From: Candidatus Uhrbacteria bacterium | Lineage (GTDB): Bacteria; Patescibacteriota; Patescibacteriia; UBA9934; GWF2-40-263 | Direction: 5' to 3' | Length of the DNA stretch: 64,000 nt | NCBI GenBank assembly: GCA_903843045.1 | Contig: CAIMOJ010000046.1 | Coordinates: forward strand, 650-64,649 | Shown: positions 1 to 64,000 of the stretch, one piece after another | Layout of the letters: every line of letters starts with the position of its first letter | How positions within the stretch are numbered: position 1 is the stretch's first letter | Position numbers and translations under genes: made by a program | The notes under the pieces: generated by a model | What the model saw: the letters and a program-made list of their open reading frames with translations, nothing else | Told to the model about the DNA's origin: nothing | The model's database searches: none

Positions 1-22
1 CCATTCTTCTGCCGGACATCCT

Positions 23-556
23 ATGACGAAGGCGCTGGCCCTCACCCTGCTGTTCCTGATGCTCGCCATCGTCCAGACGAGCTTCTTTTCCTCGCTTCCG
101 GGCATTCTGGCATACGCCCCGCTCGTGATCGCGGCCGGCATCTATCTTCGCCAGCACGTCCAAGAGCCTTCCGGGGCGTTCTGGATCGTTGCGTTCGGGC
201 TTTTTCTCGACATGCTCGCAATCCCGTCGTTTCCGCTCGAGACGTTTTCGTACGGCGCGGCCGCCATCGCGGTTTCCCTCACGTCCCAGCATGTCTTTTC
301 AAACCGTTCCTGGTACGGCCTGATCGCATGCGGGGGATCGGCGATCGTCGCGATGAACGTGACGCGGGCGATCATCCTCGGCATCGTCGCGCTCCGTCAT
401 CCGGAGCGCGTTTCCTGGCCCGCGTTCGGTGAAACGCTCCTCTGGAACCTGATCCTGCTATTCGTTTTCCTCGTGATTTTCTTTGCGTTTGCCGGCCAGA
501 TCCGTTCGTTCCTGAAAACGACCTTCATGATCTCCAAGGATCGTGACACGCTGTAA
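23..556 (+). CDS. Polytopic membrane protein, MreD-like (rod-shape protein) by size, hydrophobicity and position immediately upstream of PBP2
   Basis: 177 aa, 5-6 predicted TM helices, 14-nt overlap with the following transpeptidase gene; no diagnostic motif. Confidence 0.35.
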   Translation: MTKALALTLLFLMLAIVQTSFFSSLPGILAYAPLVIAAGIYLRQHVQEPSGAFWIVAFGLFLDMLAIPSFPLETFSYGAAAIAVSLTSQHVFSNRSWYGLIACGGSAIVAMNVTRAIILGIVALRHPERVSWPAFGETLLWNLILLFVFLVIFFAFAGQIRSFLKTTFMISKDRDTL

Positions 557-2477
557 TCCTGTGGGAAATCCATTTTTTATCCAATCCAACCGCCTGGGAT
601 CCGTTCGAACGTCGCGCGAGCTGACGGCGCTTGACGAGAGTCCTGGAACCCCGTTCGGCGCGGCAAGCGCCGAACGCCAGTTTTTGGGATCAACCATACC
701 CGCGAGGCGGTTCTGGCTCGCCGCGGTTGGGTTTTCCGTCGCGATCGGCCTCCTGGTTGCCCGCGCCGTGGAGTTACAGATCGTCCGGGGCGCACAGTAC
801 GCCTCGCTTGCCGAGTCGAATCGCGTTCGTTCCTACACCGTCGTTCCGCCGCGCGGGATCGTTTATGACCGGTTCGGCACGCCGCTCATCCAGAACGTCC
901 CGGCATTCGTTTTTTCAATGACCTTCGCGGACATGCCGAAGGACAGGACGGAACGCGACCGAGTCGTCGCGCGGGCGGCCGACCTCGCGGGAGTGTCCCG
1001 AACGGACATCGACCTTCTTCTGACCGAGGCGCAAAAGAGCCCATACGACGCGTTTGCCGTTAAGAAGGGGATTCCTTACGAGGCGGCCATGCGGCTTGCC
1101 ATCGAGGCGGCGTCGATCCCCGGGTTCGCGCTCGACACGTCCACGATTCGCGCCTACCCCAAAAGTGCGCCAACCCTTTCGCACGTGCTCGGATACACCG
1201 GAAAGATCAGCGCCGACGACTACGAGGCAAGGAAGGCGGACGGCTATCGCGCCGTGGATGAGATCGGAAAGGCGGGATTGGAGCGGACGGAAGAAACCTC
1301 GTTGCGCGGAACCCCTGGGAAGCTGTCCGTCGAGGTCGACGCGCGCGGAAGGGAGCTCTCGGTTGACGGAAAGACCGACCCTGTTCCCGGTCAGAACCTG
1401 ACGCTGACGATCGACCTTCCGCTCCAGCAGTTCATCGAGGCGCGCCTGACGGACGTTCTCCAAAGACTGAAGCTGCCGAAGGGGGTCGTTGTCGCCATCG
1501 ATCCGCGCAACGGAGCGGTGCGCGCCCTGGTCAGCATGCCGACCTTCGACAGCAACGCGTTTTCGAACGGAATTGACTCCGAGCTGTACCAACGGCTGAT
1601 CACGGACAAGGACCAGCCTCTATTCTCGCGCGCGATCGCGGGCGAGTATCCCCCTGGATCGACCTTCAAGCCGTATGTGGCCTACGCGGCGCTTACGGAG
1701 GGTCTGGTTACCCCAAGCACGTCGTTTCTTTCCACCGGAGGGCTCCGGGTGGGCGAGTGGTTCTTTCCGGATTGGAAGGCCGGCGGACATGGGATTACCG
1801 ACGTCCGGAAGGCCCTTGCCTGGTCAGTGAACACCTATTTTTACATCGTCGGTGGCGGATACGAGCAGCAAACGGGTCTTGGCGTGGAACGAATCACCAA
1901 GAACTCCGCACTGTTCGGATTCGGCGCGAAGACCGGCATCGCGCTTCCCGGCGAGGCGGACGGATTTCTTCCAAGCAAGGATTGGAAGCAGGAGGCGAAG
2001 GGCGAGCGATGGTACGTCGGCGACACCTATCACCTCGCCATCGGGCAGGGCGACGCGCTCGCCACGCCGCTCCAGGTCGCGGTCGCGGATGCCGCGATCG
2101 GAAACGGAGGGACGCGTTTCGTCCCGCACCTCGTCGAAAAGATCGGCGACAAGCCCGTCGCGCCGGAACCGGTCGACGTGACGCTGAACAAGGATTCCGT
2201 CCAGGTCGTCCGCGAGGGAATGCGGGGCGCCGTGACGTACGGCAGCGCCCGCTTTCTCAATTCGCTGGCGCTTCCCGTCGCGGGAAAGACGGGCACCGCG
2301 CAGTCGTCCATCGACAAGCCGACGCACGCATGGTTCGAGGGGTTCGGCCCGTACGACGATCCGACGCTCGCCGTCGTCGTCCTTGTGGAGAACGGCGGGG
2401 AAGGGTCGTCGGTCGCCGTCCCGCTCGCAAAGGACATCTTTGAGTGGTGGTTCGCAAATCGACAGGCGACGGAGTAA
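543..2477 (+). CDS. mrdA: Penicillin-binding protein 2 (class B peptidoglycan D,D-transpeptidase)
   Basis: N-terminal TM anchor, SxxK (GSTFKP), SxN (SVN) and KTG (AGKTGTAQ) active-site motifs in order; 644 aa. Confidence 0.85.
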   Translation: MTRCNPVGNPFFIQSNRLGSVRTSRELTALDESPGTPFGAASAERQFLGSTIPARRFWLAAVGFSVAIGLLVARAVELQIVRGAQYASLAESNRVRSYTVVPPRGIVYDRFGTPLIQNVPAFVFSMTFADMPKDRTERDRVVARAADLAGVSRTDIDLLLTEAQKSPYDAFAVKKGIPYEAAMRLAIEAASIPGFALDTSTIRAYPKSAPTLSHVLGYTGKISADDYEARKADGYRAVDEIGKAGLERTEETSLRGTPGKLSVEVDARGRELSVDGKTDPVPGQNLTLTIDLPLQQFIEARLTDVLQRLKLPKGVVVAIDPRNGAVRALVSMPTFDSNAFSNGIDSELYQRLITDKDQPLFSRAIAGEYPPGSTFKPYVAYAALTEGLVTPSTSFLSTGGLRVGEWFFPDWKAGGHGITDVRKALAWSVNTYFYIVGGGYEQQTGLGVERITKNSALFGFGAKTGIALPGEADGFLPSKDWKQEAKGERWYVGDTYHLAIGQGDALATPLQVAVADAAIGNGGTRFVPHLVEKIGDKPVAPEPVDVTLNKDSVQVVREGMRGAVTYGSARFLNSLALPVAGKTGTAQSSIDKPTHAWFEGFGPYDDPTLAVVVLVENGGEGSSVAVPLAKDIFEWWFANRQATE

Positions 2478-2495
2478 CGACTATACTAAAATCCT

Positions 2496-3602
2496 ATGAA
2501 GCGACTGATACTTGCACTCGCCATCGTCGGGGTTTTTACCGCGCCGTTCTCCGTTCTCGCGGGGGACGCTCAGAATGACAACGTTCCGTTTCGCGCCGTC
2601 GTGCAGAGCGTCGACAAGGCGTATTCCGATGAAAACGGACGGCCCCAGCTCACGTTTACGGCGGAGGGATACGACGGAATGACCTATCGCATCGACACGT
2701 CCTCCTCCCTCGGTGCCGGGATCCATTATCCGCTCAACGTCGGTGACCGCGTGGTTTTGGAACGCCTCGACAATCCGGACGGGACGCAGACGGTTTACTT
2801 TAACGACGTCGTGAGAACCGGTGGGCTCTGGATTATCTTCGCCGTGTTTTCCCTCGCCGTCGTCGCGGTCGGGCTGACGCGCGGGATCATGGCGCTTGTC
2901 GGCCTCGCCCTGACCGTTCTCCTTTTGTTCGGATACATCGTTCCGTCGATCCTGGCCGGAAAGGACGCGGTGCTCGTAACGGTCGAGTCCTCGCTGCTCA
3001 TTTTGGCCGTGAACATGCACCTGACCCACGGATGGAAACGGCAGACGCTCGCCGCGTTCGCTTCCACGGCGATCGGCGTGCTGATCGCCTGGCTGTTCGG
3101 CGGCTGGTTCGTCCATCTCGCGGCCCTCTCCGGGCTGACATCCGAGGAGGGATCGCTCCTGTATCTGCAGAACCTCGACGCGACGGTGAACACGTCCGGG
3201 ATTCTCCTCGCGGGAATCATCCTCGGCGCGACCGGCGCGCTCGACGACATCGCCATCGCGCAGAGCGAGGTCGTATCCGAGCTGCGCGAAGCGAACCCGT
3301 CGCTCTCAAAGAAGGAGCTGTTCGTCCGAGCCATGCGTGTCGGACGGCATCACATCGCCTCCATTGCCAATACGCTCGTTCTGGCCTATGCGGGCGCGGC
3401 ACTTCCGATGTTTCTGCTTTTCTGGGCAACGCGATCCCTGACGATCGCGGACTTCCTCAACACGGAGGCGGTCGTCGAGGAAGTGGTCCGCACGCTCGCG
3501 GGAACGATCGCGCTCGTGCTGACGGTTCCTCTTTCCACGTGGTTTGCCGCATCGCTTGACGCATCCAAGAAAAAGCCCTATGATGGCCATCACGTTCACT
3601 GA
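2496..3602 (+). CDS. YibE/F-like integral membrane protein
   Basis: Signal peptide, ~110 aa extracytoplasmic domain then ~7 TM helices; architecture typical of YibE/F family; not RodA. Confidence 0.4.
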   Translation: MKRLILALAIVGVFTAPFSVLAGDAQNDNVPFRAVVQSVDKAYSDENGRPQLTFTAEGYDGMTYRIDTSSSLGAGIHYPLNVGDRVVLERLDNPDGTQTVYFNDVVRTGGLWIIFAVFSLAVVAVGLTRGIMALVGLALTVLLLFGYIVPSILAGKDAVLVTVESSLLILAVNMHLTHGWKRQTLAAFASTAIGVLIAWLFGGWFVHLAALSGLTSEEGSLLYLQNLDATVNTSGILLAGIILGATGALDDIAIAQSEVVSELREANPSLSKKELFVRAMRVGRHHIASIANTLVLAYAGAALPMFLLFWATRSLTIADFLNTEAVVEEVVRTLAGTIALVLTVPLSTWFAASLDASKKKPYDGHHVH

Positions 3603-3620
3603 ACATTCCTGATTAAACGT

Positions 3621-4076
3621 ATGCCAACTTACATTTCGGCCGAGGGGCTGAAAAAACTGATTGAGGAGTCGGAGACGCGCCGAACCATTACGCGCAAGGA
3701 GATTGCGCAGTGCATCTCGGACGCGAAGGAGCTCGGGGACCTCTCCGAGAATTTCGAGTACCAGGACGCGAAGGAACGCCAGGGATCGAATGAGGTTCGC
3801 ATCTCCGAGCTTGAGAGCATGATCAAGGACGCGATCGTCGTCGAGCAGCAGGCGGGCGGCGATACCATCGGTCTTGGGACCACGTTCAAGGCCGACGCGA
3901 ACGGCGTCTCGCGCACGTTCCAGATCGTCGGGTCGAACGAGGCCAAGCCGTTCGAGGGCAAGATCAGCAACGAATCGCCCATCGGAATGGCATTCATCGG
4001 CGGCAAGGTCGGGGAGAACATCTCCGTGGAGATTCCGAGCGGAACGATGGTTTACAGAATTACGGAAATCTCCTAA
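3621..4076 (+). CDS. greA: Transcription elongation factor GreA
   Basis: 151 aa, coiled-coil N-domain with acidic tip (GDLSENFEY), C-terminal FKBP-like domain (SPIGMAFIGGKVGE). Confidence 0.85.
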   Translation: MPTYISAEGLKKLIEESETRRTITRKEIAQCISDAKELGDLSENFEYQDAKERQGSNEVRISELESMIKDAIVVEQQAGGDTIGLGTTFKADANGVSRTFQIVGSNEAKPFEGKISNESPIGMAFIGGKVGENISVEIPSGTMVYRITEIS

Positions 4077-4079
4077 GAT

Positions 4080-4108
4080 ACGGGGGTAAACACCCCGTAT
4101 TTTTTTTG
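4080..4108 (+). terminator. Putative intrinsic terminator after greA (GGGGT/ACCCC stem + T7), abutting the lysS start codon
   Basis: acgggggtaaacaccccgtattttttttg; the T-tract ends 2 nt before the lysS ATG. Confidence 0.4.
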
Positions 4109-4109
4109 T

Positions 4110-5573
4110 ATGATCGAGGAAGAAGGCGTTCGCCGCTCGCGCTTGGAACGGCTGAAATTGGCGGGAAACGACCCATATCCGGCTCGCGTCGAGCGGACGC
4201 ATACCGTGGCCAAGTTCGGCCAGCATTTTGACGCGCTTCTTGCCGACCTGACCGTCGTAACCATGGCAGGCCGCATGCGCACCATCCGCAAGCACGGCGG
4301 GCTTACGTTCGCGCAGCTCGAGGACGGATCGGGGACGATCCAGATCGCCATCCGCCGCGACCACGTGGGCGAGGAAACGTACGCGTTCTTCCATGACACG
4401 GCCGACATGGGCGATTTCGTCGAGGCGAAGGGAACCGCGTTCGTCACGAAGACGGGCCAGCAGACGCTCGACGTCCAGTCGTATCGGATCGTCACGAAGA
4501 CGCTCCTGCCGATGCCGGAGAAATGGCACGGGCTTTCCGATACGGAGATCCGCTATCGCCAGCGCTACCTCGACCTTCTCGCCAACGAGCAGGTGCGTTC
4601 GATCTTCCGAACGCGCGCCAGGATCGTCACGACGATTCGCGCGTATCTTGACCGCCACGGATGTCTCGAGGTGGACACGCCGGTCCTTCAGATCGTCCCG
4701 GGCGGAGCGAGCGCGCGGCCGTTCCGGACGCACCACAACGCCCTCGACGCCGACATGTACCTTCGCGTCGCGCCGGAGCTGTACCTCAAGCGCTGCGTCG
4801 TCGGAGGATTCGAGCGCGTCTACGAGGTCGCGCGCTGCTTCCGCAACGAGGGGATCGACCACTCGCACAATCCGGAGTTCACGCAGGTGGAGGGCTACCT
4901 CGCGTACATGGACTACGAGCAGCTGATGGCCTTCCTCGAGGAAATGCTCCGCGAGGTGATCGTCGCGTGCGGTCTCGACCCGGCCGCCGTCCCGTTCAAG
5001 GGAAACCTGCTCAACTTCGCCGACGCCTGGCCGCGCATCACGTTCCGCGACGCGATCCTCTCGCACGCGAAGATCGACATCGAGGACTATCCCGACCGCG
5101 AATCCGTCGCGAAGCAGGCCGCGAAGATGGGCGTCCCGGTCGCCACGACCGACGGCCACGCGACGATCGTCGACAATATCTACAAGAACTTCGTCCGCCC
5201 GAACATCATTCAGCCGACGTACCTCATCGACTATCCGGTCGAGATCTCTCCGCTTGCCAAGCGCAAGACGAGCGACCCGCGGTACGTGGAGATGTTCCAA
5301 CTCGTGTACGGCGGGGGCGTGGAAAACATCAAGGCGTTCTCCGAGCTGAACGATCCACTCGACCAGGAGGAACGGTTCCGCCAGCAGCAGGCCGCGCGCG
5401 ACGGCGGCGACGAGGAGGCGCAGTTCGGCGACGACGACTACGTGGTCGCCCTCAAGCACGGCATGCCGCCGACCGCCGGATTCGGCATCGGCATCGACCG
5501 CCTGGCCGCCACGCTGACCGATTCGCACAACCTAAAGGAGGTCATCCTGTTCCCGACGCTCAAGCCGGTATGA
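4110..5573 (+). CDS. lysS: Lysyl-tRNA synthetase, class II
   Basis: OB-fold anticodon domain, class II motif 2 (FRNEG...HNPEFT) and motif 3 (GGGIGIDRL); 487 aa. Confidence 0.9.
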   Translation: MIEEEGVRRSRLERLKLAGNDPYPARVERTHTVAKFGQHFDALLADLTVVTMAGRMRTIRKHGGLTFAQLEDGSGTIQIAIRRDHVGEETYAFFHDTADMGDFVEAKGTAFVTKTGQQTLDVQSYRIVTKTLLPMPEKWHGLSDTEIRYRQRYLDLLANEQVRSIFRTRARIVTTIRAYLDRHGCLEVDTPVLQIVPGGASARPFRTHHNALDADMYLRVAPELYLKRCVVGGFERVYEVARCFRNEGIDHSHNPEFTQVEGYLAYMDYEQLMAFLEEMLREVIVACGLDPAAVPFKGNLLNFADAWPRITFRDAILSHAKIDIEDYPDRESVAKQAAKMGVPVATTDGHATIVDNIYKNFVRPNIIQPTYLIDYPVEISPLAKRKTSDPRYVEMFQLVYGGGVENIKAFSELNDPLDQEERFRQQQAARDGGDEEAQFGDDDYVVALKHGMPPTAGFGIGIDRLAATLTDSHNLKEVILFPTLKPV

Positions 5574-6358
5574 GGACCGTCCTGACATTCGGGACGTTCG
5601 ACGCGTTCCATCCCGGGCATGAGTACGTCCTCGCCAAGGCGGCCGCGCTCGGCGACCGTCTTGTCGTTGGCGTCGCCCGCGACGCGCACGTTCGCGCACT
5701 CAAGAACAAGGAGCCAAAGGACGACGAACAGGCCCGTCTCGACCGGATTCTCGCGCACCCGCTGGTATCCGATGCGCGTCTGAGCGACGAAAAGCTTGGA
5801 TCGTACGAGATTCTCGACGACTTGAAGCCCGACGTCGTCGCCATCGGCCACGACCAGCACGCGCTGCGCGAGAGTCTAGAGGCATGGATGTCGTCGACCG
5901 GCAAAGCCATCCCGCTGGTCCAGCTAGACCTATCAGTCCCGCGCCCCATTAAGACCGTCCCCATCGCCGTGGCCCTCGCCATGCGCGACGGAAAGCTCTT
6001 GCTCCTGCAACGGCGCGACGAGAACCCGATGTGGAACCGAAAGTGGGAATTCCCAGGCGGCAAGATCGAGAGCGGGGAAGACCCGGCCGATGCGATGCGA
6101 CGCGAGCTGAGGGAAGAGACCGGCCTCGACGTGAACGCCTGCGACTTTCTCGGAACGCACACCCACGACTGGGACCTCTCCGAACGAATCCTCCGCGTCG
6201 TGCTCCACTGCTTCCGCTGCGACCTCGCCGATGGCGACGTCGTCCGCGAGGATCGCGCCACGTTCGACCACGCCTGGGCAACCCCCGCCGAAGCCCTGAC
6301 CTACGACCTCCTCGAAGCCAACGCCGACCTTATTCGCAAATTCGTAGGAAGTTCGTAA
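5570..6358 (+). CDS. Fusion protein: HxGH-type nucleotidyl/cytidylyltransferase-like domain + NUDIX hydrolase
   Basis: N-term GTFDAFHPGH (nucleotidyltransferase HxGH motif), C-term Nudix box GGKIESGEDPADAMRRELREETGL; ATG overlaps the lysS stop (ATGA). The 565-aa ORF in the track is an upstream extension in this frame. Confidence 0.6.
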   Translation: MRTVLTFGTFDAFHPGHEYVLAKAAALGDRLVVGVARDAHVRALKNKEPKDDEQARLDRILAHPLVSDARLSDEKLGSYEILDDLKPDVVAIGHDQHALRESLEAWMSSTGKAIPLVQLDLSVPRPIKTVPIAVALAMRDGKLLLLQRRDENPMWNRKWEFPGGKIESGEDPADAMRRELREETGLDVNACDFLGTHTHDWDLSERILRVVLHCFRCDLADGDVVREDRATFDHAWATPAEALTYDLLEANADLIRKFVGSS

Positions 6359-6397
6359 TCAGAAAAAAGAATTCGTAATAAGCGAAGCATATTCGTA
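6333..6397 (+). promoter_or_regulatory. AT-rich island with 5 phased direct repeats TTCG(T/C)A(A/G) immediately upstream of alr
   Basis: ttcgca/ttcgta at ~6333, 6341, 6352, 6372 and 6392 (spacing 8/11/20/20 nt); ends 5 nt before the alr start. Confidence 0.3.
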
Positions 6398-6401
6398 AGC
6401 T

Positions 6402-7538
6402 GTGAACCATAAGACCTGGATCGAAATCGACGAACGGGCCCTGACGCACAACATCGTTGCGCTGAAGGGTTTGCTTTCCGAAGGGGCCAAGTTCTGCGCG
6501 GTCCTGAAGGCGAACGCGTACGGCCACGGGTTCGTCGAGGTCGCGCGCATCGCGGCCCGGTGCAACGTGGATGCGTTCGCGGTCGACAATATCGACGAGG
6601 CGCTCGTGCTTCGCGCGATGCTTCCGTCCGCCCTCGTGCTCGTGCTCGGATACACCCTCAAGGAGCGATATGCCGACGCGATCAACAATGAGATCCATCT
6701 GACCGTCTACGAAAAGGACCAGGTCGTCGCGCTCGAATACGCCGGGGCGGAGCACGCGAAGACCGCGTTCATCCACCTGAAGATTGAGACGGGAACGTCA
6801 CGCCAGGGCGTTCTTCCGGACCACCTGTACGACGTGCTCGAGGTTATCGGCGCCTCCTCGCACGTGGCGCTCGCCGGAGTCTCGACGCACTTCGCGAACG
6901 TGGAGGACACGACCGACACGTCGTTCGCGAACCGACAGTTCGCGCTGTTCCAAGAGGTCGTCGGGGCGATTCGGAACGCCGGATATCGGCCCGAGTGGGT
7001 CCATTGTTCCAACTCCGCGGCAACGATCCTGTATCCCGACACGCATGGGTCCCTCGTACGCGTCGGCATCGCGATGTACGGGATCTGGCCGTCGGAAATC
7101 GTCGAACAGACCGTGCGACGGCACAACGTGCCGCTCGAGCTCGAGCCTGTCCTCGCGTGGAAGACCCGCATCGCGCAGGTGAAGTCGCTTCCGGCCGGAA
7201 CGCCGATCAGCTACGGGATGACCGAGGTCCTTCGAAAGGCCAGTCGCATCGCCGTTCTTCCCGTCGGCTACTGGGACGGATTCGACCGTGGTCTTTCCTC
7301 CGTCGCGGAGGTTCTCGTGAACGGCATCCGGTGCAAGGTCATGGGACGCGTCTGCATGAACATGGTCATGGTGGACGTCTCAGCGGTTCCCCAGGTCGAG
7401 CCCGAGCAGGAGGTCGTCCTCATCGGACGGTCGGGACGGTTCGTCATCGCGGCGGAGGAAATGGCCGCCCATGCTGGGACGATCAGCTACGAGACGCTGA
7501 CCCGCATCAACCCGCTGTTGCCGCGGATCGTGATATAA
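6402..7538 (+). CDS. alr: Alanine racemase (PLP-dependent)
   Basis: AVLKANAYGHG PLP-lysine motif, TIM-barrel and C-terminal beta domain; 378 aa; non-ATG start. Confidence 0.85.
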   Translation: MNHKTWIEIDERALTHNIVALKGLLSEGAKFCAVLKANAYGHGFVEVARIAARCNVDAFAVDNIDEALVLRAMLPSALVLVLGYTLKERYADAINNEIHLTVYEKDQVVALEYAGAEHAKTAFIHLKIETGTSRQGVLPDHLYDVLEVIGASSHVALAGVSTHFANVEDTTDTSFANRQFALFQEVVGAIRNAGYRPEWVHCSNSAATILYPDTHGSLVRVGIAMYGIWPSEIVEQTVRRHNVPLELEPVLAWKTRIAQVKSLPAGTPISYGMTEVLRKASRIAVLPVGYWDGFDRGLSSVAEVLVNGIRCKVMGRVCMNMVMVDVSAVPQVEPEQEVVLIGRSGRFVIAAEEMAAHAGTISYETLTRINPLLPRIVI

Positions 7539-7547
7539 TTCAACGGT

Positions 7548-8474
7548 ATGCGACCCCGCAACCAATTTCGACTGCTGCAGAAAAAACGGTACGATGCCAA
7601 GCGTTTTTCAAATCCGTACTTCCAAACGAAGCCAAAGCGAAACTGGCGAGGAATCGTTATTGCCACCGGCGTCGGCCTGGGCCTGTTCTGTCTCGTCTCC
7701 GTCGTCTTTGCCTCGCCATTTTTTGCCATCCAGCGCGTCGACGTGACGGGAACGGACACGATCTCTCCGACGGAGATCGTCCAAAAGGCATGGGAACAGC
7801 TCCGTACGCGCCGCCTTGTTTTTTTCAGCGGGACGAACCGATTCCTTTACGACGAATCGCGGCTGCGCGCCGCCCTTGGCTCGGCATACGCGTTTGAGAC
7901 GCTTGCGATTCGCGAAGCTTGCGATTGGAAAGGCGGGGGATGCGGACTGACGATTGCCGTGCACGAGAAGACGTCCCAGCTGCTCTGGATGTCCGGCGAC
8001 CGACTCTACCTCGCCGACCTTCAGGGCGTCGTCATCCGAGAGCTCGCGCCCGAAGAGGTCGCGGCTTGGAAAGCCCCCGAGCCGCCGCCCCAGAACCCGC
8101 TTCCGGACGGATCGCTCCCCATCGCGGTACCGATCGACCCGCTTCGAAAGCTTCCGCTGTTCGTCGACGTCAACGCCTCCCCGACAAGCGTCGGATCCGC
8201 CGTACTGACGAAGGACGAGGTCGCGAACCTCTTCGCCTTCGAGCGACAGCTCGGCGACATGAGAATCCTCTTCTCGCAGGTGAACATCGACCGTCTCGCG
8301 GGAAAGTGGATGGCCGTGAAGACCCTGGCTGGGTTCAACATCCTCATCGACGCCTCCGGCGATATCCCGGCCCAGATTCTCAACCTCCAGGTACTACTGC
8401 GCGACACGCTGAAGGACACGTCGAATCTGCAGTATATCGACCTGAGGTTCGGCGACCACGTGTATTATAAATAG
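7548..8474 (+). CDS. ftsQ: Cell division protein FtsQ/DivIB-like (single N-terminal TM + POTRA domain)
   Basis: Basic cytoplasmic tail, one TM (IVIATGVGLGLFCLVSVVFA), then VDVTGTDTISPTEIV POTRA-like segment. Confidence 0.5.
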   Translation: MRPRNQFRLLQKKRYDAKRFSNPYFQTKPKRNWRGIVIATGVGLGLFCLVSVVFASPFFAIQRVDVTGTDTISPTEIVQKAWEQLRTRRLVFFSGTNRFLYDESRLRAALGSAYAFETLAIREACDWKGGGCGLTIAVHEKTSQLLWMSGDRLYLADLQGVVIRELAPEEVAAWKAPEPPPQNPLPDGSLPIAVPIDPLRKLPLFVDVNASPTSVGSAVLTKDEVANLFAFERQLGDMRILFSQVNIDRLAGKWMAVKTLAGFNILIDASGDIPAQILNLQVLLRDTLKDTSNLQYIDLRFGDHVYYK

Positions 8475-8483
8475 ACGAACCCT

Positions 8484-9782
8484 ATGACCCCGCTCATTTC
8501 CTACGACGACAGCCACATGCTCATTTCGGCGAAGGATCGCAAATCCGTTCAGAAACGACTCATTGCCGCTCACAAGCAACTGGAGAGTCTGCGCGTCAGT
8601 GAGGAACAAGGTTTCTTTGGTCTGCCGGACGATTCGGGGACAGTAAGAATCGTCGAGAGGCTCGCGAAGAAAGTCCAGGCGAAGTTCGACCGCCTGATCG
8701 TCATTGGGATCGGCGGGTCCGACCTTGGGGCACGGACGATCTGGCACGCGCTTGGCGAAAAGAAGATGTCGTTGGAATTCGTGAGCAACCCGGACCCGGA
8801 GACGCTCTACCATGTGCTCGCCACGACGGACTGGTCGAAGACGGCCATCAACGTGATTTCAAAATCTGGGACGACGCTCGAAACGATGGCGGTGTTCATG
8901 ACGCTCCGCCAGGGCCTGATCAACGCGGTAGGCGTCGCGGCGCACCGTGAGCACATCGTTGCGACAACGGATCCGTCGGAGGCCAGCACCCTGTACCAGA
9001 TCGCCATGGAGGAAGGTTACGCGATCCTCCCGCATCCGCTCAACGTCGGCGGGCGGTATTCCGTCCTCTCGGTCGTCGGATTGTTTCCCGCGGCAGCGAG
9101 CGGCGTGAACGTTCGCAAGCTGCTTGCCGGAGCCGCGACGGTCGAGGCCGAGCGCCGAGCCAAGCGTGTCGAGAGTATTCCAGCACGACTGGCGACGAAC
9201 CAGTATCTTGCCATGACGCAGTACGGACGTGATATCCATGTCCTGATGCCCTATGCCGACCTGTTGCACGAGTTCGGATTCTGGTACCGCCAAATCTGGG
9301 CCGAATCGCTCGGAAAGGTCCGCGACGGGGAATCCGTCGGCCCGACCCCGATTGCCGCGTTTGGAGCCATCGACCAGCATTCGCAGATCCAGCTGTACAA
9401 CGAGGGGCCGGACAACAAGACGGTCACGTTCATCGAGGTTGAATCGTTTCGACGCTCTCTGCGCGTTCCGAAGGTCTGGGGCGACAAACAGGGGATCGGA
9501 TACGTCGGCGGCCTGTCGTTCGCGGACATCCTCCATGCCGAGCGCGCGGGAACCGAACATGCCCTTGCAAGCCACGGACGACCAAGCGGAACGATTACGA
9601 TCCCGAACATCTCGGAAGAATCGCTCGGAGCGCTGTTTATGCTGTTTGAGACGGCAACGGCCTACATGGGGGAACTGCTGCACGTGAACGCGTTCAACCA
9701 GCCGGGCGTCGAAGCGGGGAAGAAGGAGGCAAAGAAAATTCTCGAGACGGCGGGGAAGAAAACCGGAAAGACGAAGGGTTAG
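8484..9782 (+). CDS. pgi: Glucose-6-phosphate isomerase
   Basis: SIS domains, IGIGGSDLG motif, catalytic region; 432 aa. Confidence 0.85.
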   Translation: MTPLISYDDSHMLISAKDRKSVQKRLIAAHKQLESLRVSEEQGFFGLPDDSGTVRIVERLAKKVQAKFDRLIVIGIGGSDLGARTIWHALGEKKMSLEFVSNPDPETLYHVLATTDWSKTAINVISKSGTTLETMAVFMTLRQGLINAVGVAAHREHIVATTDPSEASTLYQIAMEEGYAILPHPLNVGGRYSVLSVVGLFPAAASGVNVRKLLAGAATVEAERRAKRVESIPARLATNQYLAMTQYGRDIHVLMPYADLLHEFGFWYRQIWAESLGKVRDGESVGPTPIAAFGAIDQHSQIQLYNEGPDNKTVTFIEVESFRRSLRVPKVWGDKQGIGYVGGLSFADILHAERAGTEHALASHGRPSGTITIPNISEESLGALFMLFETATAYMGELLHVNAFNQPGVEAGKKEAKKILETAGKKTGKTKG

Positions 9783-9809
9783 GACTTGTTGTGTCGTAAA
9801 ATATCGATA

Positions 9810-9854
9810 GGGTGAGTGAGGGATTGAAGGGGACCGAGGTTCGAAGAGTCTCGG
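9810..9854. repeat. Short G-rich repeat, family B copy (intergenic, downstream of pgi)
   Basis: gggtgagtgagggattgaaggggaccgaggttcgaagagtctcg; ~82% identical to 14431-14472. Confidence 0.5.
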
Positions 9855-9880
9855 GGATGAGGATTGAATTACGGTCAGGG

Positions 9881-9911
9881 ACGGATCCGCGCATCGAGTC
9901 GGATCCGTTTT
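9881..9911 (+). terminator. Intrinsic terminator of pgi
   Basis: acggatccgcgcatcgagtcggatccgt followed by ttt. Confidence 0.5.
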
Positions 9912-10368
9912 AGTCTCTACGGCGAAGACAACGCGAAAAAAATATAATAACCAAAAACGCAAAGGCCTCTAATTTGATTTGGGGGGTATGTAGGTACGTC
10001 TCGTTTTAAAACTCAATTTTGAGAAAACGAGACGGAGCGTCAGAGACGACGATAGACCCGTACCTAGACACCCGGAAATCGTCCTGGACGCGTTTATGCC
10101 GTCCAAGGCGACCTGGGTAGAACCCATCAACGATGACCATGAGCGGGACCCAATTGAATCACGGGTACCGCGGAAGAACGATCCGGAAGGATCCAGACCA
10201 GAAAGGCTCTGACGGACAGGACTGTACGCCATGCAAAACACGGGCAAACGGCATAAAACGCCGAATAACCCGTGTCTTATTTTTAGCTCTATTTAGCCCA
10301 CTTCTGACATGACGTGTCGTCTAAGTTACAGAAGACGACGCTTAAGATCACCTTCTCGGATTGTCATT

Positions 10369-10590
10369 CTACCTCATGAACCAAGCCGTTGAGAACCCTG
10401 CAAAATATGTCATTGCAAGCAACCCCGCACCTATGACGAAGATTCCCACGCCAAGCATCATGATGCCTTTGATCGAGTCGTCGTCCTCGGCGGCACCCAA
10501 CATCATATACGCGCTAATGACGATGAAGACCGTTAACGGCGTTATGGCCATCGCCCACGCGACGACCTTCAGTGCGAGATCGAGATCCAT
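10369..10590 (-). CDS. Small two-TM membrane protein (hypothetical)
   Basis: 73 aa, two hydrophobic helices; 6-nt gap to the upstream peptidase gene. Confidence 0.3.
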   Translation of the reverse strand: MDLDLALKVVAWAMAITPLTVFIVISAYMMLGAAEDDDSIKGIMMLGVGIFVIGAGLLAMTYFAGFSTAWFMR

Positions 10591-10596
10591 AACAAT

Positions 10597-11859
10597 TTAT
10601 TCAAGCGGTGTGTGATCAAGATAGTTGAGCGGATTTACCGGGATGCCGTTCAACCGAACTTCGTAGTGCAGGTGCGCCCCGGTCGAAAGTCCCGCGCCCT
10701 GCATTCCAGGGACTCCGCCGGAAAGTCCGATCACCGTTCCGCGTCCGACGTACTCGTCCTGCTTTACGGCAAACTTCGATAAGTGGGCATAGAGCGTCGC
10801 GATGCCGTCCGCGTGGATAACCATCACGTAGTTGCCATACTGCGTTCCGGTCTTCGTCCATGCCACGTATCCCGGCGCGGATGACTTTACCGGAGTGCCG
10901 AGCGGCGTCGGTATATCGATTCCCGGATGCTCGAACAAATGTCGGAACGGATAGGTCGGATCATGATAAAGCGTCGAGAGCCCCTTGTTCGGAGCCAGTG
11001 GCCACGAGATGACACTACTCCCCTGCCCCGTATTGTCCAGAGTTGACAGTTTGCGCTCAACCTCGCCCTGAAGGGCGCCAATCTCCTGGCTGACGGACTG
11101 CTGTTCCGCGTGAATGCTGGATAAAAAGCCCTGAAACGCGCTTTCCGTGCGCTGAGTCTGGGCGAGAAGGAACTGCTTTGCCTCCTTTTCCTCGTCGAGC
11201 TGACCCTTTTGGCGCAATTGGTCGGCCTGGAGATCGGCAAGGCGCGTGCGCTTCCCAACCTGCGAGGCACGGTCATTTATCACGGACGTTCGCTCGGCCT
11301 CCGCGCGCGTCAGAGCGTTCTTCAGGTCTCCCGTTACGCTTGAAAGCTGCTGCAGCCGGTCGAACAGCTCGCCAAACGAATCCGAGCCGAACAGGAGCTG
11401 CAGCGTCATGTCGTTGTCATACGTGTCCATCTTGCGGAGAATGTCGCCAAGGGATGCGCGGTCGAGTTCAAGCTGATGCTCGATCGCGTCGGCGCGGATC
11501 TGCAGAAGCTGGATCTCGTCGTTCGTGGCCGAGATGTCCTCGTCGGTCGCCGAGATGTCCAGTTCAGTCTTCGCCACGCGGTTGTCGAGCAATTCCATCT
11601 CGCTTACGAGCGTCGCGCTCTGCGCCTCCGCATCCGCGATCTTTTTTTTGTACGTGGCCACGCTCCCGTTCAGCTTGTCCACCTCCGCCTTCTTCTGCGC
11701 GATCTGATCGTTCAGGTCCGTGATCGTTCCTGCCGCCTTGGAATCGCTTACGGCGACGGGTGATGCCACATCCGACGTATCCGCAAAAACAGCGCGAACG
11801 ACAACGGACGTCGCGGCCATCACGGCGATCAGCGGAATGAAGAGGAACGATTTTTTCAT
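10597..11859 (-). CDS. EnvC-like murein hydrolase activator / M23 (LytM) peptidase with long N-terminal coiled coil
   Basis: Signal peptide, ~250 aa coiled coil, C-terminal LytM domain (GIDIPTPLGTPV...GLSTGAHLHYEVR). Confidence 0.8.
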   Translation of the reverse strand: MKKSFLFIPLIAVMAATSVVVRAVFADTSDVASPVAVSDSKAAGTITDLNDQIAQKKAEVDKLNGSVATYKKKIADAEAQSATLVSEMELLDNRVAKTELDISATDEDISATNDEIQLLQIRADAIEHQLELDRASLGDILRKMDTYDNDMTLQLLFGSDSFGELFDRLQQLSSVTGDLKNALTRAEAERTSVINDRASQVGKRTRLADLQADQLRQKGQLDEEKEAKQFLLAQTQRTESAFQGFLSSIHAEQQSVSQEIGALQGEVERKLSTLDNTGQGSSVISWPLAPNKGLSTLYHDPTYPFRHLFEHPGIDIPTPLGTPVKSSAPGYVAWTKTGTQYGNYVMVIHADGIATLYAHLSKFAVKQDEYVGRGTVIGLSGGVPGMQGAGLSTGAHLHYEVRLNGIPVNPLNYLDHTPLE

Positions 11860-11872
11860 GTCGATATCGTCT

Positions 11873-11924
11873 CCCTCTCCTTTAAAAAGAGAGGGCTGGG
11901 GTGAGGTCTACGTCGTCTACGTCG
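11873..11924. repeat. Palindromic element family A, copy 1 (intergenic; its 3' end supplies the gltX stop codon)
   Basis: tccctctcctttaaaaagagagggctggggtgaggtctacgtcgtctacgtcg. Confidence 0.7.
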
Positions 11925-13386
11925 CGAGCGAGGCAATCGCTCCGTCCAACCTCCGCATCGTCTCATCCTTGCCAAGCGCCCAGGCGAGCTCGAACGGGCT
12001 CGGCGAGGCGGCACGACCGGACAATGCCACGCGGGTCGGCCACAGGACGTTTCCGTTCGACAAACCCTTTGACTCAATATACGCCTTTATCGACGCTTCG
12101 ACCAATCCGATCTCCGTCCAGACCGTCTCTTCGACGGTCGACAGATGGTCGCGAACCCCGACAAGGTTCGCCTTGCTGTCCGCCGCGTCCGCCTTCTTCC
12201 AGACGAGAATCGCCGGATCGAACGCCGGGACCGACACGTACGCGTCGACGATCTCGACGATGTCCGTGAGCCGTTCCATCCGTGTCTTCTCAATCGCGCA
12301 GATCTTCTCGAGCAACGCCGCGTCAATCGTCTTGCCAGCCGCGTCCAAAAACGGACGAACGAGGGCGACAAGTTCCGCGGACGTCTTCTTCATGACGTAC
12401 TGCCCGTTCATCCAGTTCAGTTTCGCCTGGTCGAACACCGCGCCCGACTTGTTGATCTTCGTCAGGTCGAACAGCTCGATCAATTCGTCGATCGCGTAAA
12501 TCTCCTGGTCCGCTTTCGGATTAAAGCCAAGAAGAGCAACGAAGTTCACAAGCGCCTCCGGAAGATATCCCTTTGCGAGATAGTCCTCGACCGCGACGTC
12601 GCCTTGGCGCTTCGACAGCTTCGACTTATCCGGGTTGAGCAGCAACGGCAGATGCGCAAACAGCGGCGCGTCCCAACCGAACAGGCGGTACAGGATGACG
12701 TGCTTCGGCGTGGAAGAGATCCATTCCTCGCCGCGAATGACGTGCGTGATCTTCATCAAGTGGTCATCGACGACAACGGCCATGTGGTACGTCGGAAACC
12801 CGTCGGACTTGATAAGAACCTGGTCGTCGACCTCCGCATTGTTGATCGTAATCGTTCCGCGGATCACGTCCTCGAAGGAGGTCTCGCCTTCCGGGACGCG
12901 GAGGCGGAGGACGTGCGCTTCGCCGGCTGCCGAGCGTCGTAAAACTTCGTCGGCAGGAAGGCTGAGGCAGTGACGGTCGTACTTCGTCGACAGCTTGGCG
13001 ATCTCCTGCTGCTTGCGAAGCCCGTCGAGACGCTCTGACGAACAGAAACAGACGTACGCGGCGCCGGCGTCGAGCAGACGCTTGGCGTGCTCCTGATAGA
13101 CGGGAAGACGCTCCGACTGGATATACGGCCCCACGTCGCCGACCTGCTCTACGGCTCCGTTCACGAGGCGCGGCCCTTCGTCCGGAAGCAAATTGACGCG
13201 TCCAAAGGCTTCAAGAAGCTTCTCGACGGCGCCGGGGACGAGCCGCTCGCGGTCCGTGTCCTCAATCCGAAGCAAGTACTGTCCCGACTGCTGCCGGGCA
13301 AGCAGATAGTTGTACAACGCCGTGCGAAGTCCGCCGACGTGGAGGAATCCGGTTGGAGACGGGGCGAAGCGAGTTCGAACGGACAT
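11917..13386 (-). CDS. gltX: Glutamyl-tRNA synthetase
   Basis: HIGH-class motif (PSPTGFLHVGG) and KLSKR (KMSKS) motif; 489 aa. Confidence 0.9.
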   Translation of the reverse strand: MSVRTRFAPSPTGFLHVGGLRTALYNYLLARQQSGQYLLRIEDTDRERLVPGAVEKLLEAFGRVNLLPDEGPRLVNGAVEQVGDVGPYIQSERLPVYQEHAKRLLDAGAAYVCFCSSERLDGLRKQQEIAKLSTKYDRHCLSLPADEVLRRSAAGEAHVLRLRVPEGETSFEDVIRGTITINNAEVDDQVLIKSDGFPTYHMAVVVDDHLMKITHVIRGEEWISSTPKHVILYRLFGWDAPLFAHLPLLLNPDKSKLSKRQGDVAVEDYLAKGYLPEALVNFVALLGFNPKADQEIYAIDELIELFDLTKINKSGAVFDQAKLNWMNGQYVMKKTSAELVALVRPFLDAAGKTIDAALLEKICAIEKTRMERLTDIVEIVDAYVSVPAFDPAILVWKKADAADSKANLVGVRDHLSTVEETVWTEIGLVEASIKAYIESKGLSNGNVLWPTRVALSGRAASPSPFELAWALGKDETMRRLDGAIASLAT

Positions 13387-13389
13387 AGG

Positions 13390-14172
13390 TTAGGATTCGT
13401 CGGATTTATGCTTCAGAGCTGCGTCGTATCGCGTGCGGATCGCCTTTGAAAGACCCGGCAGAAGAACGGAAAACTTGTAGGCGAACTCGTGCGGAAAATG
13501 ATGGCCTCGAAGCGAGTACGCGTTCATCACTTTGTCGATGTGGAATCCAGAAACGTCGACGGACGTCATCCAGCGCGTCTTCGACTTGATGATGACCCCG
13601 TCCTTTTCGTCGTACAGGGGTCCGTAGTCCAGTCGAATCCCCGACTTGGTGGCAGACCGCGCCGAGTATGGCGAACGAGAGACGATATTCCACGCGATGT
13701 TATTGTTCGAGAACAGCGCGTTGACCGACTCGAGCTCGCGATGGACCAGACCGTCACAGACGGGACTCAGCTCATAGACGTGCTCGTCCTTGTAAATGCT
13801 CTTCGAGAGGACATCCGGGTGGTTCATCTCCTGGGACGCGACCTTCAGGATCATCGAAAGCTCGTCAAACGCGTCGGATGACTCCTTTGAATTCTTTTCA
13901 GCGTGACACAGGATCTGATTCGACGTCTTGTTCAGCGCGGACTCGACGCCCGCGAACAGGTCCTCGAACACCTTGGCGGCGTCGGCTCGCTCAAGGGACG
14001 CGATGGCCGCGCGAAGCTCGACAAGGAATCGCCCGATTTCGAACGACGCATCCCGATAGTCCTCAAGAATTCCCTCTCGATCCTTCTTTGGAATCTTGTT
14101 CTCGTCGAAGGAGACTTCCTTTCCCGAATGTCCCACGCCGAATTCGCCCATGCGTCGGTTGGCCTCGCTCAT
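13390..14172 (-). CDS. Hypothetical protein (260 aa), no recognisable domain; possible Rx5H near the C-terminus
   Basis: Start MSEANRRMGEF; the Arg-rich 5' extension in the ORF track is spurious; 4-nt overlaps with both neighbours (operon). Confidence 0.4.
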   Translation of the reverse strand: MSEANRRMGEFGVGHSGKEVSFDENKIPKKDREGILEDYRDASFEIGRFLVELRAAIASLERADAAKVFEDLFAGVESALNKTSNQILCHAEKNSKESSDAFDELSMILKVASQEMNHPDVLSKSIYKDEHVYELSPVCDGLVHRELESVNALFSNNNIAWNIVSRSPYSARSATKSGIRLDYGPLYDEKDGVIIKSKTRWMTSVDVSGFHIDKVMNAYSLRGHHFPHEFAYKFSVLLPGLSKAIRTRYDAALKHKSDES

Positions 14173-15005
14173 ACGCCGCGCAGTTGATTGATAATTTCCG
14201 GCACCGTCGCGCGACACGCGGCCACGAACCGATGCCGCCTCAGTGTATCCCAGACGACCACCGCTGGGAAGACGACCGCGGCGTTGAAAATGCGTCGAAA
14301 CCGCCTCGGTTCGATAACGAGCCGCCAGAGCCATTCGAGGCCGACGCGACGGACGAACGCCGGCGCCCGTCGCTTTGTCCCGGCGATCATGTCGAGCGCG
14401 CCGCCGACGCCGATGTAGACGCGGGGAGAGGGGTGAGGAGGGTTCGGAGGGGCGGAGCTTCGAAGAGCCTCGATGAACCGTTCCTGCTTTCCCATGCCGA
14501 GCGCGACGGCAACGACGTCCGCGTTTTCGAGGCTGGTGGATTTCATGCGGTCGGATGAAACACGCCCGGCGTTGCTGTCGTCGCTCGAGACGATCCCAAC
14601 GTCGACCGTCGAGACATCGAGGCCGACGAACCGTGCCCGCATCGCGTCCGCGGCAGACTCCGCGACGCCTGGCCCACCTCCGACGAGAACGAGACGCCTT
14701 CCCTGCTCCGCGCAGAGTTTGGCGAGCAACAGCAGTGTGTCGACTCCGGTGTGGCGATGCGATAAACGATCGCCGGTCAACGCCGATGTCGCAAACCGAA
14801 GTCCGACGCCATCGGGCAAGGACAGATCCGCGCGATTCAGGAGCTCGACGAACGACGGGTCGCACCGGGCGGCGAGGACGAACTCCGGGTTCGGGGTCAC
14901 GATCGCGCACGACGAATTCGAATCCAACCACCCGGACAGGAGGTCCGTAAGCTCGCCTGTGGACAAGTCGGAAATACGCACGCCGAACAGTTCAAAATCT
15001 CTCAT
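14169..15005 (-). CDS. WecG/TagA/CpsF-family (GT26) glycosyltransferase
   Basis: MRDFELFGVRISDL... conserved GT26 core (ALGMGKQE, GVGGALD); contains an in-frame family B repeat insertion. Confidence 0.55.
   Translation of the reverse strand: MRDFELFGVRISDLSTGELTDLLSGWLDSNSSCAIVTPNPEFVLAARCDPSFVELLNRADLSLPDGVGLRFATSALTGDRLSHRHTGVDTLLLLAKLCAEQGRRLVLVGGGPGVAESAADAMRARFVGLDVSTVDVGIVSSDDSNAGRVSSDRMKSTSLENADVVAVALGMGKQERFIEALRSSAPPNPPHPSPRVYIGVGGALDMIAGTKRRAPAFVRRVGLEWLWRLVIEPRRFRRIFNAAVVFPAVVVWDTLRRHRFVAACRATVPEIINQLRGV
14431..14472. repeat. Short G-rich repeat, family B copy embedded in frame in the GT26 gene (encodes ...SSAPPNPPHPSP...)
   Basis: gggtgaggagggttcggaggggcggagcttcgaagagcctcg. Confidence 0.5.
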
Positions 15006-15032
15006 ATACAGCCAAAATACTAGCATTTCTAC

Positions 15033-15061
15033 TTGACTTTTGCAAATTAGCACTCTATACT
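15033..15061 (+). promoter_or_regulatory. Sigma-70-type promoter of clpB (TTGACT-17-TATACT)
   Basis: Near-consensus -35/-10 with 17-nt spacer, ~30 nt upstream of the clpB ATG. Confidence 0.6.
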
Positions 15062-15073
15062 ATCGAGTGCTAA
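15047..15073 (+). promoter_or_regulatory. CIRCE operator (HrcA binding site), perfect consensus TTAGCACTC-N9-GAGTGCTAA overlapping the -10
   Basis: ttagcactc tatactatc gagtgctaa. Confidence 0.8.
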
Positions 15074-15088
15074 TCTGTCTCCAACCTT

Positions 15089-17719
15089 ATGTTGCCGAAC
15101 AACTTTACCCTGAAATCCCAAGAGGCGCTCCAGACGGCCAACAATCTGGCGGTGCAGGGCGGACAGCCGGCGCTTGAGCCGATCCATCTGGTCGCTTCCC
15201 TCCTGTCGCAGGACGAGGGGGTGGTGCCGGCGATCGTGAACAAGATCGTCGGGAATCCGTCCGACCTCCGGGCCGAGGTTGAGAAGATCATCGATGCGCT
15301 GCCGAAGCAGAAGGCGCAGGGCGGCGGGATCGGGCAGATTTTTTTGGCGCCTGAGATGGCGACCGTGCTTTCGGAGTCCGCGACGATCGCGAAGCAGTTC
15401 AAGGACGATTACATTTCTACCGAGCATCTCCTGCTTGGGCTTTTGAAAAACAAGAACGTCTCGCGTTTCCTCGGCAAGTACAAGATGACCGAAGAAACCG
15501 TGCTCCAGGCGCTCAAGGACATTCGGGGAACGCAGCGCGTCGACAGCCAGGAGCCGGAGACAAAGTATCAGGCGATCAAGAAGTACAGTCGAAACCTGAC
15601 AGATGCCGCGCGCGTCGGAGAGCTCGATCCCGTGATCGGCCGCGACGCCGAAATCCGCCGCGTCATGCAGGTCCTGTCGCGCCGCACCAAGAACAACCCG
15701 GTGCTCATCGGCGAGGCGGGCGTGGGCAAAACCGCGATCATCGAGGGGCTTGCCCAGCGCATCGTGGACGGCGACGTGCCAGAGATGCTGAAGGAAAAGG
15801 AAATCATTGCGCTCGACGTCGGATCGATGGTCGCGGGAACGAAGTACCGCGGAGAGTTCGAGGACCGTTTGAAGGCGGTGCTCAAGGAAATCGAAGGATC
15901 CGGCGGGAAGATTATCCTGTTCATCGACGAGCTTCACACGCTCGTCGGCGCCGGGACGACCGAAGGAAGCTCGCTCGATGCGGCGAACATGCTGAAGCCT
16001 GCACTTGCCCGCGGAAAACTCCGCGCGGTCGGAGCGACGACGCTCAAGGAATACCAGCGCTACATCGAGAAGGACCCTGCGCTCGAACGACGGTTCCAGC
16101 CCGTGATGGTCGAGGAGCCGAGCGTCGAGGACAGCATCGCGATCTTGCGCGGTATCAAGGAGAAGTACGAGCTCCACCACGGCGTCCGCGTCTCGGACCC
16201 GTCGATCGTCGCGGCCGCCGAGCTGTCGCACCGCTACATTACCGACCGACAACTTCCCGACAAGGCCGTCGACCTGATGGACGAGGCCGCCGCCGCGCTG
16301 CGCATGCAGATCGACTCGATGCCGGAGGAACTCGACATGCTGAAGCGCGACCTGATCCGCCACGAGATCGAGCGGAAGGCTCTCGAGAAGGAGGAGGACA
16401 AGGATTCAAAGGCGCGACTCGGCGAGATCGAGCGTCAGATCGCGGATTTGCGCGAGAAGACCGACGCGCTCGAGGGAAAGTGGCGGAACGAGAAGGACAA
16501 GATCGGCGAGATTCAGTCGGCAAAGAGTGCCGTCGAGAAACTGCGCGCCGAGGCCGAGATCGCCGAGCGCCGCGGGGACCTGGAGACCGTCGCGAAGATT
16601 CGCTACGGGACGATTCCGACCGAGGAGCGGCGTTTGAAAGAGGCGGAGGTCGCGCTGACCCAGCTCCAGCAAGATCGCGGATTGCTCAAACAGGTCGTCA
16701 CGGAGGAAGACATCGCCGCGGTCGTGAGCCGCTGGACGTCGATCCCCGTCTCGAAGATGCTCGAGTCCGAGCTGAAGAAGCTGGCTCGCATGGAGGACGA
16801 GCTCATCAAGCGCGTCGTCGGCCAGAAGGAGGCCATCGCCGCCGTGTCGAACGCGCTGCGACGGTCGCGCGCCGGGATCTCGGAATCGAACCGGCCGATT
16901 GGGTCGTTCATCTTTCTCGGCCCGACGGGCGTGGGAAAGACCGAGCTCGCCCGCGCGCTCGCCGGGTTCATGTTCAACGACGAGTCCGCGCTCGTGCGGC
17001 TCGACATGTCGGAGTACATGGAGAAGCACGCCGTGTCCAAGATCCTCGGTTCCCCGCCGGGCTACGTCGGGCATGAGGAAGGCGGGCAGCTCACGGAGAT
17101 CGTCCGCCGCAAGCCGTACTCGGTCCTGCTGTTCGACGAGATCGAAAAGGCGCATCCGGACACGTTCAACGTCCTCCTGCAGATTCTCGACGAGGGACAT
17201 CTCACCGACGCGAAGGGCCGCAAGGTCAACTTCAAGAACACGGTGATCATCATGACGTCGAACATCGGATCGGACGTGATCCTCGACATGGGAAAGACGC
17301 GCGGAACCATCGGGTTCAGCGAGGACGAGACCGGCGCGGGCGACGAGGGCGAGATCCAGGAGCGCGTCATGGGCATGCTCCGCGACCACTTCCGCCCGGA
17401 GTTCCTGAACCGCGTCGACGAGATCATCATGTTCCACGCGCTGACCGAGGCGCAGATTGGCGAGATCGTGAACCTCCAGCTCACACGGACGTTCGAGCGC
17501 CTTGAGAAGGAACGCGGAATCGTCCTCTCCGTCTCGCCCGCCGCGAAGAAGCTGCTCGCGCGAAAGGGGTACGATCCGGCGTACGGCGCGCGTCCGCTGA
17601 AGCGCGTCATCCAGCGTCTGATTCTCGACCCGCTGGCGATGAGAATCGTCGAGGGAAGCCTGAAGGAAGGACAGTCCGTGGCCATCGGGGCCAAGGCAGA
17701 CGAGATCGTGATCTCGTAG
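15089..17719 (+). CDS. clpB: Chaperone disaggregase ClpB
   Basis: Clp N-domain, two AAA+ modules ([16 protein letters not shown]), long middle coiled-coil between NBD1 and NBD2; 876 aa. Confidence 0.95.
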
Positions 17720-17734
17720 TATAATGGCGCCGTT

Positions 17735-19144
17735 ATGAAACGGCGCCTTTTGCTTTCCTCCCTCATCGGTCTCGTGGCATTTTCCTCAGTGCCGGCGCCT
17801 GTTTTCGCGTACGACTTCGTGCCGAACTACGTCATTTCCGACGCGGAGATGACCGATGTCTCCAGCATGACCCAGGCACAAATCCAGGCATTCCTCGACG
17901 CGTACGGCACGCTCGGCTCACGTTCGTTCGAGGACGTAGACGGTTCCGTTCGAACCTCCGCGGAGATCATCTATAACGCGGCCAATCGCAATCGAATAAG
18001 TCCGCGCGTGATCCTTGTCACGCTTCAGAAGGAACAGAGCCTGGTCGACGACACGAGTCCGAAGCAAAGTCAGCTCGACTGGGCGATGGGATACGGCATC
18101 TGCGACAGCTGCAACCATGAGACGGAGGCGGCGCAGCGGTTTCGAGGATTCGCCAAGCAGGTGAACTCCGCGACGCTTCAGTTCGGCGAAGGCTACATGG
18201 CCGACCTCGCCGCGTTCGGAAAGACGCTCGCGGGATACGGCCCCGGCGTGACCGTCGCCGTCGACGACATCCTCCTCACCCCCGCGAACAACGCCACCGC
18301 CGCGCTCTACACCTACACTCCGCACACCCACGGCAACGAGAATTTCTCCAAGCTCTGGCAACGCTGGTTTACGCACGATTATCCGGACGGGACGCTTCTT
18401 CAGAACGTGGAGGACGGCGGCGTCTGGCTTATCCAGTACGGCACGCGCCGACCGATCACGTCCCGCGCCGCGCTTCTGACGCGCTTCAACGAACGCGCGA
18501 TCGTCCCGGTCACGTCCACGTCGCTCGCCGTGTTTCCGACGGGACGCTCGATCTCCCTTCCGAACTATTCCCTGCTCCAATCCCCGAAGGGAACGGTCTA
18601 TCTCCTCGTCGACGACTCAATCCGCGGATTCGTCTCCCGCGAGGCGATGCGCGCCGCGGGCCTGAATCCGGAGGACGCGATCAACGTTTCGTTCGAGGAC
18701 CTTGCCGGATACAGGGAGGGCTCGCCGATCACGAGCGACAGCGTTTATCCGCAGGGCGCGCTCCTTCAGGACACGAAGACCGGCGGCGTCTACTTCGTTG
18801 AAAATGGATCGAAGTCGCCGATCATGTCCCGCGAGATCATGAACACAAAATTTAAAAACCTCGCGATCCAACCGGCGGAAGCGGGCGAGCTCGACGCGTA
18901 TCCGACGGTCGAACCCGTCCCATTCCCGGACGGCACCCTAATCAGCCCAAACGGGAAGTCGGATATCTACGTGGTTTCTGCCGGAAAACGCCTCCCGATC
19001 CCGAACGGCGAGACGTTCCTGTCCTACGGGTGGAACTGGGACCAGGTCATCAAGACGAACGACCGATCGATCGACATTCTCCCGCTTGGCGATCCGATCC
19101 AGCCAATTCAGGCGATCGAGCCCAATGATACGCAATCCCTATGA
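17735..19144 (+). CDS. Secreted protein with three C-terminal ~35-aa repeats (hypothetical, possibly cell-wall associated)
   Basis: Signal peptide MKRRLLLSSLIGLVAFSSVPAPVFA; repeats G(T/A)LLQ..GGV(W/Y)..(Y/E)G.R.PI.SR. Confidence 0.45.
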   Translation: MKRRLLLSSLIGLVAFSSVPAPVFAYDFVPNYVISDAEMTDVSSMTQAQIQAFLDAYGTLGSRSFEDVDGSVRTSAEIIYNAANRNRISPRVILVTLQKEQSLVDDTSPKQSQLDWAMGYGICDSCNHETEAAQRFRGFAKQVNSATLQFGEGYMADLAAFGKTLAGYGPGVTVAVDDILLTPANNATAALYTYTPHTHGNENFSKLWQRWFTHDYPDGTLLQNVEDGGVWLIQYGTRRPITSRAALLTRFNERAIVPVTSTSLAVFPTGRSISLPNYSLLQSPKGTVYLLVDDSIRGFVSREAMRAAGLNPEDAINVSFEDLAGYREGSPITSDSVYPQGALLQDTKTGGVYFVENGSKSPIMSREIMNTKFKNLAIQPAEAGELDAYPTVEPVPFPDGTLISPNGKSDIYVVSAGKRLPIPNGETFLSYGWNWDQVIKTNDRSIDILPLGDPIQPIQAIEPNDTQSL

Positions 19145-19965
19145 TCGTCTTCGCCGCATTCACCCCGCACACCCCGCTTCTCCTTCCGCCCATCGGCAAG
19201 GATGCCCTCCAAAAAATGTCGTCAACGGCCGATGCCATGGATCGGCTCGGCGACGAGCTTCGCGAGGCGCGGCCCGACACGATCGTGATTATCTCCGCCC
19301 ATGCCACCCAGCATGACGGCGCTTTTTCGGCGAACCTGCACGACTCGTATCTCGTCGACCTCCGCGACTTCGGCGACCTCACCACGAGCGCGGAGTTCGA
19401 GCCGAACCTCTCTCTCATCGACGCGATCCAGCGCGCGGTTCGTCGCGCACAAATCCCCTTCACCCTCGACTCGGACTCGACGCTCGACTACGGCACCGCC
19501 GTTCCGCTCGTCGCGCTCGGCGCCAACCACCTGCTGCCAACGCTGAGCGTTGGCAGCAGCGACGGTTGCACGATCGTTCCGATCTCCTTCAGCAACCTTT
19601 CCGCGAAGGACCATTTCGCATTCGGAAAGACACTCAAGGACGTATTTGCAAATCGCAAGGAACGCATCGCCGTCATCGCGTCCGGCGATCTGTCTCATGC
19701 CCTCACTTCTGACGCACCGGCCGGCTACCGACCTGAGGGCGAAATTTTTGATTCTGCCGTCCGACAGGCGGTCGTCCAGGCAAGCGCGTCCCAGCTGCTT
19801 ACGCTCGACGAAGAGACCGTCGAAACGGCGGAGGAATGCGCCTATCGCCCCCTGCTCGTCCTCTTCGGAATCCTCGACCAAATTCCGGCGAGTCCGGAGG
19901 TGCTCTCCTACGAGCACCCATTCGGCGTCGGCTATCTCGTGGCGCAGTTCCGTCTCGACAAATAA
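19141..19965 (+). CDS. MEMO1/AmmeMemoRadiSam-B-like (LigB-type extradiol dioxygenase fold) protein
   Basis: 274 aa; DTIVIISAHATQHDG and GDLSHALT segments typical of the class III dioxygenase/Memo fold; 4-nt overlap with the upstream gene; carries a family C palindrome. Confidence 0.5.
   Translation: MIVFAAFTPHTPLLLPPIGKDALQKMSSTADAMDRLGDELREARPDTIVIISAHATQHDGAFSANLHDSYLVDLRDFGDLTTSAEFEPNLSLIDAIQRAVRRAQIPFTLDSDSTLDYGTAVPLVALGANHLLPTLSVGSSDGCTIVPISFSNLSAKDHFAFGKTLKDVFANRKERIAVIASGDLSHALTSDAPAGYRPEGEIFDSAVRQAVVQASASQLLTLDEETVETAEECAYRPLLVLFGILDQIPASPEVLSYEHPFGVGYLVAQFRLDK
19531..19559. repeat. Palindromic element family C copy (29-nt perfect palindrome, in frame, encodes LLPTLSVGSS)
   Basis: ctgctgccaacgctgagcgttggcagcag. 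Confidence 0.6.
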
Positions 19966-19978
19966 TTCTCTCTGTCTG

Positions 19979-20051
19979 TCATTGCGAGGAGGTCTCAACC
20001 GACGAAGCAATCCCACGAGAGATTGCTTCGGCCTGATGGCCTCGCAATGAC
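19979..20051. repeat. Nested inverted repeat / structured element between the MEMO-like gene and priA
   Basis: Outer 12-bp IR gtcattgcgagg...cctcgcaatgac; inner 10-bp IR cgaagcaatc-N9-gattgcttcg. Confidence 0.4.
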
Positions 20052-20065
20052 GGACGATTCGAACT

Positions 20066-21943
20066 GTGATCGCGGAAATCTATCCAATCAAACGCATGCC
20101 GCGCCGGTTCGACGTTTTCGACTATCAGATCCCGGCCGGCATGAACCTCACTCGCGGATCCGGCGTCCGGATCCCGTTTCGGTTTGGAGAAATGCGCGGA
20201 ATCGTGGCGCATGTAACCGACGGCGCAGGACGCGGAAAGACGATAAAGCCGGTCTCCGCGATCCTGTCGGACCTTTCGATGACTGACGACGAGCTCTCGT
20301 GCTTCGAGGACGTCGCGTTCGACACGGCGCAGAGCGTTTCCGCCGTTCTCCACGCGACGATCCCGATCCCGGGAAAACGACTCGTTTCGCCCCCCTCTCC
20401 TTCAAAAGGAGAGGGCCGGGGTGAGGTCTACGTCTCGCCACTCACCATCTCTGCCCGCGAAGCCCCGCAAATCTCTCAGGTCGTCACGGAACTCTCCACC
20501 CGGTCCGAGGCGTTTGTCGCCATTCCTGACCTCAAGCGCGCCGCCGTCCTCATCGCGACCTACCGCCGTGACCACCCGACCGAACCCATCCTCGTCCTCG
20601 CGCCGAACGTTCGCGATGCGCGTCTCCTCGCGTCCCGACTCGCCGGAAACGAGACGGTCGTCGTGACCGGCGAGGAGTCCCCGGCCGAGCGCTTCCGCCG
20701 CTGGAAGCTCTGGCGCGGCCGGAAGACGGGTCTCCTCGTCGGTTCCCGCATGGCAGCCCTTTGGACGCACCCGACGCTCGGCGCGGTATTCCTCGTACGC
20801 TCGGGACACCCCAACCATAAGCAGAACGACCGCAATCCACGCTTCGACGCGCGATTCGTGGGACAGGTTCTCCATGAACGGCTTTCCGCCAAGCGCTTTC
20901 ACCTCGACGTCATGCCAAGCACCGAGGATCTCGTCGGCTTCGGCGCGGCGAACCTTCTCGGCTCGACCGCGCGACCGGAGACGATCATCGCCGACATGAC
21001 GATCGAGCGCGCCGGCTCTCCACACCCTTGCCTCGGCAACAGCCTCGTCATCGAAGTCGCCCAGACGCTCGCCGAGAACCGCCGCGTCATTTGCGCCTAC
21101 AACCTGAAGGGCGTGTCCCGACGACTGCAGTGCGCAGACTGCGGGCACCGGTTTCCGTGCGAGAATTGCGGAGGCGTCCTCGCCCCGTACGTGACCACGG
21201 TCCAATGCCACCGATGCGGACGAACCGAGCCGCTGCCGACCTCCTGCCCCGCATGCCACAAGAACAAACTGACGCCGAAAGGATTTGGAAATCGCGCGGT
21301 CGCTGCGGCCCTCCAGTCGGCGTTCCCCGAGGCAACCGTCGCCTGCCTCGACCGGGACACGGACGTGGATGGCGCGAAGGACGCGGACATCCTCGTCGTT
21401 ACGCGCCATTACGTCGAGAACGTCTTTGACCCGTTTCACCCGCCGGACGTCGGTCTCGTCGCCGAGCTTGAGGGAGACCGGTCCTTGTTCGAGCCGTCCT
21501 ACCGCGCCCTCGAGAAATCCCTGCTCAACGCCGAGGAGTGGCGCGGAATCGCCCACGCCTGCCGCGCGAGGTTCCTCATCCAGACCGAGATGCCCGATCT
21601 GTTCCGCAACGCCCTCTCGCAGCCGGAAAAGGCCCTTCTCGACGACCTTGCCATCCGCAAGTCCTACGCCCAGCCGCCGTATGTCCGCGCCATGACCGTC
21701 GACTTCAAGCCCGACGAGCCGGACGAACAAGCCCGAGGAATCGCAAAGGCCATCGAAGCTATCCGCGCCGTCTCCCCGTCGACGGACATCGCCAAGCTCC
21801 CCTCTCCTTTAAAAGGAGAGGGTCAGGGTGAGGTCTACGCCTCTCTACGTCTCACCGTCCCCCCGTCCGACGAGCGCGCCGTTCTCCAGGCCTTTTCCCC
21901 GCTCGACGACTCGTATATCATTGACACAAGGCCGTTGGAATGA
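20066..21943 (+). CDS. priA: Primosomal protein N' (PriA)-like, apparently lacking a canonical Walker A
   Basis: PriA-type Cys-rich zinc-binding region (CADCG..CENCG..CHRCG..CPACH), PriA-like 3'BD and C-terminal regions; two in-frame family A insertions. Confidence 0.55.
   Translation: MIAEIYPIKRMPRRFDVFDYQIPAGMNLTRGSGVRIPFRFGEMRGIVAHVTDGAGRGKTIKPVSAILSDLSMTDDELSCFEDVAFDTAQSVSAVLHATIPIPGKRLVSPPSPSKGEGRGEVYVSPLTISAREAPQISQVVTELSTRSEAFVAIPDLKRAAVLIATYRRDHPTEPILVLAPNVRDARLLASRLAGNETVVVTGEESPAERFRRWKLWRGRKTGLLVGSRMAALWTHPTLGAVFLVRSGHPNHKQNDRNPRFDARFVGQVLHERLSAKRFHLDVMPSTEDLVGFGAANLLGSTARPETIIADMTIERAGSPHPCLGNSLVIEVAQTLAENRRVICAYNLKGVSRRLQCADCGHRFPCENCGGVLAPYVTTVQCHRCGRTEPLPTSCPACHKNKLTPKGFGNRAVAAALQSAFPEATVACLDRDTDVDGAKDADILVVTRHYVENVFDPFHPPDVGLVAELEGDRSLFEPSYRALEKSLLNAEEWRGIAHACRARFLIQTEMPDLFRNALSQPEKALLDDLAIRKSYAQPPYVRAMTVDFKPDEPDEQARGIAKAIEAIRAVSPSTDIAKLPSPLKGEGQGEVYASLRLTVPPSDERAVLQAFSPLDDSYIIDTRPLE
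20392..20446. repeat. Palindromic element family A, copy 2 (in frame in priA: SPPSPSKGEGRGEVYVSPLT)
   Basis: cccctctccttcaaaaggagagggccggggtgaggtctacgtctcgccactcacc. Confidence 0.75.
21799..21856. repeat. Palindromic element family A, copy 3 (in frame near the priA C-terminus: LPSPLKGEGQGEVYASLRLT)
   Basis: cccctctcctttaaaaggagagggtcagggtgaggtctacgcctctctacgtctcacc. Confidence 0.75.
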
Positions 21944-21962
21944 TATTATTTCCGCCAATCCT

Positions 21963-22436
21963 ATGATCGTCCTCACGAATCCAAACCCCGAACTTCGCGT
22001 CCGATCCGTCGAGATTCCCTCGTCGGACATTGCTTCGGATCGTCTCAAGGCGATGATTGTCGACCTGAAGAGGACGATGAGGGAGGAAAACGGCTGCGGC
22101 ATCGCCGCGCCGCAGGTTGGGATCCACGAGCGCGTGATCATCGTCGACGACGGTTCGGGCCCGAAGGCATACATCAACCCGGAGATCGTCTCAAAGTCGT
22201 TCGCCACGTTCCTGTTCGAGGAGGGATGCCTGTCCGTACCGGGCGTCTGGGGCATGGTCAAGCGGCACAAGTCCGTAAAGGTCATGGCGATCGGAGAGGA
22301 CGGCAAGCCCGTAAAGATCTCCGGAAAGGGACTTCTGTCCGTCATCTTCCAGCATGAGATCGACCACCTCAACGGTGTCCTGTTCATCGACACGGTCCAG
22401 AAGATTACCCGCATGCCGAACAACTCAATCCTCTGA
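21963..22436 (+). CDS. def: Peptide deformylase
   Basis: Motifs GIAAPQVG, EGCLSVPG, QHEIDHLNG; the real start is MIVLTNP, internal to the 21828 ORF. Confidence 0.85.
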   Translation: MIVLTNPNPELRVRSVEIPSSDIASDRLKAMIVDLKRTMREENGCGIAAPQVGIHERVIIVDDGSGPKAYINPEIVSKSFATFLFEEGCLSVPGVWGMVKRHKSVKVMAIGEDGKPVKISGKGLLSVIFQHEIDHLNGVLFIDTVQKITRMPNNSIL

Positions 22437-22452
22437 TCCGCATTGTACTTGT

Positions 22453-23430
22453 ATGATTCGCATTGCGTTCTTTGGAACCCCCGAGTTCTCCGTCCCATTT
22501 TTAACGGCCCTTGTCGACGACCCCGCATTCGAGGTCGTCGCTGTCGTTTCACAGCCCGATCGTCCGTCCGGACGCAATCACGAGATCGTCCCGACCCCGG
22601 TCAAATCCGTCGCGCTGGACCACCAGATTCCGGTCCTGCAACCTTCGACCCTGCGCGATGAATCCGTCGCGACGACGCTTCGCTCCCTTGATGCGGACTA
22701 CTTTGTCGTGGTCGCCTATGGCAAGATCATCCCGCAGGCCGTCCTCGACGTCCCGCGGCTCGGCTGCGTCAACGTCCATCCTTCCCTCCTGCCGAAGTAC
22801 CGCGGCCCGTCCCCGATGAACTGGGCGATCGCGGAGGGCGACGCGACCACCGGCGTCACGATCATGCTGCTCGACGCGGGGATGGATACCGGACCGATCC
22901 TGTCCCAGACGAGCATCGGCCTTGATTCCGACGAGACGATGGAAACGCTCATGGCCAAGGCGCACGAGCAGGGCGTCCCGCTCCTCGTCGACGCGCTCAA
23001 GCGATTCGCGGCAGGCGAGATCGTCCCCGTCGCGCAAAACGACGAGCTCGCGACGATGACGAAGCTGCTCGACCGCGACGACGGCCGCGTCAACTGGACG
23101 CTTCCCATGGCAACGATCGAGCGACGCCTGCGCGCCTACCAGCCCTGGCCGGGACTCTGGACCGTCTGGACCCGCACGCTCCCCTCTCCTTTAAAAGGAG
23201 AGGGTCAGGGTGAGGTCTACGTCCGTTTGAAGATCCATTCCCTCCAACCGTCCGACTTCCGCGCCGACCTTCCGCCCGGAACCGTCTCAACGAAAAACAG
23301 TCGACTCTTCGTCGACTGTTCGGACGGGACGATCGAGATCCTTGAACTCCAGCCGGAAGGAAAACCCCGAATGTCCGCGGAAGCGTTCCTCCTGGGCTAT
23401 TCCGACGTGAACGGCGCCATGCTTGGCTGA
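22453..23430 (+). CDS. fmt: Methionyl-tRNA formyltransferase
   Basis: Formyltransferase N-domain (FFGTPEF...HPSLLPKYRG) and C-terminal domain; carries an in-frame family A insertion. Confidence 0.85.
   Translation: MIRIAFFGTPEFSVPFLTALVDDPAFEVVAVVSQPDRPSGRNHEIVPTPVKSVALDHQIPVLQPSTLRDESVATTLRSLDADYFVVVAYGKIIPQAVLDVPRLGCVNVHPSLLPKYRGPSPMNWAIAEGDATTGVTIMLLDAGMDTGPILSQTSIGLDSDETMETLMAKAHEQGVPLLVDALKRFAAGEIVPVAQNDELATMTKLLDRDDGRVNWTLPMATIERRLRAYQPWPGLWTVWTRTLPSPLKGEGQGEVYVRLKIHSLQPSDFRADLPPGTVSTKNSRLFVDCSDGTIEILELQPEGKPRMSAEAFLLGYSDVNGAMLG
23181..23221. repeat. Palindromic element family A, copy 4 (in frame in the fmt C-domain: LPSPLKGEGQGEVYV)
   Basis: cccctctcctttaaaaggagagggtcagggtgaggtctacg. 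Confidence 0.75.
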
Positions 23431-24947
23431 AGCGCGCCGGAAGCGACGACAACCGAATCTGAAACGGGAACCTTCTGCGTCGTCGCGGGAGGTTTTTGGT
23501 TGAGGAACGGAACGACGAACAGAAGCAGTCCGAGGCCAAGCGGGTGGTTGAGATATGGCGAGGTAACGTGCGTCGCGTACAGCATGGCAAGACACGAGAT
23601 CAGCGCGACGGCAACCCAGGACTGACTCGTTCGCAACGTCGGCCAGAGCCCGCGAACGAGGCCGACGAACAGGAACGCGAAGGCGAGCGGGCCAAGCAGG
23701 CCCATCTTCAACCACAGCTCCAGCCATCCCCATTCGAGCGAATACGTCGTCCAGGTCCCGTCCGGATGGATGGCACGGGCGCGCGGATCGTCGGTCTTGA
23801 ACGTGATCTCCTGGCCGAACCCGCTGCCGAGTGCGACGTGTTCCTTGATTTGGGCCATCAGCGGCGGAAGCAGGTTCCAACGGCTGGAGATGGCCACGTC
23901 GGAGATATCCGTCGTTCGGCTCGAGACAAGACCGGTGAGATCGCTGACCCGGCCGACGCGATATGGCAACGGAAACAGGACGATCCCCACGAGCAGGATG
24001 CCCGCCCCGATCGTTGCGACCGCGACCGAGCCGAACGCCTTCCCCGCGACCTTCGTTCCCGGCCACCCATCGGCGAACTTCAGGACGACGAACGCGAACG
24101 CGCCGACGATAATCCCAAGCCAGAAGCTGCGCGACAGGCTGATGATGACGACGGATCCGATCCCCACGAGCAACAGCGTCACGGTGCGATAGGCGCGCTT
24201 CGGAACGTCGCGGAGGAATAGGAACGGCATGAGGAAGAACGCGAACGCGATCACGGAAAACTGGGCCTGAAGGAAGACGCGGAAGATGTTCCCCGCCATC
24301 TTGGTCAGCTCGCCGGTACGGGTGTCACGGATGAACAGGTAGACGGCGCCGAGCATCCACTCCGGAAAGTGCGTGAAGACATAGAGGAGGCCAAGCGAAA
24401 GGATCGTCACCCAGGCGGCGGAGGCGGCGAGGACCTGGAGGAGAAGCCGCTTCTTGGTCACGTCCCAGTCGACGCAGAGGACTGGAAACAAGTAGCCAAG
24501 GTAAAGATACGCGTTTCCGTCCTTGAACGCCGTCGTCGGGTCGTGCAGCAGGAACCCGATGACGAATCCGATCGCGACGGCGACGAAGAGCGGAACGAAC
24601 GGGGTCAGTCGCGAATCTCGCAGCGACAGCCGAACGCGTCGCGTAACGATCGCCAGAACCCACGCGGCCATGACGGCAACGAAGACGGCCATGCGGGACG
24701 AAAAGGAGAACCCGTGAATGTCGTACGCGATCAGATGGCCGTGCGAGTTGGCGAACAGCTCGGCGAAGGCGACGAGGAGTCCGAGGTCGAGGCGCTTCCA
24801 GGTGATCGCGAAGATGGCGACCATCGAGACGGCAAGCGCGACGGCGGAGGCGATCGGGAACGGAAAGACGGCGATCGAGACCGCAAAGACTCCGGCGAGG
24901 ACGCCAAGCGTGATCCAGAAGGGCTTTCCAAAGAATTGGTCGAACAT
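23397..24947 (-). CDS. O-antigen ligase / Wzy_C-family polytopic membrane protein
   Basis: 516 aa, ~12 TM helices, periplasmic loop with ISLSRSFWLG-type signature. Confidence 0.5.
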   Translation of the reverse strand: MFDQFFGKPFWITLGVLAGVFAVSIAVFPFPIASAVALAVSMVAIFAITWKRLDLGLLVAFAELFANSHGHLIAYDIHGFSFSSRMAVFVAVMAAWVLAIVTRRVRLSLRDSRLTPFVPLFVAVAIGFVIGFLLHDPTTAFKDGNAYLYLGYLFPVLCVDWDVTKKRLLLQVLAASAAWVTILSLGLLYVFTHFPEWMLGAVYLFIRDTRTGELTKMAGNIFRVFLQAQFSVIAFAFFLMPFLFLRDVPKRAYRTVTLLLVGIGSVVIISLSRSFWLGIIVGAFAFVVLKFADGWPGTKVAGKAFGSVAVATIGAGILLVGIVLFPLPYRVGRVSDLTGLVSSRTTDISDVAISSRWNLLPPLMAQIKEHVALGSGFGQEITFKTDDPRARAIHPDGTWTTYSLEWGWLELWLKMGLLGPLAFAFLFVGLVRGLWPTLRTSQSWVAVALISCLAMLYATHVTSPYLNHPLGLGLLLFVVPFLNQKPPATTQKVPVSDSVVVASGALQPSMAPFTSE

Positions 24948-24957
24948 ACACGAGGGG

Positions 24958-25803
24958 TCAGGAGGGTTTGATGAGGGATGCCAGGGCAGCCAGGACGAAA
25001 AAGATCGGATCGAGGGCGACGAACATCAGCCAGACGGGCGTGCCGTAATGCTTTTTCATGTACCGGCGCAGGCTGCGGCGGACCATCCCCTGCTTTTTCC
25101 ATGTCCCGACCCGGCTGAACGATCCGCCCTTGCGATGGAGCATCGAAACGTCGCCGTAATAACGGACTTTCCAGCCCGCGTCGACCGTTCGCTTGCAGAA
25201 GTCGACCTCCTCGTACCAAAGGAAAAATCCGTCGTCGAGCAGGCCGATCCTGTCGATCACCTCGCGCCGGATACAGAAGAACGCGCCCATCACCTGGTCC
25301 ACGTCCTGCGTACGGCCGTAGTCGAAATCCTTCATGAGATACCGTCGAATCGGTCCGAGGTTCGGGAACACGTGCGGGAGCTTCGAGAGCAGAAGGAGCT
25401 GGTCGACCGGCGTTGGAAAATGCCAGACGCAATCCTGCTGGGTCCCGTCGAGGTTCTTGAGTGAGATTCCGCCGATCCCAACGTCCTCGTCGCGCCGCAT
25501 CCGCACCTCGATCGCGGTGATCGCGTCGGACGTAAATATCGTGTCGGGGTTCAGGAGGATGACGAACTCGCCGTTTGACTGTCGAATGGCAAGATTGCAT
25601 CCGCCCGCGAAGCCGAGATTCCGCTCGCTGACGATAAATCGCACGATTGGGTACCTTCGTTGCAGCGCCGAAGGATCCGTCCCGTCTCCATTGATGACGA
25701 CGAAGACCTCCAGGTCGTCCCGAGGAACGAATTTAAAAAGCGACGCGAGCATCGTCTCGACGTAATCGAGGGACTTGTAGGAGACGGTGACGATCGAGAT
25801 CAT
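24958..25803 (-). CDS. GT2-family glycosyltransferase
   Basis: Start MISIVTVSYKS...; DxD-type GT-A fold; 4-nt overlap with the upstream GT2. Confidence 0.7.
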   Translation of the reverse strand: MISIVTVSYKSLDYVETMLASLFKFVPRDDLEVFVVINGDGTDPSALQRRYPIVRFIVSERNLGFAGGCNLAIRQSNGEFVILLNPDTIFTSDAITAIEVRMRRDEDVGIGGISLKNLDGTQQDCVWHFPTPVDQLLLLSKLPHVFPNLGPIRRYLMKDFDYGRTQDVDQVMGAFFCIRREVIDRIGLLDDGFFLWYEEVDFCKRTVDAGWKVRYYGDVSMLHRKGGSFSRVGTWKKQGMVRRSLRRYMKKHYGTPVWLMFVALDPIFFVLAALASLIKPS

Positions 25804-26501
25804 AGGCGGTGCTTCGTCGCGATAATCGTTCTGGCCTCGTCGTAGCGTCGAACCGACGACGGCCTCCAGCCAAGCCGGTGCCATGGAATCCGATAGATGA
25901 ACGACGGACGCCACTGGGAGATGCCCGGGCGGTCGGATCGGTCGATGACCTGGAACAGCTCACGGCCGACGAACGTCCCCGCATGGCCCCGCTCGAGCAT
26001 CGTGAGCCAGACATCCCAATCCTGGAAGCGCCTGATCGACGGGTCGAACCCGGGGAAATGCTCGCGGCGGACGAGCGACGTCGTGTGGACGAAGTTCATG
26101 CGGCGGAGTCGGTCCTCGTCGAACGAAAAGGACGAGAATGACTTCCAGCCGAATCGAAACCCGCTGTACGCGTAGCTCGCCTCCGGATGGTCGACAAGCG
26201 CCCGTTCCATCGTCGCGAGCATGTCCGGCGCCATGACCACGTCCGCGTCGCAGAAGATCACGAGGTCGCCGGTCGCCCGCGCGAACCCATTGTTCCGCGC
26301 GACGTTCCCGCCCTGGTTCGACTGCGTGACGATCGTGACGCGATCGGCAAACGCGGCGAGGACGCGTTCGGTCTCGTCCGTGCTGCCGTCGTTCACGACG
26401 ATGATCTCGTCGGGCTTCCGCGTCTGAACAAAAAGAGAGTTCAGGCACTCCGAGAGCGTCTTCGCGTGCTGGTAGGACGGGATGATGACGGAGATCGTCA
26501 C
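25800..26501 (-). CDS. GT2-family glycosyltransferase
   Basis: VIIPSYQHAKTLSECLNSL...VVNDGSTD...CDADV. Confidence 0.7.
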   Translation of the reverse strand: MTISVIIPSYQHAKTLSECLNSLFVQTRKPDEIIVVNDGSTDETERVLAAFADRVTIVTQSNQGGNVARNNGFARATGDLVIFCDADVVMAPDMLATMERALVDHPEASYAYSGFRFGWKSFSSFSFDEDRLRRMNFVHTTSLVRREHFPGFDPSIRRFQDWDVWLTMLERGHAGTFVGRELFQVIDRSDRPGISQWRPSFIYRIPWHRLGWRPSSVRRYDEARTIIATKHRL

Positions 26502-27583
26502 AGATATTCCTTCAATTTCTCAAGCTGTCTTTCGTTCGTAAACTCGTCGGCAGCCCGCCGATAGGCCGCTTCGCCCAGCCGCTGCCGTTCCGCGTCGCTC
26601 ATGGCCAGAAGATACACCGCGTCCGCGAGCGCCGCAATGTCCCCGTCCTTGACGAGAATGCCGGTTATTCCGTCGAGAACAGCCTCGTCGACGCCCCGCA
26701 TGTCCGTCGCAACCGACGGGACGCCGTGCAACGCGGCCTCGAGATACACCATGCCGAATCCCTCGCGGTCGACGGAATCCGCCACGACCGGCTCGACGAA
26801 TATGTCGGCGGCGGCGTAATGGTCGGAGAGCTGATCGTCGGCCACGTCGCGAGCGATCGTCACGCGGTCGTCGAGACCGAGCTCGGAGATGCGTCGCGCG
26901 ATCGTCTCGAGATAAGGCCCGTCGCCGACGATGTCGTATCGAATGTCGATCGCCGGCCACTGGCGGCGAAGCAATGCCATCGCGTCGAGAACGCGGACGT
27001 GTCCCTTGCGCGAGACGAGCCTTGCCACGGTCAGCAGGTTTACCGGACCGATCGCTCCAAGCATCCCAGCCCCCGGTCCCCTGACTCGTTTCCTCTCCTC
27101 ATAGGGAGGAGGGGTCAGGGGTGGTTGACGCGCTTCGACCGTCGGATACACGACAATCGTCCTCCTTACCCCAAACTCTTCTCTCACTTCCCTCTCCAGC
27201 GCCTTCGAGTTCGCGACGACAACCTTCGCCCCGCGCAGAACCATCCCCGCGACGATTCGCTTCATCCATCGCGTCTTCGCAAGCCCGACATCCATCCCAT
27301 GGACGATCACGACGTACGGCGTGCCCGTCATCCATCGGAAAACCATCGCCGCCGTCCCGATCGGAAGGACATGGCTAACCACGATCTGACTACCAACGCT
27401 TGGCATCGGTAGCAAACGTCGATCGCGAACAAACCGTCGAAGCGCCTGCCACCACCTGGTGGACGGATCAACAACCGTCACTTCCATCGAATCAGAAAAA
27501 TATGCGGTGAGATTCCCGAGATATCTTGCGACTCCGCCCCGCGATGGCGCGTAATCAGTCGTGTATAGCCGTGTCTTCGGCAT
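26498..27583 (-). CDS. GT4-family glycosyltransferase (GT-B fold)
   Basis: C-terminal EX7E motif (EGFGMVYLEAALHGVPSV); inter-domain linker carries a palindromic insertion and the N-domain a family C copy. Confidence 0.7.
   Translation of the reverse strand: MPKTRLYTTDYAPSRGGVARYLGNLTAYFSDSMEVTVVDPSTRWWQALRRFVRDRRLLPMPSVGSQIVVSHVLPIGTAAMVFRWMTGTPYVVIVHGMDVGLAKTRWMKRIVAGMVLRGAKVVVANSKALEREVREEFGVRRTIVVYPTVEARQPPLTPPPYEERKRVRGPGAGMLGAIGPVNLLTVARLVSRKGHVRVLDAMALLRRQWPAIDIRYDIVGDGPYLETIARRISELGLDDRVTIARDVADDQLSDHYAAADIFVEPVVADSVDREGFGMVYLEAALHGVPSVATDMRGVDEAVLDGITGILVKDGDIAALADAVYLLAMSDAERQRLGEAAYRRAADEFTNERQLEKLKEYL
27077..27120. repeat. Imperfect G/C-rich palindrome related to family A, in frame in the GT4 linker (QPPLTPPPYEERKRVRGPG)
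   Basis: cccctgactcgtttcctctcctcatagggaggaggggtcagggg. Confidence 0.5.
27397..27426. repeat. Palindromic element family C copy (in frame in GT4, encodes LLPMPSVGSQ on the minus strand)
   Basis: ctgactaccaacgcttggcatcggtagcaa. Confidence 0.5.
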
Positions 27584-29027
27584 AGGCGGTCTTTCGACGG
27601 ATAAGCCGCATGATGGCGGCAAAATGATGCTTTTGGACAGACCGGGACAACACGAGCATGACGGCATAGACGAATGCCGCGAACGGAAGAGCGAGGTAGA
27701 ATCCCGTCTCGGGACGAACGAGGCGCGTGGCGAATCCCATGGCGGCGGCGGAACAAATGATCGGAACGGTCGTCCTCATCAGTCGCGCGAACCCGTATTC
27801 CGGGATCACCCGGGGAACGAACCAGAAGCCGGCGACGAACAGGAAGGTGAAGCTGATCACGCCGGAATAGGCGGCTCCGAGGATTCCGAACGTCGGAATC
27901 AGGAAAAAGTTGCATATCACGTTGATGACCATCGTCACGCCCATCACCGCGGTCTTCGTTGCCTGCCGATTCGCGGCATTCAGGAGCGAGCCGACGGGAA
28001 AGTCGAGGAAGATGGGAATGAGGACGAAGATGAGGACCGCGAGTACCGGCGCGGCGTTCGCATACCCGTCCCCGGCAAGCGCGATCGCGTCCCCGGCAAC
28101 GGCCCAGAGACCGAACGCGATCGGGGCCGCGAGAATCGTCACGTACCAGACGGCCTCGTCGAACAGTCGCGTCAGGCCTTCCGTGTCCTTCTTCCCCACC
28201 ATCGCGCTCATTCCCGGATACAGCGCGGCGACGAATGCCATCGGGAGGAACTGGAACGCGTACGTGAACTTATAGGCCACGGCATAGACGCCGACCGCTG
28301 CGGTTCCGACGACCTTGGAGATGATGAGCGAATCGACGTACGAGTAAACCTTCACGAACATCCCGGCGAGGGCAAACGGGAGCGCGGCGAGCAATAACGA
28401 TCGAATCGCCTCTTTGTCGAATCTTGGTCGAAGAACGTTCCAGCCATAGATCGCAACGACATGGCGCGCGGAATAGAAGGCGTTGAACGTCGAGCCGACA
28501 AGGAGCGCGAGGACGAGTAGATGAAGCGACGGGTGCGTCAGAAGGACGATCCCGCCGAACAGGAGCGTGCACGTCTGTCCCACGAAGATCCCGAGCGACT
28601 CGAACCGCAGCGTGTGGTGTCCGCGCAGGACGCCGTAGAACAATAGGCTCATCGCGTCAGCAAGCATGACAAGCGACGCCACGAGGACGAGCTCGCGAAC
28701 GGTCGCATCGTATCCCAGCGCCCATGACATCGCCACCGCCCCGACCGTCGCCAGTACCATGAACGGAATCTTCAGCCAGACGGCCCGTCGGATCAGGTCC
28801 GCGGCGCGCTCCGGAACCTTCGCGACGTCGCGAATCACCACCGGCGTCACGCCAAGGTCGGTGATCGTCGAAAAGATCGTCGTAATCGAAAGCGCGAGGA
28901 AGTAATCCCCCGTCGCCTCGGGCCGCATCACGCGCGCGAGCAACAGGAAATAGAAGAACGCGAGGATCTTCTGCGCGATGGACGCGGCGGTGAGATAGAG
29001 GGTATTTTTTGCGACGGGCGAGGACAT
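27555..29027 (-). CDS. Wzx-type (MOP superfamily) polysaccharide flippase
   Basis: 490 aa, ~14 TM helices; N-terminal pattern typical of polysaccharide biosynthesis protein family. Confidence 0.65.
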   Translation of the reverse strand: MSSPVAKNTLYLTAASIAQKILAFFYFLLLARVMRPEATGDYFLALSITTIFSTITDLGVTPVVIRDVAKVPERAADLIRRAVWLKIPFMVLATVGAVAMSWALGYDATVRELVLVASLVMLADAMSLLFYGVLRGHHTLRFESLGIFVGQTCTLLFGGIVLLTHPSLHLLVLALLVGSTFNAFYSARHVVAIYGWNVLRPRFDKEAIRSLLLAALPFALAGMFVKVYSYVDSLIISKVVGTAAVGVYAVAYKFTYAFQFLPMAFVAALYPGMSAMVGKKDTEGLTRLFDEAVWYVTILAAPIAFGLWAVAGDAIALAGDGYANAAPVLAVLIFVLIPIFLDFPVGSLLNAANRQATKTAVMGVTMVINVICNFFLIPTFGILGAAYSGVISFTFLFVAGFWFVPRVIPEYGFARLMRTTVPIICSAAAMGFATRLVRPETGFYLALPFAAFVYAVMLVLSRSVQKHHFAAIMRLIRRKTAYAEDTAIHD

Positions 29028-29030
29028 AGG

Positions 29031-30776
29031 CTAGGACTTGAAGACCGGCTCGGTACGCTCGGGCTTGCCGTGGATCAGAAAGCGAAAGACGATCTTGTGG
29101 ATCGGGTCGAGGTGAGGAAACGTGGCTTCGACCTTGAGATAAACGAAAGCCCTACCCGTTGAATATTCCCCATCCTGGCGCGAAACGGCGGTATTCTCCG
29201 CCCCGCGGGCAAGGAGAGGCCTCACGATCGCGTCTCCGACGCCGTCGTTGAGCGCGTCGCTGAACGCAGGATCTTTCCCCGAGTGCGCACGTTGGACGAA
29301 CGTCGATCGCTCGGACGTCGAAAGCCTCGTAAGCTTCGTTAGAATTTCTTGTGACAATTCCCTTGCGGCGATCTCGATCTTCCGCGTCGTAACCTCGTGC
29401 GTCTTGTTCGGATCCACGAAACGATAGTTGCCCGACGGGACGACGACGCCGCTCGTCTTCATGGATTCCAAGTCTCGTGCGACGACGGCACGCTTGACCC
29501 GAAGATCGGCAAGGATCGCCTCGACCGCGCCGGGAGCGGAGAGATAGACGGCGTCGATCGCCTGGCGCCTAACGCGCTCGTAGGCAAGAACGGCCTGGTC
29601 TAGGCGCAGACGATACGTCGCGAATTCCGGAGAGGTCGCGTCCTTCTGCGAGATCATGTCGGTCGGAGGCGCAATCTCGTCGATACGGTGTAACGTTTCC
29701 TGATAGTAGCCTGCGATGACTGGCATCCAATCGGGAATTTTGACAAACGGAATGTCGATCAGCTGAATTGCCATTGCCCTGCGGCTCGCCGGGTCGGAAA
29801 AGACCGCGTCCTTGCTCATGCTGGTCGTGATATTCGAAAGGATCCCATGAAGCAGCTCGACTTCCTTCGGAGACAAGTTCTCAAACAGGTTCCTGTACGT
29901 CTCTTCCTTCAGATTCGTATCAATCTCCGCGCCCGTCGATCCGTCTCTCAGATACGCGATCACCTCGTCCTTTATGAAGCGAGCGGCAGTCTCAATGTCC
30001 GTCTTTGCCTCGTGCCTTCTTGGATTCTCGCTTTCCGCGAAGACCTTCATCAGACGATGGTTAAGGAAATGCTGGCGCTCGTGCGTCACGATCACGTCAA
30101 ACCCGTATGCGTCCGGAACCGTCTTGAGAACGATGAAGCTGCTGCTGATATCTCCAAGGTCCCAATGGGACGTCCCATGCTTTCGATCCAGGGTAATCGA
30201 CGTGTGCATGGATCCGCCATGGCGGTTTAAAATTTCGACCTGCTTGGTAAAGTCATCCGCCTTGCGATCCTCCAGGGCCGGGTCATAAAAGACATTGTAG
30301 TCCGCAGGGTTCGGGCAGGTCATGATGAAGTATCCCTCGCGGCGAACCAGAGACACCTGGCCAACGGGATGCTTCCCCGTCCGGGCGGTGAACAGCATCG
30401 CGGCGACGGTTTCCGGCGAGTTATCGCCGAATTTTTCTGATGCCTTTTTTTTCAAAAAATTCTCCTCATGGATCGCTGCCTTTAAAAGCGTCCCGTACTC
30501 GTTGACCGCCTCGCGGGCAGCATGTCGAATGGAAAATTTGGTGGCGGAAGAATCCGGCGGAAGCCGCGCGATGAGCCGGTTGACCATCGCCGAATCAACG
30601 CCCGAGTCGGACGCCGAAAGAACGCGGTCCAATTCCAAAAGCGTCGCGACCGTCGACTGGCGACGGTCCATTGCGGCATGCTCCAGGGACTCGCGTCGCT
30701 CGCTCTGCGAAACCGTGTCCGGAACAAGGCGTCCTCCTTCGGGCGGAAATGATCTCTCTGCCATAGTTGCATCCAT
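29031..30776 (-). CDS. Large hypothetical protein with an HExxH zincin-like motif
   Basis: VIVTHERQHFLNH...E motif; no signal peptide; start uncertain (ORF extends to 30803 into the r-protein operon terminator). Confidence 0.4.
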   Translation of the reverse strand: MDATMAERSFPPEGGRLVPDTVSQSERRESLEHAAMDRRQSTVATLLELDRVLSASDSGVDSAMVNRLIARLPPDSSATKFSIRHAAREAVNEYGTLLKAAIHEENFLKKKASEKFGDNSPETVAAMLFTARTGKHPVGQVSLVRREGYFIMTCPNPADYNVFYDPALEDRKADDFTKQVEILNRHGGSMHTSITLDRKHGTSHWDLGDISSSFIVLKTVPDAYGFDVIVTHERQHFLNHRLMKVFAESENPRRHEAKTDIETAARFIKDEVIAYLRDGSTGAEIDTNLKEETYRNLFENLSPKEVELLHGILSNITTSMSKDAVFSDPASRRAMAIQLIDIPFVKIPDWMPVIAGYYQETLHRIDEIAPPTDMISQKDATSPEFATYRLRLDQAVLAYERVRRQAIDAVYLSAPGAVEAILADLRVKRAVVARDLESMKTSGVVVPSGNYRFVDPNKTHEVTTRKIEIAARELSQEILTKLTRLSTSERSTFVQRAHSGKDPAFSDALNDGVGDAIVRPLLARGAENTAVSRQDGEYSTGRAFVYLKVEATFPHLDPIHKIVFRFLIHGKPERTEPVFKS

Positions 30777-30800
30777 TTTACCCTCTTTCTTCCCTTCCCA

Positions 30801-30838
30801 CAAACCAAAAACCGGTCCGACACATCGTCGGACCGGTT
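30801..30838 (-). terminator. Intrinsic terminator of the ribosomal protein/rpoA operon
   Basis: Minus strand aaccggtccgacgatgtgtcggaccggtt followed by tttggttt. Confidence 0.55.
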
Positions 30839-30849
30839 CGATATTCTTT

Positions 30850-31254
30850 CTAACGCTTCGCCCACTGCGGAGAGCGGCGCGCTCCGGTGTGGCCGTACTT
30901 CTTGCGCTCGCGCACGCGCGCGTCGCGGGAGAGGTAGCCGAGCTTTTTGAGCGTCGGGCGGAAGTCGATGCTGATGGTGATCAGCGCGCGGGCGATGCCG
31001 AGGCGGACCGCGTCGGCCTGGCCATGCACGCCGCCACCGGCGACGACGACGGAGACGTCGAACTTATTCTCCGTTCCGGTCGCGACGAACGGGGCGTTGA
31101 CCGCCTGCTGCAGCGTGAAGAGCGGGAAGTATTCCGCCATCTCGCGGCCGTTGACCGTGATCTTGCCCGAACCTTCCGGCGAGAGACGAACCTGGGCGGT
31201 GGCCTCCTTGCGGCGGCCGAGTCCCGGGATGTATTTTGCAGTCGTTTCGCTCAT
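30850..31254 (-). CDS. rpsI: 30S ribosomal protein S9
   Basis: Conserved S9 sequence ending ...RRSPQWAKR. Confidence 0.9.
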
Positions 31255-31255
31255 A

Positions 31256-31615
31256 TTAGTTCGAGATAGTCAGACGGCGCATGCGGGGCGTGCGGTGCGT
31301 GTTCTTCGGGAGCATTCGGTCCACGGCGCGTCGGAGAACGTCGGCCGGATCCTTGGCCCAGACGGTCTTCATGAGCGTGGCCGAGAGTCCGCGCGGCCCG
31401 CCCGTGTGCGAGTAGTACGTCTTCTGTTCCATCTTGTTTCCGGAAACCTTCATCTTGGAGGCGTTCTTCACCTCGACCGCGTCGCCGTCGTCGACGTTCG
31501 GCGTCCAGCTGGCCTTGGTCTTTCCAATGAGGGTCATGGCGATCTGGGTCGCGAGGCGTCCCGGGGCCATTCCTGCGGCGTCAAACGTTTGAATTGTGCG
31601 TGTGCTCTTCGTCAT
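31256..31615 (-). CDS. rplM: 50S ribosomal protein L13
   Basis: L13 family sequence; likely start MTKSTRTIQ (ORF track start 31633 overlaps rplQ). Confidence 0.85.
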
Positions 31616-31619
31616 AGGA

Positions 31620-31970
31620 TTAGACAAGCTCAATCTGAACCACGTCCGCGGCGTCGCTCACGCGGTGTCCGAGCTTGACGATACGGGTGTAGCCGCCCAT
31701 GCGCGTTGCATAGCGGGGACTAAGCACCTCCAAGATCTTCTTCACCGGATGTTCGGTGTAGAAGAACTTCATGAGGTTGCGGCGCGTGGCGAGCGACGGG
31801 ACCTTTCCCGACGTAATCGCGCGCTCCACGAGCGGACGGACCGCCTTGGCCTTGGCCTCCGTGGTCTGTATCTTTTCGTACAGGATCACGCTTGCCGCAA
31901 GGTTGCGAAGCAAGGCTTCGCGCGGAGCTTTTTCACGACCGAGTTTTACGCTCTTTTTCCGATGACGCAT
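31620..31970 (-). CDS. rplQ: 50S ribosomal protein L17
   Basis: MRHRKKSVKLGR... L17 signature. Confidence 0.9.
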   Translation of the reverse strand: MRHRKKSVKLGREKAPREALLRNLAASVILYEKIQTTEAKAKAVRPLVERAITSGKVPSLATRRNLMKFFYTEHPVKKILEVLSPRYATRMGGYTRIVKLGHRVSDAADVVQIELV

Positions 31971-31978
31971 ACAAGTGT

Positions 31979-32692
31979 TTAAGCCGCGCTTTCCTCCGAA
32001 GCGATCGGATTTTGCAACAGAATGGAGAAATAATCGATGAGAATCTTGGCGGACTCCTTCACGGCGTCCTCGGGGGTGATCGTACCGTCGGTCTCGATGT
32101 TCATGACGAGCTTGTCGTAGTTGGTGATCTCGCCGACGCGCGTGTTCTCCACGCGGTAGCCGACGTTTCGCACCGGCGAGTAGAGCGCGTCGATGGCGAT
32201 CGTTCCGATGTCGTTGATCTCTCCCGTTCGTTCCTCCGTCGGGATGTATCCGCGACCACGGCCGACCGTGAGCTCAAGCTCGAACGTTCCTCCATCGTCG
32301 GTGATCGTGGCGATCTTCATGTCCGGGTTGACGATCTCGACGTCGGCGTTCGCGTCGATATCGCCGGCCGTCACGACGCGGGAGCCCTTGACCTTCAGGC
32401 TGAGCTTGACCGGCTCCTCGCTGAAGCACTTCAGGCGGAGGCCCTTGAGGTTCAGGATGATCTCCAGCATGTCTTCCTTGACATTCGGGATCGCCTGGAA
32501 CTCATGGGTGCCGCCCTTGATCTTCACCGCCGTCACGGCCGATCCCGGCAGCGACGACAGCATCACGCGGCGGAGCGCGTTTCCGAGGGTTGTTCCGTAA
32601 CCGTGAAAGCACGGCTCAACGACCAAGACGCCCTCGTTGGAACGAGCGCCTGGTTCAAATTTGATCGTTGATGGGAGAAGGATGTTCTCCAT
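31979..32692 (-). CDS. rpoA: DNA-directed RNA polymerase alpha subunit, N-terminal domain only (no alpha-CTD)
   Basis: 237 aa; alpha-NTD dimerisation/assembly domain present; sequence stops where the linker and CTD would begin. Confidence 0.85.
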   Translation of the reverse strand: MENILLPSTIKFEPGARSNEGVLVVEPCFHGYGTTLGNALRRVMLSSLPGSAVTAVKIKGGTHEFQAIPNVKEDMLEIILNLKGLRLKCFSEEPVKLSLKVKGSRVVTAGDIDANADVEIVNPDMKIATITDDGGTFELELTVGRGRGYIPTEERTGEINDIGTIAIDALYSPVRNVGYRVENTRVGEITNYDKLVMNIETDGTITPEDAVKESAKILIDYFSILLQNPIASEESAA

Positions 32693-32706
32693 AGGCTCGC
32701 AAAAAA

Positions 32707-33327
32707 TTAGCGAGAATAAAATTCAACGATGAGGGTCGGGTCGAAAATGGTCTTCAGGTCCTCTCCGGCCGGGAGCGATGTGACCTTTCCAATCAGTGTC
32801 GCGGAATCAACCGTCAGCCAGCGAGGGGCTTCTTTCTTCTGGACGCGCTCGTTCATTCCCACAAGCAAGCCCTTTGCCTTCTTGTTCTCCTTGAAGGTGA
32901 TGACCTCTCCGACGTTCACGGAGTAGGACGGGATGTCCACGAGCTTGCCATTGATCATGATGAATCCGTGTCCGACCATCTGGCGGGCCTGGCGACGGGT
33001 CTTCCCGAAGCCGAGGCGGTAGATGACGTTGTCGAGACGGCGCTCCAGGGTCTGGATCAGGTTGTCAGCCGTGTTTCCCTCCTTGGCCGTGGCGGCCTCG
33101 AAGTACTTGCGGAACTGGCGCTCCATGATGTTGTACAGACGCTTGGCCTTCTGCTTCTCGCGAAGCTGAATGCCATACGAGGAGAGGCGCGGCTTTTTCA
33201 TCGCCTGTGCCGGACCGTGGACGCCCGGGGGGAAATTGCGGCGCGTGAGCGCGCACTTTTCCTTGCCACAAAGCGAAACGCCCTCGCGTCGGCACATCTT
33301 GCAGGTTGTCATCAATGTCTTTCCCAT
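32707..33327 (-). CDS. rpsD: 30S ribosomal protein S4 (zinc-ribbon type)
   Basis: N-terminal CKMCRREGVSLCGKEKC zinc ribbon, S4 RNA-binding domain. Confidence 0.9.
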   Translation of the reverse strand: MGKTLMTTCKMCRREGVSLCGKEKCALTRRNFPPGVHGPAQAMKKPRLSSYGIQLREKQKAKRLYNIMERQFRKYFEAATAKEGNTADNLIQTLERRLDNVIYRLGFGKTRRQARQMVGHGFIMINGKLVDIPSYSVNVGEVITFKENKKAKGLLVGMNERVQKKEAPRWLTVDSATLIGKVTSLPAGEDLKTIFDPTLIVEFYSR

Positions 33328-33335
33328 AGCAGAGA

Positions 33336-33737
33336 TTAGACGCGACGCGCTTTGCGCGCTCGGCATCCGTTGTGTGGAAGCGGGGTAAGGTCCTTAATGC
33401 TGGTAATGCTGAATCCGTTGGCGTTCAGCGCGCGGACGGCCGAGTCGCGGCCGGAGCCGACGCCCGTGACGAACACCGCGACGTCGCGAAGCCCGCTCTC
33501 CTTCACCTTGTCCGCGATGGTCTTGATGATCATGCTCGCGGCGTACGGAGTGGCCTTCTTCGGACCGCGGAACCCACAGGCTCCGGCGCTCGACCAGGCG
33601 AGCGTGTTGCCGTTCAGGTCGGTCACGGTGACGATGGTGTTGTTGTAGGTCGCCTGGATGAACGCGCATCCCGTGGAAACCTGACGCATCACCTTGGCCT
33701 TTGCTTTTTTGTTGGTGGAAACTTTTACGGTTGCCAT
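33336..33737 (-). CDS. rpsK: 30S ribosomal protein S11
   Basis: S11 family sequence. Confidence 0.9.
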   Translation of the reverse strand: MATVKVSTNKKAKAKVMRQVSTGCAFIQATYNNTIVTVTDLNGNTLAWSSAGACGFRGPKKATPYAASMIIKTIADKVKESGLRDVAVFVTGVGSGRDSAVRALNANGFSITSIKDLTPLPHNGCRARKARRV

Positions 33738-33743
33738 AGGGGA

Positions 33744-34130
33744 TTATGTCTTGGTGAGTGCGCGACGTCCGGATCCCATCGTCTTGCGCACGTTTCCGCG
33801 CACGGTGCGGGAGTTGGTCTTGGTGCGCTGGCCGCGAACCGGCAGCTTGCGCATGTGGCGCGTGCCGCGGTAGCTGCCCGTGTCCTTCAGGCGCTTGATG
33901 TTGGACATGATGTCGCGGCGAAGGTCGCCCTCGAGGCGATGGCTCTTTTCGAGCGCCTCGCGGATGAGGGTCACCTGCTCCTCGGTCATGTCCTTCACGC
34001 GAAGGGACTCGTCGAGCCCGACCTGCTTCAGGATGGCAGCCGAGGTGGTATCGCCGACGCCGAACACGTAGGTGAGGGCGATGACGATGCGTTTGTTGTT
34101 GGGGAGTGTAACTCCAGCAATGCGAGCCAT
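33744..34130 (-). CDS. rpsM: 30S ribosomal protein S13
   Basis: [26 protein letters not shown]... S13 signature. Confidence 0.9.
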
Positions 34131-34133
34131 ATA

Positions 34134-34247
34134 TTATCCCTGGCGCTGCTTATGGCGCGGGTTCTTACAAATAACACGGACCCGACCTTCACGGCGGATC
34201 ACCTTACAATCGCGGCAGATGGCTTTTGCGGAGGCGCGAACTTTCAT
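34134..34247 (-). CDS. rpmJ: 50S ribosomal protein L36 (not in ORF track; 37 aa)
   Basis: Minus-strand translation [37 protein letters not shown], zinc-ribbon L36, between infA and rpsM. Confidence 0.8.
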
Positions 34248-34250
34248 AGA

Positions 34251-34475
34251 CTAGAAGCGATAAACTATTCTTCCTTTCGTAAGGTCGTAAGGACTCATTT
34301 CAATCTTCACGTCGTCTCCCGGCAGAATGCGAATGCGGTTCATACGCATCTTTCCGGACAGATGTCCCGTGATGTACTGTCCATTCTCCAGCTTGATTTT
34401 AAATTGGGCTCCAGGAAAAAGTTCTTCAACCTTTCCCCGCATCTCAATAAAATCTTTTGCCCCTTGTTCGCTCAT
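34251..34475 (-). CDS. infA: Translation initiation factor IF-1
   Basis: 74 aa S1-like OB fold ([44 protein letters not shown]...); the ORF-track 5' extension is spurious. Confidence 0.85.
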
Positions 34476-34541
34476 AATCGTCAAGATTCTATCAGTTGAG
34501 CGAAAAAATGCAAGAGGGTGTGGATAGCTGAACGCGCCGGT

Positions 34542-34570
34542 ATTGTACGTTTTTGTGGCATAGGTGTCAA
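34542..34570 (-). promoter_or_regulatory. Consensus sigma-70 promoter (TTGACA-17-TACAAT) for the infA-rpmJ-rpsM...rpsI operon
   Basis: Minus strand ttgacacctatgccacaaaaacgtacaat; -35 overlaps the alaS stop codon. Confidence 0.6.
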
Positions 34571-36513
34571 GGGTTTGACAATTGGTCGTCCAAGGTTGCC
34601 TTAATTCGTCGGATTCCCGCGGCCACTGCTTCCTCCTTCGCGATACGGAAAGTGCCGAGTTCCTTGGTGTTTTCCACATGGGGTCCGCCGCAGACCTCCC
34701 GCGAATAGTAGTCCCCCGTCGCCTCGTTTCCGATAAAGTACACCTTGATCTTTCCGCCGAGCGACGCGTACTTATCCTCAAACACGCCTATTGCCCCGCG
34801 CCTCTTTGCCTCGTCGAGTTCCAGGATCTCGAAGTGAACCGGAAGGGCGCGTCGGACGTTCTCGTTCACGATGTCCTCGACCCGTTGAATCTGCTCGGGC
34901 GTCAGTTTATCGGGATGGGAGAAGTCAAACCGGGCCCGCTCGGCCGTGATGTTCGAACCTCGCTGAAACACATGGTCGCCAAGGACGGTCCGAAGCGCCT
35001 GGTGCAGCATGTGCGTCGCCGTGTGCAGCCGAACGACCGCGGCCGAGTGGTCGGCCAGCCCGCCCGTGAACTTCTGCTCGGACCCGGCGCGCGACAGGTC
35101 CTGATGCTTCTTGAACTCCCCCTGAAACGCGTCGCGGTCCACGACCTGTCCCTTTTCCCGCGCCAGCTCCTCGGTGAGCTCCCACGGGAACCCGTACGAC
35201 TGGTACAGGTTGAACGCGTCGATTCCCGACACGACGGACGATTTCGCGAAGATTTTCTCGAACTCCTTCAGCCCCTTCTCAAGCGACGCCTTGAACTTCG
35301 CCTCCTCCTTCACGATCTCGCCGACGACGAATTCCATCTTCGCCCCAAGCTCCGGGTACGCGTCGCGATACGTCTCGACGTACGCGGAAACGACCGATCC
35401 GCAAAACGCGTCGTTCGCCCCGAGCTTGTGCGCGAACCGAATGGCGCGGCGGACAAGACGCCGCACGAAGTATCCCTGGTCCTTGTTGGACGGAACCACG
35501 CCGTCCGCGATCAGGAACGTCGCGGCGCGCAGATGGTCAAGCGCGACGCGAAAGGCATAGGTCTCGGCCGCGTTTGCCCCGTACGTCTTCCCCGTCACCT
35601 TCTCGATGAGGGCGCGCGCGCCGTCGAACAAGCTGATCTTGAAAATGTCCGGATCGTCGTTCACCGCCATCGCCAGCCGTTCCAATCCCCCGCCAAAGTC
35701 GACGTTTCGCTTCGACAACCTGTGAAATCCGTCATTTCGTTTAATAACTAGGTTCCCCGTGTTCTCCTTCAACGTAGAATCCGTCTTGATATACTGCATG
35801 AACACGTTGTTCCCAATCTCGACGAACCGCCCGCAGTCGCAATTCACGTGGCACGGCAACGACACGAACGCCGACGCCTCGTGCAATCCGCGCTCAACCC
35901 CAAAGTCCCAAAACATCTCCGTGTCCGGCCCGCCCGGCTCGCCCACCGGCATCTTGTCCGGCGTTCCCGAGCGCGACCACCAGTTTTTCTTCTCCGGGTA
36001 ATAGAAGATGCGCCCGCCGTTCATCCCATAGGAGTCCGAGTGGTCGATCGCCTTCGCGTCGACGCCAACGGACGAAAACGCCTCCTGCCAATATCCGACC
36101 GTCTCGTCGTCCTTCGGGATCCCGATCGCGTCGTTTCCGCGGAAGACGGTCACGTACAGCCGAGACGGATCGATCTTCAGCTCTTTCGTCAGGAATTCGA
36201 ACATCCACCCGACCTGCTCCTTTTTGAAATAGTCCCCGAGCGACCAGTTCCCGAGCATCTCAAAGAACGTCGTGTGGCGGTTATCGCCCACCTCCTCGAT
36301 GTCGCCGGATCGGAAACACTTCTGCGAATCGGCGATGCGCGTTCCTTCCGGATGCGTCTCCCCCAGCAGATACGGGACCATCGGCTGCATGCCGGATCCG
36401 GTAAACAGGGTGGTCGGGTCGTTCTCCGGAAGCAACGACGCGGACGAGACCACCTTGTGGCCGCGCGCGGCGAAATAGTCGAGATAGGCCTTGCGAATGT
36501 CGGATGCGTTCAT
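34567..36513 (-). CDS. alaS: Alanyl-tRNA synthetase, short form (catalytic + tRNA-recognition + editing domains, no C-Ala/DHHA1-like tail)
   Basis: Class II AlaRS catalytic core, editing-domain HxxxH ([11 protein letters not shown]) and downstream CxxxH-type site; 648 aa vs ~870 typical. Confidence 0.9.
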
Positions 36514-36560
36514 AGTGCGCGTATTCTGCCCGTTTCTAAGTGAATCGACAAGGTCGGCCG

Positions 36561-38174
36561 TCAGGCTCCTTCCGTCGCGATCGTTTCTTCCGGCTGGGCC
36601 TTCTTCAGAACGCGGCGTTTCAGACCGGCAAGCACGTCGACCAATTCCCTGCTCCTGAGCGCGCGGGAAATAGCGACGTACACGACCAGACCGGCGCCCC
36701 CCGCGACAAGTCCCTGGGTCAAAACCCCAATGAATGTCTCAAGCGGAATCACGCGAACGATGAGCGGCTTCAGGGTCTGGATCGTCACGGCGCATCCGAT
36801 GCCGGCGGTTGCGGTAACGTAAAGCGACCGCAGGATGACGCTCTCATGAAGCGTCCCCATGCGCTGGCGGAGCGAGACCCAGAGCAGCACCACGTCCGCG
36901 AACGCGCCAATCGTGAATCCCATCGCCATGCCGGTGACGCCGAACTCCCGAGCGAAGTACAATCCGCTGACGAACGAGAGGACGGTGGAGACGACCGCCA
37001 TCGTAAGCGGCGTGGCCGTGTCGCGGATCGCGTAGAAGGCGCGTGCCAGGATCAGGGCCACGCACTGCGGGGCGAATCCAAGCGTGAAGAACGCAAGCGT
37101 GTCGGCAACGCGGATCGTGTCTCCCCAGCCGAACAGCCCGGCGCCGGCAACCACGCGGACGATCTGGGCGCGGAGGATGAGGAAGACGAGCATGAGCGGC
37201 ACGGAAAGAAAGAGCACGTGGCGGACGGCATGATCGAAGGAGTCGAGAAAGCGCCTCGTGTCGCGCGCCTCGATTGCCTCCGCCATCGCCGGGAACGACG
37301 CGATCGCATAGGATACGCCAACGATGCCGACGACGAAGAACTGGATGTTATATGCCACCTGGAAGACGGTCACGCTTCCCGCCGCAAGCGTCGTGGCAAG
37401 GACGGTCAGAATGACGAAGTCAATTTGGTTCACGGCGACTCCGAGCATGCGCGGCCCGGTCAGCCTGGCCAGGTCGCGGAGATCCGGATCCTTCCGGGAC
37501 AAAAGCGGCCTATAGCGGTATCCCGCGTCGAGCACTCCGTAAAGCTGCACGAGAAAATGAAGAAAGGCGCCGATGACCACGCCCCAGGCGAGCCCGATGG
37601 GTCCGAGGAGCGGGGTAAGCCAGAGCGCGCCCGCGATGATTCCGACGTTATAGAAGATCGGCGCGAGCGAGAATAACAGGAAGCGCTTTGTTCCCTGAAG
37701 GATACTGCCGTAAACGACGGAGAGCGCGAGGATGAACTGAGCGAGCACCATGACGCGCGTGTTGTCGGCGACGGCTCCCCGCTGGACCGCGTCGAACCCC
37801 GGGGCCATCAGCTCGGACAGCGGGCCGGCAAATACGAACAGAAAAACGCACGCGACCGCCATGATCGCGGCAATCGCGTTCAGCGCGTTGTTTGCAAACT
37901 CCCAGGCGCGCTTCTTCTGAAGCGGGTTGCTCCAATACCGCGTGAAGATCGGGATGAACCCGGCGGAAAGCGATCCGACCACAAGGAGACTGAACACCAG
38001 GTCCGGCAGCTTAAACGCGGCATAATACGCGTCGAGCGTGGCTCCCGCGCCAAAATGACCGAGAAGGATACGATCGCGAATCAGCCCGATGATTCGGCTT
38101 GCGAACGAGAGGGCCCCAACGATCGCGGCCGCGCCGACCACGGACTTGGACTCTGTGTTGAGAAACTTAAGCAC
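36561..38174 (-). CDS. murJ: Lipid II flippase MurJ (MviN)
   Basis: 537 aa, 14 TM helices, MurJ N-terminal signature. Confidence 0.85.
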   Translation of the reverse strand: MLKFLNTESKSVVGAAAIVGALSFASRIIGLIRDRILLGHFGAGATLDAYYAAFKLPDLVFSLLVVGSLSAGFIPIFTRYWSNPLQKKRAWEFANNALNAIAAIMAVACVFLFVFAGPLSELMAPGFDAVQRGAVADNTRVMVLAQFILALSVVYGSILQGTKRFLLFSLAPIFYNVGIIAGALWLTPLLGPIGLAWGVVIGAFLHFLVQLYGVLDAGYRYRPLLSRKDPDLRDLARLTGPRMLGVAVNQIDFVILTVLATTLAAGSVTVFQVAYNIQFFVVGIVGVSYAIASFPAMAEAIEARDTRRFLDSFDHAVRHVLFLSVPLMLVFLILRAQIVRVVAGAGLFGWGDTIRVADTLAFFTLGFAPQCVALILARAFYAIRDTATPLTMAVVSTVLSFVSGLYFAREFGVTGMAMGFTIGAFADVVLLWVSLRQRMGTLHESVILRSLYVTATAGIGCAVTIQTLKPLIVRVIPLETFIGVLTQGLVAGGAGLVVYVAISRALRSRELVDVLAGLKRRVLKKAQPEETIATEGA

Positions 38175-38177
38175 AGA

Positions 38178-39539
38178 TTATTCGTCGAGGTTTCGAACGC
38201 TCACCCGCTTCGCCTTCGGACGGTCGAGTTCCTCGTCGTCCTCCCCGACGGTGTTCTCATGGACGATTCCATGCGTCCCCGACGGCATCGACGAGACGGC
38301 CCTCGCGACAAGCTTCGACAGGCGCGACAGTCGCAGGACCATCCCAAGCCCGATCAGCAACAAGAACGACAGGAAGGCGACGATCACGTCGACGACCGTG
38401 TTCTGAAGCGTCCAAAACGGAACGTGCGCGACGATCGAATCGGTCGACGTGACGCCGGAAGGATCGATGACCGTAAACGCGACCGTAAATTCGCCGCTTG
38501 TGGTATAGGTGTGCTGAACCTCCGACCGGGACGACGTAACGCCGTCGCCAAAATCCCACTGGTACTGGTAACCGTCTGCCTCCGGGACGATCGCCTTGAA
38601 GGAGTAGGCGTTCCAGGCCGTGTGGGTCGTCAGGAAGATCGCCTTCGGGGAGATTTGCGTCCCGGCGGTCGTCGGCTCCGGAATGGACGTCGGGACAAGC
38701 TCGACGACGGGCACGGTTTCCGCCTGCGCTTCCGTTGACGTCGAGGCGGACGCGGGATCCGTCGACGATGGCGTCGCAACGTCTGTCTTTCCGACCGTCG
38801 TCGTGACGGTCGGATTCGTCGTCGCGGCTGGCTTCGGGGCGGTCGTCGTGACGGCCGGAGAAGCTGCCGGTAGCGGCGCGGCCGCAGGCGCGGCGACAAC
38901 GACCGGCTCGACCTTCGAGCGCGTCTTGTCCGTCGGGTACGCGTCCTTCGCGTCCGAGACCCCGTCCTTGTCGGTATCCGCCACGAGCGGATTCGATCCG
39001 TTTTCCTTCTCGACATCGTCCGTCACGCCGTCGTTGTCGTCATCGTCGTCGCACGCGTTTCCGAGCCCGTCGCCGTCCGTGTCCAGCTGGCTGGCATTTT
39101 TCGTGGAAACGCAGTTATCCTTCGAATCCGCGACCCCGTCGCCGTCCTGGTCCGGAACGGGAGTCGTCAGCTTGGTCATCGTCTCGTCGTTGGACGCGTT
39201 CGAGTCCGTCGGATCCGTTCCGCCGATGACCGCGCGAATGTTGAATACGGTGCTTGGGACGACGAAATCGACGTAGATTTCCTCCGGCGAACCATCGGCC
39301 CGAACGGAAATGATCTGAGACTGCCCGATCGCCGAGGATCCCTGGTAGAAAGTTACGTATCCGTCCACGTCTACGTCTCCGACGTTTTTGACCTGGGCGT
39401 AGACGCGCACGGTACTCCCGGCAATCAGGTCGCCGGAAAAGCTGATCGACGACTGGTCGATCGAAAGGTCCGCGGACGACGACGCGAATGCCATCGACGC
39501 GGAGAAAAGTAATTGAAAAATGAAAAGAAGAAACATCAT
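38178..39539 (-). CDS. Cell-surface protein: signal peptide, CARDB-like domain, thrombospondin-type-3 Ca-binding repeats, PKD domain, C-terminal TM anchor
   Basis: [23 protein letters not shown]...[12 protein letters not shown] (TSP3 repeats), WDFGDGVTS (PKD), C-terminal hydrophobic helix + KAKR. Confidence 0.55.
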
Positions 39540-40105
39540 AGAAGCACGACTTCGTCGCCGTTTTCAACCCAGAACTCACTCGCCTCGTCATGCGTCAGGT
39601 GCAGCGCGAGCGCAAACGTCGGGTGGACGCGAACGCTCACGAGTTCGATCCTGGTCTCCGGATGGCCGACGGGAACGACCGTCACCAGCTGGTGTTGCTC
39701 GACGCCAAGCTTCGCCGCGTCGCGCTCGTTGCAATGCAGGTGGCGTGCCGGGATGATGACGCCTGACTTCACGACGACGGACCCATCCGGCCCCACGAGT
39801 TCGCAGGACCCCGTTCGACTCAAATCTCCCGAAAGACGGACCGGCGCGTCAATCCCAAGCGCGAACGCCTCGGTCGGCGACAATTCTACCTGCGTCGCGT
39901 CGCGTTCCGGCCCAAGAACGCGCACCTCTTCCAACTCGACGTCGTTTGCCCCGATGACGCGTACGGTCTGATCCGAAGAAAACTGCCCGCGATGGGCCAA
40001 ATCAGAGCGTTTCGTTAGTTTTTCGGATCCAAAAAGTGCCTCCCTGTCCGCGACGGACAGGTGAACGTGACGATACTGAACATGAACGGGAATGACGGTT
40101 TTCAT
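39536..40105 (-). CDS. pduL: PduL-type phosphate acyltransferase (phosphotransacetylase/propanoyltransferase)
   Basis: Two PduL half-domains with the characteristic (I/V)P(A/V)RH(L/V)H motif ([14 protein letters not shown]; [10 protein letters not shown]). Confidence 0.6.
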
Positions 40106-40827
40106 GCGATGTGCTTCTTTTCGCGCTTCTTCGCGTGTCCGAACGTGTACTTGAACTTGTCGTGACGGATCGGGCCGAGCATCGCCAGGTGCATTTCCGC
40201 GAGGGTGTACTTGATGGCGATGTTGATGCGGCCATCGCGGTCGAGACGACGGATCGAGACCGGGATCTTCGTTGCGCGCAGAAACCCGAACGAGCCGATC
40301 TTTGCCGCGCGGCCCGCGTACTCGTGGTCCTCGCAGAACGTGATGCTCTCGTCGAACCCGTTGATCTTGTCATGCGTATCCCTCCGAACGAACATGCAGA
40401 ATCCCGGCGCGTGCGGAAACACGTCTCCCCAGGCCCGAACGTACACATTGTACGCCTTGTGGATCACGTGGTCGATCCACTGGTCGGACAGCGGAAACAC
40501 GTCCACCGTGGCGATGTCGAACTTCTTTTCCAGCATCTCCCCCACCGACCGCTCCAAAAACTCCGGGTCGCGCAGTTCCACGTCCGCGTCCAGAAACAAC
40601 AGGATGTCCGTCTTCGCCGCCGACGCGCCGCGATTGCGCCCCGGCCCAGGCATTCCGCCCTCGACGACACGACAGCCGAACGATTCGGCGATCTCTCGCG
40701 TTCGATCCTTCGACCCGGCATCCGCGACGATAATTTCCTTCGGCTGCATGGTCTGCCGTCGGATCGATTCCAACAGCCGAGGCAGGCTTGCCTCCTCATC
40801 CTTTGTCGGAATGACAATCGTGAGCAT
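40102..40827 (-). CDS. GT2-family glycosyltransferase
   Basis: LTIVIPTKDEEASLPRLLESI...LFLDADV GT-A signature. Confidence 0.7.
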   Translation of the reverse strand: MLTIVIPTKDEEASLPRLLESIRRQTMQPKEIIVADAGSKDRTREIAESFGCRVVEGGMPGPGRNRGASAAKTDILLFLDADVELRDPEFLERSVGEMLEKKFDIATVDVFPLSDQWIDHVIHKAYNVYVRAWGDVFPHAPGFCMFVRRDTHDKINGFDESITFCEDHEYAGRAAKIGSFGFLRATKIPVSIRRLDRDGRINIAIKYTLAEMHLAMLGPIRHDKFKYTFGHAKKREKKHIA

Positions 40828-40832
40828 AACGT

Positions 40833-41279
40833 TTATATTTTACCTGATCCTGTCGATAACACAAACAACGCGATTCCGGTCGCGACGGCGACGTTCAAGG
40901 AGCGCTTGCGTCCCGGCATCAGAATCTCGACCGTCGTGTCACAGAGCGCGAGCACGGACGGTTCGACCCCCTCGACCTCGTTCCCAAGCAACAGGGCAAC
41001 CTTCCCGTCCATCGGCCCGATCGGCACCGAACCGGGCCTGTTGTCGAGCGCGACGACTCGATACCCTTCCCCCTTGAGCCCCTTGATCACCTCGATAACC
41101 TCGCCACCCTTCCAGGGCACCCGGTCCTCCGCCCCAAGCGCCACCTTCGCGATCTCCGGCCGTGGCGGAGTTCCCGTGATTCCGGTAAGGTATACGCGTT
41201 CCACCGCAAAGCAGTCCGCGGATCGAAAGATCGCGCCGACGTTGTGGAGACTTCGAATGTTGTGAGCAATAATGACCAT
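40833..41279 (-). CDS. SpoU/TrmH-family RNA 2'-O-methyltransferase (SPOUT fold)
   Basis: NVGAIFRSADCFAV...LLGNEVEGV...SLNVAVATGIALF SPOUT motifs; start MVIIAHNI. Confidence 0.7.
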   Translation of the reverse strand: MVIIAHNIRSLHNVGAIFRSADCFAVERVYLTGITGTPPRPEIAKVALGAEDRVPWKGGEVIEVIKGLKGEGYRVVALDNRPGSVPIGPMDGKVALLLGNEVEGVEPSVLALCDTTVEILMPGRKRSLNVAVATGIALFVLSTGSGKI

Positions 41280-41281
41280 AT

Positions 41282-42673
41282 ATGAAGCTTCTCCAGCCCA
41301 TCTCAGGCACCGTCGACCGGCTTGCACCGGACGGCAGCGGCGTGATCAATCGTCCCGAGGGAAAACCTTTTTTGATTTATAACGTGATTCCGGGCGAGGA
41401 GGTGACCGCGACAGTCGTGAAGCGCGGGCCGGACGGCGTGCGGGCGAAGCTCGACTCGATCGTCGTCGCGTCGCCGGACCGCGTCGCGCCGCGCTGCCCG
41501 TATGCCGGAACGTGCGGGGGGTGCAAGTGGCAGCACGTGGATTATACACGGCAGCGGACGGAGAAGCTGAATCGGCTGCGGTCGACCTTCGCGGAAGCTG
41601 CGACCGAGTGCCCCGTCGAATCCGTCGTCGCGTCGCCGGACCAATTCTACTACCGCAATCGCATGGACTTCACCTTCGGCCGCGACGGCGAGCTCGGTTT
41701 GAAGATGCCGGACAAATGGTGGGCCGCGCTCAACCTGGAGACATGCTACCTGCTCTCCCCCGAATCCGTCGAGATCGTCAACGCGGTCCGCGAGTGGGCA
41801 CGATCGACGGGATTGCCGTTCTGGGACGGAAAGACGCACGCGGGATTCTTCCGATATCTCGTGATCCGCGAGGGAAAGAACACGGGCGAGCGCATGGTGA
41901 CGCTCGTGACGGCGACGAACGACGCGTTTCGTCCCGAGGGACTCGTCGCCGCGATTGGAGACCGGGCGACTTCGATTGTTCACGGGATCAACGATGGCAT
42001 CACCGACCTCTCGATCTCCGACGTGCTCGTCCCGCTCAAGGGCAACCCGTTCATTCACGAGGAGATAAACGGCGTCCGGTTTAAGATCACGCCGAACGCG
42101 TTCTTCCAGACGAACTCGGCAATGGCCGCCAAGCTCCAGGACGAGGTCGTGCGCCACTGCGAGACAGCCGTCGTTGGCAAGACGAACCCGACCGTCCTCG
42201 ACCTCTACTGCGGATCGGGATTCTTCTCGCTCGCGTTGGCGAAGCGATCCTCGACGATCAAGGTCGTCGGCATCGAGGAAAACGCCGAGGCGATCGCCTG
42301 CGCCAAGGAAAACGTGGCCGCGAACGCCGTCGAGGCCGAGTACTTCGTCTCAAAGGCCGAGGAGTTCGACTGGAAGAGCTACGCCCCCGACGTCGTCATC
42401 GTCGACCCGCCGCGCGCCGGAATGCACCCAAAGGTCATCGAGACCCTCCTTGAGGCCGCGCCGCCGACGATCATTTACATTTCCTGCAAATACGAGCGCT
42501 TCCTGATGGAATGGAACGGAACCGCCAACAGCGCCCCGGCCCTCTCGACGAAATACCGCCTCGCCGACGCGGCCGCCCTCGACCTCTTCCCGCACACCCC
42601 GCACATCGAGTTCGTCGCCCGCCTCGAATCGCTCCCCTCTCCTTCAAAAGGAGAGGGACAGGGTGAGGTCTAA
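41282..42673 (+). CDS. RlmD/RumA-family 23S rRNA (uracil-5)-methyltransferase (TRAM + Fe-S + SAM MTase)
   Basis: TRAM N-domain, Cys cluster (CPYAGTCGGCKWQH), SAM motif LDLYCGSGFFSLA; C-terminus extended by a family A element that supplies the TAA stop. Confidence 0.75.
   Translation: MKLLQPISGTVDRLAPDGSGVINRPEGKPFLIYNVIPGEEVTATVVKRGPDGVRAKLDSIVVASPDRVAPRCPYAGTCGGCKWQHVDYTRQRTEKLNRLRSTFAEAATECPVESVVASPDQFYYRNRMDFTFGRDGELGLKMPDKWWAALNLETCYLLSPESVEIVNAVREWARSTGLPFWDGKTHAGFFRYLVIREGKNTGERMVTLVTATNDAFRPEGLVAAIGDRATSIVHGINDGITDLSISDVLVPLKGNPFIHEEINGVRFKITPNAFFQTNSAMAAKLQDEVVRHCETAVVGKTNPTVLDLYCGSGFFSLALAKRSSTIKVVGIEENAEAIACAKENVAANAVEAEYFVSKAEEFDWKSYAPDVVIVDPPRAGMHPKVIETLLEAAPPTIIYISCKYERFLMEWNGTANSAPALSTKYRLADAAALDLFPHTPHIEFVARLESLPSPSKGEGQGEV
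42634..42673. repeat. Palindromic element family A, copy 5 (encodes C-terminal LPSPSKGEGQGEV* of the rlmD-like gene)
   Basis: cccctctccttcaaaaggagagggacagggtgaggtctaa. Confidence 0.75.
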
Positions 42674-42722
42674 GGTTGGCTCCACGATTGACGTCCGTCC
42701 CATTTCCTGATATTCTCCCGCC

Positions 42723-43607
42723 ATGTCTACCAAACCAACCCCAATCCCAGCCGTCCCGCAGAAGTCCGGCTTTGCCGTGCTCATCGGCCGCAGCAACGTG
42801 GGAAAGTCCACGCTGCTCAACACGATGGTCGGAACGAAGGTGGCCATCACCACCCCGAAGCCGCAGACCACCCGCCTTCCGGTGCAGGGCATCTTGTCGC
42901 GCCCGGACGGACAGGTGGTGTTCGTGGACACGCCGGGGCTCATGAAGAAATCCAAGGACGCGCTCACGAAGAAGCTCGCGGAGTTCGTGAAGGAGTCGTT
43001 GAAGGACGTGGACGTCATCGTCTACGTCGTGGACCCGACCCGCGCGATCGGAGACGAGGAAAAGTCGGCGCTAGCGCTCATCCGCAACATTGAGAAGCCG
43101 AAGATCCTGGTTCTCAACAAGTGCGACCTCCGCGACCGCGCGTTCCTCGACCACTACAAGGACCTTTCCGACCAGTTTACGACCGTGATCGACGTGTCCG
43201 CCATGACGGGAACGAACGTGAACACGCTCATCGACGAGATCTTCTCCTACGCCAAGGAAGGCGAGGCGTACTACCCGGAAGGCCAGGTCACGAGCATGAA
43301 GAGCGAGCTGTGGCTTGCCGAGCTCGTCCGCGAGAAGCTGTTCCTGCGCCTGCGCGAGGAGGTCCCGTACACGACCCACGTGGAGGTCGAGGACATGCAG
43401 AGCCGCGAGGACGGAACGCTGTACGTGGCCGCGACCATCTACACCACCGACGAGCGCTACAAGCGCATGATCATCGGCAAGGGCGGCCAGGGCGTCAAGG
43501 AAATCGGCCAGTCCACGCGCAACGAGCTGGAGGCCGTGATGCAGCGCAAGGTGTTCCTCGACCTGACGGTAGAGGTCGACTCGCACTGGGTCGACCGGCT
43601 CGGCTAA
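42723..43607 (+). CDS. era: GTPase Era
   Basis: G1 GRSNVGKST, G3 DTPG, G4 NKCD, C-terminal KH domain. Confidence 0.9.
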   Translation: MSTKPTPIPAVPQKSGFAVLIGRSNVGKSTLLNTMVGTKVAITTPKPQTTRLPVQGILSRPDGQVVFVDTPGLMKKSKDALTKKLAEFVKESLKDVDVIVYVVDPTRAIGDEEKSALALIRNIEKPKILVLNKCDLRDRAFLDHYKDLSDQFTTVIDVSAMTGTNVNTLIDEIFSYAKEGEAYYPEGQVTSMKSELWLAELVREKLFLRLREEVPYTTHVEVEDMQSREDGTLYVAATIYTTDERYKRMIIGKGGQGVKEIGQSTRNELEAVMQRKVFLDLTVEVDSHWVDRLG

Positions 43608-43633
43608 TCGATACGAAAGGTAAACGACCCCGC

Positions 43634-44320
43634 TTATGGCGAGGTCGTTTTGATTTCCGAGACTTCGAATCCGCGGAGCGCGCTGTCGAACGACGCGTCC
43701 GCGGCCGGTTTCAGCGTGACGGAGAGGATGAGCGGGTTGTCCGCGTTCTTGAGGACGAGATACTCCGCGAACCAATTCGATGCCTTGAGCGCGTCGACCT
43801 TTTGGAGCGTGCCGTCGACGCGAACCCAGGCGGTGGTCGCCAGGTCGTCCGTCTTGATCGTGAGCACGTCGGTCGCAGTCGGCAGGTCAGGCGCCGTCTG
43901 GTTCACGCTCGACAGGAACGATTTCACCGAGTCCGTCCACGCAAGCGCGCCAGAGATCGTCGTGTCGAGAAGTCCAAGGCTCAGGGTCGTGCTTCCGCCC
44001 GTCACAAGCCCGTCGTACTGCGCGGACGACAGGACGAACTGTGACTTCGACGTGTCCACGACCATCGCGCCCGTCTGCCAGTCGTTCGCCTTCTTCCAAG
44101 ATAATGTCGCGTCCGTCGTCGCAACCCGTTCGCTGAGCACGACCGTCTGCGCCTCCGTCCCCGCCCCGAACCACTCCGCGATCTTCCCGCCGATCCCAAG
44201 GACGGTCTCTCGGATCGTCAGCGTGTCCCCCGCCCCCACGGTCAGCGACGTCGACGGAGCGGACGAGCAGCCCGCGCCGACGAGAACGATCATCGCGACG
44301 ATCGCGGCAAGCCGTCTCAT
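43634..44320 (-). CDS. Lipoprotein (hypothetical)
   Basis: Signal peptide + lipobox (LVGAGCSS); start MRRLAAIV. Confidence 0.45.
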   Translation of the reverse strand: MRRLAAIVAMIVLVGAGCSSAPSTSLTVGAGDTLTIRETVLGIGGKIAEWFGAGTEAQTVVLSERVATTDATLSWKKANDWQTGAMVVDTSKSQFVLSSAQYDGLVTGGSTTLSLGLLDTTISGALAWTDSVKSFLSSVNQTAPDLPTATDVLTIKTDDLATTAWVRVDGTLQKVDALKASNWFAEYLVLKNADNPLILSVTLKPAADASFDSALRGFEVSEIKTTSP

Positions 44321-44580
44321 ACCTTTTTCCCGTTCGCCCACTTGCGAATCACATCCTCATCTTCCTCCCCGCAGATGAACTGCTTCGATTCCGTGTTGTA
44401 GAAAAATGGAACACCGCCGCACAGCCCGCGGTCGATCGTTTCCATCCGCTCGGCATTCTCCTTATTATGCCAGGTTTCCAGCTTCTCGATGGCAATCCCT
44501 TCCTTGATCAGCCTGTCGATCATCGGCATCATCTTCAGGCAGTGACCGCATTCGGAACCGTAGAACTCCAACAAGGCCAT
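44317..44580 (-). CDS. Glutaredoxin/thioredoxin-like small protein
   Basis: CGHC active-site motif in thioredoxin-fold context; 87 aa; 4-nt overlap with the downstream lipoprotein gene. Confidence 0.55.
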   Translation of the reverse strand: MALLEFYGSECGHCLKMMPMIDRLIKEGIAIEKLETWHNKENAERMETIDRGLCGGVPFFYNTESKQFICGEEDEDVIRKWANGKKV

Positions 44581-44616
44581 ATAGGGAAAATCGATGGGTT
44601 ATGCTAGGATTCTAAC

Positions 44617-45291
44617 ATGAAATACGCCCCGCATGCCATTTTCCTCGCCTTGGTCGCGATTCTCCTCGTCGGTGCCCGCTTTGGATTTGCGTGGGCGGGG
44701 GGTTCCGGACACGTGTCTACGCTCTCGGTCTTTCTCCAGGACGCGACCGGGCCGGTGACCGCGGAACGGAACGGGGTCGTCCGAACGCTTGCCCTCGATG
44801 ACAGGATCTACCGCGGGGAAACGATCGCGACGGCGCCGGGGAGCTTCGCCCAGCTCACGATCAGCGACTTCTCGCACATCGTCACCGTCGGGATGGACGA
44901 ACGGACGTCTCTGACCGTCGACGCGCTCACCGTCACGAAACCCGAGCTGTTCCTGCATGGCGGCCGCATCGAGACGTTCATGGACGGGACCGTCGACGGT
45001 CTCAACGTTCGAACGAACTTCACGAGATCCTCGCTTGGCAAGGGACGCGCGTCGTTCGTCAACTATGATTTCAAGGAGGCGGTCGCGATCGTTCCAATCG
45101 TCGGATCGGTGACGACCACCGCGACGAAGACGGACGAGACCAGAACGACGGCGACGGCGATCGGCATCCACGAGACGGACCCCGTCGCGTTCGACGAGAT
45201 CGGATTCAACCGGGACGCGGCGACGGTCAAACCGTTTTACGACTGGATTGAAACCCGGTTCGGACTCGAGGCGTTCGAGATCAAACAATAA
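44617..45291 (+). CDS. Secreted hypothetical protein
   Basis: Signal peptide; no recognisable catalytic motif. Confidence 0.35.
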   Translation: MKYAPHAIFLALVAILLVGARFGFAWAGGSGHVSTLSVFLQDATGPVTAERNGVVRTLALDDRIYRGETIATAPGSFAQLTISDFSHIVTVGMDERTSLTVDALTVTKPELFLHGGRIETFMDGTVDGLNVRTNFTRSSLGKGRASFVNYDFKEAVAIVPIVGSVTTTATKTDETRTTATAIGIHETDPVAFDEIGFNRDAATVKPFYDWIETRFGLEAFEIKQ

Positions 45292-46336
45292 TCCCGCCAC
45301 CGATCATCTCTTCCCCGTCGTAGAGGACGATCGACTGGCCAGGCGTGACGGCACGGACGGGTTCGTCGAATTCGACGGTGACTGAGTCCGCATCGGTCGC
45401 GACGATCGAACATGCCTGCAACGGCTGTCGATACCGAACGCGGGCGGAGATCTTTTCTCCGACGATTGGCTGACGGAACCAGTTCGTGGACGTCGCGACG
45501 AGTTTCTTTTCAAACAGTGCCGGATGGAAATTGCTCGAGACGATGAGCTGCCTCGTCTCGGGTTTTTTGTCGACCACGTAGTACGGCGTCCCTCCCCCGA
45601 CGTTCAGCCCGTGCCGCTGGCCGATCGTGTAGAACGCGACCCCCTCGTGCGTCCCCACCACTTCCCCGCCCGTCGTGACGATCTCGCCCGGATCCTCGGG
45701 AATGCGCTCCTTTAAGAATGCGCGGATGTCGACTTCCCCAACGAAACAGATCCCCGTCGAATCCTTCTTCTCCGCCGTCGACAACCCAAGCTCGCGCGCC
45801 TTCTCGCGCACCTCCGGCTTCGTCATCGCGCCAACCGGAAACAACACGCGCGGCAGCACGCTCTTCGGGATCGCCCAGAGAAAATAGGTCTGATCCTTGT
45901 TGTCGTCCGTCCCTGCAAGGATTCGTCCGTCGACGATCCGCGCGTAATGCCCCGTCGCGACGAACGCGCAGCCGAGACGGTCCGCCTCTTTGACGAACAG
46001 GTCGAACTTCACATACTTGTTGCACAGCACATCCGGATTCGGCGTCCTTCCTGCGGCGTATTCCTGGTACAAGTTCTCAACAACCAATTCGCGATATTGC
46101 TTCTCAAAGTCGAACGTCACGAACGGAATCCCAAGCTTCGCCGCCACCCGCATCGCGTCTCGCCGCTCCGTCCTCCATCCGCATTCCTTCGTCTCGCCGT
46201 CGCACTTGATCTCCGTCCAATTCTTCATGAACGCCCCGATCACCTCGTACCCCTGCTCCAACAGCAACGCCGCGGCCACGGACGAATCCACGCCGCCGGA
46301 CATGCCGAGCAGGACTTTCTTGCGAGCTTCTTCCAT
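45281..46336 (-). CDS. mnmA: tRNA-specific 2-thiouridylase MnmA
   Basis: PP-loop LLGMSGGVDSSV, catalytic cysteines, C-terminal barrel; start MEEARKKV. Confidence 0.85.
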   Translation of the reverse strand: MEEARKKVLLGMSGGVDSSVAAALLLEQGYEVIGAFMKNWTEIKCDGETKECGWRTERRDAMRVAAKLGIPFVTFDFEKQYRELVVENLYQEYAAGRTPNPDVLCNKYVKFDLFVKEADRLGCAFVATGHYARIVDGRILAGTDDNKDQTYFLWAIPKSVLPRVLFPVGAMTKPEVREKARELGLSTAEKKDSTGICFVGEVDIRAFLKERIPEDPGEIVTTGGEVVGTHEGVAFYTIGQRHGLNVGGGTPYYVVDKKPETRQLIVSSNFHPALFEKKLVATSTNWFRQPIVGEKISARVRYRQPLQACSIVATDADSVTVEFDEPVRAVTPGQSIVLYDGEEMIGGGIIV

Positions 46337-46416
46337 ATGATTTCCGGAGTTTGCCACAGATTTGGCCAATTGACAATCGTCCGATCCCATTGGATACTTA
46401 TCGCAGAGGTCGAACC

Positions 46417-46827
46417 ATGGAACCAAAGCTCATTCTGATCGTCTGCCCAAAGACCCACCAGCCCTTCTTCGAACGGTCGCTTCGCGAGGCGCTCGACAAG
46501 GAGCGCATCCGCTACGTCTTCGCCCACTGCGACACCGTCGCCGATGCCGCCAAGACCATGGACCAGGCGGGATATCCGGATTTCGTCGTCTGCGTCAAGG
46601 ACGCAAGTTCCGCGGACGCGTACTTCGACCTCCTGCGAAAGGTCCGCCATGCCGGGGAGTCGATGCCGTTCGTCGTCTGGAACGCGTCGTTCTCCCCCGA
46701 AGCCACCGAGCTCATCGCCAGCCTCAGCGGCCTCACCGTCTCCCTGGACAAGCCCGGCGCCCTCGCCCGCCTCAACCGCTACGCCACGACTCTCCTCCAC
46801 GGCCAGCGCCGCAAGCAGGCGTCCTGA
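46417..46827 (+). CDS. Hypothetical protein, weakly receiver (CheY)-like fold
   Basis: MEPKLILIVCPK... alternating beta/alpha pattern; no phospho-acceptor consensus. Confidence 0.3.
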   Translation: MEPKLILIVCPKTHQPFFERSLREALDKERIRYVFAHCDTVADAAKTMDQAGYPDFVVCVKDASSADAYFDLLRKVRHAGESMPFVVWNASFSPEATELIASLSGLTVSLDKPGALARLNRYATTLLHGQRRKQAS

Positions 46828-46881
46828 CCTCGATTCGTCGAGGTCTTTTCATTAAAAAAGCCCGGCGCGTGACGTCGGGCT
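46826..46881. terminator. Back-to-back intrinsic terminators for convergent genes
   Basis: + strand gacctcgattcgtcgaggtc+ttttc; - strand agcccgacgtcacgcgccgggct+tttttt. Confidence 0.5.
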
Positions 46882-47314
46882 AGTCGGCAAGGTCGTTCCA
46901 CTCCTCGAAGGACACCTCTTCCTCGTCGAGGACGTTAAAGATCAGGTTGAACGCGAAGTGCTCGCAGAAGGCGCGGCGTTCCAGATCATGGTCATCGAAC
47001 CTGCAGTGCGCGGTAAACTTGTTCGCGGCCACGTTTCCCTTGCAGAGCGGCCGGTCGCCGCCTATGTCCACCACCAGCCAGACTTCCGAGAACAGGGCGT
47101 CCTCCTGGTGGCGGAATGAGACAATCTGCATGGAGACGACAGTCGGAAACCGTTCGATCGCGGGAAACGGGAGTTCGCATTTCATACGCCGGATCGCCAC
47201 GCATGCGTACTCAAAATCGGCTGCCGACCGTGGCCGCTGGGTAGAGACCATCCGGTAATACTCGGGGAATCCGTCGTTCGCCCAGGCGAGCAGTTGCGTT
47301 TTGGTAATGGTCAT
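46880..47314 (-). CDS. Hypothetical protein (~144 aa) downstream of the ATPase terminator
   Basis: Likely start MTITKTQLLAWANDGFPEYY; no known domain. Confidence 0.3.
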   Translation of the reverse strand: MTITKTQLLAWANDGFPEYYRMVSTQRPRSAADFEYACVAIRRMKCELPFPAIERFPTVVSMQIVSFRHQEDALFSEVWLVVDIGGDRPLCKGNVAANKFTAHCRFDDHDLERRAFCEHFAFNLIFNVLDEEEVSFEEWNDLAD

Positions 47315-47402
47315 TGAGCACCGGGAAAGAGCATGCGGAGAGAGTGACAGAAATCGAGAAGATTGTCCATGCGGGTTGACGAGACGGCCACCCGACAAAA
47401 AA

Positions 47403-47462
47403 CGAACGGGACTAAAGTCCCTGGAAAACTCGATGAGTTCCCAGGGACTTTAGTCCCGTTCG
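47403..47462 (-). terminator. Exceptionally long intrinsic terminator (approx 29-bp near-perfect stem with nested palindromes, loop GAT, T6 tract) after the ATPase gene
   Basis: cgaacgggactaaagtccctggaaaactc gat gagttcccagggactttagtcccgttcg; minus-strand T-tract ttttttg. Confidence 0.65.
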
Positions 47463-47468
47463 CGGGGC

Positions 47469-49799
47469 TTAGTCGAACTTGATCGTCTGACCGGAGTAGA
47501 CCGTGCCGGACTTTAGCGGGACCCAGCCGTCATTGTCGTCGGACGGCGGAGGAGTTGGAACGACGGGGGCCGGAGTCGGTGGCTTCGGAGTTGGCGCGGG
47601 CGTCGTGACGGGAGCCGGAACCGGAGCCGGGTTACTACCAACGCTCGGCGTTGGCAGCAACGGCTTGGGAGCGACGGGTTGTTGTGGATGTGAGTTGTTT
47701 GTAATTTGTGGCGTAGCGGACGGCCTCGGCTTCGGGCTTTGCAGAAACGCCTGGGGCGAGTTCGGGCCGCCGGTGCCCTTGTTAGGGCGCTTGCGGCGCG
47801 TGTCCTTGCCTGGGACGAAGGGGCGCGGTCCCGTCGCGGCCGGGGTTGGCTGTAATTGTCGCGGAGTCGACGGAGAGCCGTGCGTCGCGGCAACCGCGAT
47901 CGGCGCGGCTGGCGTAACCGTCGGGGGGCTGTTGAGCGGAGACGACAGCATCTGAGACATGAAGTCGGTCGCGGGCGCTGGCGTCGAGACGACGGGCTTT
48001 GGCGCGACGACCACCCCTGACCCCTCTCCCACCGTCGGGCGGGATCCCGCCAACGGCGGTGACTGCCTATCAGGAGGGGAAACGTGCTTGATGACCGGAG
48101 CTGCCGGAGGCCTGGCGACTGGGGCCAATGCGGTGAGCGATACGGACGGCGCGGGACGAGGGGCCGCGACAACGGGAACGCTCTCAACCACGGTCCTTCG
48201 AGTTGTCTCAGGGCGATCTTGAGAGATCGGCGGCGGGGGCGGCGACGGAGGACGTCTCGTGTCCTTGCGGTCCTTCCCCTTCGCGCGTTCCTCCTTCACG
48301 ATCTCGATGCATTCCTCGCAGTAAATCGGACGACTCGTGTCGAGCTGAACTGCGAGCGCGATGTCCTTGTTACAGCGCGAACACTTGTAGTCGAACCTCG
48401 GTTTCTTCGCGCCCTTCGCGTCTTTTTTCTTCTGCTCCATCTCCGCGACCATCTTCCCGATGGACTCGTCGTCTCCCATCCCCGTCCACTTCATGATCTT
48501 GTCCGCGATCTCCTCGCGCGGCGTCGTGTACCGCTCGCGGCTCACCTTGATCACCTTCTCTTCCGATCCCGTCCTTTTGGCAATCGGCGGGAGCGTCTGA
48601 GCCGAGAATGGCTGGCTCGTAACGCCGTCGATGAGAAGCTTCAAATAGATGTTGTACTTGGGAAGGTTGATGATGTCCTCCGGCAAAAAGCGCGGCGCGA
48701 ACTCCGTTTCCATGTATGCGGCGTCCGGCGAACCGACGCGGAACGTAACGATCGTTCCGACGTTTCCAAACACGGCCTCGCGCACCTCGTCGGAGAGCTG
48801 GGCAATGTATTGGTGGGCCATCGTCAGGCACAGGCGGTACTTGCGCGCCTCGGATAGGATTCCGGCAAACGATTCCGTCGCGAAGTTCTGGAACTCGTCC
48901 ACGTACATATAAAAATCCTTGCGCTCGTGCTCCGGCTGGTCCACGCGTTCCATGGCCGACAGCTGCAGCTTCGTGATCAGCAGACCGCCGAGCAGGCGCA
49001 TGTTGTCCTCGCCGATGCGGCCCTTCGACAGGTTGATGATCAGGATCTTCTGCTCGTCCATCAGCTGGCGGATGTTGATGGTCGACTTTACCTGCGCGAC
49101 GATATTGCGAATGACCGAGGCGGACAAAAACTGACCGATCTTGTTCTGGATCGGGGCCACGGCCTCCTGCGCGTACTTCTCCTGGTAGCTGGCGAATTCC
49201 ACCAGCCAGAACTGCTTCACCACCGGATCCTGCACGTTTGCGACGATCTTGCGTCGGAAGTCCGCATCGGACAGCATGCGGTTGATTCCAAGCAGCGTCG
49301 ACCCCGGGTTGTCCAAGAGCGCGAGGATCGCGTTGTTCAGGATGTACTCCATGCGCGCGCTCCAGAGGTTCTCCCAAAGCTTCTTGAACACGCCCATCAT
49401 TCCGGACGCGACCAGGTGCTTCGTCTTCTCGCTGACCGTCTCCAAGATGTTGAATCCGATCGGAAAATCAAGGTCGGCCGGATTGAAGTAGATGACGTCG
49501 TTTATGCGCCAGCTCGGGATATAGTCGATAAGCCGCTCGGCCGTGTCGCCGTGCGGGTCGATGTACGCGCATCCGTGGCCGGCATAGATGTCGGTAAGAA
49601 TGAGGTTTTCGAGCAGGACCGTCTTGCCCATGCCCGTTTTTCCGATCACGTACACGTGGCGGCGGCGGTCATCGGTCTTAACGCCAAATTTCCGCATCTG
49701 ATTGCGGAAATTGGTGCGTGCAAAGTAGTTTACCTCGTTCTCGTGATCGTGGGCGTAGCTCATACGGGAAGGTTCGGGGGAATACCGTCGTCGACCCAT
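47469..49799 (-). CDS. VirD4/TraD/TraG-like (type IV coupling protein or HerA/DUF87-like) P-loop ATPase with C-terminal zinc ribbon and ~280-aa Pro/Ala/Thr-rich tail
   Basis: Walker A VIGKTGMGKT, Walker B FYMYVDEFQNF, coupling-protein-type LTMAHQYIAQL motif, CxxC-x17-CxxC ribbon (CSRCN...CEEC), low-complexity tail (PPSPPPPP, APVPAPVTTPAPTPKPP); alternative start 49763. Confidence 0.7.
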   Translation of the reverse strand: MGRRRYSPEPSRMSYAHDHENEVNYFARTNFRNQMRKFGVKTDDRRRHVYVIGKTGMGKTVLLENLILTDIYAGHGCAYIDPHGDTAERLIDYIPSWRINDVIYFNPADLDFPIGFNILETVSEKTKHLVASGMMGVFKKLWENLWSARMEYILNNAILALLDNPGSTLLGINRMLSDADFRRKIVANVQDPVVKQFWLVEFASYQEKYAQEAVAPIQNKIGQFLSASVIRNIVAQVKSTINIRQLMDEQKILIINLSKGRIGEDNMRLLGGLLITKLQLSAMERVDQPEHERKDFYMYVDEFQNFATESFAGILSEARKYRLCLTMAHQYIAQLSDEVREAVFGNVGTIVTFRVGSPDAAYMETEFAPRFLPEDIINLPKYNIYLKLLIDGVTSQPFSAQTLPPIAKRTGSEEKVIKVSRERYTTPREEIADKIMKWTGMGDDESIGKMVAEMEQKKKDAKGAKKPRFDYKCSRCNKDIALAVQLDTSRPIYCEECIEIVKEERAKGKDRKDTRRPPSPPPPPISQDRPETTRRTVVESVPVVAAPRPAPSVSLTALAPVARPPAAPVIKHVSPPDRQSPPLAGSRPTVGEGSGVVVAPKPVVSTPAPATDFMSQMLSSPLNSPPTVTPAAPIAVAATHGSPSTPRQLQPTPAATGPRPFVPGKDTRRKRPNKGTGGPNSPQAFLQSPKPRPSATPQITNNSHPQQPVAPKPLLPTPSVGSNPAPVPAPVTTPAPTPKPPTPAPVVPTPPPSDDNDGWVPLKSGTVYSGQTIKFD
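47631..47660. repeat. Palindromic element family C copy (encodes LLPTPSVGSN in the ATPase tail)
   Basis: ttactaccaacgctcggcgttggcagcaac. Confidence 0.5.
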
Positions 49800-51427
49800 C
49801 CCGGCGGCGGTCCGGGGAGCTCAACGTCGGCGGGAGGACCCATGTCAACCGCGTCGAGCCCGTCCTCGCCTTCCTCGTCGGGAGTAAACTGATGCGCGGA
49901 CGCGGGAGCCTCGGACGGTTCCATTCCAGGCAGCCGGATCTCCGGCTCCTGTGCCGTCTCATGCGATTGAACGTGCGATCCGTGATCCTCATGTGCACCG
50001 GCGCCATGCGACAATGCCACTCCGCCTTGATGCGCAGACAAAACCGGGGCGTGCGCGGAAACCGGCATGCGGGTCGGCGTCGAATGGTGGTCGACGTCGT
50101 CCGATCCGATCGGAAGCCCGACCGGCGGCTCGGCACGCTTGGCGTCGGCCTTCTTCACGAGCGGGGCCTTCACCGTGATCGACGGGAAGTGCCAGAGCGT
50201 GGCGAGTTCCTCGATGTTGAGCGTCCATGCGTCCGCGCCAATTCCCCACGATCGGTTGCGGAACGCGCGAACGAGCCGTCCTTGGCGCGCGGCGTACGTC
50301 CATGCCTGCCAGAAATAGTCGTCCTTCGGCGTGGCGTCACCGTGCAATCCGAGCGAGTTCATGTTCAGGTGCGCGAACTGGTTGAACATCCCCTTCACGA
50401 ACGCGGTACGTGCCTGCTTGTCGTATACGCCCTTCTTGCCGAGATACACCAGGCGCATCTTCGTCTTGTAACCCACCTTGCCAATCTTCTTCAGAACGCC
50501 CTCAACCTGTTCCTTTTCGGCCATCGTGATCTTGAATGCCTTCCACATGTCAGGATCCTGCGCCGGCTTCGCATGCGGATCCGCCCCCGTCGAAAAGCCA
50601 AACGCTTCCATCGCGATGTCTGCCGGGATCGAGAGGGCGTTGGTGATCAGGTTTTCGAACGCGCCCGGCGCATGTTTCTTCTCGTTTCCGAACACCTTGT
50701 TGATAAAGTCCTCGCCGGCCTTCTTCCAGTCGTTCCCGTCCGGCTTGATGATGATTTGAATCCAAAAGTGCTCGCCGACCTTCATCTTTGCCAGCTGTTC
50801 CAGAATCGGACCGAGCGGGTCCTTCAGTTCGCCGGAAATCTTATCCTCGAAGTCCGTGTAGGTGCGCAGCGGAAAGATCTCCGGTTTTTTCAAAATGAGC
50901 TCGCTTCCCCACGTGTCCCAGGTATCGTGCGGATATTCTCCCGGTGCCCAGCTCGCATAGTCCTCGACTTCCGTGATCTCCGCCTCCGGATACGCCGCGT
51001 AAATGCCCGCCTCGGCCACGTCGCGATAACGGGTCTGCGTTCGCATGTAGAACTGCACGTATCCCTCGGTAGAGACGATCTCAAACGAGAACGGGGACTG
51101 AAACTTTCCGATGATCCACTTTTCCTTCCAAGTCAGGTTGGAAAACGATCCCCAGAGGGAGGAGAACATGTTCTCGAGCGCCTTCGGCGTCTGCTCCGTC
51201 ATCGGCGGGACATCGATGGCAAGGAGACAGAATTTCAAGGACGCGTTGTACTTCTCCTGCCGCGTAACTTTCCAGATCTCCGTGATTCCCCACAGGATCA
51301 CAATCACGATAGGGATCCATCCGAACCACACGAGCAGGTCGTAAAGAACGACGTCTATCGGCTGGTTCCAAAACAGCGGGGACGAGAGGGAGTCGAAAAG
51401 GGATGCGGCGAAGAACATAGTGAGCAC
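49760..51427 (-). CDS. Membrane protein partner of the ATPase (two N-terminal TM helices, large soluble domain, His- and Pro-rich C-terminus)
   Basis: TMs at residues ~1-20 and ~28-50; C-terminal HGAGAHEDHGSHVQSH, PGPPPGW; 3' end overlaps the ATPase start. Confidence 0.5.
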   Translation of the reverse strand: MLTMFFAASLFDSLSSPLFWNQPIDVVLYDLLVWFGWIPIVIVILWGITEIWKVTRQEKYNASLKFCLLAIDVPPMTEQTPKALENMFSSLWGSFSNLTWKEKWIIGKFQSPFSFEIVSTEGYVQFYMRTQTRYRDVAEAGIYAAYPEAEITEVEDYASWAPGEYPHDTWDTWGSELILKKPEIFPLRTYTDFEDKISGELKDPLGPILEQLAKMKVGEHFWIQIIIKPDGNDWKKAGEDFINKVFGNEKKHAPGAFENLITNALSIPADIAMEAFGFSTGADPHAKPAQDPDMWKAFKITMAEKEQVEGVLKKIGKVGYKTKMRLVYLGKKGVYDKQARTAFVKGMFNQFAHLNMNSLGLHGDATPKDDYFWQAWTYAARQGRLVRAFRNRSWGIGADAWTLNIEELATLWHFPSITVKAPLVKKADAKRAEPPVGLPIGSDDVDHHSTPTRMPVSAHAPVLSAHQGGVALSHGAGAHEDHGSHVQSHETAQEPEIRLPGMEPSEAPASAHQFTPDEEGEDGLDAVDMGPPADVELPGPPPGWVDDGIPPNLPV

Positions 51428-51493
51428 AGTATAACACGGAGGGGCGAGTGGATACCAATCTATAAATCCGTTACAAAACCACGAATCAACAAA

Positions 51494-51522
51494 ACGCTAC
51501 GAATAAAGTATTCGTAGCGTTC
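51494..51522 (-). terminator. Intrinsic terminator of secDF (12-bp perfect stem)
   Basis: acgctacgaata aag tattcgtagcgt, then ttttgttg on the minus strand. Confidence 0.55.
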
Positions 51523-51553
51523 GATAGCCACCCGTTGATTGGTATCCCCGAGT

Positions 51554-52450
51554 CTACTTCTTCTTCATCATCTCCCACTCCACGAGCGCCGGGCTCGCGA
51601 AGAAGATCGAGGAGTACGTTCCAACGAGGACGCCGATGAGCAATGCCAGCGCGAACGGGCGCGTGGTCTCGCCGCCGATTACGAGGATCGAGGAGAGCGC
51701 GAGAAGCACGGTCACCGACGTGTTGATGGAGCGGATGTACGTCTGCTGGATGGACTTTTCCACGATGTCCTCGAACGCCTCGCCGGTGTGGCGGGACAGG
51801 TTCTCGCGGGTTCGGTCGAAGACGACGACCGTGTCGGAGATCGAGTAACCGAGGATGGTCAGCATGGCCGCGATGAACGCCGTGCCCACTTCCCAGTGCC
51901 AGTAGTGGCCGATCACGGCGAAGACGCCGAGCGGGATGATGACGTCGTGCGCCGCGCAGAGCACCGTAAGCATGCCGTACTTCCACGAGGCGATCGGCTC
52001 GGAAACCTTCCGGAACGCCCAGGAGATGTAGAGGCCGATCAGCACGAGCGTGGTGACGAGGCCGAGCATCGCGGACTTGCGCAGCTCGTTGCCGATCACC
52101 GGGCCGATGGAATCGAACTTGTCCTCGGTAAAGTCGCCGAACTTCGTATGAAGCGTGGTCAGGACGGCCTGGTGCTGCTCCTCGGTGAGCGACGGAAGGC
52201 GAACGAGCGCGCGGTTGCCGGACGACGACTGGACCGTGACGCCCTGCTCGCCGGAATCGGTCAGGGCCGAGGTGATGTCCGCGGAAGCCGGGGTCGCGTT
52301 CACGAAGGAAAGCTCCATGAGCGACCCCCCCTTGAAGTCAATGGAGAATTCCAAGCCGAAGACGGCAAGGGCGACGAAGCTGGCGACGATCGAGAGACCG
52401 GACAGGGCGAACCACCAGCGGCGAAGCCCGACGAAAGAGAATTTTTTCAT
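51554..52450 (-). CDS. secF: Protein translocase subunit SecF
   Basis: 298 aa, 6 TM helices, SecF signature; 1-nt gap to secD. Confidence 0.9.
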   Translation of the reverse strand: MKKFSFVGLRRWWFALSGLSIVASFVALAVFGLEFSIDFKGGSLMELSFVNATPASADITSALTDSGEQGVTVQSSSGNRALVRLPSLTEEQHQAVLTTLHTKFGDFTEDKFDSIGPVIGNELRKSAMLGLVTTLVLIGLYISWAFRKVSEPIASWKYGMLTVLCAAHDVIIPLGVFAVIGHYWHWEVGTAFIAAMLTILGYSISDTVVVFDRTRENLSRHTGEAFEDIVEKSIQQTYIRSINTSVTVLLALSSILVIGGETTRPFALALLIGVLVGTYSSIFFASPALVEWEMMKKK

Positions 52451-52451
52451 A

Positions 52452-54521
<2,070 letters not shown>

Positions 54522-54526
54522 AGGGG

Positions 54527-54563
54527 GTTACAAAGCCACAAATGGGCTACAAATCTACAAAGG
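54527..54563 (-). promoter_or_regulatory. Four phased TTTGTA(G/A) repeats in the secD 5' leader
   Basis: Minus strand ctttgtagatttgtagcccatttgtggctttgtaa, immediately upstream of the secD ATG. Confidence 0.3.
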
Positions 54564-54653
54564 GTTGACGGGCGGTAGTGTACCCTCAAGGCCCGGTTTG
54601 TCGCAAGATCGCCCTGGGGAAAAGAAAAAGCGGCCCGGTGGGGGGTCGCAGGG

Positions 54654-55136
54654 TCAGTTGACCGTGGCTTCCGGAGAACGGGTCGTCCTCGGCCGCCAGC
54701 TTTCGAGGTGCGCGTGCTCCATGTCGAGGTCGAACCAGAGGCGGCCGAGGGTGATGCCGAGCCGCTCGCGCAGCAGGTCGTACGCCTGTCCGACCTCGAA
54801 ATGGCCGGGGTATCCCATCCCATCCTCACGCTTGAAATCGCCGACATGAGGCGACCACTTGAAGCCGATGGCGGGATGGTACCTCATGTGAGCCGTCCAT
54901 CCGCCCTGTTCCTTGCAGCGGAACGCCCCGTTTCCGACGAGTCGCATCAGGATCTCCGCGACGCGGGCCGCTTCCGCCGGAGCGTCGCGCATGAGCCCGA
55001 CCTCGACGCGCTCGATGACGCTCTGCCTGCCGACGACGCGAACGCCGATGACATTCTCCCGAGCCATCCAATCCTCAAATGACATGGTGCCCTCCCAGGC
55101 GACGGCCACCCTAATCAAAACGGCGTCGATCGTCAA
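54654..55136 (-). CDS. Hypothetical protein (~145-160 aa)
   Basis: No recognisable motif; start may be MSFEDW (55085). Confidence 0.3.
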   Translation of the reverse strand: MTIDAVLIRVAVAWEGTMSFEDWMARENVIGVRVVGRQSVIERVEVGLMRDAPAEAARVAEILMRLVGNGAFRCKEQGGWTAHMRYHPAIGFKWSPHVGDFKREDGMGYPGHFEVGQAYDLLRERLGITLGRLWFDLDMEHAHLESWRPRTTRSPEATVN

Positions 55137-55162
55137 CCGGCGCCGTCTGGGATTCCGATAAC

Positions 55163-56602
55163 TTACGCGACGACAACCGCGTGGTTCTTCAGCGAGCGCC
55201 AGGCTTCGACCGGCTCGGTCCCTTCCTGGATCCCGAGCGCGTTCACGAACGAGCCCGATCCCATAAGCGCGGAATGGGCCTCGAACGAGACGAACCGCGC
55301 GTGCGGGGCGAACCGCTCAATCCAGTGTCGTACGCTCTCCTCGGCGGCCTTCCACGCGTAGATCGTGTCGACGGAGGACAGCGGAACCTGCGGTCCGAGC
55401 AGATTCCCCTCCCCGCCGTAATCGACGATCTTGTGGTCGTCATCCTCCCCCACGAGTCCCGAGTGCATCAGGCTAAGCGATTCGCCAAAGCCGGACTTCC
55501 GACTGCCAGGGTCAACCGTCCGGAGGTATTCCTCCTGCTTCGCCTGGCTGATCCCGAAGGTGACGAAGGACTCGTCAAACCAGGCGATCGTGTTATACGC
55601 GCTCCAGCCGCGGAATCCTCGGTCGCCGTAGACGTTCCAAAGACCGGATCCGTGCTTCTCGTCTCCCGCCTCTCCCGTTCGGATCGGGTGTTGCCGTTCC
55701 AGTAATTCTCCGCTCGACAGAATTGCTCCCTGCCGTCCGATCGGCCATAGCGCGGCAGACCCGCTGGCATGGGAGTAATCGGAAGGACGGTACCCCGACT
55801 CGATCAGGTCGACGACCTCGTCGATGACGCGTGATTCGACGAACGTGAACTCGTCCATGTACTCCGAGATTTTATCCGGAAGAAGCGACCACGTTCCCGC
55901 GGCCTGGTAGAACTTCTCGCGGTCCGACCAGTGCCAGGCGTTGCGTCCAGGTTCCGGCCGCGCGGTCACCATGCGTTCCGGGTGGACGCTCCGCTCCGTC
56001 GCGTACATGACCTGGCATCGAAACATCGAGATTCTCCGACGGGATACGTCTTGAAGGTAATGCGTTTGAAACGATGGGAATGACGTGAACGCCCCGAGCC
56101 ATGGGAAACGGGCTCGTTCGGCTGGATCGCGCGCGCGTCGCGACAGCTCGTAGAGGAGCCCGAAGAACGGCAGGTCCTCGACATCCGGCTGCGGACAGGA
56201 TTCCTTGACGCGACCGACGTATTCGACGATCCGCGCCTGGACGGCGGACTCCATCGTCTCAGGCGTCGCCTCGACGGACGCGGCAAGCTCAGCCATCGTT
56301 CGCGCGGGAATGCCCGTGATCCGAGGCGCCTGATCCAAACGTCGTTGCAGAAGCTCTCGGATCGGCAGCGCGCCGAGCTCCTCCAGCCGCTCCCGAAGCA
56401 GACGCGCCTTCTCTTCGCGCGCAGGCCGATCAAACTCGAACTTCGTTCGCATCCATGCCCGCTTTTTCTCCCCCTGCTCCCTGCTCCCATACGGAAGCGC
56501 CTCCCACTCCGCGCGCAGGCGATCCAATTCCTCTTCGGTCGTCGTCGCGACGCTTGAAAACGCCTGACGTTCCATCGGAACTTCGCGGCCTGATTCGTTC
56601 AT
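55163..56602 (-). CDS. Hypothetical protein (~480 aa), acidic/charged N-terminal helical region
   Basis: Likely start MNESGREVPMERQ; the Arg-rich upstream extension in the ORF track overlaps the DUF1294 gene and is spurious. Confidence 0.35.
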   Translation of the reverse strand: MNESGREVPMERQAFSSVATTTEEELDRLRAEWEALPYGSREQGEKKRAWMRTKFEFDRPAREEKARLLRERLEELGALPIRELLQRRLDQAPRITGIPARTMAELAASVEATPETMESAVQARIVEYVGRVKESCPQPDVEDLPFFGLLYELSRRARDPAERARFPWLGAFTSFPSFQTHYLQDVSRRRISMFRCQVMYATERSVHPERMVTARPEPGRNAWHWSDREKFYQAAGTWSLLPDKISEYMDEFTFVESRVIDEVVDLIESGYRPSDYSHASGSAALWPIGRQGAILSSGELLERQHPIRTGEAGDEKHGSGLWNVYGDRGFRGWSAYNTIAWFDESFVTFGISQAKQEEYLRTVDPGSRKSGFGESLSLMHSGLVGEDDDHKIVDYGGEGNLLGPQVPLSSVDTIYAWKAAEESVRHWIERFAPHARFVSFEAHSALMGSGSFVNALGIQEGTEPVEAWRSLKNHAVVVA

Positions 56603-56607
56603 AGGCG

Positions 56608-56994
56608 TTAAAACGTGATGTCTCCGTTCAACCTCAGTATACCCAAAACGATCAGAACCTGCACGAGGACGAGAATCGCCAGAACGAACTGAAACGACGT
56701 CTTGCTCGTCTTGTGTCGGAACGCCTTCATGGCAAGCAGCGCGCCGGGAGAGCCGGCGAGGAACGCGACGAACTGAAGCGTTCGTTCCGGAACGCGTCGC
56801 GACTGCGTGACGGCAAGGAGCTTGTCGAGGCCGTAGAGGACGAATGTCGCGACGTTGATCGCGACGAAAAGGACGAGGTACCATCGGTACGTCAGGTAGT
56901 GCTCGCCCGCGACGAAGCCGGCGACGATGAGGATCGTCCAGAGGATGAGAAACGGGACGTCGGGAGGTCGGCGATTTGGTTTGCGGCTGGCCAT
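56608..56994 (-). CDS. DUF1294-family small membrane protein
   Basis: MASRKPNRRPP...GLDKLLAVTQSRRVPERTLQFVAFLAGSPGALLAMKAFRHKTSK; three TM helices. Confidence 0.5.
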   Translation of the reverse strand: MASRKPNRRPPDVPFLILWTILIVAGFVAGEHYLTYRWYLVLFVAINVATFVLYGLDKLLAVTQSRRVPERTLQFVAFLAGSPGALLAMKAFRHKTSKTSFQFVLAILVLVQVLIVLGILRLNGDITF

Positions 56995-57011
56995 AGTGTG
57001 ACGAGGATGGA

Positions 57012-57458
57012 TTAAGCGCGCGCCTCGCGTTCCAGCGTCGGGCGCGCCGCGTCGAGCACGATCGCTAGGCACGAGTGAACCGGGGTCGGGAACGCGCCGA
57101 GCGGGAACCATCCGATCTCGTCCGCCTTTTCCGGCTCGCCGACCGTCGCGGACTCGCGATCGACGAGCACGACGTGGACGGCGGAAACCCAATGGCTCAG
57201 CGCCTCGCCCCCGCCGCGGAGCAAATTCTGGACGGAGGCGAGCTCCACGCGGACCGGCTCCGTCCCATACTCCTCCCGCACCTCGCGCCGCACCGCCTCC
57301 TCGAACGTTTCCCCAACTTCCATCGACCCGCCGCCGACGTCCCATCTCCCCTGCTCGTCGCGGCACGCGGCGCTTCGCTTGTGCATGAGTATATTCCCCT
57401 GCCCGTCGTGGCAGATAAAAACGACGCCGACGCCGATGTAATCCTTCCCCTTTTTCAT
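57012..57458 (-). CDS. NUDIX hydrolase
   Basis: Nudix box GGGSMEVGETFEEAVRREVREEYG; 148 aa. Confidence 0.75.
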   Translation of the reverse strand: MKKGKDYIGVGVVFICHDGQGNILMHKRSAACRDEQGRWDVGGGSMEVGETFEEAVRREVREEYGTEPVRVELASVQNLLRGGGEALSHWVSAVHVVLVDRESATVGEPEKADEIGWFPLGAFPTPVHSCLAIVLDAARPTLEREARA

Positions 57459-57994
57459 ACGCGATCGATCCGATCGCGCAACGCCGCCATCGCCAGCGCG
57501 CGGTGCGAGATCTTGTTCTTTACGTCCGCGCCAAGCTGGCCGAACGTCTGTTCGTACCCGTCCGGAATGAAGTACGGGTCGAACCCGAACGTCGAGTCGC
57601 CTGCCATTGCGGTGAGACGGCCCGTGACGACTCCCTCGACGTACTCCAGTCGTTCCCCGTCGAAGTACGCCGCACCGCACGTGGCCTTGGCGCTCCAATC
57701 GCTCACGGCCTCGCAGACGATCAGCGCCGGCTCATACCCCGCGGTCTTGGCCCAGAACTTCACGAACGGACCCGGCATTCCCTTCAGCGCGGCAATCTCA
57801 AAGCTCACGTCCTCGACGATCACCGGCCCGCCGACCGCCTCGAACGCGGCGCGGACCTTGGCGCGAACGATTTCCTCGAGCGAGAGCGACTGGATCTCCG
57901 GGATCTCAACCGTCGACGAAGTCATCTCACGTCCGGGAAACATCGTCTGCAGTTCCCTCAGCTTGTTCGGATTTCCCGTGACGATCGTGATCAT
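57455..57994 (-). CDS. rdgB: Non-canonical purine NTP pyrophosphatase (RdgB/HAM1 family)
   Basis: MITIVTGNPNKLRE... FGFDPYFIP... HRA motifs of ITPase family; 4-nt overlap with the NUDIX gene. Confidence 0.75.
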   Translation of the reverse strand: MITIVTGNPNKLRELQTMFPGREMTSSTVEIPEIQSLSLEEIVRAKVRAAFEAVGGPVIVEDVSFEIAALKGMPGPFVKFWAKTAGYEPALIVCEAVSDWSAKATCGAAYFDGERLEYVEGVVTGRLTAMAGDSTFGFDPYFIPDGYEQTFGQLGADVKNKISHRALAMAALRDRIDRV

Positions 57995-58454
57995 AGGGCT
58001 CGGCATGATGAATGAAGGACTTTCTGTAGTGGACAAGGAACTGCAGCACGGCGAGGTGGATGATGAGCAACGATACGAATCCGATCCCGGGATGCGTGAC
58101 GAGACGGTAGACGTTCGGCGGAAGCAGCACGACGAGCAATCCGAGCAACAGGTAATATCCCCACGACTTTCCGCGAAGAAACCCGATTCCACCCGCAACC
58201 TTCACCGAGCCGAACGCGATCAGGATCGCGGTAAAGACACCCTTTCCATGCAGCACCGACGGAAGGTGGTCCTGGACGAACCGGATGATCATATCCCGCG
58301 AATCCTCCCCAAGCTCCTCCGCCATCAGACGGTCCGCGATGTGCTCCAGCCCGCTCGCGGACAACATCAGCAGCGCGACGCCAAGCACGACCTCTACGAG
58401 GCCCGTCGAAATCTCATAGATCCCGATCGCAATGCGCTTGGCGCGTATGGTCAT
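57927..58454 (-). CDS. Small polytopic membrane protein (DUF2127-like)
   Basis: MTIRAKRIAIGIYEISTGLVEVVLGVALLML...; 4-nt overlap with bcp. Confidence 0.35.
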   Translation of the reverse strand: MTIRAKRIAIGIYEISTGLVEVVLGVALLMLSASGLEHIADRLMAEELGEDSRDMIIRFVQDHLPSVLHGKGVFTAILIAFGSVKVAGGIGFLRGKSWGYYLLLGLLVVLLPPNVYRLVTHPGIGFVSLLIIHLAVLQFLVHYRKSFIHHAEPYDHDRHGKSEQAEGTADDVSRT

Positions 58455-58918
58455 ACCAATTCTTTCACGTCCGCCAGCACCTCGTCGGCGTGGTCGGCCG
58501 GCTTGACGTCCTCGTAAATCTTCGCGATCTTGCCGTCCGTTCCGATCAGAAACGACCAGCGCTTGATGCCCATGTACTCGCGGCCCATGAACTTCTTCTT
58601 GGCCCACACGCCGTACGCGTTCACGACCTCCTTGTCCTCGTCGGCCAGGAGCGTGAACGGGAGCGTGTACTTCTCCGCGAACTTCTTGTGCTTCGCGACG
58701 GAATCCACGCTCATTCCGAGCACAACGACGCCGGCCTTCCTGAACTTGCTCCAACTGTCGCGAATCGTGCACGCCTCGACGGTGCATCCCGGAGTGTCGT
58801 CCTTCGGATAAAAGTAGAGAAGGACGACCTTGCCGGCGTAATCCTTGAGGGCGTGTGCCTTTCCGTCCTGGTCCGGGAGAGAGAAGGCCGGGGCTTTGTT
58901 TCCAACGGTCAATGGCAT
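58451..58918 (-). CDS. bcp: Peroxiredoxin Bcp (thiol peroxidase)
   Basis: FYPKDDTPGCTVEAC peroxidatic-Cys motif; 155 aa. Confidence 0.85.
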   Translation of the reverse strand: MPLTVGNKAPAFSLPDQDGKAHALKDYAGKVVLLYFYPKDDTPGCTVEACTIRDSWSKFRKAGVVVLGMSVDSVAKHKKFAEKYTLPFTLLADEDKEVVNAYGVWAKKKFMGREYMGIKRWSFLIGTDGKIAKIYEDVKPADHADEVLADVKELV

Positions 58919-58922
58919 AGGG

Positions 58923-59480
58923 TCAGATGAATTGTAAAATCGTTGGCAAATCCGTCGTTCCGTCGTCGCCGCTGAAATGCCCTTTCGCGTGCTCGACGAT
59001 CGTTTTCGCGCCGAAGCGGTTGCGGACGATTTCCTCGCTGGTCAGGAGGATATATGGGTCGTCGTCGGAGAAGATGCCGACGATCTTGTCCGCGAATCGG
59101 CGGATCTTGGCATCGACGAACGGTCGGTCGAGCCAGGGGCGGGCGACGAGTTCTTCCATGAGATCCATGTTCTCGATCGTGTTCACGACCGGGGCGACGA
59201 GGATGACCTTGCCGATCGTCGACCCTTCCGGGAGCCGCTCGAGAAACCGCAGCGCCGCAAGTCCGCCCATGCTGTGGCCGACGACGACGGTCTCCGCGTC
59301 CGACGTGCCTACGAGCGATTCGAGGAACGGAACCCATGTTTCGAACGACGGCTCGGACGGATTCGGCATGAGAGGCGACTCGACGGCGTAGCCGCGGGAT
59401 TCGAGCTCGGCTTTCAGCCACGGAAAGAATCCGTGCGATGGGTTGCCGTTCCAGCCGTGGATGAGAAAGGCTCGCTTCAT
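58923..59480 (-). CDS. Alpha/beta-fold serine hydrolase (RBBP9/YdeN-like)
   Basis: GHSMGG nucleophile elbow, start MKRAFLIHGWNGNPSHGFFPWL. Confidence 0.65.
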   Translation of the reverse strand: MKRAFLIHGWNGNPSHGFFPWLKAELESRGYAVESPLMPNPSEPSFETWVPFLESLVGTSDAETVVVGHSMGGLAALRFLERLPEGSTIGKVILVAPVVNTIENMDLMEELVARPWLDRPFVDAKIRRFADKIVGIFSDDDPYILLTSEEIVRNRFGAKTIVEHAKGHFSGDDGTTDLPTILQFI

Positions 59481-60412
59481 AGGTTGAATCGAAATGTCGA
59501 AACCATGTCGGAAAGCTCGGTGCGCGCCGTCGCCTGGCTGGCGTTCATGGCGCTTTCGTCGATGTCCGTGAAATCGCTGGCGTAATGGAGCGTCGTGGCG
59601 ATCTCCCAGCAGGTCCCGCTGAGATACGTCCGGTAGACCGTTTGCTCGTACCGGTTTCCCGCTCCCGCGTCGGTCGTCGAGGCAATTTTGAACGTTGTCG
59701 CCCCTATCGTCTGCTGGTCGGCAAAAGTCAGGTATACGCCACCGACCGGCGCGTAGCACGCCGTCTCGTCGATCGCCTGCGAACTGACGACAAACCAGGA
59801 ATCCTGGGAGTAGTTCATTGGGTGATAGCTTGCCTCGCTCGTCTTGTACGCAACGGCAACGGATTCCGTGGAAAGACGGCCATATGGCTCCTGCGCATCC
59901 GTCACGGCCATGCCGGGCGCAAAATGAAAGTCGAAGCGACCTTGCGGATCGGAATAGGTTTCCCAATCGACCCAGGTCATTTCTTGGCGGGTCACGACGG
60001 GCGGCTTCGATTCGCGGGCCTGCTCCGACTTGAAGTTATAGTACGCGACACCGAACGAGATCCCAAAGGTGACGACGATGGCAACGGCGATTGAGACGAA
60101 CCAGGCGATCTTCGTCTTCCGAAGCGCGAAGCCTACCAGCGCACCGAGCAGGACGTGAGAGAGGATTCCGACGGAATTCGCGATGATCGTCGTCGGGATG
60201 ACGCCGAGCGAACCAAGGAGCGTGCCGACCGCCGGAAGTACGACGAGCGGCAGGGTCGTCAGCGGGTACATGAACAGCGGCGAGAAGCTGAACGACTCCC
60301 AGCAGCTATTTGCATCGGCGACGCAGCCCCAGAGGAATAGAAGCCAGATCAGGAGATCAACGGCGAGAAACGAGAGAATCCACTGGCGAATGGACGGGTT
60401 GATCTTGATCAT
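59477..60412 (-). CDS. Membrane-anchored hypothetical protein
   Basis: ~5 TM helices in the N-terminal half, C-terminal soluble domain; 4-nt overlap with the hydrolase gene. Confidence 0.4.
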   Translation of the reverse strand: MIKINPSIRQWILSFLAVDLLIWLLFLWGCVADANSCWESFSFSPLFMYPLTTLPLVVLPAVGTLLGSLGVIPTTIIANSVGILSHVLLGALVGFALRKTKIAWFVSIAVAIVVTFGISFGVAYYNFKSEQARESKPPVVTRQEMTWVDWETYSDPQGRFDFHFAPGMAVTDAQEPYGRLSTESVAVAYKTSEASYHPMNYSQDSWFVVSSQAIDETACYAPVGGVYLTFADQQTIGATTFKIASTTDAGAGNRYEQTVYRTYLSGTCWEIATTLHYASDFTDIDESAMNASQATARTELSDMVSTFRFNL

Positions 60413-60414
60413 AC

Positions 60415-61458
60415 TTATTTCTGATACGCGAACGTTTTTCGCTGCACGCTCACCTTGTGGTCCGGTCCTCCGAAATATTCCTCGATTTCCTCAAGCGCGT
60501 TGCCATGCGCGTCGGACACCGTTGTCGTGCGTCGCATCAGGGTGCCTCCGAACGTCCAGGTGCGAACCGACCGCTTCCCGTCGGCCGACGAGGCGAAGGC
60601 GTTTACCCCGAACGGCTCTTCCTGGCCGACATATCCGACGAGGATTTCCGAGGCATTTCCGTCCTCACCGTACGCGTATGCCTCCCAGCGTCCCGGCGAA
60701 AGATTCACCTTCGCTGCGTTCGCGTCGTACGTTTCCGTCGTTCGCGCGACACGGCCATTCGCGTCGTACGACGTCGCGTGCTCGGTGACCGTCGGCTTGC
60801 CCCAGTTGTCGCCGCTCACGACTTCGAGGACTTTTCTGCCGTTCGCGTCATACGTGTACTCGGACATCGTCGTCCCGCTCGCGTCTCCGACGGAAACGGC
60901 CACGGAGGGAACCGTCTCGTCGCCTTGGTATTCAAAGTCCCTCGTCCATCCGGACTCATACGCCTCCGTGTCCGACGCGCGCATTCTCTTCCAGGCGAAT
61001 ACCTGCCGAACCAGCCGTCCCTTCTCATCGTAAGAATAGGAACGCTTCGCCCGGAATGCCTGGTCCTGTCTGGAAAGGAACCCGCGTTCCTTGTTGGGCT
61101 CATACGTTGTCGTTTGTTCCAAGACATGCCCGGCATCGTCGTACGCGTACCGGTCGACCGAGGTCCGATGCGAAAGCGGGGACTTCCCTGCCTCCCTCTG
61201 CAGTTTCTCATCCAAACCGGGCGCGACTTCGGATGACCTCCGTTCCGTGAGAACCCTCCCGCGACCGTCGTATTCAAACCGCACGATTCCCTGCGTCAGA
61301 TCCGGCCTTCCGTCGCGAATCGTGTGCGTGCACGTTTCCATGACCCGTCGGCTTTCACCGCGTTCTCGCGAATCCCCCGAAAAGCTAACCGATTCGTCCT
61401 GATTCCCCGTGCGTCGTTCGGACATATCCCTGATTCTTCGTTGGTTATAATTCCCCAA
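60415..61458 (-). CDS. YD-repeat (RHS-family) protein
   Basis: Multiple YD motifs: YAYDDAGHVLEQTTTYEP, YSYDEKGRLVRQ, YTYDANGRKVLEV, TSYDANGRVARTTETYDANA. Confidence 0.55.
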   Translation of the reverse strand: MGNYNQRRIRDMSERRTGNQDESVSFSGDSRERGESRRVMETCTHTIRDGRPDLTQGIVRFEYDGRGRVLTERRSSEVAPGLDEKLQREAGKSPLSHRTSVDRYAYDDAGHVLEQTTTYEPNKERGFLSRQDQAFRAKRSYSYDEKGRLVRQVFAWKRMRASDTEAYESGWTRDFEYQGDETVPSVAVSVGDASGTTMSEYTYDANGRKVLEVVSGDNWGKPTVTEHATSYDANGRVARTTETYDANAAKVNLSPGRWEAYAYGEDGNASEILVGYVGQEEPFGVNAFASSADGKRSVRTWTFGGTLMRRTTTVSDAHGNALEEIEEYFGGPDHKVSVQRKTFAYQK

Positions 61459-61510
61459 TACTCTATCACAAAACCGCCCCGACGTGCGTCGAAGCGGTTT
61501 TGGCTGTCTC

Positions 61511-62569
61511 TTATCGCATCGTCCGGTGCGGCGCGCTGAAGGTGAACTCGTCCTTGTCGCTCTGAGAATACACGTGGATGAGCGAAACCCAGTTGGAGCC
61601 GTACATGCGCTTGGCGGTGTACTCGTCCGGAATCAGGCGGAGATACTCGTTATTATCGAGCGTGTACACCCCCGGCTGGTTGTAGAACTGGACGAGGAAG
61701 CTGGCGCGCGAGTACGTCCAGGTTCCGACGACGTCGTAGGCGTCGAGGCGGGAGCACGAGATCGTGCGCACGTCGTCGAAGTCGTTGCCCCAGGCGTAAA
61801 ACGTTTCCTCGTTCGGGAACAGCTTGAGGTCGTTGCCGCTCGTCACCGAGTAGACCGACGCGCGGCCCGAGCACTTCAGAAGCGTGCCGGTCGCGTAGTC
61901 GTAGTCGGGATAATCGTCGTAGCGAACGTGGAACGAGTCGTTGATGTCGCCGACCGCGTCGCGATACGCCTCAATGACGTCGCTCGCGTCGCCGAGATCG
62001 TTCACGATGAACAGGCCCGGGTCGTAGAACCACGCGGAGCGTCCGTCGTCCGTCACGCCGTTGCGCGAGGCCTGCTTCAGGAAGAGGCGCATCGAGTCCG
62101 TATCGTCGGAAATCTGCTGGATGCCATAGGCTACCTTCCAGCCGGTGCCGGCCGAAGCGTGCTGTCGCATCGTCGAATCCGTCACGTACTCGTTGATTCC
62201 GCCGTCCTCGTCCAGGTCGTACGCGTAGAGGTACGGAAGCCCGGCGATGTTCTCGTTGCCGTTCGACAGCGGAGAACGCGGGTCCTCGGCGCGGGTGAAC
62301 GAGATGAACAGCGCGTACTCGCCCTCGTGGCGGGACGGGATCGAGACGTCCTCGTAGACGTACCCGTCGTGGCTGCCGTTCGAGGTCAGCTCAACGCGGC
62401 CGTCGCCCTTCACGTCGGCGTTGCCGTACTCCGTCCAGTCGGACGTGACCGGCGCGTAGTTCTTCTCGTTCGTATCGATGTCCGAACGGGTCGACGCCTG
62501 GGCCGTCGGGACGATCCCGGCGAGCAGGAAAACAAGGCTAAATGCGGAGACAATTTTTTGTGCAGTCAT
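61511..62569 (-). CDS. Secreted hypothetical protein (signal peptide, Asp/Tyr-rich)
   Basis: MTAQKIVSAFSLVFLLAGIVPTAQA signal peptide. Confidence 0.4.
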   Translation of the reverse strand: MTAQKIVSAFSLVFLLAGIVPTAQASTRSDIDTNEKNYAPVTSDWTEYGNADVKGDGRVELTSNGSHDGYVYEDVSIPSRHEGEYALFISFTRAEDPRSPLSNGNENIAGLPYLYAYDLDEDGGINEYVTDSTMRQHASAGTGWKVAYGIQQISDDTDSMRLFLKQASRNGVTDDGRSAWFYDPGLFIVNDLGDASDVIEAYRDAVGDINDSFHVRYDDYPDYDYATGTLLKCSGRASVYSVTSGNDLKLFPNEETFYAWGNDFDDVRTISCSRLDAYDVVGTWTYSRASFLVQFYNQPGVYTLDNNEYLRLIPDEYTAKRMYGSNWVSLIHVYSQSDKDEFTFSAPHRTMR

Positions 62570-62634
62570 ATATTATGATGATTGGCTCAAAATACTGCCC
62601 GATTCAACGTGTTTTGTCAATGATCATTACACGA

Positions 62635-63048
62635 TTAGGCGATTTTTCCCAGATCGCCAAAGATAACCGTCGGATTCACCGCCTCCAGCTCCGTTCGCAA
62701 GTATGCGTTTTCTGGCATCGGGTTCAGCAGGAAAATTCTCTGTCCGAGCACGTGCGCGAACCCGATCTCCCAAAAGGTATTCGCCCCGATGTAATTCTCC
62801 ACTCCGTTCTTCTCCACGTTCGTAACCAGCACCGCGTCCCCGCCCTGCATCAAGTTCCAAAACTCACGGACCGCGTCCATTGTCATCTTCTGGTCAATCT
62901 TAATCCGTTCCTTCTCCTCGTCGGACTTCCCAACGAACGGAGCCGCCAGCGCCGTAAGATACGCGTCATGCCCGAGACCGATCAGACGGTCGCGAAGGTC
63001 GATCATGACCTCCGTCTTCTGCATGCTCCCGATGATCCCGATGCGCAT
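62635..63048 (-). CDS. Small flavodoxin-like-fold protein, possibly nucleoside 2-deoxyribosyltransferase-like
   Basis: MRIGIIGSM... conserved E/F pattern; weak. Confidence 0.3.
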   Translation of the reverse strand: MRIGIIGSMQKTEVMIDLRDRLIGLGHDAYLTALAAPFVGKSDEEKERIKIDQKMTMDAVREFWNLMQGGDAVLVTNVEKNGVENYIGANTFWEIGFAHVLGQRIFLLNPMPENAYLRTELEAVNPTVIFGDLGKIA

Positions 63049-63054
63049 AGAATC

Positions 63055-63666
63055 TCAACTACGAATTATTTTGTCGACGATCCTCCCCGTTTGGTCGAAA
63101 CGATACACGTACACCTCGCCGGTCGCGATCTCAAGCGACGTGATATCGGCATCGGCGATCTCGTCCAAATGCTTCACAAGCGCGCGGAGCGTGTTCCCGT
63201 GCGAAACGACCACCGTATTGATTCCGGAAGCCAGATCGGGACGGATGACTTCCTCAAAGTACGGCACGACGCGAGCATGGACGTCCTTCAGGGACTCGCC
63301 GCCGGGAATGGGATGGTCCCAGCTTCGTCGAAGCAGTTCAAACCGCTCGACGCCATACGCGTCGCGCACCTCCCACTTGTTCTTGCCGGTCAGCTCCCCG
63401 TAATCCCGCTCGTCGAGCGCCCCGTGCTCGTGCGTCGGCAGATGAGCCGTCCCGTGACACGCCTTGATCTCGTCCAGTGTATGCCGCGCCCGAACGAGCG
63501 TCGAGCACCGAAACGCATGAATCTCGATGTCCCGTACCAACTCCCCGGCCCGCCGCGCCTGCTCCCTCCCGCGCCCCGTAATCCCGACGTCCGTCCGACC
63601 CGTCCAAAGCCCAAGCGCATTGTAATCGGATTCGCCGTGTCGAATGAGGATGAGGTACGAATGCAT
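63055..63666 (-). CDS. Histidine phosphatase superfamily, phosphoglycerate mutase-like
   Basis: LIRHGESDYN (RHG phosphohistidine motif), second His in SHGNTLRAL; start MHSYLILIRHG. Confidence 0.75.
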   Translation of the reverse strand: MHSYLILIRHGESDYNALGLWTGRTDVGITGRGREQARRAGELVRDIEIHAFRCSTLVRARHTLDEIKACHGTAHLPTHEHGALDERDYGELTGKNKWEVRDAYGVERFELLRRSWDHPIPGGESLKDVHARVVPYFEEVIRPDLASGINTVVVSHGNTLRALVKHLDEIADADITSLEIATGEVYVYRFDQTGRIVDKIIRS

Positions 63667-63692
63667 ATGGCCAAGCGGTCTTAGGATGATCC

Positions 63693-63884
63693 TTATGCCA
63701 ACTTCCACCGAATGATGAGCAGATGGCTGTCTTCCAGCGCCTCGCACTCATGGGCGCCCGTGTCGTACGCCAAATATTGTCCGGGCGTGGAAAGGATAAT
63801 TTCCCGGTTTTCCTCAGGAATCCAAGTCCTCCACGAACCGGAAATTAGGATCATGACGGTGCGAATGTCCGATGAAAGGTCCAT
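63693..63884 (-). CDS. Cupin-fold protein (fragment/possibly extends past window end)
   Basis: GQYLAYDTGAHECEALEDSHLLIIR cupin-like beta strands. Confidence 0.25.
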   Translation of the reverse strand: MDLSSDIRTVMILISGSWRTWIPEENREIILSTPGQYLAYDTGAHECEALEDSHLLIIRWKLA

Positions 63885-64000
63885 CCCGGCCGTTTTCTTG
63901 AGACCCTTCGGATGCTTCGCCCACTTTACTTCGCAGGACTCTGAATGAAGCAGCGACGACTCAGGGATAAAACTTCCAACGATCCAGCTTCGCGTCGCCG

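Follow-up and report, generated by a model that had tools for sequence, protein, structure and literature searches.

A short hairpin repeat family, translated within genes, in Candidatus Uhrbacteria

Intragenic GTAG/CGTC-tagged REPs and short RPEs with similar properties have been described in bacteria (Di Nocera et al. 2013, PMC3733652). Inverted repeats that are translated within genes are also known from the coding palindromes of Nematomorpha mitochondria (PMC6649704) and from the PARCEL elements (PMC2996958). Here we analysed a 64-kb stretch of Candidatus Uhrbacteria DNA (the window), in which a 29-nt palindrome occurs in three genes. The element is REP-like in being a short stem-loop repeat with many dispersed copies (REP 20–40 nt; Uhrbacteria unit 25–29 nt). 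The bacterium that hosts this palindrome family is an uncultured, tiny-genome member of the CPR/Uhrbacteria. Genomes of the CPR/Patescibacteria are very small and gene-dense and are usually called repeat-poor; as far as a full-text literature search could find, comparable elements have not been described from them before.

Palindrome copies and host genes in the window

The three copies share the pattern YTRCTRCCAACGC-NNN-GCGTTGGYAGYAR (29 nt) and are read in one element-relative frame throughout, giving LLP[T/M][L/P]SVGS (Table 1). A preliminary description of this DNA had reported a perfect palindrome in the MEMO-like gene, and copy 1 is indeed perfect. As had been stated, the element encodes one peptide whichever way it is read: the antisense strand of copy 1 also gives LLPTLSVGS. 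The flanking CAACC/GGTTG lengthens the copy 1 hairpin to about 19523–19568, with a predicted RNA fold of -33.4 kcal/mol (z -4.5). Over 13 arm positions, copy 2 has 9 Watson-Crick and 3 G:T pairs with a single mismatch, and copy 3 has 11 Watson-Crick and 2 G:T pairs. Copy 2 had been placed at 27397–27426, 10–11 nt away from its actual site. By direct count, the copies agree with one another at 24/29, 24/29 and 19/29 positions, so the earlier figure of about 80% was roughly right.

Table 1. Positions of the palindrome copies, their host genes and a second palindrome family in the 64-kb window
Feature	Position	Strand	Description	Peptide or Pfam match
Copy 1	19531-19559	+	perfect 14+1+14 palindrome CTGCTGCCAACGCTgAGCGTTGGCAGCAG	LLPTLSVGS(S)
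Host gene 1	19141-19965	+	LigB-fold / AmmeMemoRadiSam system protein B-like, 274 aa	PF02900, E 2e-33
Copy 2	27387-27415 (ten codons 27386-27415)	-	decayed palindrome, sense TTGCTACCGATGCCAAGCGTTGGTAGTCA	LLPMPSVGSQ
Host gene 2	26498-27667	-	GT4-family glycosyltransferase	PF00534, PF13692, PF13439
Copy 3	47632-47660	-	sense TTGCTGCCAACGCCGAGCGTTGGTAGTAA, Pro-rich tail of host gene 3	LLPTPSVGSN
Host gene 3	47469-49799	-	TrwB/VirD4-like coupling-protein ATPase, 776 aa	PF10412, PF02534, PF12696
Second family	27084-27137		GTTTCCCCTCCTCATAGGGAGGAGGGGTCAGGGGTGG	PLTPPPYEEGKR

In the LigB-like protein the element corresponds to residues ~131–140. Homologues without the block have 259–264 aa, against 274 aa in the window, and the AF2 model shows residues 131–143 as coil, with a mean pLDDT of 56 for the block. 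The block in the GT4 protein adds 6 aa relative to L031; alignment with orthologues indicates that the real start of this gene is probably the Met at 27583. Copy 3 lies in the low-complexity, Pro-rich C-terminal tail of the ATPase. The three hosts belong to unrelated Pfam families and the block is missing in close homologues, which confirms the earlier view of a repeated DNA element rather than a common protein domain. Comparison with homologues shows the block to be a lineage-restricted addition in the host proteins. A second translated palindrome family is present in the lineage as well (Table 1, last row).

Scanning the window with a degenerate 29-mer (up to 3 mismatches) returned exactly the three known sites, and neither additional copies nor lone arms were found; the same 29-mer had no match in 100 dinucleotide-preserving shuffles. 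We also re-encoded each 10-residue peptide with the codon usage of the window and counted Watson-Crick pairs. The observed number was reached with P = 5.7e-5, 0.012 and 0.0098 for copies 1, 2 and 3, respectively, which shows that the peptide is a by-product of the palindrome and not the reverse. The copy number thus exceeds chance, one of two points raised by the preliminary description. The other, an enrichment in coding sequence, was not found: the window is ~92% coding, and three of three copies in genes are therefore at chance level (0.92^3 = 0.78). Its broader statement that palindromes colonise coding sequence holds for in-frame read-through in three unrelated genes, but not for a preference for coding sequence.

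The family in related genomes

We scanned 185,579 species genomes for the exact pattern and obtained 29 copies at 23 loci, all in the MAG nzgw368. One further copy came from Uhrbacteria ELA555, and 3 other matches were unrelated singletons. Metagenomes yielded 12 singletons, of which 1 was related, and a scan of viral sequences gave no match. With ~15 variants added to the 29 exact copies, nzgw368 has ~45 copies in ~160 kb of contigs that were picked for element content; the window has about 1 copy per 20 kb. Copy number differs about tenfold between sister genomes. These scans confine the family to one narrow group within Candidatus Uhrbacteria (CPR/Patescibacteria).

Each window copy has an orthologous copy in nzgw368, so the window copies are old and not recent arrivals, although the two organisms agree at only 62% of four-fold degenerate sites. 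Orthologous copies of copy 1 were found in L020, L033 and L031, while the nzgw368 counterparts of copies 2 and 3 are L015_1446 and, by tail alignment, L017_275 (LPPTPSVGNQ). In the LigB tree, carriers of the LigB copy are intermixed with genomes that lack it, and at the LigB site of L028 a 30-nt in-frame deletion has left the left arm alone. The GT4 site of copy 2 carries a different palindrome in L029 and none in L031. At a GT2 site the window and L029 have no element, L031 has one (+9 aa), and so does nzgw368 (+7 aa). More generally, the LigB, GT4 and GT2 sites harbor different subfamilies at equal loop positions in different genomes.

The gene copies are found where ordinary enzymes have indel-variable surface loops or disordered tails, and close homologues lack them. 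Real enzymes serve as hosts, namely TruB, RecG, a P-type ATPase, CysS, Memo, GT2, GT4, a racemase and YfiH. At most gene sites the protein has gained a net 6–13 aa (+6, +7, +9, +10 and +13, in comparisons of genomes that are not near-identical). In TruB, an element dimer of 17 codons stands in place of 15 native codons and is no plain insertion; the dimer is perfect in nzgw368, while two relatives have a decayed version at the orthologous site. No target-site duplication was visible at the copies.

The unit measures 25–29 nt, is sometimes extended, and consists of two arms around a centre of 1–3 nt, with a strongly conserved inner core (TRCCAACGC/GCGTTGGYA). Across 48 copies, pairing is intact in 88.7% of stem cells, and changes on both sides affect 8 of 13 pairs: pair 6/24 occurs as GC (22 copies) and AU (21), pair 7/23 as CG (40) and UA (7), and pair 12/18 as GC (34) and AU (7). 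Double-sided changes occupy 68 cells, against 23.5 +/- 7.1 after shuffling (0/500 shuffles as high), and at the orthologous LigB site alone four different pairs co-vary over four genomes. Subfamilies can be distinguished by their complementary stem residues (ACTACC/GGTAGT versus ACTGCC/GGCAGT; GTCAACAC/GTGTTGAC; ACCACC/GGTGGT). Besides singletons there are dimers or clusters (L004, L009, L013, L017, L025 and L026), including tight dimers spaced 22–29 nt apart and 75-nt dimers whose spacer sequences are unrelated to one another. In 5 of 33 copies the arms continue perfectly for 8–12 nt into copy-specific flank, so that insertion of a fixed unit alone would be insufficient to explain them. The hairpins are predicted to be very stable, with energies between -24 and -36 kcal/mol and z-scores between -3.9 and -9.2.

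Among the exact copies in nzgw368, 16 of 29 (~55%) are within real genes and 13 in short intergenic spacers; copies in genes are depleted relative to coding density. Intergenic copies lie 9–21 nt past stop codons or directly upstream of start codons. Twelve of the gene copies are in frame 0, four in a frame reading 'QRLAL', whose sense strand always carries TTA, and none in the third frame. Frame 0 is the sole frame that is free of stops across all variants and both orientations. The observed 12:4:0 did not differ significantly from random insertion followed by stop purging (9.1:4.6:2.3), and no gene was found broken by a stop-bearing copy. The common frame is therefore best explained by selection, that is by purging of stop codons. 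The asymmetric centre is oriented 4:4 in frame-0 copies.

Possible origin and maintenance of the repeats

Taken together, the elements probably, in our judgement with some reserve, form a lineage-specific family of hairpin repeats of the REP or short-RPE kind, which is tolerated when translated. A putative trans-acting activity would copy the element at the DNA level, reading the CCAACGC-NNN-GCGTTGG apex as a hairpin, and new copies would land more or less at random in a genome that is ~92% coding. Those in genes would persist only if the extra residues do no harm and the insertion creates no stop codon. The frame xLPT(L/P)SVGSx would dominate because it carries no stop in any variant or orientation and is rich in the loop-friendly residues P, T, S and G. 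Subsequently, copies might drift, be deleted (palindromes are unstable) or become partially re-symmetrised, either because other copies convert them or through template switching within the hairpin, and the three window copies would be old survivors. A function for the host would not be needed, but intergenic copies may serve as RNA or DNA hairpins. Against this reading, no mobilising enzyme came up: a tblastn search of 267 kb with approximate RayT and IS200 TnpA queries gave nothing below E = 0.4, and Pfam revealed no transposase domain in 30 ORFs of the window and ~16 ORFs of nzgw368, although with genomes covered in part this is a weak test. The lack of a visible target-site duplication, the TruB replacement, the perfect arm extensions, the partial presence of the GTAG tag and the large intragenic share also speak against it.

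We also considered spread by copy-and-overwrite instead of plain insertion, be it ectopic conversion, hairpin-templated synthesis or a reverse-transcriptase-linked route, which might rewrite short coding stretches with the palindrome and re-perfect old copies. We regard it as unlikely, yet it would be compatible with the TruB replacement in its perfect and decayed forms, with the different subfamilies at the LigB, GT4 and GT2 loops, and with the perfect arm extensions. If true, loop indel variation in CPR proteins would have a previously undescribed source.

It is improbable that the sites are chromosomal landmarks or operators, in which 11-nt half-sites with a 3-nt spacer would be bound as duplex by a dimeric protein. 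Known sites of this type (parS, Noc NBS, SlmA SBS, matS) occur in tens of copies, frequently within genes and with a macrodomain-restricted distribution, and the present copy number, the strongly conserved inner core and the TruB element, which overlays native codons with length nearly unchanged, would agree with such a role. So would the synonymous third positions of CCA, ACG, AGC and GTT, identical in 11/12 orthologous comparisons against 62% (P ~0.04). However, most gene sites are net additions, and complementarity is maintained at variable positions and reaches into unique flank, which favours a folded single strand over a duplex site. Tight dimers fit a landmark poorly as well, as do the tenfold copy-number gap between sister genomes and the repeated loss of orthologous sites. 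We know of no likeness between the element and the parS consensus.

The stable predicted folds and co-varying stems could also reflect functional RNA hairpins (mRNA stabilisers, RNase III sites, pause sites or terminators), with palindromy kept by selection on RNA structure. Intergenic copies directly past stop codons, one of them (L013_744) followed by a T run, and five of six arm mismatches in the window being G:T on the sense strand are in line with this idea. Over all coding copies, however, sense-strand G:T amounts to 11 against 20 A:C, and the G:T pairs in the window are accounted for by GC3 drift of Leu codons (TTA to TTG). The 4:4 orientation of the centre, the repeated site loss in close relatives, the T run at a single one of 13 intergenic copies and the lack of Rfam matches also argue against it, and we give this role a low probability.

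Natural competence could offer another route, since CPR genomes generally encode competence machinery: the elements would then resemble DNA-uptake sequences and be spread by uptake bias and recombination. This would fit the variants between genomes, the gene copies in the least harmful frame, the intergenic hairpins after genes and the TruB overlay without change of length. Known DUS/USS, though, are 9–12 nt long, are not palindromic and occur about once per kb, while the window averages one element per ~20 kb, ~45 elements lie in 160 kb of element-selected contigs, and most sites add length; we therefore hold this to be very unlikely. A chance resemblance or common peptide motif or domain, for which nothing speaks except the common peptide, is refuted with near certainty by the shuffles, the codon resampling (P as low as 5.7e-5), the unrelated Pfam families of the hosts and the occurrence of identical DNA in intergenic spacers and in two other frames.

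Although CPR/Patescibacteria count as repeat-poor, core enzymes of this clade tolerate short hairpin repeats of two or more families; hosts include TruB, RecG, CysS, glycosyltransferases and the coupling ATPase. The elements account for part of the puzzling short insertions in CPR proteins and can misdirect homology-based annotation. Their copies provide markers for typing strains and species in metagenomes, and they offer a natural system for REP-like movement without an obvious RAYT and for persistence versus loss of palindromes within genes.

Comparison with known repeat systems

Several classes could be set aside. MITEs do not apply, as there is no internal region of 50–500 bp and the flanks are complementary or unrelated, never direct repeats. 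DUS/USS were rejected on 3 copies in 64 kb and no lone arms, and intrinsic terminators on the gene-internal position of all window copies and the T run at 1/13 intergenic copies. Rfam 15 had no match at gathering score in the window, L001, L013 and L022.

The Nematomorpha palindromes (up to 284 bp) and PARCEL elements (amphipathic repeat units of >100 bp) are far longer, reside in other genomes and, unlike the Uhrbacteria element, form no dispersed 29-nt family. Template switching or quasi-palindrome correction (PMC8794818, PMC3820800) could produce apparent compensatory changes on both sides of a stem and lengthen perfect arms outward, as is observed in the Uhrbacteria copies in both respects. 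It would account for upkeep and extension of the hairpin, but not for one and the same 25-nt core at dozens of unrelated loci.

REPs are closer. Their subfamilies, too, are defined by complementary stems, they occur as singletons, dimers and clusters with uneven abundance among related genomes, intergenic copies lie near ORF 3' ends, and some units are translated inside genes for known proteins. Classical REPs are mainly extragenic, whereas more than half of the Uhrbacteria copies are intragenic (16/29 in nzgw368, 3/3 in the window). The GTAG tag of RAYT-linked REPs is here found inside the stem (CTAC opposite), within GGTAGT, in about half of the copies; in about half it is replaced by GCAG or GTGG. 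The host phylum, CPR/Patescibacteria, is a further difference, and no RAYT or REPtron was found in the 267 kb covered with approximate queries or, by Pfam, in the ~46 ORFs.

RPE-1 is longer (100–150 bp), and the short RPEs (RPE-4, RPE-6) are CGTC-tagged; the Uhrbacteria unit of 25–29 nt has neither a CGTC terminus nor any sequence relationship to them and is also common in intergenic spacers. What both share are palindromic repeats in frame within housekeeping genes of a small, gene-dense genome, translated in ORFs that still encode recognisable proteins with presumably retained function. The R. conorii truB gene is an RPE host (PMC3733652), and TruB is also a host in nzgw368.

Palindromic copies in the window

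The 29-nt palindrome of family C occurs three times in the window, each time inside a long ORF with Pfam support, and the preliminary description of three copies in three genes is thereby borne out. The second copy exists, but not at 27397-27426, where it had first been placed; its actual site and those of the other copies are listed in the table. All three are translated in one element-relative frame, which gives the common peptide that had been noticed. Their recurrence exceeds a chance frequency: a degenerate 29-mer with up to three mismatches matched only these three sites in the window and none in 100 shuffles. When the codons of the three peptides were resampled synonymously with the codon usage of the window itself, the observed palindromy was reached with P = 5.7e-5, 0.012 and 0.0098. 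Because resampled codons rarely attain it, the symmetry of the DNA is the primary feature and the peptide is a consequence. The centre of most copies (for example window 19542-19548) reads GCTNAGC, which is the site recognised by restriction enzymes of the BlpI/EspI type.

Family C copies in the window and the genes that carry them
Feature	Position	Strand	Description
Copy 1	19531-19559	+	perfect 14+1+14 palindrome; reads LLPTLSVGS
Host of copy 1	19141-19965	+	LigB-fold / AmmeMemoRadiSam-B-like protein; long ORF, Pfam support
Copy 2	27387-27415	minus	reads LLPMPSVGS
Host of copy 2	26498-27667	minus	GT4 glycosyltransferase; long ORF, Pfam support
Copy 3	47632-47660	minus	reads LLPTPSVGS
Host of copy 3	47469-49799	minus	TrwB/VirD4-like ATPase; long ORF, Pfam support

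The window also contains other strong hairpins in short spacers, at 51493-51521 (AACGCTACGAATAaagTATTCGTAGCGTT, a perfect 13+3+13), 30810-30838 (AACCGGTCCGACacatcGTCGGACCGGTT) and 61469-61502 (CAAAACCGCCCCGACGtgCGTCGAAGCGGTTTTG). There are ten such hairpins in the window and two to six in each of five shuffles. The sequence TTAGCACTC-N9-GAGTGCTAA at 15043-15077 matches the textbook form of the CIRCE inverted repeat (the HrcA operator) and would be a putative operator directly upstream of clpB (15089-17719), not of groES or dnaK. Upstream of clpB in the related locus L031 (1-5830) lies a type I restriction-modification island (HsdR, HsdS, HsdM, DUF3800), whose place in L029 (1-5822) and the window is taken by housekeeping genes (PGI, M23 peptidase, a GlnS/GluS-type synthetase, WecG). 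Rfam found no family, hence no tRNA, at gathering score over the whole 64 kb.

Distribution, reading frames and age

Searched genome-wide, as the preliminary description had proposed, the element proved to be abundant in one relative. A scan of one genome per species (185,579 species, query CTRCCAACGCNNNGCGTTGGYAG) matched 27 loci, of which 23 belong to a single MAG, Candidatus Uhrbacteria nzgw368, and hold 29 exact copies; one locus lies in ELA555, another Uhrbacteria genome, and three are unrelated singletons. A wider distribution was rejected, as a metagenome scan gave 12 singletons, the only related one being the ELA555 ortholog, and a viral scan gave no matches. The nzgw368 core is ACTRCCAACGC-TWA-GCGTTGGYAGT, and a relaxed search recovered more variants with complementary arm changes (GTCAACAC/GTGTTGAC, CCAACAC/GTGTTGG and ACCACCAAC/GTTGGTGG). 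Genome-specific dialects or concerted evolution were suggested by the two copies in L031, which are 28/29 identical. However, the L031 variant ACCACCAACCCC is present in nzgw368 as well (L017_275), so the variants are subfamilies rather than dialects. Pairs of copies separated by about 75 nt could have formed a composite MITE, an idea that we reject because L004 and L025 have unrelated spacers between the two copies. Family C is a genuine family of palindromic repeats whose genic copies undergo read-through.

The idea that palindromes colonise coding sequence holds as far as this read-through is concerned. It does not extend to an enrichment in genes, because about 92% of the window is coding (GC3-based gene call) and three genic copies out of three are the chance expectation. 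Among the exact nzgw368 copies, 16 of 29 lie in ORFs of real enzymes (TruB, RecG, P-type ATPase, CysS, Memo, GT2, GT4, racemase, YfiH, PHP protein, kinase linker). The remaining 13 are in true spacers, typically 9-21 nt past a stop codon or immediately before a start. Two intergenic copies (L003 4059-4100, L012 956-1000) are directly followed by TTTYGGTTGACA with a -35-like TTGACA and, about 17 nt beyond it, a -10-like box; from each of these elements it is exactly 66 nt to the gene downstream.

Twelve of the 16 genic copies are read in frame 0 (xLPTLSVGSx), four in a frame giving QRLAL and none in the third. This split follows from the stop codons of the element: frame 0 is stop-free in every variant and orientation, the QRLAL frame is open only with the sense-strand centre TTA (true for all observed cases), and the third contains a TAG in the GGTAGT arm and another when the centre lies in one of its two orientations. 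If insertion were random and stops were purged, a split of 9.1:4.6:2.3 would be expected, from which 12:4:0 is not significantly different (chi-square ~3.3, 2 d.f.), so the frame regularity needs no targeting mechanism. Removal of the element from mRNA was also considered, but we found no gene split by a stop-bearing copy, the "non-coding" copies all being in true spacers.

LigB-like proteins with the element measure 274-275 aa, compared with 259-264 aa in the closest relatives and 262-263 aa in the wider family. The block is placed between a helix and a strand, and an AlphaFold2 model shows residues 131-143 as a coil of low confidence (mean pLDDT 56 for the 131-140 block). A 30-nt in-frame deletion has reduced the element in L028 to its left arm. 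In a tree from which the loop was left out, proteins with the element are mixed with those lacking it, and outgroup loops are longer than the "empty" loop (GARA), which suggests repeated deletion of the element, within the limited resolution of a single short protein.

The GT4 site holds the element in the window and nzgw368, and L029 has another palindrome there (GTCGACAC tcg GTGTTGAC); L031 has neither, and its protein is 6 aa shorter. The site in the adjoining GT2 gene is empty in the window and L029 and filled in L031 (+9 aa, LPPTPGVGG) and nzgw368 (+7 aa, STLGVD). In the alignment of ATPase tails, window copy 3 matches L017_275 of nzgw368, and four more copies in that tail are specific to nzgw368. 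All three window copies are orthologous to nzgw368 copies, and since the two genomes are only 62% identical at four-fold degenerate sites, the window copies are old, not recent. The LigB, GT4 and TruB copies of nzgw368 are perfect, but L017_275 is decayed, which rules out universal homogenisation in this genome.

Pairing of the arms and mode of spread

In an alignment of 48 copies (A4), 88.7% of the stem cells form pairs, and at 8 of the 13 pairs both sides have changed; double-sided cells number 68 against 23.5 +/- 7.1 in shuffles, none of 500 reaching that value. These copies are paralogous and one change can be counted many times, so co-variation at the single orthologous LigB locus (window, L033, L020, L031) is more telling: four different pairs co-vary there (1/29, 3/27, 5/25, 6/24).

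The sense-strand RNAs are predicted to fold at -24 to -33 kcal/mol (z -3.9 to -5.3), and the flanks add a few more pairs to these hairpins. Selection for a sense-strand mRNA hairpin was prompted by the window arms, with five G:T wobbles and no A:C on that strand. However, all coding copies together have 11 G:T and 20 A:C, on which ground it was rejected; what the window shows follows from drift of GC3 in the first Leu codon. Since G:T does not exceed A:C, the asymmetric centre of frame-0 copies is oriented 4:4 without bias and the element has no match in Rfam, we find nothing that points specifically to selection on mRNA structure.

It seems rather probable to us that the hairpin unit would propagate at the DNA level and that selection would filter the resulting copies. 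A conversion-like or overwriting mechanism is unlikely; three observations, for which plain insertion does not account, keep it in play. First, perfect arm extensions of 8-12 nt occur in copy-unique sequence in 5 of 33 copies (L001, L013_744, L016, L022_354, L025_7905), with a chance probability of ~6e-5 per extension. They could stem from insertion into loops of pre-existing hairpins or from outward "perfection" by template switching (PMC8794818, PMC3820800). Second, the TruB dimer LLPTLSVGSMNYQRLALE replaces 15 native codons by 17 and does not add ~20 residues. Third, different subfamilies occupy the same loop positions in different genomes. Pairing continues past the conserved A...T flanking the core in 18 of 32 copies.

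Perfect in nzgw368, the TruB dimer has decayed in L046 and L047, which carry it at the orthologous site. The loop past DTDDRTG (alignment A3, P0121-P0130) is hypervariable in the clade, containing the element dimer, a GTCAAC-variant dimer, either of two unrelated 26-29 aa insertions or native sequence, and looks like a hot spot of insertion or replacement. Between infB and truB, L046 (5959-7391) carries a diversity-generating-retroelement-like pair (reverse transcriptase PF00078 and bAvd PF22296) and a Fic protein; these are not at the same place in L047, and the adjoining L046 truB has the element dimer.

A RAYT (REP-associated transposase) or IS200 transposase as mobiliser was not found, a weak negative with genomes covered in part. 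With RayT and IS200 TnpA sequences as queries, tblastn over 267 kb produced no hit below E = 0.4. Thirty window ORFs encode ordinary housekeeping proteins (ribosomal proteins, RpoA, GreA, Era, MnmA, SecF, Alr, Fmt and others) and no mobilising enzyme, and a transposase domain is absent from sixteen nzgw368 ORFs.

Other repeats and comparison with known families

A second, longer translated repeat family (~45 nt, GTTTCCCCTCCTCATAGGGAGGAGGGGTCAGGGGTGGTCGTCG; hairpin core CCCCTCCTC atag GGAGGAGGGG; read as RRPPLTPPPYEEGKR) probably corresponds to family A or B of the preliminary description. It occurs inside the GT4 gene of the window (27084-27137), in L029 at 3461, 11226, 11480 and 17850 (four copies in 20 kb), in L031 (18028), L019 (4833), L015, L017 and L026, in nzgw368 TruB, and in ELA555 ahead of the gene for a PEP-utilising enzyme. 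L022 contains an array of six hairpins of ~68 nt (333-400, 598-665, 1300-1370, 2594-2660, 3361-3430, 4322-4390) with the outer stem CTCCCTTCCGCCGGCGA...TCGTCGGAAGAAGGGAG and, at the apex, the family-C element or its GTCAAC variant; one folds at -47.6 kcal/mol. Each precedes by ~40 nt a small ORF on the minus strand without assigned function, with a conserved GGAG-containing leader. This layout is reminiscent of a cassette array; judged by eye, the R''/R' boxes do not fit integron attC sites.

REP families described by Di Nocera et al. (PMC3733652) consist of 20-40 nt units whose stems measure 5-13 bp; their subfamilies have alternative stem residues that remain complementary, and dimers and clusters are frequent. 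Their intergenic copies lie near the 3' ends of ORFs, and units inside genes of known proteins are described for Opitutus terrae and for Rickettsia conorii, where they are the short RPE-4 and RPE-6. Family C shares this size, stem, subfamily structure, dimer and cluster formation, and 3'-end and intragenic habits. In contrast to REP families, over half of its copies lie inside genes, its GTAG-like motif is variable and inside the stem, no RAYT was found, and the host phylum (CPR/Patescibacteria) is new; full-text literature searches gave no description of such elements there. For the RAYT-dependent GTAG-REP group in the strict sense family C is only a candidate, and we file it as a hairpin repeat of the REP or short-RPE-like kind.

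Follow-up and report, generated by a model that had tools for sequence, protein, structure and literature searches.

The priA gene in the 64,000-nucleotide stretch of Candidatus Uhrbacteria DNA analyzed here (the window) probably encodes an ATPase-less PriA that acts as a fork-binding scaffold, and the two short insertions within it are, with the same good confidence, translated and tolerated copies of a dispersed element of the triplex class. The sequence examined consisted of this window and short loci of related genomes.

The ORF at 20066..21943 (GTG start, 625 aa; plus strand, as are all features below unless stated otherwise) is a PriA homologue (primosomal protein N', TIGR00595/PRK05580). 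The range first given for it, 20392-21856, covers only the interval bounded by the two inserts, and the gene extends beyond it on both sides. The ORF matches PriA in the PDB at 1e-26 (phmmer), and NCBIfam PriA models reach an E-value of 1e-38 on it, yet with scores far under their cut-offs: TIGR00595 gives 127.8 bits against a curated equivalog cut-off of 230.35, and NF004066 gives 131 against 813. The AlphaFold model (pLDDT 90.9, pTM 0.88) has the PriA fold, built of a C-terminal domain and a pair of RecA-like lobes with the Cys-rich region inside lobe 2, and the top nine Foldseek matches to this model are all PriA (E 1e-28 to 3.6e-36, TM 0.60-0.72), among them the E. coli and Klebsiella structures 6dcr, 8fak and 4nl4, with the winged-helix-deletion form of E. 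coli PriA as the best. Immediately 3' lies def (peptide deformylase, 21963..22436; PF01327 in the orthologue from relative L001), followed by fmt (methionyl-tRNA formyltransferase, 22453..23430; PF00551 and PF02911), and the order priA-def-fmt recurs in L001 and L003, both close relatives. The ORF is shown to be the priA of its lineage within a priA-def-fmt cluster, an arrangement known from Bacillus subtilis.

The sequence-only reading had noted that the helicase-like region lacks a Walker A, and had proposed a search for motifs I-VI by profile alignment. The alignment finds no ATPase or helicase motifs: neither GxxxxGK[ST] nor DE.H has a regular-expression match anywhere in the 625 residues, the residues aligned to Walker A being AIPDLKRA, and a Pfam scan of the protein recovers the 3'BD only, with no helicase domain and neither PF00270 nor PF00271. 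At the former Walker A site (aa 152-160, AIPDLKRAA, 20519..20545), aligned to GVTGSGKTE of the canonical PriA proteins P0045/P0048, the canonical GVTGSGKTEVY is replaced by AIPDLKRAAVL, with PDL(R/K)R as the family consensus. Similarly, the stretch that combines the former Walker B (VRSGH) with the equivalent of the aromatic-rich loop (aa 243-263, 20792..20854) aligns to vidEEHDssyKQQ-egWRYhAR of Klebsiella PriA, such that the canonical DEEHD has become VRSGHP. The former motifs V and VI (VTRHYVENVFDPF ... EEWRGIAHAC, aa 440-500, 21383..21565) align to GTQMIAKGHDFP and SGRAGRG; here GTQMIAKGH of motif V is replaced by VTRHYVENV, and SGRAGRG of motif VI, the GRAGR arginine finger, by WRGIAHA. 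GK[ST] occurs just once in the protein, within GRGKT (aa 56-60), which was rejected as a cryptic P-loop, having the wrong spacing (GxxxGKT), lying in a 3'BD loop and being unconserved in homologues. From these alignments we infer that Uhrbacteria PriA would be unable to hydrolyze ATP or unwind DNA.

Several of the parts associated with fork recognition are retained. The 3'-end DNA-binding domain (aa 1-100, 20066..20365) is recognized by PF17764 (E 2.3e-10, 40.6 bits vs a cut-off of 22.7) and contains an invariant F18-D19-Y20 pocket that aligns with the FDY of Klebsiella; in E. coli PriA, D17 touches the nascent leading-strand 3' end (PMC5175346). The zinc module, previously described as intact, is complete: the Cys-rich region (aa 356-397, 21131..21256), which aligns to the PriA CRR, holds four CxxC pairs, and all eight cysteines (C356, C359, C365, C368, C381, C384, C394 and C397) are present and nearly invariant in the alignment. 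The aromatic-rich-loop equivalent is also retained (HKQNDRNPRFDAR), with N257, P258 and R259 invariant. The winged-helix domain is missing from Uhrbacteria PriA, and some of its relatives are missing the Cys-rich region as well.

The altered form of the protein is widespread and under constraint. A family profile search returned 8195 representatives at E<1e-30, and Walker A and Walker B are missing in 150/150 of the best cluster representatives of these 8195. Motif-less PriA occurs in at least 180 related clusters at 50% identity, in Uhrbacteria and other Patescibacteria (of 10 distant family members looked up, the one that carried a name was a 'Patescibacteria group bacterium'), and a word-indexed protein search with the diverse alignment (A4) returned the same 47 proteins as the first search. 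The dN/dS of priA is 0.10-0.145 (four orthologues). Conservation is 0.63-0.75 in the former motif regions (means of 0.73 for the former Walker B plus aromatic-rich-loop stretch and 0.69-0.73 for former motifs V/VI), against a protein mean of 0.55 and 0.13-0.14 in the inserts. Because dN/dS is low, the motifs are missing in all 150 of these representatives and the motif regions are themselves conserved, the motif loss is lineage-wide rather than private decay, and the protein is, as judged from these comparisons, a conserved pseudohelicase. The sequence-only reading had offered two possibilities, a degenerate, ATPase-dead PriA tolerating selfish insertions or a lineage-specific primosome protein, and both hold together: The lost motifs and the low-confidence loops of the model support the first, with 'degenerate' giving way to conserved pseudohelicase, and the motif loss common across the lineage supports the second. 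A search of the accessible literature for PriA together with Patescibacteria/CPR found nothing.

The same evidence bears on other accounts of the gene. That priA is a function-less, decaying pseudogene accumulating junk insertions might be suspected from the missing catalytic motifs, the repeat DNA inside the ORF and the NCBIfam scores far under curated cut-offs; we rejected this reading on dN/dS and family conservation and give it almost no credence, as no orthologue has a broken ORF, the fold is predicted with high confidence, the same architecture recurs in >150 divergent cluster representatives, the former motif regions are conserved above average and the inserts never bring stops. The sequences that now occupy the motif positions (PDLKR, RSGHPNHKQ, VTRHYxENxFDPF and EEWRG) are strongly conserved and could indicate a cleft that has gained another ligand or role and is not just locked. 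They might mark a diverged paralogue that has taken on new work, with a motor-competent canonical PriA or other restart helicase encoded elsewhere in a genome that was examined within the window only; this is unlikely, given that the gene sits in a priA-def-fmt cluster which L001 and L003 also possess, and given that canonical PriA appeared in the searches at <=27% identity only, one of them from Pirellulales. Nucleotide might alternatively still be used via a non-canonical site formed by the conserved replacement motifs at the former cleft, and some distant family members have a DDEE-like Walker B remnant, one of them with G..RKKT at the P-loop position; the members with DDEE point to a loss in grades. 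However, motifs I, II, V and VI are all altered at once, leaving neither a glycine-rich P-loop-like loop nor an arginine finger, and a K-to-R change alone abolishes the ATPase of E. coli PriA (PMC4504706, PMC5778457), making such a site very unlikely.

The preferred reading, an ATPase-less scaffold, has its closest precedent in the PriA pseudohelicase of Deinococcus, with which we compared Uhrbacteria PriA by published description (PMC4504706). PriA of D. radiodurans binds forks and DnaB without ATPase or helicase activity (Lopper et al. 2015, PMC4504706), and Deinococcus PriA keeps fork and ssDNA binding as well as the DnaB contact (PMC4504706). Like that of Deinococcus-Thermus, the Uhrbacteria protein is a PriA orthologue whose Walker A and B depart from the consensus but which is conserved lineage-wide, and an Arg stands at the catalytic Lys position in the alignment. 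The loss is far more extreme in Uhrbacteria, however, where the entire glycine-rich P-loop is gone and motifs V/VI are replaced, and unlike Deinococcus PriA the protein belongs to the phylum Patescibacteria/CPR, is short (about 605 aa), lacks the winged helix and shows no helicase domain to Pfam. A 2017 review names Deinococcus as the sole exception among PriA (PMC5778457). A functional model is provided by E. coli PriA K230R (priA300), which is ATPase- and helicase-dead, still assembles primosomes, supports the PriA-PriB restart pathway and behaves almost like the wild type in vivo (PMC5778457), although K230R was engineered as one substitution in an enzyme that is canonical in all other respects and works with the E. 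coli partners PriB, DnaT and PriC. By analogy with K230R or Deinococcus PriA, Uhrbacteria PriA would most likely bind forks and recruit the replicative helicase without remodeling the fork. What it keeps are the parts needed for recognizing abandoned forks and for serving as an assembly platform: the 3'BD with its FDY pocket, both RecA-like lobes as scaffold, the Cys-rich region with its two zincs, the C-terminal domain and a counterpart of the aromatic-rich loop, the loop by which PriA touches the fork junction.

The two in-frame element copies reported in this ORF were found again at 20393-20431 and 21800-21838. Insert 1 (type-A triplex-motif element, aa 110-122, PSPSKGEGRGEVY) consists of block 1 (CCCTCTCCTT, 20393-20402), block 2 (AAGGAGAGGG, 20406-20415), block 3 (GGGTGAGGT, 20419-20427) and the tail CTAC, and insert 2, also of type A (aa 579-591, PSPLKGEGQGEVY), occupies the loop of a beta-hairpin in the C-terminal domain. 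These are the only low-confidence segments of the AlphaFold model: insert 1 is in its lowest-confidence part, with pLDDT <50 at aa 113-117, and the block at aa 581-590, within insert 2, has a pLDDT of 61. The site of insert 1 is empty in L002 and L003; L001 has a type-B element there and L077 the same type-A element, such that this N-terminal linker site is occupied in 3/5 orthologues by two element types. Insert 2 is common to L001 and L079 (Uhrbacteria ELA555) and missing in L002/L003, which leaves a net +39 nt. The inserts turn over, as shown by orthologue sites that are empty, filled or filled by another element. An assembly artefact was rejected as the source of the inserts, identical ones being present in independent assemblies (L001/L079 and L077). 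DNA alignments of filled and empty sites revealed no target-site duplications or sharp boundaries, with only short similarity between the element 3' end and the host at the right-hand junction (e.g., a common GGTCGTCG at site 3), and no associated transposase was found for the type-A element, so that the label 'selfish mobile element' is one that we infer.

The core pattern of this ~39-nt element occurs at five loci in the window (10 matches over both palindrome strands, compared with 0.01 by chance). Besides the two copies in priA, one lies in frame in fmt (23182-23220), which is 11 aa longer than the fmt of L001; one supplies the final 12 codons plus stop codon (42635..42673) of a uracil-5 RNA methyltransferase gene (41282-42673, PF05958); and one, with a single stem mismatch, is intergenic, between an M23-peptidase gene and gltX (11873..11911). 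A type-B element (CTCTCCTC-ATAGG-GAGGAGGGG-TCA-GGGGTGG, 27093..27124) is present in a minus-strand, glycosyltransferase-like ORF (26498-27667), where it is read antisense as PPLTPPPYEER. Type-A copies are thus mostly inside ORFs, 4/5 in the window and about 19/27 in other Uhrbacteria loci, where Pfam-verified in-frame hosts include ValRS, CysRS, PGM/PMM, class II RNR, a TraG-like ATPase, GT4 and ApbE. All four coding copies of the window begin at codon position 1, in the single sense phase that is fully stop-free, and the element encodes the Pro/Gly-rich hydrophilic peptide PSPxKGEGxGEVY. Copies would persist in genes only in this phase and only in linkers and loops (in PriA, the linker between 3'BD and lobe 1 and the hairpin loop of the C-terminal domain) and would therefore be translated and tolerated; reading frame and stop-codon avoidance both suggest that the inserts are translated. 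The RNA hairpins of the inserts are predicted to be stable (-19 to -24 kcal/mol), and the intergenic copy at 11873-11911 folds weakly (-13.4 kcal/mol). Scanned against Rfam at gathering thresholds, the window gave no match anywhere, so that the element corresponds to no described RNA family, and a search of the accessible literature for triplex or palindromic repeats in CPR coding genes found nothing.

The inserts had been described as palindromic, and a hairpin does form, but a third, G-rich block makes each an intrastrand-triplex motif rather than a simple palindrome. In type-A elements a pyrimidine block is followed by its purine complement and then by a third block that mirrors the purine one, with loops of 3-6 and 3 nt between them; the purine-motif code permits nine triads, and this three-block plan is the architecture published for TM_ECO. 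The type-B element has the same block relationship with a different sequence; the element inserted in priA, 35-45 nt long, occurs in many bacterial phyla. Type A has not only the three-block plan in common with BoxC/PIT/TM_ECO (Hoyne/Maher 2000; Holder et al. 2015, PMC4666352) but also a near-identical sequence, CCCTCTCC(C/T) - loop - (G/A)GGAGAGGG - 3-nt loop - GGGTGAGG(G/T): against the published CCCTCNCCC N3-6 GGGNGAGGG N3 GGGNGAGGG, it matches 8/9 positions per block, and the ninth is altered in all three blocks together, C-G*G -> T-A*T, in a compensated manner. The ninth triad is thus C-G*G in TM_ECO and T-A*T in type A, or T-A*A in other phyla, the unconstrained third-strand base being T in 91, A in 21, G in two and C in none of 114 public-genome instances. 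Both elements are dispersed, multi-copy and very widely distributed without a linked transposase; however, TM_ECO is always intergenic in E. coli, whereas type A is mostly within ORFs in Uhrbacteria. The TM_ECO census covered proteobacteria, plus related G/C-rich motifs in cyanobacteria, with CPR outside its coverage (PMC4666352). At the level of sequence, the inserts are shown not to belong to PriA: they are copies of a small, scattered element that falls in the BoxC/PIT/TM_ECO intrastrand-triplex class. Rickettsia palindromic elements (RPEs; PMC10969869) are similar in that they, too, place repeat DNA in frame in unrelated housekeeping genes as a fold-compatible extra peptide, but are about 100-150 bp long, Rickettsia-specific and simple palindromes, in contrast to the triplex-type element found across phyla; because type A is shorter (35-45 nt) and falls outside the RPE families, to which it has no evident sequence similarity, we regard it as an analogue and not as a member.

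The inserts might instead be selected, either as flexible linkers that tune PriA or as nucleic-acid structures that modulate priA-def-fmt expression or mark recombination sites, as might be expected from the stability of the RNA hairpins, from the filling of the N-terminal linker in 3/5 orthologues by two element types and from the retention of the C-terminal insert between genomes at a dS of 0.4. However, the same element also sits between genes and in many genes unrelated to one another, the orthologues that lack an insert show conservation elsewhere, and no part of the alignment is less conserved than the insert peptide; moreover, PIT elements acted neither as promoters nor as terminators in E. 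coli (PMC4666352). Selection on the inserts is accordingly improbable, about as much so as a paralogous origin of the gene. A bolder proposal, in which the PriA of Uhrbacteria and related Patescibacteria is a nucleotide-independent fork adaptor with a new, conserved cleft function and in-frame triplex repeats of a cross-phylum type, hitherto taken to be intergenic, are colonizing the whole proteome, the two possibly being linked, is less probable still, though not so remote as residual nucleotide use; if the link were true, a lineage rich in fork-stalling non-B DNA would manage restart without a PriA motor.

With ATPase-less PriA and tolerated element copies as the preferred reading, a second and much larger motor-less PriA group would be added to that of Deinococcus, one in which the motor has been erased and not merely crippled. 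The retention of fork-recognition features and of the zinc module without a motor supports the view that the core job of PriA is fork recognition and scaffolding, and a natural minimal PriA, lacking the winged helix, the ATPase and, in some relatives, the Cys-rich region, would be available for structural and biochemical work. The inserts place the BoxC/PIT/TM motif, intergenic in E. coli, inside essential genes of a CPR lineage in one reading phase, extending 'selfish DNA in protein-coding genes' beyond Rickettsia, and the natural three-way compensated variants bear on whether the triplex or the hairpin alone is the conserved feature.

The priA-like ORF (20066-21943, + strand) begins with GTG and encodes a protein of 625 aa whose N-terminus, MIAEIYPIKRMPRRF, agrees with those of its homologues in the alignment, and it contains the interval 20392-21856 on which a sequence-only reading had remarked. 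The G+C content of the window is ~61%. Among named sequences, those most closely related to the protein belong to Candidatus Uhrbacteria, within the candidate phyla radiation (CPR; Patescibacteria); the Uhrbacteria MAG ELA555 has an orthologue of 90% identity on one contig (locus L001, the same as L079). The gene lies between a LigB-family gene and def (21963-22436, +), which is followed by fmt (22453-23430, +) and then, on the opposite strand, by genes for a Wzy_C-like membrane protein and glycosyltransferases; the order LigB-family gene, priA, def, fmt and the genes that follow are kept in L001 and in a further public-genome locus, L003.

The protein has the fold of PriA: its sole Pfam domain is the PriA 3'-end DNA-binding domain (3'BD; PF17764, E 2.3e-10), and Pfam detected no helicase domain. 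The NCBIfam equivalog models for PriA also match (E 1e-38 to 1e-20), with scores far under their cut-offs (e.g., TIGR00595, 127.8 bits against 230), and phmmer searches of the PDB aligned aa 12-69 to the 3'BD of Klebsiella PriA (4nl4) and aa 205-572 to the same structure (E 1.4e-26). With an AlphaFold2 model based on 48 homologues (mean pLDDT 90.9, pTM 0.88), the best nine Foldseek matches in the PDB were without exception structures of PriA (E 3.6e-36 to 1.6e-28, TM 0.60-0.72). Because the stretch from the 3'BD to lobe 1 is only ~30 residues long, the protein has no winged-helix domain, in agreement with the top Foldseek match, a winged-helix-deletion E. coli PriA.

The motor motifs have been replaced throughout. 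As the sequence-only reading had claimed, there is no Walker A motif: neither GxxxxGK[ST] nor DE.H was found anywhere in the protein by pattern search, and in alignments with canonical PriAs (P0045, P0048 and 4nl4) the position of motif I (GVTGSGKTEVY) reads AIPDLKRAAVL, that of motif Ia (PEISLT) PNVRDA, motif II (DEEHD) VRSGH, motif III (SATP) VMPS, motif V (GTQMIAKGHDFP) VTRHYVENVFDPF, and motif VI (SGRAGRG) WRGIAHA. The string GRGKT at aa 56-60, tried as a candidate P-loop, is a look-alike: it is wrongly spaced, lies within the 3'BD and is unconserved. The Cys-rich zinc module had been judged intact, and it is: the two-zinc region has its full set of eight cysteines, each nearly invariant among homologues. 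A KQ...R(F/Y)xAR segment is, by alignment, the counterpart of the aromatic-rich loop of E. coli PriA (K328-Y335), which cross-links to the fork junction; the parts kept by the Uhrbacteria PriA are those tied to fork recognition.

Such a protein might be a degenerate, ATPase-dead PriA or a lineage-specific primosome protein, as had been proposed. The absence of both motifs is a state of the lineage: when a family profile of 38 members was searched against 1.84 billion cluster representatives, 8195 proteins matched at E<1e-30, and the best 150 of these (E<1e-88, mostly 520-650 aa) all lacked both Walker motifs, as did 180 of 189 proteins compared, among which the six with both motifs were long canonical PriAs. 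Pairwise dN/dS among four priA orthologues is only 0.10-0.145 (dS up to ~1), and the former motif regions have a higher top-residue frequency within the family (0.63-0.75) than the whole protein (0.55), with the consensus PDL(R/K)R, RSGHPNHKQxDRNPRFDAR, VTRHYxENxFDPF and EEWRG. The family-wide motif loss, low dN/dS and conserved former motif regions speak against a decaying enzyme and make the Uhrbacteria PriA a conserved pseudohelicase. In the alignment of the diverse family (A4), distant members (P0144, P0151, P0166, P0173 and P0180) still show a DDEE/DQAE-like remnant of Walker B, and P0144 reads G-D-F-R-K-K-T (G..RKKT) at the position of the P-loop; these remnants suggest that the ATP site was eroded stepwise. 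A subgroup of ~535-565 aa (P0039, P0066, P0070, P0072, P0075-P0077 and others) has lost all four CxxC pairs and possesses neither motor nor zinc module.

Literature searches for a link between PriA and Patescibacteria found nothing, and a 2017 review names Deinococcus as the sole exception to the conserved PriA helicase (PMC5778457). D. radiodurans PriA is a direct precedent: its Walker boxes depart from the consensus (GRT in place of GKT), and the protein has no ATPase or helicase activity, binds ssDNA and forks normally, and physically interacts with DnaB (PMC4504706). Similarly, the E. coli priA300 mutant (K230R) lacks ATPase activity, yet behaves almost as wild type in vivo and still carries out PriA-PriB restart (PMC5778457). 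A canonical, motor-competent second PriA could be encoded elsewhere in the genome. For the PriA of the window, these two precedents point to a passive fork-recognition platform: it would lack ATPase activity, bind forks and engage partners by analogy, recognising abandoned forks and serving to reload the replicative helicase.

The insertions in priA belong to an element, type A, with five copies of ~39 nt in the window (starting at 11873, 20393, 21800, 23182 and 42635, all +), against 0.01 matches expected by chance. Each consists of CCCTCTCCTT, a 3-nt loop, AAGGAGAGGG, a 3-nt loop and GGGTGAGGT, followed by CTAC, so that the element is more than a palindrome: a hairpin is joined by a third block rich in G. 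A full-text literature search with the two G-blocks led to BoxC/PIT/TM_ECO, CCCTCNCCC-N3-6-GGGNGAGGG-N3-GGGNGAGGG, whose isolated strand folds in vitro into a stable intrastrand triplex of the purine motif and which occurs 3610 times in 262 proteobacterial genomes, its E. coli K-12 copies always being intergenic (Holder et al. 2015, PMC4666352). Type A differs in its ninth triad, where C-G*G (pyrimidine-purine*third strand) is altered in all three blocks together to T-A*T, likewise a permitted triad. The two priA insertions, described earlier as palindromic, are in frame as stated and have the three-block architecture of triplex motifs of the BoxC/PIT/TM type. As RNA, the type-A hairpin is stable (-19 to -24 kcal/mol). 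Rickettsia palindromic elements show parallel behaviour as translated inserts, but are larger and unrelated in sequence (PMC10969869). The + strand carries the G-rich blocks in all five copies, in a window whose GC skew is negative; five of five (p ~0.06) are too few copies to establish a replication- or transcription-strand bias. Block 2, AAAGGAGAGGG (e.g., within the core at 21812-21830), resembles a Shine-Dalgarno sequence and has a GTG 9-10 nt downstream in another frame, which accounts for spurious ORF starts at 20421, 21828 and 11901.

In both priA copies the first nucleotide of block 1 is also the first of a codon (aa 110 and aa 579), a phase shared by the fmt and methyltransferase copies; it is the only sense phase that is stop-free in every copy, and encodes PSPxKGEGxGEVY. 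The insert sites are the only poorly predicted parts of the PriA model: the linker between 3'BD and lobe 1 (aa 101-120; block means 73 and 51, pLDDT <50 at aa 113-117) and a beta-hairpin loop of the C-terminal domain (aa 581-590; block mean 61). Their columns are the least conserved of the family alignment (0.13-0.14), and the inserts are probably translated passengers in loops.

A second element, type B (CCCCTCCTC-ATAGG-GAGGAGGGG-TCA-GGGGTGGTC), keeps the three-block relationship with a sequence different from type A, and occurs in priA of L001 and of the locus L002. Its one copy in the window (27093-27124, +; CTCTCCTC-ATAGG-GAGGAGGGG-TCA-GGGGTGG) is inside the minus-strand ORF 26498-27667, antisense within a glycosyltransferase-like gene, with the in-frame reading PPLTPPPYEER. 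Comparison of orthologues shows turnover at the priA sites. The C-terminal loop holds type A in the window and in ELA555, and a filled site differs from an empty one by a net +39 nt; the N-terminal linker holds type A in the window and in nzgw368 (L077) and type B in ELA555; both sites are empty in L002 and L003. A third site, after 'ASRL' (window 20640-20655, L001 4560-4600, L002 1720-1760), is empty in the window and L003 and holds type B in ELA555 and L002; of the three sites, the sequence of nzgw368 covers the N-terminal linker. The filling of the 'ASRL' site in L001 and L002 (90% and 82% identical to the window) is incongruent with relatedness. No target-site duplication was seen between filled and empty orthologues, and the mixed filling may reflect insertion hot spots, precise loss or recombination.

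Outside priA, the type-A copy in fmt adds 11 aa relative to fmt of ELA555, and that at 42635-42673 (+), with the tail TCTAA instead of TCTAC, forms the end of a uracil-5 RNA methyltransferase gene, its final 12 codons and TAA stop. Long ORFs with the same 'GEV-stop' ending occur in two other Uhrbacteria loci (L004 and L093), so that the element recurrently makes C-terminal tails. The one type-A copy of the window that is intergenic (11873-11911, +) lies within the 57 nt from the start of an M23-peptidase gene to the end of gltX (both minus); its stem mismatch, AAAAAGAGAGGG, and weak fold (-13.4 kcal/mol, z -0.4) suggest that it is decaying. Of 27 type-A copies in loci of other Uhrbacteria, about 19 lie within long ORFs, most in the phase of the priA copies; Pfam-confirmed hosts encode ValRS, CysRS, PGM/PMM, class II ribonucleotide reductase, a TraG-like ATPase, a GT4 glycosyltransferase and ApbE, with the inserts usually between domains. 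A hydantoinase B gene of a Cytophagia genome is a further host.

An exact 33-nt pattern of type A (28 specified bases), scanned for in one genome per species, occurs in at least 104 stretches of DNA (L004-L107) from at least a dozen phyla, with flanks unrelated between taxa. The matches listed come from Uhrbacteria and other Patescibacteria (several CPR classes), Nitrospirota, Elusimicrobia, Bacteroidota, Ignavibacteriales, Cyanobacteria (including Nostoc and Anabaena), Melainabacteria, Chloroflexi, Armatimonadota, Verrucomicrobia, Zixibacteria and Acinetobacter; the copies in L063 and L074 form full long hairpins with an upstream CCTCACCC arm. Where the host genome is low in G+C and from another phylum, the open frames around most copies are short, which suggests that these copies are intergenic. 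Among the matches listed, the base after GGGTGAGG, left free in the search pattern, is T in 91, A in 21, G in 2 and C in none of 114 instances; as T and A are the two bases that the triplex code permits opposite an A-T pair, this preference supports the triplex reading without being decisive, since shared ancestry or A+T-rich flanks could contribute. Both components are of known kinds, and each is a variant undescribed in the literature searched: a large CPR family of PriA with its motor erased, and a triplex motif, otherwise intergenic, that stands in frame within essential genes.

Follow-up and report, generated by a model that had tools for sequence, protein, structure and literature searches.

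The 3' end of an rlmD-like gene within the 64-kb window (our term for the whole 64,000-nt stretch of DNA analysed, from an Uhrbacteria bacterium with a tiny genome) is best explained, with a high degree of confidence for the reading as a whole, by a member of a dispersed BoxC/PIT/TM-variant repeat family having rewritten the end of the gene, with sister copies residing in other genes and, less certainly, DUF559 nucleases as the agents of spread or maintenance. According to empty-site alignment, this repeat (copy 5) is a 56-nt insertion that lies eight codons before the rlmD stop and supplies the predicted last 14 residues as well as the stop codon. The features of the locus are as follows.

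41282..42673, + strand: rlmD-like 23S rRNA (uracil-5)-methyltransferase gene, 463 aa, with residues 450-463 and the stop predicted to derive from the inserted element (ORF, Pfam, homologues, PDB 2jjq)
42629..42684, + strand: copy 5, 56-nt insert relative to empty sites, made up of the junction TCGCTC, the 35-nt core and an extension (alignment with L004 and L005, both empty, and with L001, which has a different insert; same site filled in L040)
42635..42669, + strand: triplex-motif core of copy 5, with pyrimidine arm CCCTCTCCTT (42635-42644), loop (42645-42647), purine arm AAGGAGAGGG (42648-42657), loop (42658-42660) and third strand GGGTGAGGT (42661-42669)
42670..42684, + strand: extension of copy 5, CTAAGGTTGGCTCCA, downstream of the same element in both L006 and L041, a DUF559 gene has a homologous leader with an SD-like AAGGTGG and then ATG
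42671..42673, + strand: TAA stop codon of rlmD, within the 3' extension of the element
42685..42710, + strand: what is left of the ancestral rlmD tail (..IDxxxIS) and its stop codon TGA (42708-42710), both now outside the reading frame and not translated (empty-site alignment)

By Pfam, the 463-aa ORF is tRNA_U5-meth_tr/RlmD-like; its PF05958 match stops at residue 444 (profile position 350 of 357), and the alignment with the closest solved homologue, PDB 2jjq, runs to query residue 448. Beyond this point the ORF ends with CTC CCC TCT CCT TCA AAA GGA GAG GGA CAG GGT GAG GTC TAA (42632-42673), and the encoded tail is missing from all 119 other homologues listed, which, barring a few truncated or frame-shifted entries, end in ...HIEFVARLE(R)x0-8. 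The first-pass annotation had derived the last 13 residues from the element and had proposed comparing C-termini with those of orthologues. In this comparison, no element-free RlmD homologue among those listed ends in the tail, so that its origin stands, while the count becomes 14 residues (S+LPSPSKGEGQGEV) plus stop on the basis of the empty-site alignment. The site is cleanly empty in L004 and L005 (RlmD 91% and 85% identical), and the old tail codons (ATTGAC...ATTTCCTGA) persist out of frame 3' of copy 5, where they match the homologue tails RIDGPSIS and RIDSAPNS. Since these empty genomes are outgroups to a filled clade consisting of the window genome, L001 and L040 (RlmD identity 94-95%), the comparison favors gain of copy 5 over its precise loss. 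The three filled genomes differ at both junctions of the insert, and one site has thus given rise to three different RlmD ends in three close relatives; in L040 the protein ends in ..LRSPLL*, tail and stop again coming from the element. Either one ancient insertion followed by rearrangement or repeated hits at a hot spot would fit these junctions. On the outgroup evidence, a copy inserted eight codons ahead of the rlmD stop in an ancestor that the window genome shares with two of its close relatives. The gene of the window lineage is now predicted to be read through the element in its sole universally open forward frame (S-LPSPSKGEGQGEV) and to end at the TAA of the 3' extension, leaving the old tail and stop stranded downstream.

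The element core has the form CCCTCTCCTT-N3-AAGGAGAGGG-N3-GGGTGAGGT (35 nt), in which a pyrimidine arm is followed by a complementary purine arm and by a G-rich third strand mirroring the latter. Judged by this pattern, it is a variant of the BoxC/PIT/TM intrastrand triplex motif (Holder 2015) and is not lineage-specific. The published pattern, CCCTCNCCC N3-6 GGGNGAGGG N3 GGGNGAGGG, has 23 copies in E. coli (PMC4666352); block order, loop sizes and the 3-nt second loop agree with the window core, CCCTCTCCT T CAA A AGGAGAGGG ACA GGGTGAGGT, and the literal E. coli pattern mismatches it at the last triad only (T/A/T for C/G/G). Purine-motif triads (antiparallel G*G-C, A*A-T, T*A-T) can be assigned in copies 2-5 at 9 of 9 positions by hand and at 8 of 8 by the finder. 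The third strand also covaries with the stem, 8/8 triads being found in 162 of 485 strand-wise hairpins (36 distinct stems) compared with 2.1% when third strands were swapped. The core is thus predicted to be triplex-compatible, with a putative triplex of which the hairpin part was folded in silico: folded as DNA, the copy 5 core has a hairpin as its minimum-free-energy structure (-12.5 kcal/mol, z = -2.3). That the elements constitute a palindromic repeat family, as proposed in the first-pass annotation, is borne out by five matches to the 23-nt hairpin pattern in the window versus 0 in 100 shuffles and by a five-member family of 53-nt direct repeats, all on the + strand. The triplex-motif finder at its strict setting (perfect stem) returned four window copies and 0 matches in 30 mononucleotide shuffles, a null that covers the strict setting only, as copies 1 and 6 need one stem mismatch to be allowed.

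Beyond the window, the exact pattern of 30 specified bases occurred at 38 loci in Uhrbacteria, other CPR phyla, Bacteroidota, Ignavibacteriales, Cyanobacteria and Acinetobacter. The motif is mainly intergenic in other phyla, and tails or stops supplied by elements were also seen at L020, L033 and in E. coli YcjD (..SPSP*). Nothing in the window matched Rfam at gathering thresholds, and the element is therefore not a curated RNA family; a scan of 2.9 million viral contigs gave a single match and hence no support for a phage vector. An automated census of Uhrbacteria copies (internal, 3'-terminal or intergenic, by open-frame length and GC3) was dropped after misclassifying known cases: it was unreliable because spurious ORFs are long in this 60% GC genome. 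Our description of the copies as mostly intragenic rests on homology-verified cases.

The window holds six copies, all on the + strand: two in priA, one each in fmt and a glycosyltransferase gene, one at the rlmD end and one that is intergenic. Those other than copy 5 are listed here.

11873..11927, + strand: copy 1, core 11873-11907 (one stem mismatch) plus 3' extension CTACGTCGTCTACGTCGCGA
20393..20427, + strand: copy 2 core, in frame in priA (20066-21943), ..PSPSKGEGRGEVY..
21800..21834, + strand: copy 3 core, likewise in the priA frame, close to the C-terminal end, ..KLPSPLKGEGQGEVY..; the L046 orthologue is without the copy (39-nt difference)
23182..23216, + strand: copy 4 core, within fmt and in its frame (gene from its real start at about 22453 to 23430), ..TLPSPLKGEGQGEVY..
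27092..27133, + strand: copy 6, subfamily B (CCTCTCCTC/GAGGAGGGG/GGGGTGGT plus box TGACGCGC), inside the minus-strand GT4 glycosyltransferase gene 26498-27667

The sixth copy (27092-27125, of the other subfamily), the in-frame intragenic copies and the cross-phylum membership of the motif had not figured in the first-pass annotation.

Copies 2-5 share every one of the 30 pattern-fixed core bases and vary only at the five free positions. In priA, fmt and the glycosyltransferase gene, the inserted unit measures about 39-42 nt (13-14 codons) and is polymorphic among relatives, filled and empty sites alternating between genomes whose orthologous proteins are about 90% identical. At the fmt site of copy 4, L044 has no insert and L046, L011 and the window each have one, and priA of L044 has one additional copy; orthologous filled sites were found in the independent MAGs L011, L036, L040, L044 and L046. 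For copy 2 in priA there is no clean empty allele, the L046 linker being merely different, and the alignment of Fmt to solved structures is ambiguous around the insertion. Copy 6, read in reverse as QPPLTPPPYEERK, falls into the interdomain linker of the GT4 protein. We considered CTACG...CTACG as a target-site duplication and rejected it. The second CTACG of copy 3 aligns to native priA sequence of L044 and L046, and the "duplicated terminus" seen in this copy is thus native to priA. At the filled/empty junctions of fmt, priA copy 3 and rlmD there was no duplication beyond 1-2 nt and no terminal inverted repeat. The reading frame is kept across every internal copy, a bias that would reflect a survival filter: since the +2 frame always meets TGA in GGGTGAGG and the +1 frame meets TAA in TTTAAAA-loop variants, only frame-0 or open-reverse-frame copies would survive inside genes, given almost no intergenic space, whereas copies close to the end of a gene would simply replace its tail and stop.

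The earlier proposal that the elements remodel the 3' ends of genes holds for rlmD but is weak for gltX. As claimed, CTA at 11917-11919 is the TAG stop of gltX on the minus strand; it lies within the second TCTACG, 10 nt past the 35-nt core of copy 1. This copy occupies the 57-nt spacer between the gltX stop and the ATG of an M23 peptidase gene (11857-11859, minus strand). GltX (11917-13386, minus strand) has 489 aa versus 487-489 aa in relatives, its C-terminus is normally placed, and just the stop and perhaps the last three codons (L-A-T) lie within the 3' box of copy 1 (CGTCGCGA). In relatives, the junction carries a subfamily-B element (L044), a 37-nt spacer without element (L045) or no spacer (L046).

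The extension of copy 5 points to a partner gene. The sequence CTAAGGTTGGCTCCA occurs once in the 64-kb window, and L006 and L041 have CTAAGGTKGGCTC as well, behind an element copy with a DUF559 gene downstream of it; there the extension also closes an upstream Wzy_C-like gene (...PSPLKGEGQGEV*); copy 5 matches the L006 junction across about 60 nt. The TAA of rlmD does lie inside the element terminus, as the first-pass annotation had stated. It had also been attributed to a TACG->TAAG change at this copy, yet the recurrence of CTAAGGTKGGCTC in L006 and L041 marks it as an inherited element variant, with which, on this sequence evidence, the stop codon came, rather than by local mutation. DUF559 genes were found beside motif copies at L006, L041, L039 and L029, and at the first three, repeats of the type present in that genome stand on both sides of the gene in inverted orientation. 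This gene is DUF559 (PF04480, E = 1e-29 to 1e-37) and not a Y1 (HUH) RAYT gene. In 80 metagenomic DUF559 loci, triplex motifs were 33-fold enriched at <=250 bp from the gene (85 motifs in 37.6 kb close to the gene versus 16 in the 234.5 kb lying farther away). The nearest upstream motif was '+' in 25 of 30 loci and the nearest downstream one '-' in 25 of 31 (orientation bias p = 3e-4 and p = 9e-4), and 24 of the 80 loci were flanked on both sides. E. coli ycjD, which adjoins TM_ECO #9, shows the same arrangement. The association is a statistical one. A DUF559 gene is nearby in 5 of 47 motif loci, most motif loci being without one, and the 64-kb window contains none. In our literature search we found no report that ties DUF559 to these repeats or places them in coding sequence, an absence that is not proof.

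Based on these observations, we tentatively suggest, as a reading that falls a little short of an even chance, that BoxC/PIT/TM repeats are non-autonomous partners of DUF559 (YcjD-type, Vsr-like PD-(D/E)XK) nuclease genes across phyla, similar to the REP-RAYT relationship though with another nuclease fold and a recognition element capable of triplex formation, with a unit of the type motif(+) - leader - DUF559 - motif(-) and solo copies as scattered ends. Spread or maintenance of the repeats by DUF559 nucleases would be a less certain part of this picture. Copy 5, in which the DUF559 leader is retained, would represent the 'left end plus leader' of a unit on its own, and in gene-dense CPR genomes scattered ends would persist mainly as in-frame peptide inserts and new gene tails. 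Alternatively, the nuclease gene could home into repeat pairs rather than move the repeats: DUF559 would be a selfish gene resembling homing endonucleases that enters pre-existing inverted pairs, while the repeats themselves spread or arise by replication slippage, repair or another enzyme. We judge this unlikely but worth serious consideration, as one member of the DUF559/Vsr clade is a homing endonuclease of a group I intron (PMC3424549), gene-less convergent motif pairs with the arm orientation of DUF559 units occur in E. coli (PMC4666352), and the low proportion of motif loci with a DUF559 gene nearby is in line with it. On the other side, genome nzgw368 has two DUF559 paralogues, each with a different flanking subfamily, together with solo copies of both, and the ycjD-adjacent copy belongs to the commonest E. 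coli type; neither point is decisive.

Other explanations concern the rlmD tail itself. It is highly improbable, and largely refuted, that the tail is an ancestral, selected C-terminal extension of RlmD (protein motif PSPxKGEGxGEV) lost in relatives. Recurrence of the same peptide in PriA, Fmt and Wzy_C-like proteins and the presence of an identical RlmD protein on 19 contigs from several assemblies might suggest as much, but the DNA of copies 2-5 is conserved beyond coding needs, and the same DNA is intergenic in copy 1, read in reverse as an unrelated peptide in copy 6 and mostly intergenic in other phyla; moreover, the tail is missing from the 119 further homologues listed, and the old tail and stop persist downstream. 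A regulatory hairpin between rlmD and era (terminator, attenuator or SD-sequestering), with incidental coding overlap, appears improbable as well. Copy 5 does form a stable 10-bp hairpin, its purine arm contains the SD-like AAGGAG and it lies 50 nt upstream of the era start. Yet no T-run follows the hairpin, identical copies sit deep in priA and fmt, where a terminator would harm, PIT elements lack promoter and terminator activity in E. coli (PMC4666352), and the site is empty in relatives with the same rlmD-era order. The window belongs to a metagenome-assembled genome, and assemblies typically break at repeats, but chimeric joins at the repeat, that is, assembly or binning artefacts, have a negligible probability in view of the exact RlmD protein on those 19 contigs, the orthologous filled sites in five independent MAGs and the intact reading frames. 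Insertion of a dispersed repeat into rlmD thus remains our preferred reading.

These findings picture the BoxC/PIT motif family as active in CPR bacteria. Spacer DNA is almost absent from the genome, and the motif sits in essential genes, adding loops of 13-14 residues or replacing C-termini and stops. Its consistent genomic partner is a gene for a DUF559 nuclease, with ycjD, at the original BoxC locus of E. coli, among the cases, which makes an old question testable in E. coli. Segments or tails of the PSPxKGEGxGEV type in metagenome-predicted proteins should accordingly be treated as repeat-derived.

The literature has known BoxC/PIT repeats since 1992, with catalogues covering hundreds of genomes; they have reportedly also been treated by Bergler in 1992 and by Hoyne and Maher in 2000. 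To our knowledge, it has yet to be established what they do, how they arose and how they spread, and neither mobility nor a partner gene has been reported before. The window copies share their three blocks at nearly the same sequence, E. coli CCCTCTCCC-N-GGGAGAGGG-NNN-GGGTGAGGG corresponding to CCCTCTCCT(T)-N3-(A)AGGAGAGGG-NNN-GGGTGAGGT, and both are multi-copy, dispersed in many phyla and associated with locally unstable sequence when close relatives are compared. The E. coli motif showed no stable triplex in vivo, was not found on mobile elements and is 'always intergenic' (PMC4666352), whereas five of the six window copies lie in coding sequence and are predicted to be translated; intergenic location is thus a property of the E. 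coli copies and not of the motif definition. The end triad is T-A*T here but C-G*G in E. coli, and the Uhrbacteria copies have conserved flanks (ACG/AAG-YTC 5', CTACG or CGTCGCGC 3').

Rickettsia palindromic elements (RPEs) measure about 100-150 bp, are not known outside Rickettsia and are not known to be related in sequence to the present unit. They too are short palindromic selfish repeats that sit in frame in essential genes of a reduced genome without destroying function (Ogata et al. 2000), and in-frame repeats with orthologues lacking them were likewise found in fmt, priA and the GT4 gene. The unit described here is about 42 nt long, has triplex-type symmetry and crosses phyla, and we regard it as working like an RPE without claiming membership. 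MITEs such as Correia/NEMIS, ERIC and Nezha are also small non-autonomous repeats in or next to genes that can supply C-termini or stops, but they derive from a DDE insertion sequence and show both target-site duplications and terminal inverted repeats (review PMC10969869), neither of which is seen at the fmt, priA copy 3 and rlmD junctions. With REP/REPIN-RAYT systems, the elements share the multitude of short hairpin repeats, often in inverted pairs, a single-copy enzyme gene bracketed by inverted copies of its own repeat type, the lack of target-site duplication and, in subfamily A, a terminal CTAC (GTAG on the other strand) like the REP 5' tetranucleotide. The gene here encodes a DUF559 PD-(D/E)XK (Vsr-like) nuclease rather than a Y1 transposase and the repeat has a mirror-symmetric third strand, so that the likeness is one of architecture.

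Insertion of a repeat copy has replaced both the tail and the stop codon of the RlmD/RumA-type methyltransferase encoded by ORF 41282-42673 (463 aa; Pfam PF05958, E = 2e-22), as the first-pass annotation had proposed, and the insertion is the derived state. The Pfam match stops at residue 444 (profile position 350 of 357), the alignment with the closest solved homologue, 2jjq, stops at query residue 448, and the last codons (42632-42673) read CTC CCC TCT CCT TCA AAA GGA GAG GGA CAG GGT GAG GTC TAA. When C-termini were compared with orthologues, the tail was restricted to the identical protein among the best 120 RlmD homologues (Candidatus Uhrbacteria and other Patescibacteria), none of the element-free ones carrying it; save for a few truncated or frame-shifted entries, these otherwise end in ...HIEFVARLE(R) plus 0-8 residues. 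We aligned the site with DNA from three relatives (L001, L004, L005). L004 and L005 (RlmD 91% and 85% identical) read CTCGAAC/GGATTGAC...TTTCCTGA and continue directly into era; at the position marked by the slash, 56 additional bases (42629-42684) are present in the window. The former tail codons and TGA can still be made out, out of frame, 3' of the element (42685-42710); the insertion thus took away eight ancestral codons (RIDxxxxS) and gave 14 new ones plus TAA. In a further relative, L040 (94% identical), the same core is read in frame +1 and the protein ends LRSPLL* via the TAA of the TTTAAAA loop, whereas L001 (95% identical) keeps CTACGT as its left junction, continues into another repeat, and ends LR*. 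One site has therefore generated three different C-termini in three genomes that share 91-95% pairwise identity in RlmD. The stop-providing repeat in the rlmD-era spacer of L001, the closest relative (GCA_037131775.1, 11385-11470), spans ~85 nt (TAGGCTTAAGGCATAAGGCCAAAAGGCGCAAGG...CCTTAGGCCTTCTGCCTT) and is similar to the AAGGYRGGCTTTTATCCC units arranged in tandem in the leader of a nuclease gene of the DUF559 family in locus L041 (3225-3270).

The hairpin pattern CCCTCTCCTT-N4-AGGAGAGGG has five matches in the window versus 0 in 100 shuffles, all on the + strand and forming a 53-nt direct-repeat family, which bears out the repeat sequence, coordinates, and non-random repetition reported earlier. 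A simple triplex finder (8-nt arms) recovered four copies at strict settings, at which 30 shuffles gave 0; with one stem mismatch allowed, outside this shuffle control, it also recovered copy 1 and a sixth copy (27092-27125) missing from the first-pass list. The copies are as follows:

11873, + strand, copy 1: intergenic
20393, + strand, copy 2: in frame in priA
21800, + strand, copy 3: in frame in priA
23182, + strand, copy 4: in frame in fmt, read LPSP[S/L]KGEG[Q/R]GEVY
27092-27133, + strand, copy 6: within a GT4 glycosyltransferase gene (26498-27667, - strand), one stem mismatch
42635, + strand, copy 5: rlmD end

Copy 6 is of another subfamily (CCTCTCCTC/GAGGAGGGG/GGGGTGGT) and, translated in reverse, contributes QPPLTPPPYEERK to the linker that joins the two GT4 domains. 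All six copies have the pyrimidine arm first on the + strand, despite neighbouring and host genes on either strand. Nearly all 4-kb bins show negative GC skew, so that the window probably represents one replichore and the shared orientation may reflect a bias relative to replication, a feature of single-strand transposition systems. A second, unrelated palindromic family (D9 of the repeat finder; consensus ~ACTRCCAACGCTNGGCRTYGGYAGCAA) has three copies, at 19533-19559, 27389-27415, and 47634-47660.

The TM_ECO motif, formerly BoxC or PIT, has the pattern CCCTCNCCC N3-6 GGGNGAGGG N3 GGGNGAGGG, occurs 3610 times in 262 proteobacterial genomes, and in vitro folds into a purine-motif intrastrand triplex; it lacks any known function and any promoter or terminator activity, is described as 'always intergenic' in E. 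coli, and has been linked with local instability (Holder et al. 2015, PMC4666352). The window core, with nine perfect triads on hand inspection, shares this block order and these loops, differing by a single coordinated change of the end triad from C-G*G to T-A*T. Judged by sequence and symmetry, the element belongs to the BoxC/PIT/TM family. Across all fetched loci the third strand tracks the stem, as 162/485 strand-wise hairpins have 8/8 triads, a proportion that falls to 2.1% on exchanging third strands among different stems. At least four subfamilies occur in the Uhrbacteria loci:

Subfamily A: stem CCCTCTCC
Subfamily B: stem CCCCTCCTC
Subfamily C: stem CCCCTCCTG
Subfamily D: stem CCCCTCCTT

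An exact scan with 30 specified bases (one genome per species, GTDB representatives) matched 38 loci, in four Uhrbacteria MAGs and in Nomurabacteria, Portnoybacteria, Gracilibacteria, Gastranaerophilales, Ignavibacteriales, Bacteroidota, Cyanobacteria, and Acinetobacter. The pattern was present in only one contig of the viral contig scan, and no Rfam family matched the element.

The parallel claim for gltX is weak. Its stop (TAG; CTA at 11917-11919) falls in the 3' box (CGTCGCGA) kept after many element copies, which makes the element a plausible source of the stop. However, GltX has a normal length (489 aa; relatives, 487-489 aa), and its C-terminus is in the normal position (..RRLDGAIASLAT versus ..AIGLL, ..AINLLS, or ..AITRLA); at most about three codons are affected. 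The junction between gltX and the M23 peptidase gene varies among relatives:

L046: zero spacer, gltX TGA overlapping the peptidase ATG
L045: 37-nt spacer without element
L044: different subfamily of the element

In-frame copies are polymorphic in other genes as well. L044 and L046, which span the same genes as the window, allowed filled and empty sites to be compared:

fmt site: filled in the window, L046, and L011; empty in L044
priA copy 3 site: filled in the window and L044; empty in L046 (39-nt difference)
Extra priA site: filled in L044 only; empty in the window and L046

The inserted unit measures ~39-42 nt, and no target-site duplication was visible at the sites compared. Surviving internal copies share one frame because forward frame +2 always meets the TGA in GGGTGAGG and frame +1 a TAA wherever the loop is TTTAAAA; purifying selection would thus act as the filter. 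In copies 3 and 4 (21808-21816 and 23190-23198; CCT TTA AAA GGA), this loop, as translated, gives the heptamer U_UUA_AAA, which has the canonical form of a slippery site for -1 frameshifting, and a -1 shift would meet the TGA of GGGTGAGG; the resemblance is probably incidental. In L004, an inverted subfamily-D pair with both arms open-frame (8317-8443) lies within the C-terminal region of an mnmA-like gene (8213-9376, - strand; PF03054), and the L001 orthologue has a single intragenic subfamily-C copy (14160-14202); the window's own mnmA region has zero motif copies. Two non-CPR genomes, L019 (7483-7560) and L038 (6790-6866), carry two tandem modules, ATCCCCTCCTTACGAAGGAGGGGCGGGGGGAGGT then CCCTCTCCTTTAAAAGGAGAGGG...GGGTGAGGT, in frame within a long ORF, so intragenic copies are not limited to Uhrbacteria. 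Gene ends read from the element also occur in the Wzy_C-like genes of L006/L041 (...GEV*), the L006 DUF559 gene, L020, L033, and E. coli YcjD.

A gene of 118-128 aa, identified as DUF559 (Pfam, E = 1e-34 to 1e-37), lies between two inverted subfamily-A copies in L006 and L041, the order in its direction being core, CTAAGGTGGGCTCT, ATG...stop, inverted core. Over ~60 alignable nt, this DUF559 leader is the extension that follows copy 5. The rlmD TAA was therefore inherited with the element, and the earlier idea of a local change in copy 5 has to be given up. In the same MAG, subfamily B/C copies enclose a DUF559 paralogue (L039), and a DUF559 gene in Cytophagia (L029) adjoins a motif array. In E. 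coli MG1655, ycjD (DUF559) is the sole gene between fabI and sapF, with TM_ECO #9, at the original BoxC locus, 168 bp 3' of it. In this region (L048, NC_000913.3, 1351204-1351420), the last ycjD codons (...RRSPSP*; CCC TCT CCC TGA) fall within a degenerate motif hairpin; ~45 nt of the ycjD 3' end are then repeated once more, ahead of TM_ECO #9. In E. coli, too, a gene tail and stop are thus read from the motif.

Among 80 metagenomic DUF559 loci picked by protein similarity alone (query: an alignment of five DUF559 proteins), 36 carry a motif no more than 250 bp from the gene and 24 have motifs on both sides. Density is 85 per 37.6 kb near the gene versus 16 per 234.5 kb elsewhere, with enrichment only in the two gene-adjacent 250-bp bins (41 and 44 motifs; at most 4 in every other bin). 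Enrichment would still be about four-fold even with all distant motifs assigned to a 12% intergenic fraction; independently of that assumption, the nearest upstream motif is '+' in 25/30 loci (p = 3e-4) and the nearest downstream one '-' in 25/31 (p = 9e-4). The DUF559 association is both statistical and architectural. DUF559 falls within the Vsr/PD-(D/E)XK clade, as does a homing endonuclease (PMC3424549). Copy 5 could be an isolated left end of a motif-DUF559 unit; the repeats may be mobilised by DUF559, or DUF559 may alternatively home into them. The literature searched held no published link of DUF559 or ycjD with these repeats.

Remodelling of a gene end by a selfish repeat is real here but a known kind of event, as with Rickettsia palindromic elements and MITEs, and the motif was already on record as BoxC/PIT/TM. 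New here are its intragenic lifestyle in a CPR genome, the clear presence/absence polymorphism among close relatives, and the partnership with DUF559, which is backed statistically, not mechanistically.
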